The notes beneath the pieces are model-generated. The model was not told the origin of the DNA. It worked only from the letters and a program-made list of their open reading frames with translations, and ran no database searches. 32,000 bases of DNA from Nonlabens ponticola. Its GTDB lineage: Bacteria > Bacteroidota > Bacteroidia > Flavobacteriales > Flavobacteriaceae. Positions within the stretch are counted from its first letter, which is position 1; the number at the start of each line of letters is the position of its first letter. The stretch covers positions 570,001 through 602,000 of the forward strand of contig NZ_CP034549.1 of NCBI RefSeq assembly GCF_003966335.1, in the 5' to 3' direction. Below are positions 1 through 32,000 of the stretch, in pieces. The translations under genes were made by a program, and so were the position numbers.

Positions 1-54
1 ACTCGTAAACTTAAGACTAATCAATTGTTAATCACTTAAAAATTTACACTAACC

Positions 55-1053
55 ATGGATTTAATTGTTCTCGTACCGCTGCTATTGATAGGTTTCTTTA
101 TCATTATCGCAGCATTTTTTACTGTTAAGCAGCAAACTGCTGCTATTATAGAACGTTTTGGAAAATTTACCAGCATACGCCACTCGGGACTGCAATTTAA
201 AGTGCCAGTGATCGATCGTGTTGCTGGACGTATCAATTTAAAGATCCAGCAACTGGATGTTATTGTTGAAACTAAAACTAAGGATGATGTATTTGTACGT
301 CTTAAGATCTCCGTACAATTCCAAGTGCGTAAGGAAAAAGTTTATGACGCATTCTATCGTCTAGAGAATCCGCGTGATCAGATTACTGCTTATGTGTTTG
401 ATGTGGTACGTGCCGAGGTTCCTAAAATGAAACTGGATTTTGTTTTTGAGAAAAAAGATGATATCGCGATAGCAGTAAAGCGTGAACTTAATGAAGCCAT
501 GATGGATTATGGTTATGACATCATTAAAACGCTTGTAACAGACATTGATCCTGATGTACAGGTCAAGGCTGCTATGAACCGTATAAACGCCTCAGAGCGC
601 GAGAAAATAGCCGCAGAATATGAAGCAGAAGCAGAACGTATCAAGATAGTCGCAAAAGCACGCGCAGAAGCAGAATCTAAGCGCCTACAAGGTCAAGGTA
701 TTGCAGACCAGCGTCGTGAGATTGCTCGTGGACTGGAAGAAAGTGTTGATGTACTGAATAACGTAGGTATCAACTCTCAAGAAGCAAGTGCGCTTATTGT
801 TGTGACACAACACTATGACACACTGCAATCCATAGGTGAAGAAACTAATTCTAATCTCATCCTATTACCTAACTCGCCACAAGCAGGTAGCGACATGTTG
901 AATAATATGATTGCAAGTTTTACCGCAAGTGCGCAGATAGGTGAACAAATGAGAAAGGATAATGTTAAGAGAGAAGCACGTGAGAGGAAAGAGAAACGTG
1001 AACTGCCTCCTAGTACAGACCTTCCTGAAAGTGGATACGATGATGACTTATAG
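55..1053 (+). CDS. SPFH/band-7 (stomatin/prohibitin-like) domain membrane protein
   Basis: 332-aa ORF. N-terminal TM helix (LIVLVPLLLIGFFIIIAAFF), then an SPFH-type core and an Ala/Glu-rich coiled coil (AEYEAEAERIKIVAKARAEAESKR). A strong terminator follows. Confidence 0.85.
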   Translation: MDLIVLVPLLLIGFFIIIAAFFTVKQQTAAIIERFGKFTSIRHSGLQFKVPVIDRVAGRINLKIQQLDVIVETKTKDDVFVRLKISVQFQVRKEKVYDAFYRLENPRDQITAYVFDVVRAEVPKMKLDFVFEKKDDIAIAVKRELNEAMMDYGYDIIKTLVTDIDPDVQVKAAMNRINASEREKIAAEYEAEAERIKIVAKARAEAESKRLQGQGIADQRREIARGLEESVDVLNNVGINSQEASALIVVTQHYDTLQSIGEETNSNLILLPNSPQAGSDMLNNMIASFTASAQIGEQMRKDNVKREARERKEKRELPPSTDLPESGYDDDL

Positions 1054-1076
1054 ATCATCAAATAACTTATAATGCA

Positions 1077-1111
1077 AAATCGGCTAGACGTGATGTCTAG
1101 CCGATTTTTTT
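1077..1111. terminator. Rho-independent terminator, probably bidirectional
   Basis: Perfect 9-bp stem CGGCTAGAC/GTCTAGCCG (1081-1103) with a 5-nt loop, A-rich 5' side and T7 on the 3' side. It lies between convergent genes. Confidence 0.8.
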
Positions 1112-1131
1112 ATTTAGGGTAATGATATTTA

Positions 1132-1344
1132 TTATTTACCTATGAGCTTATTGACCGTTTTTAGTATCAAAGCCTTTTTGATGATATTCCCAAAGATTCC
1201 TGATACCACGTTGATGGGTGAAAAACTTTCTTTCACGTCTTGAACGTTCATCTTCATCTTTTCAAAGTCAATCTTCTGCTCCAACTTGAGGATTTGAAGA
1301 TCTCTATCTATTTGTTCAAAATCAGTGTACGTCTTCAGGCTCAT
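1132..1344 (-). CDS. small hypothetical protein (70 aa), last gene of the YtxH trio
   Basis: ORF co-directional with the two upstream genes. Its start overlaps the upstream stop by 23 nt. No domain recognisable by eye. Confidence 0.45.
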   Translation of the reverse strand: MSLKTYTDFEQIDRDLQILKLEQKIDFEKMKMNVQDVKESFSPINVVSGIFGNIIKKALILKTVNKLIGK

Positions 1345-1708
1345 CTATCGTGATGTCTTTAGGTGAATTGAAAAAAGATTGACTTGTTCTAGTCAAGATA
1401 ATCTTAGTTAAGATAGGCTTCAATACAATGGCACATATGACCATTATGACTAAATAAATGGCACCCACAATCAGATATCCTAAAGGAAGGCTATCTACCG
1501 CATTACCTATATAAATACTCAATGCAACACTTAAAAAGAGTAACGCAATGAGTAAGAAGAATGCGAGAATAATCTTGTGTACGCCGTCGATGATACCTTT
1601 CATCGACTTCTTATAAAAGTCTAATTGGTAATAAGCAATCGACGACTCAATATAATCTTGAGCCGTCGATGTAAATTCTTCAAAATTGTCTTTGATGCCT
1701 TTTCCCAA
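1322..1708 (-). CDS. small two-helix membrane protein (DUF1469 / holin-X-like family)
   Basis: 128-aa ORF with two adjacent hydrophobic helices (IILAFFLLIALLFLSVALSIYIG and LGYLIVGAIYLVIMVICAIVL). It starts 6 nt after the YtxH stop, an arrangement typical for partners of YtxH genes. Confidence 0.6.
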   Translation of the reverse strand: MGKGIKDNFEEFTSTAQDYIESSIAYYQLDFYKKSMKGIIDGVHKIILAFFLLIALLFLSVALSIYIGNAVDSLPLGYLIVGAIYLVIMVICAIVLKPILTKIILTRTSQSFFNSPKDITIDEPEDVH

Positions 1709-1713
1709 ATCTA

Positions 1714-2091
1714 TTATGCTTTGGTCTTAGCTGCTGCAGTCTTCACTGCACCATTTACACTGCTAGGCTGCTGTAATTTTGCGTTTTTTGCTCTCAATTG
1801 CTCCAGCTTATTTTCTAGTGCAACAATAGCATCATCTGCTGCATAGCTTGCAGTTGATAGTGCGCTGTCTATACGCTCGCTCACCGTTCCTTTAAATTCG
1901 GTAGCCTTAGTGGTAAGATCATTATAAGTCTTACGGGTTGAAGCCTCGATATCAGCTTGTGTTTTCTTTGCTTTCTTAGAAAGATTCTTACGAGTTTTCT
2001 CACCGCTTTCTGGTGCATAAAGTAAACCAGCTACTGCTCCTATTGCTGCTCCAGCTACTAATGCTACTAATGTATTTCCTGTCTTTGCCAT
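1714..2091 (-). CDS. YtxH domain-containing protein
   Basis: N-terminus MAKTGNTLVALVAGAAIGAVAGLLYAPESGEKTRKNLSKKAKK is the classic YtxH Gly-zipper helix followed by a charged coiled coil. I chose the start at 2091 (125 aa) rather than the ORF-track 2124 because a TATCTTTG -7 box overlaps 2124. Confidence 0.8.
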   Translation of the reverse strand: MAKTGNTLVALVAGAAIGAVAGLLYAPESGEKTRKNLSKKAKKTQADIEASTRKTYNDLTTKATEFKGTVSERIDSALSTASYAADDAIVALENKLEQLRAKNAKLQQPSSVNGAVKTAAAKTKA

Positions 2092-2121
2092 TTTATTTCT
2101 TGTAATAATTAATTTAAGTAA

Positions 2122-2129
2122 CAAAGATA
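2122..2129 (-). promoter_or_regulatory. Bacteroidota -7 promoter box TATCTTTG (TAnnTTTG) for the YtxH trio
   Basis: Exact TAnnTTTG match on the minus strand, 30 nt upstream of the ATG at 2091. Confidence 0.4.
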
Positions 2130-2276
2130 AATTTCCTTACAGCCGTTTAAGTTAATGTGCAGTTAACCTTACAGTTAGCAACTATTAAATCCATCCCAAT
2201 ATCTGGAATTTGTATAAAATCACGTTAAAACCTAGAGCGGTTAATAACAGGTTGTTAGAAAGAGTATTTATAATTC

Positions 2277-2292
2277 CGCTTTCGCGAAAGCG
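2277..2292. repeat. iterated palindrome copy 1 (CGCTTTCGCGAAAGCG), intergenic
   Basis: Perfect 16-nt palindrome lying 18 nt beyond the glnS stop. The dyad extends imperfectly over 2274-2295. Confidence 0.95.
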
Positions 2293-2309
2293 TAACTAAT
2301 CTAAATCCA

Positions 2310-3992
2310 TCATGCATTATCAATCTTTGCCCAAGTATCACGCAATGTTACCGTACGGTTGAAAACCATATTGTCCGCAGTTGTATCTGGATCTACACAG
2401 AAGTATCCCAGTCGCTGAAATTGTACTGTGTCACCTATCTGGAGATTCTTCATCGCAGGCTCTGCCATCGCTGTAATAACTTCCAGTGAGTCTTTATTCA
2501 CGAACTCCATAAAGTCCTTGTCCTTGTCAGTATCTGGTGATGGTACGGTGAACAATCGATCGTATAGCCTAACCTCAACAGGTACGGCGTGCTGGGCACT
2601 TACCCAGTGAAGTGTTCCTTTAACGCGACGCATGCTAGCCTCTGTACCGCTGCCGCTTTTTGAATCTGGATCATAGGTGGCGTGAATCTCTGTGATATTG
2701 CCATCTGCATCCTTTAGGCAACCTTCACCCTTGATGATGTAACCGTTCTTGAGGCGCACTTCTTTGCCTATGGAAAGTCTGAAGTATTTCTTATTGGCAC
2801 TTTCTTTAAAATCCTCACGCTCTATAAGCAGCTCTCTAGAAAATGGTACTTCTCTATAACCGCGAGACTCGTCTTCCTGACTATTTTCTGCCTGCAGCAT
2901 CTCTACTTGATCCTCTGGATAGTTTGTGATCACTAGTTTTACTGGGTCCAGCACACACATCACACGATCTGCCTTTTTATTGAGATCCTCACGCAAGTGA
3001 AATTCTAGGTGGTTCATGTCGACCATATTCTCACGACGCGCGATACCTACAGAGTCTGCAAAATTCTTGATAGCATCTGCCGTATAACCACGACGGCGCA
3101 AACCAGAAATGGTTGTCATACGTGGATCATCCCAACCAGTGACTAGATTTTGCTCTACCAGATGTTGCAATTTTCTCTTACTAGTAACCGTGTGTGAAAC
3201 GTTGCGTCTTGCAAACTCACGTTGTTTAGGACGTACTTTATTAGGATCTACTAATTGATCTAGAAACCAATTGTACAGCTCACGATGTGGCAGGAATTCC
3301 AGCGTACAAAATGAGTGTGAGATTTGCTCTATATAATCGCTCTCGCCGTGCGTCCAGTCATACATTGGGTAGATCTTCCAGTCTGTACCGGTACGGTGAT
3401 GTGGCTTGTCCACCACTCTGTACATGATGGGATCACGCATGAGCATGTTGGTGGATTGCATATCGATTTTGGCTCTTAATACATGTTCACCTTCACCATA
3501 TTTCCCGCTTTTCATACCTTCAAAAAGCTCTAAATTTTCCTCTACGCTGCGGTTGCGATATGGACTATTTGTACCAGGTTCAGTCGGTGTTCCTTTTTGC
3601 TCTGCGATGGCCTCGCTGGATTGTGAATCCACATAGGCCTTTCCATCCTTGATCAACTCAATCGCCCAATTATACAACTGCTGGAAATAATCTGATGCGT
3701 AGCATAGATTGTCCCATTTAAAGCCCAACCACTCTACATCATTCTTGATAGCTTCTACGTATTTTGCTTCTTCTTTGGCTGGATTTGTATCATCAAATCG
3801 CAGGTTTACTGGTCGATTGTACTTCTCGCCCAACCCAAAGTTGAGGCAAATGGCACTGGCATGACCTATGTGCAGGAAACCATTAGGCTCTGGCGGAAAT
3901 CTAAAACGCAACTTATCCTGTGAAAGACCTTGTTGCAGGTCTTCGTCAATAATATCTTCTATAAAATTGTTACGCTTTTCTAGATCGCTCAT
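2310..3992 (-). CDS. glnS: glutamine--tRNA ligase
   Basis: 560 aa. HIGH motif (PNGFLHIGHA), KMSKS-type motif (VTSKRKL), and class-I GlnRS-like sequence throughout. Confidence 0.95.
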   Translation of the reverse strand: MSDLEKRNNFIEDIIDEDLQQGLSQDKLRFRFPPEPNGFLHIGHASAICLNFGLGEKYNRPVNLRFDDTNPAKEEAKYVEAIKNDVEWLGFKWDNLCYASDYFQQLYNWAIELIKDGKAYVDSQSSEAIAEQKGTPTEPGTNSPYRNRSVEENLELFEGMKSGKYGEGEHVLRAKIDMQSTNMLMRDPIMYRVVDKPHHRTGTDWKIYPMYDWTHGESDYIEQISHSFCTLEFLPHRELYNWFLDQLVDPNKVRPKQREFARRNVSHTVTSKRKLQHLVEQNLVTGWDDPRMTTISGLRRRGYTADAIKNFADSVGIARRENMVDMNHLEFHLREDLNKKADRVMCVLDPVKLVITNYPEDQVEMLQAENSQEDESRGYREVPFSRELLIEREDFKESANKKYFRLSIGKEVRLKNGYIIKGEGCLKDADGNITEIHATYDPDSKSGSGTEASMRRVKGTLHWVSAQHAVPVEVRLYDRLFTVPSPDTDKDKDFMEFVNKDSLEVITAMAEPAMKNLQIGDTVQFQRLGYFCVDPDTTADNMVFNRTVTLRDTWAKIDNA

Positions 3993-4011
3993 CTTCTCAA
4001 AAATTAAGGGA

Positions 4012-4019
4012 CAAAGTTA
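4012..4019 (-). promoter_or_regulatory. -7 promoter box TAACTTTG for glnS
   Basis: Exact TAnnTTTG match on the minus strand, 19 nt upstream of the glnS ATG (3992). Confidence 0.4.
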
Positions 4020-4123
4020 CGATTTCGATTGTTCAATCTTAGTACATGATTTGAGAGCCCACTTGCAAGATGTTTACTACTTGCTCTAAGTTGATTGTCA
4101 TGGTTGTGGTTGTTTGGGATTAT

Positions 4124-4137
4124 GCTTTCGCGAAAGC
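4124..4137. repeat. iterated palindrome copy 2 (GCTTTCGCGAAAGC), intergenic
   Basis: Perfect 14-nt palindrome. The extended dyad ATTATGCTTTCGCGAAAGCGTAAT (4119-4142) pairs at 11 of 12 positions. It sits in the divergent glnS/folB region. Confidence 0.95.
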
Positions 4138-4166
4138 GTAATTACCAAAACCATTATTGCATATGA

Positions 4167-4550
4167 ATGACCACTGATTATCTTTACCACATGCATAAAA
4201 TTTTACTCGAGAATGTACGTGTGTTTACCAATCATGGCTGTCTAAATGAGGAAGAGCTCATAGGTAGTGAATACCGTGTGGATCTTGAAGTGGTGACTGA
4301 TCTTACTCGCAGCGCCAAGAGCGATGACCTGTCTGACACTGTGGATTATGTGTATCTCAATAAGGTAATCAAGGAAGAAATGGCAGTGCGATCAAAGTTG
4401 CTGGAACAAGTGGCGCAGCGCATACTGGACCGTATTTTTAAAGAGGAAGAAATGGTGCAACAGGCAACGGTGCATGTCTCAAAACTTAATCCACCACTAG
4501 GCGGCGATGTGGAAAAAGTGACGATTGCGATGACGCAATCACGATCTTAA
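4167..4550 (+). CDS. folB: dihydroneopterin aldolase
   Basis: FolB-like sequence (ILLENVRVFTNHGCLNEEELIGSEYRVDLEV ... DTVDYVYL ... KLNPPLGG). The true start may be the second ATG at 4191. Confidence 0.85.
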   Translation: MTTDYLYHMHKILLENVRVFTNHGCLNEEELIGSEYRVDLEVVTDLTRSAKSDDLSDTVDYVYLNKVIKEEMAVRSKLLEQVAQRILDRIFKEEEMVQQATVHVSKLNPPLGGDVEKVTIAMTQSRS

Positions 4551-4608
4551 ATTGATGATTGCATCAAATATCTTAATGATGCGGTAGTAGGAACGACGTT
4601 AATTTTAG

Positions 4609-4616
4609 TATTTTTG
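4609..4616 (+). promoter_or_regulatory. -7 promoter box TATTTTTG for tRNA-Cys
   Basis: Exact TAnnTTTG match 12 nt upstream of the mature tRNA 5' end. Confidence 0.45.
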
Positions 4617-4628
4617 CCATCCTGTAAT

Positions 4629-4699
4629 GGCGTCATGGCCGAGTGGCTAGGCAAAGGTCTGCAAAACCTTGTACAGCGGTTCGAATCCGCTTGACGCCT
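4629..4699 (+). tRNA. tRNA-Cys (anticodon GCA)
   Basis: 71-nt cloverleaf. Acceptor GGCGTCA/TGACGCC, D arm GCC-GAGTGGCTA-GGC, anticodon stem AAGGT/ACCTT with loop CTGCAAA, T arm AGCGG-TTCGAAT-CCGCT, discriminator U as expected for Cys. CCA is not encoded. Confidence 0.9.
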
Positions 4700-4709
4700 C
4701 TACTTTCTT

Positions 4710-4745
4710 AAACCCTAGCTTTTATGGCTGGGGTTTTTGTTTTGT
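4710..4745 (+). terminator. Rho-independent terminator after tRNA-Cys
   Basis: Stem AAACCCTAGC/GCTGGGGTTT with one mismatch, followed by TTTTTGTTTTG. It overlaps the last codons of the convergent LysE-family ORF. Confidence 0.6.
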
Positions 4746-5615
4746 GGTATCTATGGTCTGGAAAATATCGTCCTCGACTTCAACTTCTGGCTTATTATTG
4801 GGCGATACTTTAGGCAACGGTGTGGTTTCTTTGATAGGCCTTACTGTTTTTTCTACAGGTTTATCTGGTATGAGGTCTTTTGATTCTAGCTCCTTGATAA
4901 ATTCTTCTTCTACCTCTTCTACCTTTTCTTGATCCATAAGATCTGGCATGATGTCAATTTGTTCTTCCAGCTGTTTAGTAGTATCAGGAAATGTGCCCTT
5001 GAAGATGAGAACGCCACCACAAATCATCATGATAATGGCAATGAGTCGCTTGAGCCAGAATATGCGTAATGGTGTCAGGTAGCGATTGAGACTTTTGGCC
5101 AGTGCAATCTTGAAAAGATCTACCACAAGGTATGAGGCAAGCACGGTCCCAAAAAAGGTCAAGATACGGCTACCGTCATTTTCTAATTGCGGACCAAATA
5201 TCAAAATCAACCCCAACCAAAAACCGAGTACGCCTACATTAATAAAATTGAGTAAAAATCCCTTAATCATCAACCTACCATAGTTGTTTGTTGCTACAGG
5301 AATTACATTAGGATCAACCTCTTTAAGGTATGATTTGCGTGTTTGCGCAAATGATATCACGCCATATAAAGCGAGAATACCACCGCCAAAAATGAATAAT
5401 CCGGGATCGTCCTGTAGTTTTTCTAGAATTGCACTAGTCATGAAATAAGCGACTAGTAGGAAGACGATATCTGCGATAATCACGCCTATATCAAACGCCA
5501 GCGCTGCTCTAAAACCCTTGATAGCGCTAGTTTCTAATAACGCAAAAAATACCGGACCTATCAGGAAGGCCATTCCTATCCCTAAAGGTATTGCGCTGTA
5601 AATATCTTCAATCAT
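4722..5615 (-). CDS. LysE/RhtB-family amino-acid exporter with acidic/Pro-rich C-terminal tail
   Basis: The N-terminal ~215 aa are polytopic and LysE-like (IPLGIGMAFLIGPVFFALLETS...). The last ~80 aa are low-complexity (EEVEEEF..., PKVSPNNKPEVEVEDD). Confidence 0.8.
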   Translation of the reverse strand: MIEDIYSAIPLGIGMAFLIGPVFFALLETSAIKGFRAALAFDIGVIIADIVFLLVAYFMTSAILEKLQDDPGLFIFGGGILALYGVISFAQTRKSYLKEVDPNVIPVATNNYGRLMIKGFLLNFINVGVLGFWLGLILIFGPQLENDGSRILTFFGTVLASYLVVDLFKIALAKSLNRYLTPLRIFWLKRLIAIIMMICGGVLIFKGTFPDTTKQLEEQIDIMPDLMDQEKVEEVEEEFIKELESKDLIPDKPVEKTVRPIKETTPLPKVSPNNKPEVEVEDDIFQTIDTTKQKPQP

Positions 5616-5636
5616 GCATGATCCTTACGGTATGAT

Positions 5637-5644
5637 CAAAGGTA
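5637..5644 (-). promoter_or_regulatory. -7 promoter box TACCTTTG for the LysE-family gene
   Basis: Exact TAnnTTTG match on the minus strand, 21 nt upstream of the ATG at 5615. Confidence 0.4.
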
Positions 5645-5718
5645 TGGAATAGAGTTTTAAAATGTATGTGCCCACTTAAACACGGCTCAATGAGCTATTG
5701 TAAATTGAAATCGAATAG

Positions 5719-6387
5719 TTATCGAATGACTACACTACCGCCGAATAATGTTTTCTTGTTGACTTTTTTGGGATCACCATAAACAATCACATCGCCGCCA
5801 GCCTTAATATTCACATCTACAGACTTTGTGGCGTGAACTTCAACCTCACCACCAGCTTGCACTTTGACGCTGGTGTATGCTGTGATAAGATCCTCGTTTT
5901 CTATGATACCACCAGTATTTACTACTACCTGCTGATTATTGACTTTACCAGATAATTGAATGATACCCCCTGTTACCGCACGTACGTCGAGATTGTCAAT
6001 ACGAACACCAGCCTTAATGGTAGCACCTTCTTGAACGCGCAATTCTAGATCGTCCTGTTCCATTAGTTCGTTAGCATAAATGATGGAACCTTCATTTGCA
6101 TCAATGGTTTTGATGTCTGTGTAATAAACAGTGATAAAAGTGTTTTGACCATCAAAGATCTTATCATGTTTCATGCGTACTTTGAGCAAACCATCACGCT
6201 CTACAAACTCTACATCATCACCATCGCGTCCTTGAAAAAGTATCTTGTTCTCGTCTGCCTTTACCAGATTAACCTTTATCAAATCAAATGTTTTGATCGT
6301 CTCAAATTCGTCGATGGCTACCTCACGATCCTGTGCAATTGCAACGATTGTAGATAACAGAAATACAGCTATACAAATAAATTTCAT
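5719..6387 (-). CDS. secreted DUF2807 / head-GIN (putative auto-transporter adhesin head) domain protein
   Basis: Signal peptide (MKFICIAVFLLSTIVAIAQ), then repeated beta-solenoid-like GG-containing segments (AVTGGIIQL, VNTGGIIEN, VQAGGEVEV, IKAGGDVIV). Confidence 0.7.
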   Translation of the reverse strand: MKFICIAVFLLSTIVAIAQDREVAIDEFETIKTFDLIKVNLVKADENKILFQGRDGDDVEFVERDGLLKVRMKHDKIFDGQNTFITVYYTDIKTIDANEGSIIYANELMEQDDLELRVQEGATIKAGVRIDNLDVRAVTGGIIQLSGKVNNQQVVVNTGGIIENEDLITAYTSVKVQAGGEVEVHATKSVDVNIKAGGDVIVYGDPKKVNKKTLFGGSVVIR

Positions 6388-6446
6388 GATGTGTGTTTTT
6401 ATAAAGATGCAGCTAGTAAGGAATTGTTACAGTTGTAGATAATACA

Positions 6447-6875
6447 CTATCGCTTCACAAAGTTAAAATCGATGGTTTCCACATCATTAACTACTTGAGC
6501 CTTGAGCGTGTCACCAGCAATCCAGTAGTGAATCTGAGTAGGGAAATCCAACGCTGGATTAAATACTGAAATACTGTCCTGCTTGAACTCAAGCGAGGTG
6601 AGCGTTGCAGTGCTATGATTTGTACCTTCTACAAATAATGTCCATTTATCGGTTTTGGTGATCTTCATCTCTTCCCTAAAGATGGTATCGCCATCTCTCA
6701 TGGCATAGGCAAACCCTTGATAACCATCATCTGTTTTAGTCCATTCTTCATAGGATTGTCTTCCTGCTGGATCATCCGTACGTTGCCAGCTGCCCAATAT
6801 CCAATCCAATGACTCTGGATCATTGTTGCTGCAGGCGCAACATAAAACTAATAGAATAACGCTTAATTTTCTCAT
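6447..6875 (-). CDS. hypothetical lipoprotein (142 aa)
   Basis: Lipoprotein-type signal (LLVLCCACSNN) on a Trp/Asp-rich small beta-type protein. It starts 4 nt after the stop of the upstream mini-ORF. Confidence 0.6.
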   Translation of the reverse strand: MRKLSVILLVLCCACSNNDPESLDWILGSWQRTDDPAGRQSYEEWTKTDDGYQGFAYAMRDGDTIFREEMKITKTDKWTLFVEGTNHSTATLTSLEFKQDSISVFNPALDFPTQIHYWIAGDTLKAQVVNDVETIDFNFVKR

Positions 6876-6878
6876 GAT

Positions 6879-7046
6879 CTAATGTCTATAACCTTTCCAG
6901 GTACCGCCATAACGATACTCTGGTAAACTTTGATGTTTCTCCGTACAGCTCTTACAACAAAATACCCATTCTTTACCACTTGTAAGCTGAATGCGGTACA
7001 ACGTGGTGTGCTCCTCACCGCAAGTATGGCAGATTTTGGTTTTCAC
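6879..7046 (-). CDS. 55-aa Cys4 zinc-ribbon-like mini-protein (not in the ORF track)
   Basis: Hand translation gives VKTKICHTCGEEHTTLYRIQLTSGKEWVFCCKSCTEKHQSLPEYRYGGTWKGYRH with CxxC ... CCxxC. The GTG start shares one nucleotide with the rnr TAG stop (TAGTG). It fills an otherwise unexplained 170-nt gap in an operon-like run. Confidence 0.5.
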   Translation of the reverse strand: MKTKICHTCGEEHTTLYRIQLTSGKEWVFCCKSCTEKHQSLPEYRYGGTWKGYRH

Positions 7047-9247
7047 TATTTCTGGTTTTCAACTTCAGACTTTGCACCGACCATCCAGAAATCTAGGTGT
7101 TTCTTAACAAGATCTGCATTCTTAACTTTTACATAAACCTCATCACCTAGACGGTAAGCATTTTTAGTCTTGCGACCTATCACGGCAAACTCTTCTTCTA
7201 CATACTCATAGGAATCATCGTCTAGATCGCCTAGACGTATCATTCCTTCGCATTTATTCTGTATGATTTCTACATAAATTCCCCAATCTGTCGCGCCAGA
7301 AATAACACCTAGGAATTCTTCATCTGCATGATCTTTCATGTACTTGACCTGCATGTATTTGATGCTGTCACGTTCTGCTCTCGTGGCTAGTATTTCCATG
7401 TCTGTACTATGCGTACATTTCTCTTGGTATTCTTCTTCATTGACTGGTTTACCACCATCTAGATAATGCTGTAATAATCGATGTACCATCACGTCTGGAT
7501 AACGTCTTATTGGGCTGGTAAAATGCGTGTAGTAATCAAAGGCAAGACCGTAGTGGCCTATATTCTCGGTAGAATACTCTGCTTTTGACATGGTGCGTAT
7601 GGCAAGCGTATCGATCATATTTTGCTCCTTGCCTCCTTTTACATCTTCTAATAATTTATTGAGTGATGCAGTGACTGTCTTGCGATCACGTAGGTCTAAT
7701 TTGTGACCAAAACGTGTTACAAATTGCGCTAGAGCCGTCAACTTCTCATCATTAGGCTCGGCATGGATTCTATAAACAAACGTGTGTTTAGGCGATCGCT
7801 TACCTATAAAGGCTGCTACTTTGCGATTAGCTAGTAGCATGAACTCTTCGATTAATTTATTAGCGTCCTTGGAAGTTTTAAAGAACACACCAGTCGGCTC
7901 GCTATTCTCGTTAAGGTTAAACTTCACCTCGGTCTTATCAAAACTCAATGCACCATCTTTCATACGTTGTGCACGCATTACTTTGGCGATTTTATCTAAC
8001 GTTAAAGTTGCTTCTGTGATTTCAGGTTTGATTTGAGTACGCTTTCGCGAAAGCGAGATATCCTCAGGAATATCACCTTTACCAGTTTCTATGATATGTT
8101 GAGCTTCCTCATAAGCAAATCGCTGGTCTGAATGGATGATCGTGCGACCAAACCATTCTTTATAAACCTTACCGCGATCGTCCATTTCAAACACGGCTGA
8201 AAATGTCAACTTATCCTCATGTGGATTCAGAGAACAAACGCCATTTGACAGAACCTCAGGCAACATAGGTACCACGCGATCTACCAAATAAACTGAGGTT
8301 GCACGCTCGTAAGCTTCACTTTCTAATACGGTGTTAGGTTTGACATAATGCGATACATCGGCAATGTGGATTCCTATTTCATAACGGCCATTTTCTAGTT
8401 TCTTGAACGATAGTGCATCGTCAAAATCCTTAGCATCTGCTGGATCAATGGTATAAGTAAGTGTCTCGCGCATATCACGTCTCGACGCGATTTCTTTATC
8501 TGTAATGATTTTATCCAGATTATTAGCGTGGGTTTCTACCGCCGCAGGGAATTCATAGGGTAAACCATATTGAGCAAGAATTGCATGAATCTCCGTATCA
8601 TGCTCACCTGGCTCACCAAGTATTGCTTTTACAGATCCAGTAGGTGAATCCTGTTTCTCGTTCCAGTCCATAAATTCGACGAGAACGACTTGACCATCCT
8701 TGGCATTGTTGATCATCTTTTTAGGGATGAAAAAATCTGTCTGGATTTTGTGATCTGTGACGTTTACAAAAGCAAACTTGTCGTGTACCTGTATGGTACC
8801 CACAAATTCGGTTTTATTGCGCTTTATAATCTTGGTAATCTCACCTTCTGGTTGCTGGCCGCGACGCCTGTGATATACATATACCTCGACTTCATCACCA
8901 TTGAGTGCCTGACCCAATGATCTTCTAGGAACCATAATATCTTCCTGCAGCTCGTTAGTTATAACATAACCGGTACCACGTGAACTGATGTCAATTTTAC
9001 CTGTGTAGTAATCAATTGCTTTAATAAACTTGAACTTGCCACGATCGACTTCTTCAATTTTACCTTTAGATTTGAGTAAGTGTAGTTTTTTAATGACCTG
9101 ATTACGGCCGCTCGCATCCTTTATACCCAGTTTGGCACAAACCTGCTTATAATTAAAGGTTTGGTCTGGATTTGATTTGAGTGTATTTGTTATGGATTGG
9201 GTAAGATTAGGGAACTTAGACTTACCGCTTTTTTTCTTCTTTTTCAT
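7046..9247 (-). CDS. rnr: ribonuclease R
   Basis: 733 aa. Lys-rich N-terminus, cold-shock-like region, RNB catalytic core (IDPADAKDFDDALS, HFTSPIRRYPD) and a C-terminal S1 domain. Confidence 0.95.
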   Translation of the reverse strand: MKKKKKSGKSKFPNLTQSITNTLKSNPDQTFNYKQVCAKLGIKDASGRNQVIKKLHLLKSKGKIEEVDRGKFKFIKAIDYYTGKIDISSRGTGYVITNELQEDIMVPRRSLGQALNGDEVEVYVYHRRRGQQPEGEITKIIKRNKTEFVGTIQVHDKFAFVNVTDHKIQTDFFIPKKMINNAKDGQVVLVEFMDWNEKQDSPTGSVKAILGEPGEHDTEIHAILAQYGLPYEFPAAVETHANNLDKIITDKEIASRRDMRETLTYTIDPADAKDFDDALSFKKLENGRYEIGIHIADVSHYVKPNTVLESEAYERATSVYLVDRVVPMLPEVLSNGVCSLNPHEDKLTFSAVFEMDDRGKVYKEWFGRTIIHSDQRFAYEEAQHIIETGKGDIPEDISLSRKRTQIKPEITEATLTLDKIAKVMRAQRMKDGALSFDKTEVKFNLNENSEPTGVFFKTSKDANKLIEEFMLLANRKVAAFIGKRSPKHTFVYRIHAEPNDEKLTALAQFVTRFGHKLDLRDRKTVTASLNKLLEDVKGGKEQNMIDTLAIRTMSKAEYSTENIGHYGLAFDYYTHFTSPIRRYPDVMVHRLLQHYLDGGKPVNEEEYQEKCTHSTDMEILATRAERDSIKYMQVKYMKDHADEEFLGVISGATDWGIYVEIIQNKCEGMIRLGDLDDDSYEYVEEEFAVIGRKTKNAYRLGDEVYVKVKNADLVKKHLDFWMVGAKSEVENQK
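8040..8055. repeat. iterated palindrome copy 3 (CGCTTTCGCGAAAGCG), inside rnr
   Basis: Perfect 16-nt palindrome, read as L-S-R-K in rnr (ISLSRKRTQ). Confidence 0.95.
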
Positions 9248-9353
9248 ATGTGGTAAAGTTACTCAATTACAAATGACAGTCTTGTTTAAGAAAACTAGTA
9301 GGAAAAGTCACACTACTTTATCATTACCTTAACATCTCTAGTTCAGTATGTTT

Positions 9354-9361
9354 TATCTTTG
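9354..9361 (+). promoter_or_regulatory. -7 promoter box TATCTTTG for a small transcription unit
   Basis: Exact TAnnTTTG match. It lies 8 nt before an ATG at 9370 and 39 nt before the ATG at 9401. Confidence 0.35.
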
Positions 9362-9400
9362 TTAAACTTATGTCTGCTCTTACGGTCATAGGTTCAAGAA

Positions 9401-9520
9401 ATGAAAATAAGACAACCCTCAAACCCTGGAAAGTTTGCATTTTACTTATTTCTGTTCATTTTTCTATCAGGAATAATTATCATGTTTTCTTTAAGTAGTG
9501 ACATACTCAACGGCATATAG
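9401..9520 (+). CDS. possible 39-aa single-pass membrane peptide
   Basis: MKIRQPSNPGKFAFYLFLFIFLSGIIIMFSLSSDILNGI has one clear TM helix. It is preceded by a -7 box and followed by a hairpin plus T7. A 42-aa alternative in another frame starts at 9370. The unit could instead be a small RNA. Confidence 0.25.
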   Translation: MKIRQPSNPGKFAFYLFLFIFLSGIIIMFSLSSDILNGI

Positions 9521-9559
9521 CCGATGATTTAGGAACGCCCTTTTTCTATCAACAACTCA

Positions 9560-9584
9560 AGCCTTCATTATGAAGGTTTTTTTG
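9560..9584 (+). terminator. short Rho-independent terminator
   Basis: CCTTCA-TTA-TGAAGG hairpin followed by seven T. Confidence 0.45.
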
Positions 9585-10054
9585 TTTCCCACTGTTATCA
9601 ACATTTATTAATAGTATCATTTTTCTTTTTTAAAAATTTAAATAAAATATAGTGATGATGATGTAGTGTGAATAGCGGTATAAGTTCTGGGCTTATAATT
9701 AGGTATTAGAATTTCTAGAGAGTTATCCTCAAATACACACAGGTTATTGACAGGCTATATGCTTCATTATCATATAATTTTCACATTTTGATAACAGTTG
9801 TCAATAAGTATTAAGGCTGATTAAATGTTGAGAAACTAGCATTATTTTTTTGTTGAATAAGCCATCATTTACATCTTAAAATTATCTGAAAATCTCGTGA
9901 CTTATATTCTTGCTTATTCAGAAAATATTTTCATATGAATTTTAAATCGGATTATCCTAAAACTTTCTTTGAGATAATATGAACATGTTATCTGGTGTTT
10001 ATCAATCGTGTAAAAGCATCATTGTTTATATCATGATAAACTGTTTATTACTGC

Positions 10055-10062
10055 TATTTTTG
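10055..10062 (+). promoter_or_regulatory. -7 promoter box TATTTTTG for rpiB
   Basis: Exact TAnnTTTG match 18 nt upstream of the rpiB ATG. Confidence 0.4.
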
Positions 10063-10080
10063 TGATATTAAACTCTACCC

Positions 10081-10512
10081 ATGAATATATCTATAGGTAA
10101 TGACCACGCCGGTCCAGATTATAAGAAAGCTATAGTATCCTTCTTGCAAGATACTGGACATCAAGTCACTAATCATGGGACTGATGTGCTGGATAGCGTC
10201 GATTATCCAGATTTTGCACATCCTGTGGCACAAGATATCGCAGCTGGTAATAGTCAACTGGGTATCGTTATTTGTGGTAGTGCACAAGGTGTTTCCATGA
10301 CTGTCAACAAGTATGAAAAAGTACGTGGAGCCGTTTGTTGGAGCAAGGAGATTGCACAACTAGCTAGAGAGCATAATGATGCAAATATTATATGTATCCC
10401 AGCACGTTTTACTAGCATACCTCAAGCGGTTGCTATGGTAAAGACCTTTATTGATACACAATTTGAGGGCGGCCGTCATTCAAGACGTGTGGATAAGATC
10501 AAGTGTTCCTAA
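10081..10512 (+). CDS. rpiB: ribose-5-phosphate isomerase B
   Basis: 143 aa. RpiB/LacAB signature (ISIGNDHAG ... VICGSAQGVSMTVNKYEKVRGA ... AREHNDANIICIPARF). Confidence 0.9.
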   Translation: MNISIGNDHAGPDYKKAIVSFLQDTGHQVTNHGTDVLDSVDYPDFAHPVAQDIAAGNSQLGIVICGSAQGVSMTVNKYEKVRGAVCWSKEIAQLAREHNDANIICIPARFTSIPQAVAMVKTFIDTQFEGGRHSRRVDKIKCS

Positions 10513-10518
10513 ATATAG

Positions 10519-10797
10519 ATGGAAAGAGACGGCTTACACAAACGCTATTTTGAACTAGGTAATGAACTGCCTGATATCTACCCTAGCAAAAGCTTTCAAA
10601 ATCACTGCTACTGGCGCATAGCTCTGGATCAAGTAATTAGCGATAAGTGGAATCATAAACTCGACAGCCCAGCTTATAAAAACTTATCAGACGAGCAATT
10701 GCAGCAAGTCATAGAGCTTCTAGAACATTATAAAGATGATGAAGTTTTATTGGAAAAACACAATAAGCAGTCGCTGCGCTATCGTGGTAAAGTGTAG
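10519..10797 (+). CDS. hypothetical protein (92 aa)
   Basis: Clean ORF 6 nt after rpiB with coding-like composition. No family recognised by eye. Confidence 0.55.
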   Translation: MERDGLHKRYFELGNELPDIYPSKSFQNHCYWRIALDQVISDKWNHKLDSPAYKNLSDEQLQQVIELLEHYKDDEVLLEKHNKQSLRYRGKV

Positions 10798-10840
10798 TTA
10801 AGACCGTCAACATTTATCTGACAACTGCTACTTTTACACC

Positions 10841-11101
10841 ATGAGAAAAGAGGCCAAAATCATCATACATCAATTGCGCACTGCCGTGCATCCACAAAAA
10901 AAACTGATGGAAATATGGCGTGAGCTAGAAGAATATGATGAGGACGATAAGCAGGAAACCCTAGACGATCTCGATACAGAGCGTCAAGATCTCATGGCTC
11001 GCGGTGATGAGGATTTTGGCAACATGCTCGAGAAAATCATTACTGATATACGCATTGGCGTCAAGCCACCCAAGTTCAACAACGTGCCTAAACGTTTTTA
11101 G
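10841..11101 (+). CDS. hypothetical acidic protein (86 aa)
   Basis: ORF in a co-directional run, with a highly acidic helical middle (EEYDEDDKQETLDDLDTERQD). No family recognised. Confidence 0.5.
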   Translation: MRKEAKIIIHQLRTAVHPQKKLMEIWRELEEYDEDDKQETLDDLDTERQDLMARGDEDFGNMLEKIITDIRIGVKPPKFNNVPKRF

Positions 11102-11104
11102 AAC

Positions 11105-11551
11105 ATGCAGTTTCAATTCAAAAAATTTAACGAATTAAGCCTGCAGCAGTTGTACGATCTACTACAATTGCGCAGCGAGGTTTTTGTGGTCGAGCAGGAT
11201 TGTGTTTACCAGGATATAGACGGCAAGGATCACAAGGCCGTCCACGTTTTAGGTTATGATTGTGAATTACTTGCGGCATACACCAGGATTTTTCAAGCAG
11301 GCGATTATTTTGACGAGATCAGCATAGGTCGAGTGGTGGTGCAGCAGCATTATCGCAAGTCTAATTATGGTAAACTTATCATGGAAGCTAGTATGGATCA
11401 CGCTTTCGCGAAAGCAAAATCACCAATAAAAATATCTGCACAGCAATATTTGGAGCGGTTTTACACAGATCTAGGATTTGAGGCTACCGGTAAAAAATAT
11501 CTGGAAGACGGCATACCACACATGGAAATGATAGCGTATCCTAAGAATTGA
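11105..11551 (+). CDS. GNAT-family N-acetyltransferase, ElaA-like
   Basis: 148 aa. The ElaA-type N-terminus ([32 protein letters not shown]) and the C-terminal [11 protein letters not shown] are typical of the family. Confidence 0.85.
11402..11415. repeat. iterated palindrome copy 4 (GCTTTCGCGAAAGC), inside the GNAT gene
   Basis: Perfect 14-nt palindrome, read as A-F-A-K-A (DHAFAKAKS). Confidence 0.95.
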
Positions 11552-12599
11552 TCGCCGGTTTACTGTCATAGTATTTCTTTTTTAACCAAAAGGATAGCCT
11601 CACCAGCAATATCAAGGCTGGCACCTCAACTAGTGGTCCAATAACACCAGTAAACGCCTGACCAGAATTGATTCCAAAAACCGCTATTGCCACGGCGATT
11701 GCCAGCTCAAAGTTATTTCCGGCAGCCGTGAAAGATATAGCCGCATTCTGATCATAGCTAGCGCCATTCCATTTACTCACAAAGAATCCTATCAAGAACA
11801 TGATGGCAAAATAAATCATGAGAGGCACTGCAATGAGCAGCACATCAAAGGGTATCTCGACGATCATTTTTCCTTTTAGCGAGAACATCACGATGATGGT
11901 AAACAATAAGGCAATTAATGTAATGGGACTTATTGCCGGTAAGAATTTGTTTTCATACCAATTCTTTGAGAAAACAGGAACTAGAATAAGCCGACTCAAA
12001 AAACCTAGCGCAAATGGTATTCCTAAATAGATAGCCACACTCACAGCAATCGTGGACAGTTCAATATCAACGATAGCGCCGTCTAATCCAAAATAAGGCG
12101 GCAATACCGTGATAAATAACCACGCATAAAAACTATAGGCAAATACTTGAAAAATACTGTTGAGCGCCACTAAAGCAGCGCCGTACTCTTTGTTACCGTC
12201 AGCAAGATCATTCCATACCAATACCATGGCAATACATCGAGCAAGACCTATCAATATCAATCCAATCAAATACTCTGGATGGTCCTGCAAGAAAATAATC
12301 GCGAGCACAAACATTAATACAGGTCCTATGATCCAGTTGAGTAATAGTGAAATACTCAGGATTTTTACATTGGTAAAGACTTTTGGTAGCAGCGCATAAT
12401 TGACTTTGGCCAGCGGTGGATACATCATGAGGATCAATCCTATCGCTATAGGAACATTAGTAGTGCCATAAGAGAATTGATCGATGATGGACTCAACATC
12501 TGGAATGATGATGCCTAGTAAAATACCTATTGCCATGGCCACAAAAATCCAAAGGGTTAAATACCGACTTAAAAAATCCAGCTTTTTTCTCGCTGCCAT
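11541..12599 (-). CDS. ACR3-family arsenite efflux transporter
   Basis: 352 aa, polytopic. ACR3 hallmarks are [12 protein letters not shown] and the conserved Cys in [13 protein letters not shown]. It is the last gene of the ars operon, and its 3' end overlaps the convergent GNAT gene by 11 nt. Confidence 0.9.
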
Positions 12600-12600
12600 A

Positions 12601-13209
12601 TTATTTAATTTGTTTGAAAACGTACTTCATCTCGGTGGCGATCTGCTCGCTGCGCTTGCGGTACACTTGGTTTTGTAGATCTGTCCCATCAGATGATTTA
12701 GGATCTTCATAAGTAACAGCGATACGTTTATAGGCACCAGGAATAAAGGGACAACCTTCATCTGCTTGTGAGCAGGTCATCACGGCTACAAAACCGCTTT
12801 TTGGATTTTCATGATGATCATACACTTTAGAAAACAGTACAACTGGCGATTCTTCTGGATCTATTGATAAATGATATACTGGATTTGCGCTGGTATCCAG
12901 TGGTTCAATGAGAAAACCCTGATGAGTTAATGTCTCGACAATTTTAGGATATACCGCGGTAGCCTCAGTACCGCCGGAATAGGTAATAATATGGTTGATA
13001 TCATAATATCGCGCCATCGCCGCTGCCCAAACTTGTCCTAGATGACTGCGTCTAGAATTGTGAGTACATATAAAGTTGAGACGAATGGCTGTGCCTTGAT
13101 CTTTTTGTTCCTGGATATAGCTCGTTAGTTGATTCAAAAGTCGCTTACGATCAACTGGGATAGTATCTATTTTTAAGTGATCTATTAAGTGTTTTAATGT
13201 CTTGTTCAT
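12601..13209 (-). CDS. arsC: arsenate reductase, LMW-PTP (thioredoxin-coupled) type
   Basis: CX5R P-loop ([11 protein letters not shown]) plus the downstream Cys pair ([15 protein letters not shown]). I chose the start at 13209 (202 aa) because the longer ORF to 13293 would overlap the upstream gene by 83 nt. Confidence 0.85.
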
Positions 13210-13210
13210 A

Positions 13211-13675
13211 TCAACAACATCCAGATCCTGGCGCGCAGGAATTTGATTGTATTTGCGATAGGCGTACACGAGGCTTTTCCTGTGGTATGCCACAGGCGTC
13301 CATGGCTAGACAAGCGGTTTTTTTGTTGGTTAGTATATAACCATCAGCTGTGGATTCTAGATTGTAGATACCTATGGTCTCAACTTGATATTCTACCTCG
13401 ACAGGTACATCTGGCAGTCTAAGTTTTTGAATAGAAAGTTCAATGATGGATACCAGTTTCTCTGGGTGTAGTCTGTGGTCATAATCATCTGCTTCCCATA
13501 ATTGTAGTTTGATCGTCGTTTCCTCTCGTTCCTTACCACCGCAATCGATAAAATGACGATGATTTTTACCTACCTCGGTCACGTGAAAATGTGTTGGCAC
13601 CATCTGGCCGTTTTCCAACTGAAAAGAGATGGTTTTCCTCGACTTCAGGTCAAATAATAATTCTGATAATTTCAT
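13211..13675 (-). CDS. DUF6428-like protein of ars operons, Cys-rich C-terminus
   Basis: 154 aa. MKLSELLFDLKS...FQLENGQMVPTHFHVTEVG matches my recollection of the DUF6428 family. It ends in ...NSCAPGSGCC and is wedged between arsR and arsC with 10-nt and 1-nt gaps. Confidence 0.7.
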   Translation of the reverse strand: MKLSELLFDLKSRKTISFQLENGQMVPTHFHVTEVGKNHRHFIDCGGKEREETTIKLQLWEADDYDHRLHPEKLVSIIELSIQKLRLPDVPVEVEYQVETIGIYNLESTADGYILTNKKTACLAMDACGIPQEKPRVRLSQIQSNSCAPGSGCC

Positions 13676-13685
13676 CGTGATGTTT

Positions 13686-14024
13686 TTAGCAACAATTGAT
13701 TTTTTCCTTTGCTGGTGTATTTAAAAAAGTACCCAGCGTATCTTGTAATTGCGACCATACTGCTTGATTGATACAGTAGCACGTGCTCGTACCAGTAATC
13801 GTTCCTTGAATAAGGCCAGTCTCTTTCAATGCCTTTAAATGCTGTGAGATCGTAGCCTGCGCGAGGCCTATTTCTAGAACAAGGTCGCCGCAAACACAGG
13901 TTTCACGGCTTACCAGATGCTGGATAATTGCAATCCTAGCTGGATGTGATAACGCTTTCGCGAAAGCGGAAACCACCAACTGTTCACTGCTGTAATTACT
14001 AATCTTAGTTGCGCCCATATTCAT
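13686..14024 (-). CDS. arsR: ArsR/SmtB-family arsenic-responsive repressor
   Basis: 112 aa. Winged-helix core (FAKALSHPARIAIIQHL) with the As(III)-binding ETCVCGDLV motif. First gene of the ars operon. Confidence 0.9.
   Translation of the reverse strand: MNMGATKISNYSSEQLVVSAFAKALSHPARIAIIQHLVSRETCVCGDLVLEIGLAQATISQHLKALKETGLIQGTITGTSTCYCINQAVWSQLQDTLGTFLNTPAKEKINCC
13953..13968. repeat. iterated palindrome copy 5 (CGCTTTCGCGAAAGCG), inside arsR
   Basis: Perfect 16-nt palindrome, read as A-F-A-K-A (VSAFAKALS). Confidence 0.95.
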
Positions 14025-14041
14025 CGCAATATTACGATGAA
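14020..14041. promoter_or_regulatory. candidate ArsR operator dyad
   Basis: TTCATCGCAATATTACGATGAA pairs at 10 of 11 positions and spans the arsR start codon (14022-14024). The TTCA/TGAA-flanked dyad with an AT centre resembles ArsR/SmtB operators. Confidence 0.35.
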
Positions 14042-14057
14042 AGAAACAAAATAAAAA

Positions 14058-15077
14058 TTAATGGTCGATTTTTGTGATGTACAATTCTACGCGACGGTCG
14101 TCCCTATCGCTGCCACCTAAAGGCCTACTGCGACCGTAGCCCTTATGCGACATACGTTTTGAAGCGACGCCATTCTCATTGAGTAGCCTAAAAATAAGCT
14201 CGGCACGTGCGCTAGATAGATCAGACCGCATAGTATTACGATTGAGCGCATCAGGAAATCTAGGATTGATGCAGCACACATGACCACGTATCTCAAAATG
14301 AATATCAGGCCTAGCTACTAGTATCTCAATGACGCGTCGTAGCAGTGGTATGGAACCTGGATTGATAGTCGATCTACCTTTTAAAAAATGGATATTTTCT
14401 AGCTGTATCACTTCACCAACCTCTATGTCTTTGCGCAATAGCGACTTGAACGGCTCTTTATAATCTTTGTTTACAGGCGGTTTGATGTTAGTAGGAATAT
14501 TGAGATACATATCAGTATCTGCAATGGTGATCATTTGTTGGGAGTTGATGTTTTTGCGCACTCGACGTGCTACTTTTTTCTCGTATTCATCGATTACAGC
14601 AAGCTCATCGGCAGTAAGATCAGATCGTTTGATTTTCTTAATTTCAAGACGATTGGCTACAACCTTAGGAAGAAGAAATTGAATATCCACGCGCCTATTG
14701 CGAGCTCGTGTGCGCGCAACTTCTTCTGGAATTCCTGAATCCACAAGAGCAATTTCACCTAAACCTTCAATATGTTGGAATATATAGTTGAGATTGATGT
14801 GATGGTACTGCAGCCATTTAGTCACCGCAACCACTCGGTTTGTGGATAGTTGCTGGTTGTAATCTATGGTGCCACGATCGTCACAATAGCCTAGAATACG
14901 TACTTCCAGCACGTTCTTGTATAGTAAATTTTCAAATAAGGAATCGAGAGACTTGATCGACTCGTCCCGCAATTCATATTGATCAAGATCAAAAAAGACG
15001 CTGTGTTCTATCGTGAGCTGTGCGCTGCTTGTTGAAGCAAGTAGCAAAAACACGATATGTAGCGCCCAGGTTTTCAT
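14058..15077 (-). CDS. OmpA-family protein with two OmpA-like domains
   Basis: Signal peptide, then two OmpA_C-like modules (GYCDDRGTIDYNQQLSTNRVVAV ... NRRVDI and RGHVCC ... LSSARAELI ... DRRVEL). Its ATG shares one nucleotide with the upstream TAA stop (TAATG). Confidence 0.8.
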   Translation of the reverse strand: MKTWALHIVFLLLASTSSAQLTIEHSVFFDLDQYELRDESIKSLDSLFENLLYKNVLEVRILGYCDDRGTIDYNQQLSTNRVVAVTKWLQYHHINLNYIFQHIEGLGEIALVDSGIPEEVARTRARNRRVDIQFLLPKVVANRLEIKKIKRSDLTADELAVIDEYEKKVARRVRKNINSQQMITIADTDMYLNIPTNIKPPVNKDYKEPFKSLLRKDIEVGEVIQLENIHFLKGRSTINPGSIPLLRRVIEILVARPDIHFEIRGHVCCINPRFPDALNRNTMRSDLSSARAELIFRLLNENGVASKRMSHKGYGRSRPLGGSDRDDRRVELYITKIDH

Positions 15078-16729
15078 TAGCTCAAGATGCGTTTATATTC
15101 TTTGGGATTATCTAATACCTTAATGGCTTCTTGAATTTCAGGGCCGTACTTGAGTTGATATTCATACAAGCCATCGCGATAAAAATAACGCTTGACGATC
15201 TCGTCAGTGAGCAGGCTCATGATCTCGGCCTTTTTATCCTTAATGTCTCCTTTTTTGGCTTCCTTGATCGCCTGCACCATGGTCTGGTAGCTTGCATCAA
15301 TGTCGTCATCCAGTTGTTCATTGGCTGCTGTTTTGTAAGCTTTCGCGAAAGCTGACTCTGTAACTGTCTCAAAATCAAAACCACGAGCCTCAATCCATGC
15401 GATGAAGTCTGCAAAATCTTGATTACTCAATTTAATGTCATCTATACTCGCATACTGATGGTTGTAATAATAGTCAGTCGCATAGTCAAATATGGCATTA
15501 TCACGCAATAACGCGGTGGTAATAGGCGAGTAGGCAGCGCTCTCCATCTTAATATCGGGATCGATGCCGCCACCATCATATACCGTACGGCCGCTGTTGA
15601 CCGTCTTGTAAGCGTTGTAATCTTCCTTGAGCGTGCGCACGGCATTGCCATCTGCATCGCGGTTCCAGTAATCCAGCGCCTGGATGCATCTACCACTAGG
15701 CGTGAAATATCTAGAAATGGTAATCTTTACCTGTGTTCCATAGCTCAACTCACGCGGACGCTGTACGAGGCCTTTACCATAACTGCGTGCGCCTATCACG
15801 ACACCACGGTCATAATCCTGCACGCTACCGCTCACAATCTCGCTGGCACTGGCGCTGCGGCCGTTGATGAGAACCGCTAACGGTATATCTGCGTCAAAGG
15901 CTTTCTTTTTTGTCAAATAGGTGCGGTTGTACTTCTCGATAGAAGATTGTGTACTGGTAATGAGTTTATCCTTAGGAATAAAGAGGTTTGAAACATTCAC
16001 GGCCTCGCTCAATAAGCCACCAGGATTACCTCGCAGGTCCAAGATAATTTTTTGCGCACCTTGCTCCTTCAAATCACGTATCGCATCACGAGTTTCTCTT
16101 GAGGCTTTCTCGTTGAACTTTGCTAAAATTACATATCCTATATCGCTGGTTGCCATACCATAAAACGGTACCGCTTTAATATCTACCGCAGCACGTTCCA
16201 GCGTGGTGCTGTTTGTTTTACCTTGTCTAGTGTAGGTTACCTGTAGCTTTGTACCGGCAGAACCCTGTAATAGTTTTCCAGCATTATCCTCATAATCTGC
16301 GATCTTGATACCATCAATTTCCAGGATTTCATCGCCTGCCTTAAGGCCTGCCTTATCGGCTGGATAGTCTTTCCAAGGCTCAACGATTATCAGTTTGTTT
16401 TCCGTGGTGCGCACATTGGCACCTATACCTGTGTAGGCACCTCGCGAATTAATACGCGATTGCTCTACCTCTTGCTCTGTCCAGTATTTTGTATAAGGAT
16501 CAAGATCAGACAACATGCCTTCTATGGCGTTGTCCATAAGATCTGCAGGATTAGTCTCATCAACATAGTTCATGTTGATTTGTTTATACATCTCTGTAAA
16601 AATCTCAATCTGCTTGGCAATTTCAAAGAAGTCATTCTTGAAACTTGCTAGACACAACAGCATCGCACTTCCTAAAATGGGAAGCAGAATTTGACGCTTA
16701 ATTTTTACTGTGGTATGCTTTCTTGCCAA
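15077..16729 (-). CDS. S41-family C-terminal processing peptidase with PDZ domain
   Basis: 550 aa. PDZ region (PADKAGLKAGDEILEIDG) and S41 catalytic region (LDLRGNPGGLL ... GRSASASEI ... YGKGLVQ). The start is an apparent TTG, which preserves the N-terminal membrane anchor. Confidence 0.9.
   Translation of the reverse strand: MARKHTTVKIKRQILLPILGSAMLLCLASFKNDFFEIAKQIEIFTEMYKQINMNYVDETNPADLMDNAIEGMLSDLDPYTKYWTEQEVEQSRINSRGAYTGIGANVRTTENKLIIVEPWKDYPADKAGLKAGDEILEIDGIKIADYEDNAGKLLQGSAGTKLQVTYTRQGKTNSTTLERAAVDIKAVPFYGMATSDIGYVILAKFNEKASRETRDAIRDLKEQGAQKIILDLRGNPGGLLSEAVNVSNLFIPKDKLITSTQSSIEKYNRTYLTKKKAFDADIPLAVLINGRSASASEIVSGSVQDYDRGVVIGARSYGKGLVQRPRELSYGTQVKITISRYFTPSGRCIQALDYWNRDADGNAVRTLKEDYNAYKTVNSGRTVYDGGGIDPDIKMESAAYSPITTALLRDNAIFDYATDYYYNHQYASIDDIKLSNQDFADFIAWIEARGFDFETVTESAFAKAYKTAANEQLDDDIDASYQTMVQAIKEAKKGDIKDKKAEIMSLLTDEIVKRYFYRDGLYEYQLKYGPEIQEAIKVLDNPKEYKRILS
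15338..15353. repeat. iterated palindrome copy 6 (AGCTTTCGCGAAAGCT), inside the S41 peptidase gene
   Basis: Perfect 16-nt palindrome, read as A-F-A-K-A (ESAFAKAYK). Confidence 0.95.
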
Positions 16730-16800
16730 AATCGGTATCTTAAATTAATTGTTAAAGATACTGAAAACGCTGCTATACAGGCATTTGTTGTTCTAGAAGC

Positions 16801-17175
16801 TCAACTTTTGGCGTCCGTTAATCGATGTAATTCTTTGATAACGTTATGTACTAGCTTATTAATTTGCTCCTGATCAGGCATTTTATGAGATTGATAAATC
16901 CACATAAATTTAAAATGCTGTGTTACCAATAGAGGTAGGTCGTGCTGTTGCAACCTGTAGGATTCACGCATCAAGCGTTTGATTCTATTGCGGTCAACAG
17001 CTAGTTTATGAAAGCGTTTAGGCACTGTAAAAGTCACCTTGTTTTCATCAGCTCCTTGATCTTGAACGTACTTCAGTCGCAATGCACCCTTGCGAACGGA
17101 AAGACCTTCTATAAAAAGGCGATCAATATCCTTTTTACGTTTTAGTTTTTTCTCTCTGCCCAAAGTGAATTTCAT
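16801..17175 (-). CDS. rnpA: ribonuclease P protein component
   Basis: Basic RnpA-like protein (FTLGREKKLKRKKDIDRLF ... VPKRFHKLAVDRNRIKRLMRESYR). I chose the start at 17175 (124 aa) because the ORF-track start 17226 lies inside the upstream gene's terminator hairpin. Confidence 0.8.
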   Translation of the reverse strand: MKFTLGREKKLKRKKDIDRLFIEGLSVRKGALRLKYVQDQGADENKVTFTVPKRFHKLAVDRNRIKRLMRESYRLQQHDLPLLVTQHFKFMWIYQSHKMPDQEQINKLVHNVIKELHRLTDAKS

Positions 17176-17208
17176 GTGGTAAAGGTAGTGGGTTCGATAG
17201 GATCGCTT

Positions 17209-17238
17209 ATAAAAAAGCCAGCTCATCGAGCTGGCTTT
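17209..17238 (-). terminator. Rho-independent terminator after the M1 peptidase gene
   Basis: Perfect 9-bp stem AGCCAGCTC/GAGCTGGCT with a 3-nt loop, followed on the minus strand by TTTTTT. Confidence 0.75.
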
Positions 17239-17259
17239 CTAAATAAAATAGATTATTTC

Positions 17260-19119
17260 CTAGTTCTCAAGCGTGTTATTCTCGCGATTAACATCTGCCA
17301 TCATTTGTTTTGGGTCGATGGTGATCGATGAAACGTCTGCCGCATCAATACCAGGCAGTGTGAGATTATAAGTAGGGAAAGCCCACGGCCAGTCTGCCTC
17401 AACTTTCCAGTCGCTAGGTACTTCTTTCTCACCACGCATCATGCGTAATGGTAGGTAATACATATATTCATCGCCACTTTTAGTAGTTACCTTGATATCC
17501 AGTGGCATAGGCATGAGTCCCTTTCGCGAAAGCGTAACCACAGCATTACCAGAATCATTGACCACAGCATCAACACTGTAGTCAATCGTATTTGTAGTTT
17601 GCGTCCAGTCTGTATGATACCAGTCCAGTTCCATACCGCTCACACGCTCTGCCACGCGCTTGAAGTCGTTAGGCGTAGGGTGTTTGAACTTCCAGGTGTC
17701 ATAGTATTCCTTGATGATCTCGTCGCGCACCTCATCGCCTACTACATAACCCAATTGTGCGAGATAGGTAGCACCTTTAGAATAAGCACTAACGCCATAG
17801 GCAAAGTTGCGCTCATAGCGATCTGCATGCGTCGTTTGTGGTTGCTCAACGCCACTGTTCGCTAGTCTAATATAACCTGCATATGAACCTTCATTGGGAT
17901 TTTCTTGACCCTCATTCTTAATCTCATCCATGGCAAGATTAGAAATGTAGGTAGTAAAACCTTCATCCATCCACTCATGTTTTGCCTCGTTAGTAGCCAG
18001 TATGTGGTTGAACCATGAGTGCGCAAACTCGTGAGCGGTGACACCAGCTAGACCGTCGTAACTGCGCTCTCCAGTAATAAGCGTACACATGGCATACTCC
18101 ATACCACCATCACCACCTTGCAATACAGAATATTGTTTGTACGGATACTGGCCTATGTTCTCATTGAAGAATTGGAGCATCTTGTTGGTATCTGGTTGCA
18201 AGCGCTTCCAGTTCTCTTTCAAATTATCTTTGTTTAGGTAAAAAAAGTGCAGGTCAACACCATTGGCGCCTTTGTAAATATCATGCACATAATTAGGGTC
18301 TGCTGCCCAAGCAAAATCATGCACCTTAGGTGCTTTAAAGTGCCAGGTCAGTTTGCCATTCTCGCCCTTAGCAGGACCAGAGTTGGGCTTGTCATAGCCG
18401 TGACCTATTTCTTTTGGGTTTTGTAGATAACCAGTACCACCTACAGTATAGGATTTGTCCATGGTGAGTTTTACATCAAAATCGCCCCAAACGCCGTGAA
18501 ATTCACGACCTATGTAAGGACTAGCGTTCCAGCCGTCTATATCAAATTCAGCGATTTTAGGATACCATTGCGTCATGGATAGTGCGACGCCTTCCGCATT
18601 ATTGCGGCCGCTACGTCTTATCTGTACAGGAACTTGGCCATTAAAATCAAGCTTAAACATAGTGCTTTGTCCAGGTTTCAACGGCTTGGCAAGTGGCACG
18701 ACCAGAATGGTCTCTTCTTCTTTAGGATTGAGCGTCATACCATCTTGAGTCATGTTGCTCACATGCAGGTAACCTATTTCATTAGGTTTTAGCGCAACAA
18801 TTCGAGAGCCTACACGACCATCAGGATCTTGAATGCTGCGCGAGCGCACATCCATCTCACTACCAGGTTGGAAGGCGTTGAAGAACAGATGATAATACAC
18901 CTTATCCAGTGTTTCTGGACTGTTGTTGGTATACACCAGAGTCTGTTTACCGTCGTATTGATAGTTGTCGACATTCATGTCAACGTCCATTTTATAGTCA
19001 ACCTCTTGCTGCCAGTAATTAGGCATATCAGGGTTTTGAGCCATCGGTTTACTGGTCTCTTTAGTAGAACTACAGCTGGCCAAAACTGCCGCCGCGAGTA
19101 TTAAAAAAGTTTTTTTCAT
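17260..19119 (-). CDS. M1-family zinc metallopeptidase (aminopeptidase N-like) lipoprotein
   Basis: 619 aa. Lipoprotein signal (LAAAVLASCSS) and gluzincin motif HEFAHSWF-x17-WMDEGFTTY. Confidence 0.9.
   Translation of the reverse strand: MKKTFLILAAAVLASCSSTKETSKPMAQNPDMPNYWQQEVDYKMDVDMNVDNYQYDGKQTLVYTNNSPETLDKVYYHLFFNAFQPGSEMDVRSRSIQDPDGRVGSRIVALKPNEIGYLHVSNMTQDGMTLNPKEEETILVVPLAKPLKPGQSTMFKLDFNGQVPVQIRRSGRNNAEGVALSMTQWYPKIAEFDIDGWNASPYIGREFHGVWGDFDVKLTMDKSYTVGGTGYLQNPKEIGHGYDKPNSGPAKGENGKLTWHFKAPKVHDFAWAADPNYVHDIYKGANGVDLHFFYLNKDNLKENWKRLQPDTNKMLQFFNENIGQYPYKQYSVLQGGDGGMEYAMCTLITGERSYDGLAGVTAHEFAHSWFNHILATNEAKHEWMDEGFTTYISNLAMDEIKNEGQENPNEGSYAGYIRLANSGVEQPQTTHADRYERNFAYGVSAYSKGATYLAQLGYVVGDEVRDEIIKEYYDTWKFKHPTPNDFKRVAERVSGMELDWYHTDWTQTTNTIDYSVDAVVNDSGNAVVTLSRKGLMPMPLDIKVTTKSGDEYMYYLPLRMMRGEKEVPSDWKVEADWPWAFPTYNLTLPGIDAADVSSITIDPKQMMADVNRENNTLEN
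17521..17532. repeat. iterated palindrome copy 7 (CTTTCGCGAAAG core only), inside the M1 peptidase gene
   Basis: 12-nt core, read as L-S-R-K (VTLSRKGL). It keeps the GCGTAAC extension on one side. Confidence 0.95.
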
Positions 19120-19185
19120 GAATCCTGTTTGTTAAAGCATAAAGATAAGGATTTGGCTGCACCTTGAATTGATCTTAGTATTGGG

Positions 19186-19301
19186 AATCATTTGGGCGTT
19201 TCCACCCAAACTTTGGGTGGTCGGGCTTTACGCTACAAGTCCTCGCTTACTCCCGATAGTCATCGGGATCGCTGTGGGCTTTTCACTGCAATCCCTAACG
19301 C
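19186..19301 (+). repeat. structured ~116-nt repeat, copy A (possible small RNA or REP-like element)
   Basis: It shares AATCATTTGGGCGTT at the 5' end, a central GGCTTTxCGCTACAAxTC block and a CAATCCxTAACGC 3' end with copy B. Internal hairpins are CCACCCAAA-C-TTTGGGTGG and TCCCGAT-AGTC-ATCGGGA. Confidence 0.7.
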
Positions 19302-19365
19302 TTGTATTATAGGTGATAAATGCATTGTATGAATGGTTATAAAGATTTTAAGTTGGTTTTCGTAG

Positions 19366-19433
19366 GATTCCGCATCAAGTGCGAATAATAAGAAGAAAAA
19401 CCTTATCGTTTGCTAAGGTTTTAACTGTGAGCC
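19366..19433 (-). repeat. distal copy of the tRNA-Met 3'-flank duplication
   Basis: Aligns with 19515-19586 and contains the same hairpin (ATTCCGCA..TGCG-AAT), the same terminator-like hairpin (AACCTTA/TAAGGTT plus T-run on the minus strand), and about 10 nt resembling the tRNA 3' acceptor end. Confidence 0.6.
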
Positions 19434-19514
19434 AGGTGAGTTTCATTTGATGGCTCAAAAAATTGACCAATTTCCATTGTTGATTTTAAAAGCTTGAAGA
19501 ACAAACGATGTAAA

Positions 19515-19586
19515 GATTCCGCATCAAGTGCGGAATGGATAATAAAAAAAGACCCTAGCGTTAACTAAGGTCTTTACCGTGGGCCC
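19515..19586 (-). repeat. tRNA-proximal copy of the 3'-flank duplication
   Basis: Covers the last nucleotides of tRNA-Met, its terminator, and the 8-bp hairpin ATTCCGCA-TCAAG-TGCGGAAT. It is offset 149 nt from the distal copy. Confidence 0.6.
19543..19574 (-). terminator. Rho-independent terminator after tRNA-Met
   Basis: On the minus strand, AGACCTTAG-TTAACG-CTAGGGTCT (one G-U pair) is followed by TTTTTTT. Confidence 0.7.
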
Positions 19587-19653
19587 ACCTGGGCTCGAAC
19601 CAGGGACTTTCTGATTATGAGTCAGATACTCTAACCAGCTGAGTTATAGGCCC
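19580..19653 (-). tRNA. tRNA-Met (anticodon CAT), elongator type; could be tRNA-Ile2 if lysidine-modified
   Basis: 74-nt cloverleaf. Acceptor GGGCCTA/TGGGCCC, D arm ACTC-AGCTGGTTA-GAGT, anticodon stem TCTGA/TCAGA with loop CTCATAA, T arm CCTGG-TTCGAGC-CCAGG. It is not initiator-like: G1-C72 pairs and there is no GGG/CCC anticodon stem. Confidence 0.85.
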
Positions 19654-19723
19654 TCAAAATATCGCAGCGCGATATACTGATTAAAAAGTCTGCAAATTTA
19701 AACTTTATATCAAATCTACCCAA

Positions 19724-20131
19724 CTATTCCTGTATTTCCTGACATAGTTCTACTAGGACGCCGTTGGTACTTTTTGGATGTATGAAAGCCACTAGTTTAT
19801 TATCGGCACCTTTCTTAGGCTCTTTGTTTATTAAGGTAAAACCTTCGGACTCCAATCGTTGCATTTCTGCATGGATGTTCTCTACCGCATAGGCCACATG
19901 GTGTATGCCTGTGCCGCGTTTTTCTATATGCTTTGCGATGGCACTATCATCGCTGGTGGCTGCAAGTAATTCTATTTTATTCTCACCAGCCGTAAAGAAG
20001 CTAGTAATGACATGCTCACTTTCTACCGCTTCTTGCTTGTAAGGTTGACGTCCCAGCAGCTTTGTGTACAAGTCGTTTGCCTGTTTAAGGTCCTTAACGG
20101 CAATTCCTAAATGTTCAATTTTACCTAGCAT
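19724..20131 (-). CDS. mce: methylmalonyl-CoA epimerase (VOC/glyoxalase-fold)
   Basis: MLGKIEHLGIAVKDL ... GIHHVAYAV ... GVLVELCQ is typical of Mce. I chose the start at 20131 (135 aa) because a TATCTTTG -7 box at 20150-20157 lies inside the longer ORF-track version. Confidence 0.8.
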   Translation of the reverse strand: MLGKIEHLGIAVKDLKQANDLYTKLLGRQPYKQEAVESEHVITSFFTAGENKIELLAATSDDSAIAKHIEKRGTGIHHVAYAVENIHAEMQRLESEGFTLINKEPKKGADNKLVAFIHPKSTNGVLVELCQEIQE

Positions 20132-20149
20132 GTCTATCAATTTTGCCAG

Positions 20150-20157
20150 CAAAGATA
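20150..20157 (-). promoter_or_regulatory. -7 promoter box TATCTTTG for mce
   Basis: Exact TAnnTTTG match on the minus strand, 18 nt upstream of the ATG at 20131. Confidence 0.45.
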
Positions 20158-20227
20158 TTTTAATTGAACCAAGTGCTTTTGAAATACAAGCCAATTACAT
20201 CAGTAAGAATAATATTTAAAATTACTT

Positions 20228-20345
20228 GCGTTAAGGATTGAAGAGGAAATCCTTTTTATAGTATGCGCAGCAAAGCACACCATAAAAAGATTGTAGCGCA
20301 AAGCCTGACCTGGCCTTTTTCTGGACAGGTAACGCCCAAATGATT
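20228..20345 (-). repeat. structured ~118-nt repeat, copy B (inverted relative to copy A)
   Basis: Its reverse complement begins AATCATTTGGGCGTT and ends CAATCCTTAACGC, like copy A. The hairpins sit at the same positions but have different sequences: CCTGTCC-AGAAAAA-GGCCAGG, and a 15-bp stem CTTTTTATGGTGTGC/GCATACTATAAAAAG with two G-T pairs. Confidence 0.7.
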
Positions 20346-20362
20346 ATGATGCGAGATTGAAT

Positions 20363-20370
20363 TACCTTTG
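20363..20370 (+). promoter_or_regulatory. -7 promoter box TACCTTTG for rbfA
   Basis: Exact TAnnTTTG match only 4 nt upstream of the ATG at 20375, which implies a leaderless or near-leaderless mRNA. Confidence 0.4.
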
Positions 20371-20374
20371 TAGC

Positions 20375-20770
20375 ATGGAAGAAACTCAACGTCAAAAAAA
20401 AATTGCGGGAATTCTGCAAGAGGATATCTCTAGTGTGTTGCAGGAAAAAATGCGCCAGAATGCGGTGAAGAATCTGCTGGTATCTGTGACTAAGGTTACG
20501 GTGACGCCTGATCTGGGTTATGCTAAGGCTTTTGTATCTGTTTTTCCTGCTAATAAGGCTGATGCGGTGATTGAGGAGATCAAGGAAATGACGGGTGAGA
20601 TACGCCATGAGGTGGCTGCTAGGGTGCGACACCAGTTCCGTAGGATGCCTGAGCTGCAAATTTATAATGATGATAGTTTGGAATACATGGATCAAATTGA
20701 TCGCGAGCTCAAGGGCGAGAACAACCCAATTGAGAATCCTGATATTTTACCGCGACGCAAGAAGTCTTAA
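20375..20770 (+). CDS. rbfA: ribosome-binding factor A
   Basis: MEETQRQKKIAGILQEDISSVLQ ... VTKVTVTPDLGYAKAFVSVF is RbfA-like. I prefer the start at 20375 (131 aa) over 20357, which lies upstream of the -7 box. Confidence 0.9.
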   Translation: MEETQRQKKIAGILQEDISSVLQEKMRQNAVKNLLVSVTKVTVTPDLGYAKAFVSVFPANKADAVIEEIKEMTGEIRHEVAARVRHQFRRMPELQIYNDDSLEYMDQIDRELKGENNPIENPDILPRRKKS

Positions 20771-21988
20771 TTGAACATCTCGTACTACATAGCGCGACGT
20801 TATCTGGTTTCCAAAAATGGCAAGAATGCCATTAACATCATTAATATTCTAAGTTTTATCATAACAATCGTGGGAACGGCGGCACTATTTATTGTGCTTT
20901 CCGGTTTTAGCGGGTTGAAAGATTTTAGTACCAGTTTCAGCGGTTATTTTGATCCTGACTTACAGGTCACTGCGGTTCAAGGAAAAACGGTACAACTCAC
21001 CAATGACCGACTAGAATCATTGCTCCAGACAGACGGCGTCGATGTGGTTGCTGGTGTGATAGAGGAAAAAGCGTTTCTCAACTATGACGAGAAAAATGAC
21101 ATCGCTTTTATAAAGGGTGTTCCCAACAACTACACGCAAATTATTTCTACTGACTCTATCTTGATAGGCGGCAGCTGGCTGACTGATAGCGATCCACAAA
21201 TTGTTATTGGTGCTGGTATCGCTACTGATCTATCGGTTTTTGTAAATGACTATAGCTCTTTCCTGCAAATTATGGTACCTAAACCTGGCGAGGAAGCGCT
21301 TAATGTGATGAACTTGAGTAGATCATTTCGCAAGCTGGATGCTGTTGCGGTAGGTATGTTCTCAGTCAATGAGGAGCTGGACAACAAGTACATCTTTATT
21401 ACTCTGGATGCTGCTCGCGCGCTTATGGGTTATAATGAGAATACGGTGAGCGCCGTAGAGATCAAATTATCAGAGCCTCAAAAAGAAGATGAAGTACGTC
21501 AGGCAATCGCCAGTATTTTTGAAGAGGATATTATTATTAAAAATAAGCTGCAATTAAATGGAGCACTTTATAAAATGCTGAATAGCGAGAACCTCGCGGT
21601 TTACTTGATTTTTACACTGGTGTTGATCATCGCCCTGTTCAATGTGGTAGGCTCGATCATCATGATGATTCTTGATAAGAAAAAAAACTTAAAAACATTG
21701 CTAGACCTTGGCGCGCAGGTAGGTGACTTGCGTAAGGTGTTCTTTATTCAAGGAACGCTCATGACGCTGGCTGGTGGCTTGATTGGATTATTGATAGGCG
21801 TCGCTTTTGTTGTCCTACAAATCGAGTTTGACCTCGTTTATATCGCGCCAGGATTGCCTTATCCTTTTGCTATGGACTGGACTAATGTGATTGTGGCACT
21901 TTCTACTATTGCGGTTTTAGGTATGATCGCGAGTTATACGGGTAGTCGTCGTATTAATGATCGATTGTTGTCTCAGGCAAAGCTGTAA
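20771..21988 (+). CDS. FtsX-like ABC transporter permease (LolC/LolE-type)
   Basis: 405 aa. N-terminal TM helix, large periplasmic MacB-like domain, and a C-terminal FtsX three-helix bundle. The apparent TTG start directly abuts the rbfA stop. Confidence 0.85.
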   Translation: MNISYYIARRYLVSKNGKNAINIINILSFIITIVGTAALFIVLSGFSGLKDFSTSFSGYFDPDLQVTAVQGKTVQLTNDRLESLLQTDGVDVVAGVIEEKAFLNYDEKNDIAFIKGVPNNYTQIISTDSILIGGSWLTDSDPQIVIGAGIATDLSVFVNDYSSFLQIMVPKPGEEALNVMNLSRSFRKLDAVAVGMFSVNEELDNKYIFITLDAARALMGYNENTVSAVEIKLSEPQKEDEVRQAIASIFEEDIIIKNKLQLNGALYKMLNSENLAVYLIFTLVLIIALFNVVGSIIMMILDKKKNLKTLLDLGAQVGDLRKVFFIQGTLMTLAGGLIGLLIGVAFVVLQIEFDLVYIAPGLPYPFAMDWTNVIVALSTIAVLGMIASYTGSRRINDRLLSQAKL

Positions 21989-22965
21989 TCACCAAACTCC
22001 TGTAGCACCTCATCAAACGCATCAAATACTCCTTGTGGATCGTCACTAGTCACCATTTTCATGCGGTGTTGCTTGAAGTTAGGGATGCCTTTGAAATAAT
22101 TAGTGTAGTGCCTACGTGTTTCAAAAACACCTAGTTTCTCACCTTTCCAAGCGATGGACATTTCTAAGTGACGTCTCGCAACTTCAACACGTTCTTGCAT
22201 GGTTGGTGGCGCCAGATGTTCACCTGTTTCAAAGAAATGCTTGACTTCTCTAAAAAACCACGGGTAACCTATGCTCGCGCGTCCTATCATGGCACCGTCA
22301 AGCCCATATTCATCGCGCATTTCAAGAGCACGTTCTGGTGTGTTGACATCACCATTGCCAAATACAGGAATGTGCATGCGTGGATTGTTCTTAACATCTG
22401 CAATGGGTTTCCAGTCAGCGTCGCCTTTATACATTTGAGCGCGTGTGCGCCCGTGAATACTGATGGCCTTAATGCCTACGTCTTGTAATCTTTCGGCAAC
22501 CTCAACAATTTTAATGCTGTCGTGATCCCAACCTAATCGTGTTTTCACGGTAATAGGCAAATTGGTGTGCTTAACCATGGCAGCAGTGAGCTCTACCATG
22601 AGATCGATGTCCTTAAGAATTCCAGCGCCAGCACCTTTAGAAACCACTTTTTTAACTGGGCAGCCGAAGTTGATATCAATAATGTCTGGTTTGGTGCGCT
22701 CAACAATCTCTACAGATTGCAACATGGATTGCATGTTAGCTCCAAAAATCTGAATCCCTACTGGACGCTCTGTCTCATAGATATCTAATTTCATGGTACT
22801 TTTTGCAGCGTCGCGTATGAGGCCTTCACTAGAGATAAATTCTGTGTAAACCACATCTGCACCATTTTCCTTGCACAGCGTGCGGAATGGTGGATCACTC
22901 ACATCTTCCATAGGTGCGAGTAATAGTGGGAATTCAGGAAGTTCTATGTCGCCTATCTTGACCAT
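21973..22965 (-). CDS. dusB: tRNA-dihydrouridine synthase B
   Basis: 330 aa. Dus TIM-barrel motifs (LLAPMEDVSDPPFR, DINFGCPVKKV, HGRTRAQMYKG). Its 3' end overlaps the convergent permease gene by 16 nt. Confidence 0.95.
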   Translation of the reverse strand: MVKIGDIELPEFPLLLAPMEDVSDPPFRTLCKENGADVVYTEFISSEGLIRDAAKSTMKLDIYETERPVGIQIFGANMQSMLQSVEIVERTKPDIIDINFGCPVKKVVSKGAGAGILKDIDLMVELTAAMVKHTNLPITVKTRLGWDHDSIKIVEVAERLQDVGIKAISIHGRTRAQMYKGDADWKPIADVKNNPRMHIPVFGNGDVNTPERALEMRDEYGLDGAMIGRASIGYPWFFREVKHFFETGEHLAPPTMQERVEVARRHLEMSIAWKGEKLGVFETRRHYTNYFKGIPNFKQHRMKMVTSDDPQGVFDAFDEVLQEFGDYSFA

Positions 22966-22969
22966 AGTG

Positions 22970-22977
22970 CAAAAATA
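22970..22977 (-). promoter_or_regulatory. -7 promoter box TATTTTTG for dusB
   Basis: Exact TAnnTTTG match on the minus strand, 4 nt upstream of the dusB ATG. This is the same spacing as at rbfA. Confidence 0.4.
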
Positions 22978-22994
22978 CTATATAAATAGGTCGT

Positions 22995-25412
22995 CTAGAA
23001 TCCTGAGGTGCGCGTTCCTGTGCGTTCCTGATCTTCTGGAGTTGCCACATCGCGATTAGAAAGCCTGAAGTTTCCAAATTTATAGGTAAAGCCTAGTGCA
23101 ATGGTATTGGTTTCTGGTAAGGCTAGGAACCTGTTGTCCTGATTAAGGTATCTAGAAACTAGCGGCTGGTTCTGGCTCAAGAACAAGTCGTTGAAGTTGA
23201 GTGTTACTGCAGCACGGTTATTCCACAATGATTTGTAGAAACCTACACTCGTTGTCAATTGATCTTTGAACTCATAAGAGCCGCTCAAATAATTTGTCAA
23301 GTAACCAGCTTGCACATCGACACTAAAGGTGCGATCCTTACTCAAGGTAATGCGATTGAAGATGTTGAGGTAAAAACCAGTTACATCCAACTGCTGCTTG
23401 ACGCCACCAGATTGTACTGCGGTAAATTCGTTCTCCATATAAAACAAGCTAGACTGCGCCTGTAAAAACCAGGATTGATTTAAGTATTGGATGGTGGTAA
23501 AGTCCAGACTGTACTGCAACTCATAATCCAGGTTTGCATTTTGTGAATTGAGCGTAAAATTGTCGTTGTTTTGAAAAGGTAATATGGCTAACGCATCGTT
23601 TGTCCTTGTGTAATACAGGTCAAAAATATACTGTCCTTTATGCGTCCAGTTGAGGTTTACCTTATTGGTAAAGGCTGGCTGCAGGTTAGGATTACCTGTA
23701 TTGACATTGTTGTCGTTTATAAAGTAAGAGAATGGATTTAAACTCTCGTATCGCGGTCGTTCAATAGACCTCTTATAACTTAAGGTAAAGAGGTTGTTTT
23801 GATCTGTTTGTTTAGTCAATGATACGTTAGGGAATAGCTCAAAATATTCTTGAGTATTGACTTGTCCTAGAGAGCGGCTATCTCCTTCTACATCGGTTTG
23901 TTCTGCACGTAATCCTAGAGATAGCGCCCAGTTTTCCCAGTCGCGATCTAATTGCAAATATGCGGCATAGATATTTTCATCATAGATGAAGCGGTCAGAC
24001 AACTGGTCTCTAAATTCTCCAGAACCACCATTTGTATCAAAAAACAACAGTTCACTTGTAGAATTAACATCAGAATATTTAAGACCAGCGCCTACCACAT
24101 AGGCGCCAAATGTATTGCTAAAGTCTAGCTTACCCGTGCCGATATTGATATCCTGCAATGCATCTGTAAAGAAGCTATTAGTTCCCGTAGTATCTCCATT
24201 TTCATCAAAAAATCTACTGGATAGATCCTGAGTCTGGTCGCGGTCTGTGAAGATGTAATTTGCCTCTAGAGACAAGGTACCGCTACCTTCATTGAAGGTA
24301 TTGAGCCATCCAATGTTTGCAAAACCATTATTTCTATTTCTTGTAAGATCAGAGTCTGTATTGAAACCGTCAAATGTAAATGAGCCAGAAGGTAGTATAA
24401 AGGTCTCCACATCAGTATCGATGTCTTGATTTTGATTTACCGTAAGATTTGCGTTGATGCTCAAGGAATTGTTCTCGTTTAGAGTAAAATCTAGTAATGT
24501 GTTAAAGTTATGAGCATCGCTCACAGTTTCTTTCTCAAAATCTGTAAACCATCGTGAGTTGCGTGATCCATTATCGTTGAAAAAGCCTATTTGGGACTCA
24601 TCTAGTTTAAAATCCTTTCGCGGATTGTAGTTGTAGTTAAAGTAAACGTTGATCCAATTATTCTTATAGAATTGAGAGGTTCCTATCTGGTATTTGGCAA
24701 AGCGATCAATTGTGTATTCTCCATTGATTGATCCTTTATAACCTAGCGAGATACCTTTGCTAGTGTTTATATTGATCACCGCGGCACCTTCTGCATCATA
24801 GCGTGCTGGTGGATTTGTAATTACCTCGACGCTTTTGATATTATCGGCGCTGTAACCAGTCAATAGCTGGTTGAGCTCATCGCTCGTCAAATAAACACGC
24901 TTGTTATTAATGTAGATAACTGCTGGTGAATTTTGCACCATGTAACTTCCATTCATCTCAAAAATCCCAGGTGTTTGTTTTAGGATGTCCTGCGTGTTCC
25001 CGATACTTAAAGAACTGTTCTCTACATTAAATATGAATCGATCTGGACGCTTTTCTATAGTAGGTCTGCGCGCGGTAACGGTTACGCCTTCTAGCTGCTC
25101 TGTATTTTCCTGTAAAATTAAATCTGTGATGTTGAGATCTTTGTCGATAGTTAGCTTTCGCGAAAGCGGAATCATTCCAACAAAACTGCTCACCAGAGTG
25201 TACTCACCAGTATCAATGACGTTGATTTCAAATCGCCCTGCATCATCTGTTATCGTGGCCTTATAAAAAGTGCTGTCAGGCATTTTATATAGCAATACAT
25301 TGGCATAGGGAAAGGCATTTTGATCGCTATCTTTTACCGTGCCTGTAAGTTCATGTTGTGCAGTGGCACTAATGCATAGTAAACCGAGTAGTAGAGAGTA
25401 AAATAATTTCAT
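22995..25412 (-). CDS. TonB-dependent-receptor-like outer-membrane beta-barrel protein with N-terminal carboxypeptidase-regulatory-like domain
   Basis: 805 aa. Signal peptide, CarbopepD_reg-like N-domain (LTGTVKDSDQNAFPYANVLLY), plug-like segment, long Asn/Tyr/Phe-rich alternating beta-strand region, and an aromatic C-terminus (...GF). Confidence 0.8.
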   Translation of the reverse strand: MKLFYSLLLGLLCISATAQHELTGTVKDSDQNAFPYANVLLYKMPDSTFYKATITDDAGRFEINVIDTGEYTLVSSFVGMIPLSRKLTIDKDLNITDLILQENTEQLEGVTVTARRPTIEKRPDRFIFNVENSSLSIGNTQDILKQTPGIFEMNGSYMVQNSPAVIYINNKRVYLTSDELNQLLTGYSADNIKSVEVITNPPARYDAEGAAVININTSKGISLGYKGSINGEYTIDRFAKYQIGTSQFYKNNWINVYFNYNYNPRKDFKLDESQIGFFNDNGSRNSRWFTDFEKETVSDAHNFNTLLDFTLNENNSLSINANLTVNQNQDIDTDVETFILPSGSFTFDGFNTDSDLTRNRNNGFANIGWLNTFNEGSGTLSLEANYIFTDRDQTQDLSSRFFDENGDTTGTNSFFTDALQDINIGTGKLDFSNTFGAYVVGAGLKYSDVNSTSELLFFDTNGGSGEFRDQLSDRFIYDENIYAAYLQLDRDWENWALSLGLRAEQTDVEGDSRSLGQVNTQEYFELFPNVSLTKQTDQNNLFTLSYKRSIERPRYESLNPFSYFINDNNVNTGNPNLQPAFTNKVNLNWTHKGQYIFDLYYTRTNDALAILPFQNNDNFTLNSQNANLDYELQYSLDFTTIQYLNQSWFLQAQSSLFYMENEFTAVQSGGVKQQLDVTGFYLNIFNRITLSKDRTFSVDVQAGYLTNYLSGSYEFKDQLTTSVGFYKSLWNNRAAVTLNFNDLFLSQNQPLVSRYLNQDNRFLALPETNTIALGFTYKFGNFRLSNRDVATPEDQERTGTRTSGF
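25154..25167. repeat. iterated palindrome copy 8 (GCTTTCGCGAAAGC), inside the beta-barrel gene
   Basis: Perfect 14-nt palindrome, read as L-S-R-K (IPLSRKLT). Confidence 0.95.
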
Positions 25413-25465
25413 ACAGCCGCTAAATTAAGCAATGTAAGCACTTTAACTCGCGGTTGTAATTAGAT

Positions 25466-25473
25466 TATATTTG
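25466..25473 (+). promoter_or_regulatory. -7 promoter box TATATTTG for lepA
   Basis: Exact TAnnTTTG match 17 nt upstream of the lepA ATG. Confidence 0.45.
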
Positions 25474-25490
25474 TACCCGATTAAGATTCT

Positions 25491-27290
25491 ATGAAAAACA
25501 TACGCAACTTTTGTATCATCGCTCACATTGACCACGGTAAAAGCACGCTGGCAGACAGGCTGCTAGATGCCACACAAACCGTGACAAAACGTGAGTCCAA
25601 GGCACAATTGCTAGACAACATGGACCTAGAGCGCGAGCGTGGTATCACGATCAAATCGCATGCGATCCAGATGGACTATGTTGCGCCAGATGGTGAGAAG
25701 TATATATTGAACTTAATCGATACACCAGGTCACGTAGATTTCTCTTATGAAGTCTCGAGATCTATTGCGGCTTGTGAAGGCGCGTTGCTCATAGTGGATG
25801 CGGCACAAAGTATCCAGGCGCAAACTATTTCAAACCTTTACCTAGCACTGGAAAATGATCTTGAGATCATACCAGTACTCAACAAAGTAGATTTACCTAG
25901 TGCAAATGTTGAAGAAGTAACTGATGATATCGTTGACCTGTTAGGCTGTGATCCTAGTGAGGTAATTCCTGCCAGTGCTAAAACTGGTTTAGGAATTCAG
26001 GATATTCTAGACGCGATTATCGAGCGTGTACCTGCGCCTAAGGGTAATCCAGACGAGCCATTGCAGGCACTGGTTTTTGACTCGCAGTACAACCAGTTCC
26101 GTGGTGTGGAGACGATTTTTAGGGTGATCAATGGCTCTATTAAGAAAGGGCAGCATATCAAATTTGTCGCTACTGGTGAGAGTTATTATGCAGATGAGAT
26201 AGGAACGTTGAAGCTTAATCAAGTTCCCAAAAAAGAAATTACTGCTGGCGATGTAGGATACCTTATTACAGGTATCAAAGAGGCCAAAGAGGTAAAAGTA
26301 GGTGACACGATCACAGATCATGAAAACCCAACTACCAATCCCATTGAAGGTTTTGAAGATGTGAAACCTATGGTTTTTGCAGGAATATATCCTGTAGATA
26401 CTGAGGATTATGAGGACCTGCGATCCAGTATGGAAAAATTACAGCTCAATGATGCATCGCTGGTTTTTCAAGCAGAAAGTAGTGCGGCGCTGGGATTTGG
26501 TTTCCGTTGTGGATTCCTAGGCATGTTGCACCTTGAAATTATCCAAGAAAGACTGGAGCGTGAGTTTGACATGACGGTCATCACTACCGTACCTAACGTG
26601 TCCTATCATGCATTCACAAATAAAAATCCAGATGAGATTATTATTGTCAATAATCCATCTGACATGCCAGAGCCGTCAACGCTCAATAGGGTAGAAGAGC
26701 CTTACATCAAGGCCACAATCATTACAAAGTCTGACTTTGTAGGTAATGTAATGTCCCTATGTATCGAGAAGCGTGGTATCGTGACTAATCAAACTTACTT
26801 GACTACAGAGCGTGTTGAGTTGACCTTCGACATGCCATTGGCCGAAATTGTTTTTGACTTCTATGATAGATTGAAAACGGTTTCTAAAGGTTACGCTTCA
26901 TTTGACTATGCACCAATTGGAATGCGCGCGTCAAAACTGGTACGTGTTGATATTCTTTTAAATGCGCAAACGGTAGATGCCTTGAGTGCCTTGATACACT
27001 TTGACAATGCTTATACCATAGGTAAGAAAATGGTAGAAAAGCTGCGCGAGTTGATACCACGCCAGCAGTTTGATATTCCTGTACAAGCAGCCATCGGTGC
27101 AAAGATTATTGCTCGTGAAACGATCAAGGCCTTGCGTAAAGACGTTACAGCAAAATGTTACGGTGGTGATATTTCCCGTAAACGTAAGCTCCTAGAAAAG
27201 CAGAAGAAAGGTAAGAAGCGCATGCGCCAGGTAGGTAATGTCGAGATACCGCAGCAGGCATTTATGGCCGTGTTGAAGTTGAACGATTAA
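25491..27290 (+). CDS. lepA: translation elongation factor 4
   Basis: 599 aa. GTPase motifs ([21 protein letters not shown]) and the LepA-specific C-terminal region ([24 protein letters not shown]). Confidence 0.97.
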
Positions 27291-27310
27291 CGAGAAAAGT
27301 CTTTAAATGT

Positions 27311-27346
27311 AAAAACGTCCTTATCATATCGATAAGGACGTTTTTA
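27311..27346. terminator. bidirectional Rho-independent terminator
   Basis: Perfect 11-bp stem ACGTCCTTATC/GATAAGGACGT with a 5-nt loop, flanked by AAAA and TTTTT. It lies between convergent lepA and the antiporter gene. Confidence 0.85.
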
Positions 27347-27374
27347 TTTGAAGTTCCAAAATTTAGTGAAGAAC

Positions 27375-29228
27375 TTACTCAACATCTTCCATGACCACTT
27401 CACCACTTGCTTGCTCTACGATCTTTTTACCCATGTAAACCAGCATGTCGCCTTCTTCAACCTCTTGGTCAATCGCGTTTGACGGAATTAAATCAATCTG
27501 CTTGCCACTTCTTATAAACAATGGGACTATATCAGCATCAGTTTTGGTGATTTCAATCAACCCTTGAAAGTGCTGTTTTGAAGTAAGTTCTATCTCATGA
27601 ATATCGCCGTGGTGACGCGCTACTTCCATCAGGTTTACATAGTCGTCTGTAGCAGAGAACAATCCTGACTCTGGATTTTGATTGGGATTGCTTATTTCAC
27701 TACTGTGTACAATTCTAAAGGCGCCATTTTCTCCATACATTTTTCCAAAACGATCTATCGCATAATCATTGATTTGCGAGTTACCTGTCATAGCTAGTAA
27801 AAAGCCAATGTTGTTGAATTCAATGTCATCAGTCAGCGCATCGCTGTAGATATCGGCAACTTTAGCATCTAGTCCTTGTTCTTTAGCAACACGTATATTG
27901 TTTTTATTCGTGTCAATAAGAACGACGCTACGCCCGTGATCCTTTAAATATTTGCCTACTAGGCGAGAGAATTTTGAGGCGCCTACAATCATGATGCCTT
28001 CACTTTGTTTGAGGAATACGCCAACTATTTTAGCAAACATTCTTGCGGTAGTGGCATTAAGTAATACGGTTCCTGCAACAATCATGAACACAAGTGGCGT
28101 TATATATTCTGCACCTTCAATACCTTGATTGACCAGCTTCGTACCAAAAAGAGAAGCAATACCGGCAGCAACAATACCGCGAGGTCCAACCCATGAGATG
28201 AATAGTTTCTCATTGAGCTGCAATCCACTTTTATAAGAACTGGCAAAAACACCCAGCGGCCTTAAGATAAAGACCACAATAGCAAACAATGCAGCCGTTT
28301 TCCAACTGTAGATCAAGTAGAGATCTTCCATATTGATATTAGCAGCTAGTAGTATAAATAGAATCGAGATCAACAAAACACTTAAGGATTCTTTGAAATA
28401 AAGAAGATCCTTGATATTAGGCAGGTTGATATTTCCTAGAACCATTCCCATGACTACCACGGCAAGCAGTCCAGATTCATGAGCAAAAACATCACTTAAC
28501 ACAAAAACGCCAAGTACTGCAGCCAGTGTAAATACATTCAATAAATAATGCGGTATGATCTTACGCTTGATAGCAAATGCCAGTGCGTGTGCAAACGAGA
28601 ATCCAAAAGTAAACCCGAACAATACAATCTTTCCAAACTCCTCTAGCGCCACTAATGTAAACTCACCACCAGCACCAGCGCTAATAAATTCAAAAACTAG
28701 TACGGCAAATAAAGCACCAATTGGATCAATCAGGATGCCTTCCCATTTAAGTATGGAGCTCACATCCTTTTTAAGCGGGATATTCCGAAGGATAGGTGTG
28801 ATTACAGTAGGTCCAGTCACGATAATAAGTGCAGAAAAAAGCAGTGCAATCTTCCAGGTAAAGTCAAAAATGTAGTGCGCAGCAATACCACCACCAATAA
28901 AGGTAATAATCACAGCAACTGATATAAGCTTACCAATTACAGGACCTGTATTGAGGATCTCAATACGTTTCAACGTCAATCCACCTTCAAAAAGAATCAC
29001 ACTTATCGCTAGTGAGACAAAATAGAATAAGCTATCGTCAGGAAACAGGCCTTTCTCACCATTATAAATAGGCTGAATCAACTTAGTGGCATCTTCAGTA
29101 TATAAAGTTGCAAGTGGTCCAACTAGTAAGCCTATAAGTATCAACGGTAAAATGGCTGGTATCTTGAAGCGCCACGCCATCCATTGAGCTAGTATTCCTA
29201 AAATTATAATTCCTGCTAGTTCAAGCAT
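27375..29228 (-). CDS. cation:proton antiporter (Na+/H+ exchanger family) with C-terminal RCK (TrkA-N/TrkA-C) domains
   Basis: 617 aa. About 400 aa of polytopic exchanger domain, then a Rossmann-type segment (IMIVGASKFSRLVGKYLKDHGRSVVLID) and a TrkA-C-like end. Confidence 0.85.
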   Translation of the reverse strand: MLELAGIIILGILAQWMAWRFKIPAILPLILIGLLVGPLATLYTEDATKLIQPIYNGEKGLFPDDSLFYFVSLAISVILFEGGLTLKRIEILNTGPVIGKLISVAVIITFIGGGIAAHYIFDFTWKIALLFSALIIVTGPTVITPILRNIPLKKDVSSILKWEGILIDPIGALFAVLVFEFISAGAGGEFTLVALEEFGKIVLFGFTFGFSFAHALAFAIKRKIIPHYLLNVFTLAAVLGVFVLSDVFAHESGLLAVVVMGMVLGNINLPNIKDLLYFKESLSVLLISILFILLAANINMEDLYLIYSWKTAALFAIVVFILRPLGVFASSYKSGLQLNEKLFISWVGPRGIVAAGIASLFGTKLVNQGIEGAEYITPLVFMIVAGTVLLNATTARMFAKIVGVFLKQSEGIMIVGASKFSRLVGKYLKDHGRSVVLIDTNKNNIRVAKEQGLDAKVADIYSDALTDDIEFNNIGFLLAMTGNSQINDYAIDRFGKMYGENGAFRIVHSSEISNPNQNPESGLFSATDDYVNLMEVARHHGDIHEIELTSKQHFQGLIEITKTDADIVPLFIRSGKQIDLIPSNAIDQEVEEGDMLVYMGKKIVEQASGEVVMEDVE

Positions 29229-29264
29229 TTAAGTATGTATTTAGATTGAAAATTACAACTTTCT

Positions 29265-30188
29265 ATGAAGCTGTTGGTGATTACGCTTTCGCGAAAGCGC
29301 AATAAACACACATTAAACCATATATTTAGCCCTTTAACAAAATTTTTAGTGCACCATAACCCTTACCAGACGCTAGGAATAGGCGTCGCTTTCTCACCTA
29401 ATTTACAGGCCAATTTGAGTGAGGCAACACGCCTCGCAAAAATGCTTGAAACCCGATTGATATTGATTCATGTAGGTGAACAAAACCACGATAAGGAGAA
29501 ACAAATCAAGGAATTATTGCCAGCTGATTCTAATGACTATCAATTGGTTTTTAAACCTGGTAATCCGGTTGAATCAATAGTAGCTGCGGTAGATGAGTAT
29601 GATATCGACTTGCTTATTCTGGGTGCAGTAAAAGAGGAAAAGTTCGTTAGGTATTATCTAGGCTCTATTGCCCGTAAAATTACACGCAAGGCTTCCTGCA
29701 GCGTTTTACTACTTACAAATCCAAGTGTAGAGCGATTTGCCTGTGCGCATATTGTAGTCAATGGTTTAGAAGATGAGCATACGGCACAGACAATTCAAAC
29801 GGCTTTTCATGTTGCTCACAAATTAAAAACACCGCGCATCACTATTGTAGAAGAGATAAATAAAGAACGGGTCAATATCAAGATTGATGACGATCAAAGT
29901 TTGCAGCGAGCTAATGAGCTCAAGGATAAACTGCGCCGCGAGGAAGATGAGCGTGTTCAAAAAATTCTTGAAACCATACCACAGGCTAATCGTGAAGGGA
30001 TCAAGGTCGCGACACAACCTATTTTTGGCACACGTGGTTACTCCATAGGTCACTATGCTCAAATTAAAAGAGCAGATTTGCTGGTGATGAACGCGCCTAA
30101 AAGATCTAAAGCAATCGATCGCATGTTCCCACACGATATGGAGTACATACTCAATGAACTACCTACTGATGTCCTGATTGTACGATGA
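29265..30188 (+). CDS. universal stress protein, tandem USP domains
   Basis: Two USP-like halves (LGIGVAFSP ... DIDLLILGA ... SVLLL and HIVVNGL ... ADLLVMNA ... DVLIV). The first ~28 codons do not look USP-like, so the true start may be the GTG at 29349. Confidence 0.75.
   Translation: MKLLVITLSRKRNKHTLNHIFSPLTKFLVHHNPYQTLGIGVAFSPNLQANLSEATRLAKMLETRLILIHVGEQNHDKEKQIKELLPADSNDYQLVFKPGNPVESIVAAVDEYDIDLLILGAVKEEKFVRYYLGSIARKITRKASCSVLLLTNPSVERFACAHIVVNGLEDEHTAQTIQTAFHVAHKLKTPRITIVEEINKERVNIKIDDDQSLQRANELKDKLRREEDERVQKILETIPQANREGIKVATQPIFGTRGYSIGHYAQIKRADLLVMNAPKRSKAIDRMFPHDMEYILNELPTDVLIVR
29284..29299. repeat. iterated palindrome copy 9 (CGCTTTCGCGAAAGCG), in the divergent antiporter/USP region
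   Basis: Perfect 16-nt palindrome. The extended dyad ATTACGCTTTCGCGAAAGCGCAAT (29280-29303) pairs at 11 of 12 positions. It is coding (LSRK) only if the USP gene really starts at 29265. Confidence 0.95.
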
Positions 30189-32000
30189 GCGAGAAATTAA
30201 AAAGTAACGACTCATTCTTCAAGAGTCTACCACGCAATATTTTTAGTGGATTTGTGGTAAGTCTTATCGCATTGCCGTTAGGTCTAGGTCTGGCCATGGC
30301 AAGTGAGGCTCCACCTATTGCTGGAGTGATCGCCGCGGTCATTGGTGGATTAGTGGTTTCCATACTAGGTGGTAGTCATGTAACTATCGCTGGCCCAGGT
30401 AACGGCCTAGTAGGTGTTCTTCTTGTGGCGATTGCTACGTTGGGACTTGAGGCTACTTATGCTGCCATCATATGTTCTGGAGTGTTACTTGCCTTATTAG
30501 GATTTTTGAGATTAGGCATACTAGCAGACTTCTTTCCTTCTAGTGCGATAAAAGGAATGCTTGCAGCCATAGGTCTCATAATACTAGGCAAGCAATTTCA
30601 TATCATGTTGGGCAATCGATTGAGTCTTGATGGTAGTATTGAGTATTTAATTGCCATCCCACAAACCATTATTGGTATAGTCAGCTATCAAAATACCGGG
30701 TTGCTGTATGCAGCAGGCGCAGGAATTCTTGCGCTGGCAATCATGGTAATTTATCCTAAGATCCATAATAAATACTTTCACCTTGTTCCTGCACCTATGT
30801 GGATAGTTTTGATTTCCATAGGTTTCAGTTATTGGTATGAGTTAGTTCTTAAAGCACCTAATCCTATTAATGCAGATTATATGCTGTCAGGTATACCATC
30901 AGGTGCTAAAATCATTGAACAATTACCAACGCCTGACTTCAACTTTGTAACAACTACAGGTTTCTGGAGTAGCGTGGTTGCCATTACCTTGATTGCAAGT
31001 ATTGAATCGTTGTTGAGTATCAAAGCAGTCGATCAGCTAGATCCAGAAAAACGTAGATCTAATGTCAATAAAGATCTTAAAGCTTTGGGACTAGCTACTA
31101 TTGGTAGCGGTTTTTTAGGAGGTTTGAATGTCGTGACGGTTATTGCACGCAGTTCTGTCAACGTGAATAATGGTGGTACTAATCGATCTTCAAATTTTGC
31201 TCATGCTTTTTTCTTGGTGATTTTTATCGTGTTGTTCAGCACGCAATTGACACGAATTCCTTTACCAGCTTTAATGGCAATATTGGTTTATACAGGATAT
31301 AAATTGGCGTCACCTATGCGGCTCTTAAAGATTTTTAGGATAGGTAAGGAGCAAGCCGTCATTTTCTTGACTACACTTGCTGTAACCCTGCTGGTAGGAC
31401 TTATATCAGGAATTTTAGCTGGTGTCGCGATGACCTTTATTACACATCTATTTGTGACGCGCAATCCAGAGTTGTTTTTTAAGAACTTGCGAAAACCTAA
31501 CGTGCTGATGTTTAGAGAATCGACCGGTAAACAGCAGTACTATATCAACGTCAAGCACTTTTGCACATTTCTCAACTTTTACAAACTCAAGGAAAAGCTC
31601 AATCAGATTCCTGAAAACGAGATTGTAGTCATTGATTTCTCCTTATGCGATTTTGTGGACCACACCGCTATGAGCAATTTGAGTGACTATCAAGAGGTGT
31701 TTCACAAGCGCGATGGTCATCTAGAAATAATAGGTCTAGATCAACATAATGCAGACACGCAACATCCATTTGCGCTGCGTCATTTATTACCAGGCATTAA
31801 ACTGTTCACAACAAATTTTACTAGAAGGCAAAAGACATTACAGCAAATTGCTGCCGACTATCACCTACAATATGATGCTGGTAGTAAGCGTGATACTTAT
31901 GTGTTAGAAGGTTTTCGCTTTTTTGCTACAAAGCATGTTGAGCATATTTACAACAGGCTTTTTGATAAGGAACATCGCTTTACGGTATTTGACATCGCCT
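30185..32000 (+). CDS. SulP-family anion transporter with STAS domain, 3'-truncated by the window edge
   Basis: Hand translation from an ATG that overlaps the USP stop (ATGA). MSEKLKSNDSFFKSLPRNIFSGFVVSLIALPLGLGLAMASEAPPIAGVIAAVIGG... is SulP-like. A STAS-like segment follows (VVIDFSLCDFVDHTAMSNLSDY). The frame stays open for 605 codons to position 32000. It is missing from the ORF track, presumably because it has no stop in the window. Confidence 0.85.
   Translation, partial: MSEKLKSNDSFFKSLPRNIFSGFVVSLIALPLGLGLAMASEAPPIAGVIAAVIGGLVVSILGGSHVTIAGPGNGLVGVLLVAIATLGLEATYAAIICSGVLLALLGFLRLGILADFFPSSAIKGMLAAIGLIILGKQFHIMLGNRLSLDGSIEYLIAIPQTIIGIVSYQNTGLLYAAGAGILALAIMVIYPKIHNKYFHLVPAPMWIVLISIGFSYWYELVLKAPNPINADYMLSGIPSGAKIIEQLPTPDFNFVTTTGFWSSVVAITLIASIESLLSIKAVDQLDPEKRRSNVNKDLKALGLATIGSGFLGGLNVVTVIARSSVNVNNGGTNRSSNFAHAFFLVIFIVLFSTQLTRIPLPALMAILVYTGYKLASPMRLLKIFRIGKEQAVIFLTTLAVTLLVGLISGILAGVAMTFITHLFVTRNPELFFKNLRKPNVLMFRESTGKQQYYINVKHFCTFLNFYKLKEKLNQIPENEIVVIDFSLCDFVDHTAMSNLSDYQEVFHKRDGHLEIIGLDQHNADTQHPFALRHLLPGIKLFTTNFTRRQKTLQQIAADYHLQYDAGSKRDTYVLEGFRFFATKHVEHIYNRLFDKEHRFTVFDIA

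Follow-up and report, generated by a model that had tools for sequence, protein, structure and literature searches.

The window studied here, a 32-kb stretch of Nonlabens ponticola DNA, contains housekeeping genes only, with no transposase, and carries nine exact matches to the self-complementary 12-mer CTTTCGCGAAAG. All nine lie at the positions reported in the initial annotation, as listed here with their surroundings.

Copy 1, 2279..2290: 16-mer CGCTTTCGCGAAAGCG; intergenic, 19 nt 3' of the stop codon of the glutaminyl-tRNA synthetase gene (2310-3992, minus strand) and upstream of a YtxH-like gene (1714-2124, minus strand).
Copy 2, 4125..4136: divergent spacer between glnS (start 3992, minus strand) and folB (4167-4550, plus strand), 30 nt before the folB ATG.
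Copy 3, 8042..8053: 16-mer; within the RNase R gene (7046-9247, minus strand), codons 399-402, L-S-R-K.
Copy 4, 11403..11414: within a GNAT acetyltransferase gene (11105-11551, plus strand), frame A-F-A-K.
Copy 5, 13955..13966: 16-mer; within an ArsR-family HTH gene (13686-14024, minus strand), frame A-F-A-K.
Copy 6, 15340..15351: AGCTTTCGCGAAAGCT; within an S41 C-terminal processing peptidase gene (15077-16729, minus strand), frame A-F-A-K.
Copy 7, 17521..17532: the only copy without the 5' G of the 14-mer; within an M1 peptidase gene (17260-19119, minus strand), frame L-S-R-K.
Copy 8, 25155..25166: within an outer-membrane beta-barrel receptor gene (22995-25412, minus strand), codon 83, frame L-S-R-K.
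Copy 9, 29286..29297: 16-mer; at codon 8 of the longest universal-stress-protein ORF (29265-30188, plus strand), or in a spacer.

The start codon of the universal-stress-protein ORF is uncertain because the Usp domain match begins far inside it, and copy 9 more probably lies in the divergent spacer between this gene and that of a Na+/H+ exchanger (27375-29228, minus strand) than at codon 8.

As previously argued, this number of copies is beyond chance, since dinucleotide-preserving shuffles average 0.13 matches with at most one mismatch and none of 100 shuffles gets to nine. The extensions had likewise been counted correctly, with GCTTTCGCGAAAGC present in eight of the nine copies, CGCTTTCGCGAAAGCG in four and AGCTTTCGCGAAAGCT in one. 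Within the window there are no copies with one or two mismatches, and the eight matches with three are at chance level (17 matches in total with up to three mismatches, against 12.3 expected). The half-copy CTTTCGCGGATT singled out at 24615 is one of these chance matches and not a relic. Outside the 12-mer, TTCGCGAA occurs once, and TCGCGA occurs outside the motif 33 times where 33.7 are expected; the unit must therefore span 12 bp or more and is not a nested 6-mer. We did not find CTTTCGCGAAAG in the published literature searched.

The motif is not peculiar to the N. ponticola genome and is common to two genera. Beyond the window and the species, nine other Nonlabens loci and two Dokdonia loci are positive: eight further Nonlabens species have 4–7 copies each per 21.6 kb, Nonlabens MAG-97 has 5 per 22 kb, and the two Dokdonia loci have 6 and 8 per 22 kb, so that the motif was found in all 12 Nonlabens and Dokdonia loci of at least 21 kb. 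Twelve loci of these genera (271.8 kb) contain 74 exact, 10 one-mismatch and 8 two-mismatch copies, whereas 77 loci of other Flavobacteriaceae genera (1.48 Mb) contain no exact, no one-mismatch and 42 two-mismatch copies. Exact copies in the clade thus outnumber one-mismatch copies 7-fold, and those with two mismatches do not exceed background. Across nine Nonlabens loci (205.7 kb), 53 copies are present where Markov models of orders 0–5, trained on the sequence with the motif masked, predict 0.002–0.016, an excess of at least 3000-fold. The Nonlabens loci compared are orthologous regions, and counts across species are therefore not independent. The density is about 1 copy per 3.7 kb, which extrapolates from these loci to about 800 copies per genome.

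Copies of the motif arise by point substitution in place, never by insertion. A codon alignment of RNase R against 77 sequences from other genera, together with alignments of five genes within Nonlabens, shows no indel at the motif, and some of the motif-creating substitutions replace amino acids. At all six coding sites the motif-bearing and motif-less orthologs are equal in length, and therefore nothing has been inserted; with the housekeeping content of the window, this bears out the earlier exclusion of an IS, a MITE or a CRISPR array. For example, the columns of copy 3 read S-L-T-G-K-A-Y in other genera and those of copy 5 read A-R-M-A/T-K-A in the dokdonensis, xylanidelens and Ci31-like lineages, in both cases without an indel, and the columns of copy 7 read L-K-R-I in N. 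dokdonensis, F-K-R-N in N. xylanidelens and L-E-R-K in N. spongiae.

Once present, copies are retained between species. In pairwise comparisons 156 of 197 aligned copies are identical (79%), against 8.3% of control 12-mers, and synonymous sites vary next to the motif but are frozen within it. This is illustrated by copy 6, whose 12-mer is exact in seven of nine Nonlabens species with all synonymous positions fixed and the adjacent ones variable. The 12-mer of copy 3 is exact in five other Nonlabens species, with a one-mismatch form in the L001 MAG, and the copy 7 site is exact in five species. Copy 4 is shared exactly by YIK11, N. agnitus and the Ci31-like locus, and its columns lack the exact 12-mer in Hel1_33_55, MAG-97, N. 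dokdonensis and N. antarcticus. Copy 8 is kept in N. agnitus, Hel1_33_55 and N. antarcticus, and an ortholog of copy 1 also lies 3' of the glutaminyl-tRNA synthetase gene in MAG-97 (L003:16555).

The placement of the copies is that of a genome-wide signal and not of one tied to genes. The metagenome sample was anchored on the 16-mer, and its genes were called from ORFs only. Of 192 non-redundant copies, 43% are intergenic where about 15% of the DNA is non-coding, an enrichment of about 3-fold, and several lie 8–30 nt past stop codons. Over half are within genes, on either strand and in all three reading frames (61, 25 and 23 copies). Every type of gene neighbourhood is represented, with 39 intergenic copies between co-directional, 14 between divergent and 10 between convergent genes. 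Additionally, the spacing is over-even, as copies avoid one another within about 1 kb: one gap is shorter than 500 bp against 11.7 expected, and six are shorter than 1 kb against 21.9 (P < 2e-4). A lytic Nonlabens phage carries no copies and no near-copies and avoids CGCG five-fold (9 against 42.8 expected). Among phage contigs of low GC that have portal, capsid or terminase genes, some contain 2–3 copies per 12 kb. No nuclease or methyltransferase was seen in the loci examined.

The unit is larger than first described, consisting of an invariant core of 14–16 bp, outer positions that vary among lineages, and skewed flanks of about 25 nt. The core is two-fold symmetric and comprises the invariant 14-mer GCTTTCGCGAAAGC, usually extended to the 16-mer CGCTTTCGCGAAAGCG. 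The initial annotation held that the copies share no longer flanking element; we find that they do have structure there, in the form of a ...TTACG-core-CGTAA... consensus and a skew in composition that reaches about 25 nt to either side. Outside the core, the semi-conserved positions C-G-[T/G/A]-A-[A/C] differ among lineages, and the base following the flanking CG varies by population in the manner of dialects (chi-square 89.8, df 33, p = 4e-7). The skew is mirror-symmetric, the 5' side being T/G-rich and the 3' side A/C-rich and G-poor, such that a strand read 5' to 3' outward from the centre is rich in A and C, with hardly any G, for about 25 nt per side. It is confined to the amino/keto axis, leaving purine and A+T content unaltered, and it fades with distance on both sides, each side independently and without positional consensus. 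In all, the symmetric flank signature spans about 56 bp. The skew tracks the presence of the site weakly in orthologous comparisons (0.61 against 0.54, n = 19, non-independent), and in a Dokdonia RNase R ortholog without the site the flanks are already skewed. We know of no counterpart to this amino/keto skew in HIP1 or in the DUS and USS uptake sequences, and it may record a biochemical event at the site.

The unit is read as duplex DNA and not as a hairpin. The mirror identity of the flanks equals the shuffled expectation, composition being all that they have in common, and eight of the nine window copies fold no better than shuffled sequence. Copy 2 is the only window copy whose flanks prolong the palindrome into a long hairpin (RNA fold of -19.4 kcal/mol, z = -4.7). 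No Rfam families overlap the copies. An intrinsic terminator, which calls for a G+C-rich hairpin followed by a T-run after genes, was rejected given the A/C-rich 3' flank and the more than half of copies that are intragenic. A mobile palindrome of the REP, MITE or RPE kind is contradicted by the absence of indels at six coding sites, of stable hairpins and of shared flank sequence.

From these data we are confident that the lineage of Nonlabens and Dokdonia within the Flavobacteriaceae has a hyper-abundant genomic signal specific to this clade, with CTTTCGCGAAAG as its core. The copies are created by point substitutions wherever the local sequence tolerates these, and they then stay exact across speciation. 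More tentatively, the signal may work as HIP1 does in cyanobacteria and as DNA-uptake sequences do in Neisseria and Haemophilus, and as a whole we favour, as a provisional explanation, a genomic self-tag of the HIP1/DUS type that would be read on the duplex by a symmetric protein. The role of such a tag would most likely be in DNA uptake or recombination. A putative symmetric (dimeric) protein would recognise the exact site on duplex DNA, giving site-bearing DNA an advantage in uptake and/or homologous recombination among members of the clade, and the motif would spread by molecular drive plus selection to a density near one copy for each recombining fragment. Methylation of the central CGCG in vivo is probable, and the flank skew could be part of the protein footprint or a mutational trace of strand-specific processing at the site. 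A related flavobacterium, Riemerella columbina, shows natural competence with a preference for its own DNA (PMC7965970). Published work on competence in Nonlabens or Dokdonia was not found in the literature searched. A point against uptake is that the uptake sequences known so far lack symmetry and are about three times as dense. The scarcity of one-mismatch copies (10 against 74 exact) is unlike HIP1 or USS, and an enzyme-like, all-or-none reader fits it at least as well as an uptake receptor does.

A palindromic core of 14–16 bp read as duplex would also suit an abundant nucleoid-associated or chromosome-organising protein (a dimer in the style of Noc, ParB, SlmA or KorB, or an SMC-loading factor), in which case selection for regular spacing would structure the chromosome and the sites would have no role in DNA exchange. 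Over-even spacing and retention between species are consistent with this proposal, a large footprint would agree with the symmetric flank signature, which is about 56 bp long, and a role in chromosome structure was argued for HIP1 by Xu et al. (PMC5861425). We nevertheless regard it as unlikely, as binding-site families normally hold many weaker near-cognate sites, which the rare one-mismatch and background-level two-mismatch copies do not supply, and the half-site spacing TTTC-GC-GAAA is unlike the TTTC-NNNN-GAAA of parS and NBS. The known site-specific organisers (Noc, SlmA, MatP and ParB) have tens of sites per genome, and the extrapolated number here is 10–100 times that. Copies on phage structural modules would also be unexpected, unless these phages are long-resident prophages. 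The Noc, ParB or SlmA alternative offered in the initial annotation thus agrees with a palindromic duplex site of 12–16 bp, and it is at odds with the copy number and the lack of graded near-cognate sites; it keeps a minor place among the possibilities. Sites processed by an enzyme that nicks or cleaves specifically at the core would account for the all-or-none specificity, and variants of this proposal include a link to CGCG or TCGCGA methylation, strand discrimination for mismatch repair in a bacterium without MutH, and a Chi-like recombination signal. With each round of short 5'-3' resection or short-patch resynthesis the strand of the 5' flank would be exposed, and the skew would be the mutational footprint of this repeated exposure. 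The purely amino/keto character of the skew and its two-sided decay, independent on each side and without positional consensus, speak for such processing, the geometry fits single-strand exposure of a strand ending 3' at a central break, and the five-fold avoidance of CGCG in the lytic phage suggests that CGCG is restricted and so methylated in the host. This avoidance is the one indirect hint at the methyltransferase or restriction link considered in the initial annotation. For HIP1, a ratchet driven by methyl-directed mismatch repair was proposed by Elhai (PMC4390886). However, composition alone cannot tell transitions (G->A, T->C) from selection for strand identity, the skew follows site presence weakly and is already there in the Dokdonia ortholog lacking the site, no nuclease or methyltransferase was seen in the loci examined, and processing would not in itself explain the accumulation of copies; we consider this explanation improbable. 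In a related view, to which we assign similarly little weight, the palindrome would lie in the middle of a two-fold symmetric site of about 56 bp on the chromosome that is processed rather than passively bound: an enzyme specific for the sequence would nick, cut or melt this site over and over, exposing the strand 5' of the core on both sides and leaving an amino-to-keto mutational footprint (C->T, A->G). If true, the site would represent a class of self-DNA signal not known before, such as a strand-discrimination or entry site for repair or recombination in MutH-less Bacteroidota, or the cleavage or entry point of a DNA-uptake machine.

It is very improbable that the motif is a functionless by-product, with a biased mutation or repair ratchet turning near-matches into individually unselected copies. 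Such a ratchet would fit the origin of copies by substitution in place and, if ongoing, could imitate conservation; but it predicts no mutual avoidance, and short gaps are strongly depleted, and the near-match halo and enriched sub-words it predicts are both absent. The lytic phage, which replicates in the same cytoplasm, has neither copy nor near-copy, and we know of no repair enzyme with a specificity of 12–16 bp. An element acting in transcription or at the RNA level (the operator of a global regulator, a bidirectional terminator or a structured RNA motif) would draw on the roughly 3-fold intergenic enrichment, the copies 8–30 nt after stop codons and the strong hairpin at copy 2. We find it hardly credible given that over half of the copies are intragenic, in three frames and on either strand, that all intergenic configurations occur, that a T-run is lacking, that the flanks are not complementary, that eight of nine window copies fold no better than shuffles, and that no Rfam family overlaps copies. 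A miniature mobile element (MITE, REP or RPE-like) or its footprint would likewise be dispersed and palindromic with lineage-specific outer positions, yet none of the six coding sites shows a length difference, the flanks share composition only, and the window has no transposase; this explanation can practically be dismissed.

The motif is a second, independent case of the 'highly iterated palindrome' known from cyanobacteria, in another phylum. Exact oligomers of such abundance are rare, and there has been something to learn from each: uptake sequences led to self-recognition in transformation, and Chi to the control of RecBCD, while HIP1 went unexplained for 30 years. The new case offers a longer and sharper motif, hosts that can be cultivated and have been sequenced, and a clear taxonomic limit, being present in Nonlabens and Dokdonia and absent in the neighbouring genera sampled. 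The purpose of iterated palindromes is approachable by comparison across this presence/absence boundary. The mirror-symmetric amino/keto skew of the flanks is a new structural clue that is, as far as we know, unreported for this class. In practical terms, DNA of Nonlabens, Dokdonia and their long-resident phages in marine metagenomes can be binned with the motif as a sensitive marker, and the motif is a candidate handle for better genetic tools in these model marine flavobacteria.

Among known systems, REP/BIME, MITEs and Rickettsia palindromic elements are also dispersed, palindromic and lineage-specific; those are inserted units of 30–150 bp, mostly extragenic or in-frame insertions, that form stable hairpins, whereas the motif here involves no insertion, stable hairpin or common flank sequence. 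The sites of Noc (NBS), ParB (parS), SlmA (SBS) and KorB are perfect or near-perfect palindromes of 12–16 bp, read as duplex by a dimer, often intragenic, and built of half-sites with TTTC...GAAA; in contrast, they form degenerate families of tens per genome against about 800 here (extrapolated), and the half-site spacing of parS and NBS is off by 2 bp. The DUS of Neisseriaceae and the USS of Pasteurellaceae share with the motif a clade-specific exact core (9–12 nt) whose extended flank is weaker, copies that build up in place to hundreds or thousands (the per-genome number here being extrapolated), coding copies in tolerated frames and variable parts of proteins, intergenic enrichment, and dialects among related taxa. 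Their spacing is rather even, like that of the motif here. They differ in being about 3 times denser and asymmetric, in two orientations, where our motif and its flank signature are two-fold symmetric; furthermore, their receptor and natural competence have been demonstrated. Within the Flavobacteriales, competence has been reported in Riemerella only, with no uptake sequence identified (PMC7965970).

HIP1 (GCGATCGC) belongs to cyanobacteria and is unrelated in sequence to the motif of these Bacteroidota: CTTTCGCGAAAG contains neither GATC nor CGATCG and is not GCGATCGC or a close derivative of it. The HIP1 core is 8 bp long against 12–16 bp here, our motif is 4–10 times sparser (1 per 3.7 kb), and one-off variants are common and conserved for HIP1 and rare here. 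A 25-nt amino/keto flank skew is, as far as we know, undescribed for HIP1. The resemblance to HIP1 and to DNA-uptake sequences that was first suggested is otherwise supported, as clade-wide presence, in-place substitution, conservation between species, genic and intergenic copies and over-even spacing all fit. Specifically, a HIP1-type palindrome is over-represented across a clade by at least one to two orders of magnitude (at least 3000-fold here), and its genic and intergenic copies arise by substitution with orthologous conservation, which here is 79% against 8.3% for controls. HIP1 is likewise an exact hyper-abundant palindrome, genic and intergenic, that propagates by nucleotide substitution and not insertion, is kept at orthologous positions beyond codon-level expectation with non-random spacing, and has lineage-specific extensions or derivatives and a short CG-rich palindromic core that is a plausible methylation target (PMC5861425, PMC4390886). 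It is conserved by selection and quasi-periodic (PMC5861425). It increases natural transformation in a manner that depends on methylation (bioRxiv 10.1101/2024.09.10.611283), and a role as an uptake signal is now proposed for it (bioRxiv 10.64898/2026.06.24.733823). Its long mysterious function is now tied to transformation (PMC5861425, PMC4390886, bioRxiv 10.1101/2024.09.10.611283).

The window contains nine exact copies of the self-complementary 12-mer CTTTCGCGAAAG, in agreement with the count and coordinates reported in the initial annotation, and the extensions described there are likewise correct, with GCTTTCGCGAAAGC in eight of the nine copies, CGCTTTCGCGAAAGCG in four and AGCTTTCGCGAAAGCT in one. 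A one-mismatch search, for which dinucleotide-preserving shuffles average 0.13 matches, adds nothing to these, and no copy of the 12-mer with one or two mismatches was found in the window. Matches with three mismatches number eight, which is the chance level, and the "half-copy" that had been singled out at 24615 is merely one of them. The smallest gap between copies is 1385 bp (P = 0.02). The window is otherwise ordinary chromosome that encodes glutaminyl-tRNA synthetase, RNase R, S41 and M1 peptidases, LepA, outer-membrane receptors and transporters, together with two tRNA genes:

4629-4699, + strand, tRNA gene
19580-19653, - strand, tRNA gene

The S41 peptidase matches that of Nonlabens ponticola at 100% identity. 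A megablast search of 25 kb of the window against phage records returned a sole match, 36 nt (4635-4670) in a human faecal phage contig, which falls within the first of these tRNA genes and carries no meaning. Immediately 5' of the rbfA-ftsX block lies a Flavo-1 RNA (Rfam RF01705; 20223-20314, + strand; 53.4 bits, gathering score 42), and the 154-aa ORF that overlaps it (20231-20695, - strand) is without a Pfam match and probably spurious.

The motif is a clade-wide, exact and symmetric duplex signal of Nonlabens and Dokdonia. Of the 80 top RNase R matches in contigs representing one genome per species, only the closest relatives carry it, namely Nonlabens MAG-97 with 5 copies in 22 kb and, with 1 copy in 4 kb, a Flavobacteriales MAG. 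The 77 loci of other genera (1.48 Mb) contain no exact and no one-mismatch copies, and their per-kb rate of two-mismatch copies equals that of the clade, a taxonomic boundary that is based on a single ~22-kb locus per outside genus. Eight more Nonlabens species each hold 4-7 copies per 21.6 kb in stretches around the S41 gene. Because a motif-rich metagenomic population proved nearest to Dokdonia, two Dokdonia loci were fetched, which hold, per 22 kb, 6 copies (Dokdonia sp. Hel_I_53) and 8 copies (an uncultured Dokdonia); the motif is not confined to the window, a possibility that the initial annotation had raised. Across the 12 clade loci (271.8 kb) there are 74 exact, 10 one-mismatch and 8 two-mismatch copies, or one exact copy per 3.7 kb, with 69 of the exact copies extending to the 14-mer and 49 to the 16-mer; as the Nonlabens loci are orthologous, counts per species are not independent. 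Extrapolation from these loci of tens of kb gives ~800 copies per genome. The Markov comparison proposed earlier, made on nine Nonlabens loci (205.7 kb), yields 53 copies where 0.002-0.016 are expected (orders 0-5, masked training sequence).

The enrichment is not nested in a shorter word, since a single TTCGCGAA lies apart from the 12-mer copies, and TCGCGA not belonging to the motif is as frequent as expected. A literature search returned no description of the 12-mer or of TTCGCGAA, and no such motif for Nonlabens, Dokdonia or Flavobacteriaceae. When other 10-mers were screened in 80 flavobacterial loci, none was comparably over-represented save CTTCCGAAG of Ulvibacter litoralis. This word is non-palindromic and differs from the Nonlabens motif; it or its complement occurs six times in the 22-kb locus of strain DSM 16195 (L032; at 104, 4295, 7730, 13113, 18382 and 21829), five times on the same strand, with ~0.09 expected by a rough estimate from base composition. 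Two short tandem arrays were also observed: one in N. antarcticus (L324, 6713-7023), with a ~150-bp repeat containing GTGGGCCCAC that adjoins a tRNA-like 3' end, and one in Flavobacterium orientale (L067, 14951-15760), in which a ~120-bp repeat with the palindrome CTCCCGATAGCGATCGGGAG inside it is present seven times.

Comparison of orthologs reveals that point substitutions, in some cases non-synonymous, create the copies in place. At the motif position of RNase R, the 77 other genera have S-L-T-G-K-A-Y, typically encoded by TCN CTT ACC GGA AAA GCA TAT, whereas Nonlabens species have S-L-S-R-K-R-T with the motif and an unchanged length. Within Nonlabens, an ArsR-type regulator reads A-R-M-A-K-A without the motif and A-A-F-A-K-A with it, an M1 peptidase reads L-K-R-I, F-K-R-N or L-E-R-K in place of the L-S-R-K found at the motif, both at constant length, and an acetyltransferase likewise carries or lacks the motif with no length change. 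Insertion-based elements of any kind are therefore excluded, which upholds the earlier statement that the motif is neither an IS nor a MITE. Once present, copies are retained at the DNA level: all 12 bases are identical in 156 of 197 copy-by-species-pair comparisons in alignable regions, as compared to 8.3% of control 12-mers from the same alignments (3-6% for N. ponticola and its congeners, which share ~72% nucleotide identity). In codon alignments, all synonymous sites within the motif are fixed while neighboring synonymous sites are free to vary. There is also turnover: some lineages have copies of their own, and one- or two-mismatch versions stand in a few orthologs. An example of both intergenic conservation and turnover is a copy located 8-10 nt past the stop of a large OMP_b-brl_3 receptor gene, which is common to three Nonlabens species (L319:2146, L320:3485 and L323:3206) and missing at that place in the window.

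Placement is genome-wide and not linked to particular genes. By crude ORF-based calls on a set that includes the metagenome matches listed, whose genes are ORF calls only, 43% of copies are intergenic compared to ~15% non-coding DNA; a hand count using the gene calls supplied for the genomic loci gives an intergenic share of ~30%. Among the copies listed, 39 lie in co-directional, 14 in divergent and 10 in convergent spacers, at varying distances from starts and stops, and intragenic copies are read as A-F-A-K-A (61), L-S-R-K (25) or R-F-R-E-S (23). We rejected a peptide motif, as all three frames are used in addition to intergenic DNA. Copies in the A-F-A-K-A frame are often situated where N-terminal signal peptides end (e.g., ...FVLFAFAKALTAQ...), for example in metagenome loci L211:6861, L228:3196, L239:2858, L244:2253 and L271:6503, and there the usual flavobacterial ...AFA-Q cleavage region already resembles the motif. 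The copies also avoid one another and are spaced over-evenly. Of the 74 gaps between neighboring copies (45 loci), one falls below 500 bp (11.7 expected); those below 1 kb number 6 (21.9 expected) and those below 1.5 kb number 11 (30.6 expected), a depletion matched by none of 5000 simulations.

We analyzed the surroundings of the 14-16-bp core in at least 192 non-redundant copies, pooled from the genomic loci and the metagenome matches listed. A scan of metagenome contigs for the 16-mer gave at least 120 stretches, and those listed include 107 low-GC, mostly marine contigs, many with 2-6 copies; selection by the 16-mer inflates the frequency of the CG flank in this sample, while 66% of copies in the genomic loci are 16-mers. 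The consensus outside the core is ...T-T-A-C-G / core / C-G-T-A-A..., and its outer positions are lineage-specific: the first base 3' of the flanking CG varies by population (chi-square 89.8, df 33, p = 4e-7), with T prevailing in the North Sea, ORXC and one TARA population, A in MAAC01 and MAG-97, and G in the dokdonensis clade and two other populations, and C nearly absent. Further out, and beyond what the initial annotation described, ~25 nt 3' of the core on either strand are A/C-rich and almost G-free, and the 5' side mirrors this. At +5 to +14 of intergenic copies, G falls to 5% from a background of 17% and A+C rises to 0.74 from 0.52, with purine and A+T content staying at background; composition alone does not separate transitions from transversions as the source of this skew. 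Intragenic copies show the skew as well, and so do those of Dokdonia (A+C 0.64) and of phage contigs with several copies (0.66); where the 14-mer occurs by chance, in unrelated viral contigs, the skew is missing (0.48-0.49). Sequences with and without a site differ little in skew over just 19 non-independent comparisons, and at one site Dokdonia is already skewed without a motif copy. Skew on one side of a copy is independent of that on the other (r = -0.09) and equally strong, which led us to reject a one-sided, replication-related skew. The object is a two-fold symmetric duplex site of ~56 bp and not a long hairpin or cruciform, because a copy's flanks show no complementarity in excess of what their composition predicts, and all but one of the nine copies in the window have RNA folds no more stable than those of shuffled sequence. 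With these unremarkable folds and no Rfam family overlapping a motif copy, an RNA element was likewise rejected.

The lytic Nonlabens siphovirus P12024S (L327, JQ823122, 35.7 kb) contains no copy at up to two mismatches and no TCGCGA. It is strongly depleted in CGCG (9 observed, 42.8 expected), GGCC (0 and 32), CCGG (2 and 32) and GAATTC (2 and 8.2), and Nonlabens host loci do not avoid these palindromes. This contrast between phage and host points to restriction pressure in the host range of P12024S. It suggests that restriction there acts on CGCG, the center of the motif, among other sites, and that CGCG is hence methylated in host DNA. Uncultured low-GC viral contigs (L169, L133, L120, L102, L194/L197 and L188) carry 2-3 copies per ~12 kb with host-like CG flanks and skew, and encode portal, major-head/capsid, baseplate or terminase proteins; their closest cultured relative is Cellulophaga phage phi39:1, with a portal identity of 35%. 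The motif could help to assign uncultured phages to Nonlabens or Dokdonia hosts.

Several mechanisms could maintain such a signal. Sites for a chromosome-organizing protein would fit the symmetry, spacing and conservation of the copies; however, their number and all-or-none specificity do not fit, and we regard this explanation as possible but unlikely. Less likely still is a site processed by an enzyme, for which the flank skew would be a mutational footprint, and which is compatible with the self-tag proposed below. Neither the way copies keep apart from one another nor the lack of near-matches agrees with a functionless repair ratchet, which we consider improbable. An RNA or transcription element failed a direct test and seems very improbable, and a mobile element, which also failed, has next to no likelihood.

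We tentatively propose, as the most likely mechanism, a self-tag that favors uptake and/or recombination of conspecific DNA, because the motif shares its properties with HIP1 of cyanobacteria and the DNA-uptake sequences of Neisseriaceae and Pasteurellaceae, HIP1 has been tied to transformation, and competence occurs in Riemerella columbina. A symmetric protein would read the motif, conspecific DNA bearing it would be favored in uptake and/or recombination, and the motif would spread through drive and selection, with each exchanged fragment bearing about one copy. HIP1 is documented to be under selection and spaced quasi-periodically (PMC5861425); recent work has tied it to a methylation-dependent boost of natural transformation (bioRxiv 10.1101/2024.09.10.611283), and a role as an uptake signal has been proposed (bioRxiv 10.64898/2026.06.24.733823). 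The related R. columbina is naturally competent and prefers its own DNA, with no uptake sequence identified (PMC7965970). The likeness to HIP1 and uptake sequences drawn in the initial annotation is borne out by in-place origin, retention, genome-wide placement and over-even spacing, the properties that define this small class of genome-saturating signals. In kind, the Nonlabens motif belongs with these iterated palindromes and uptake sequences, but differs from them in phylum, in the length and sharpness of its core, and in the architecture of its flanks.
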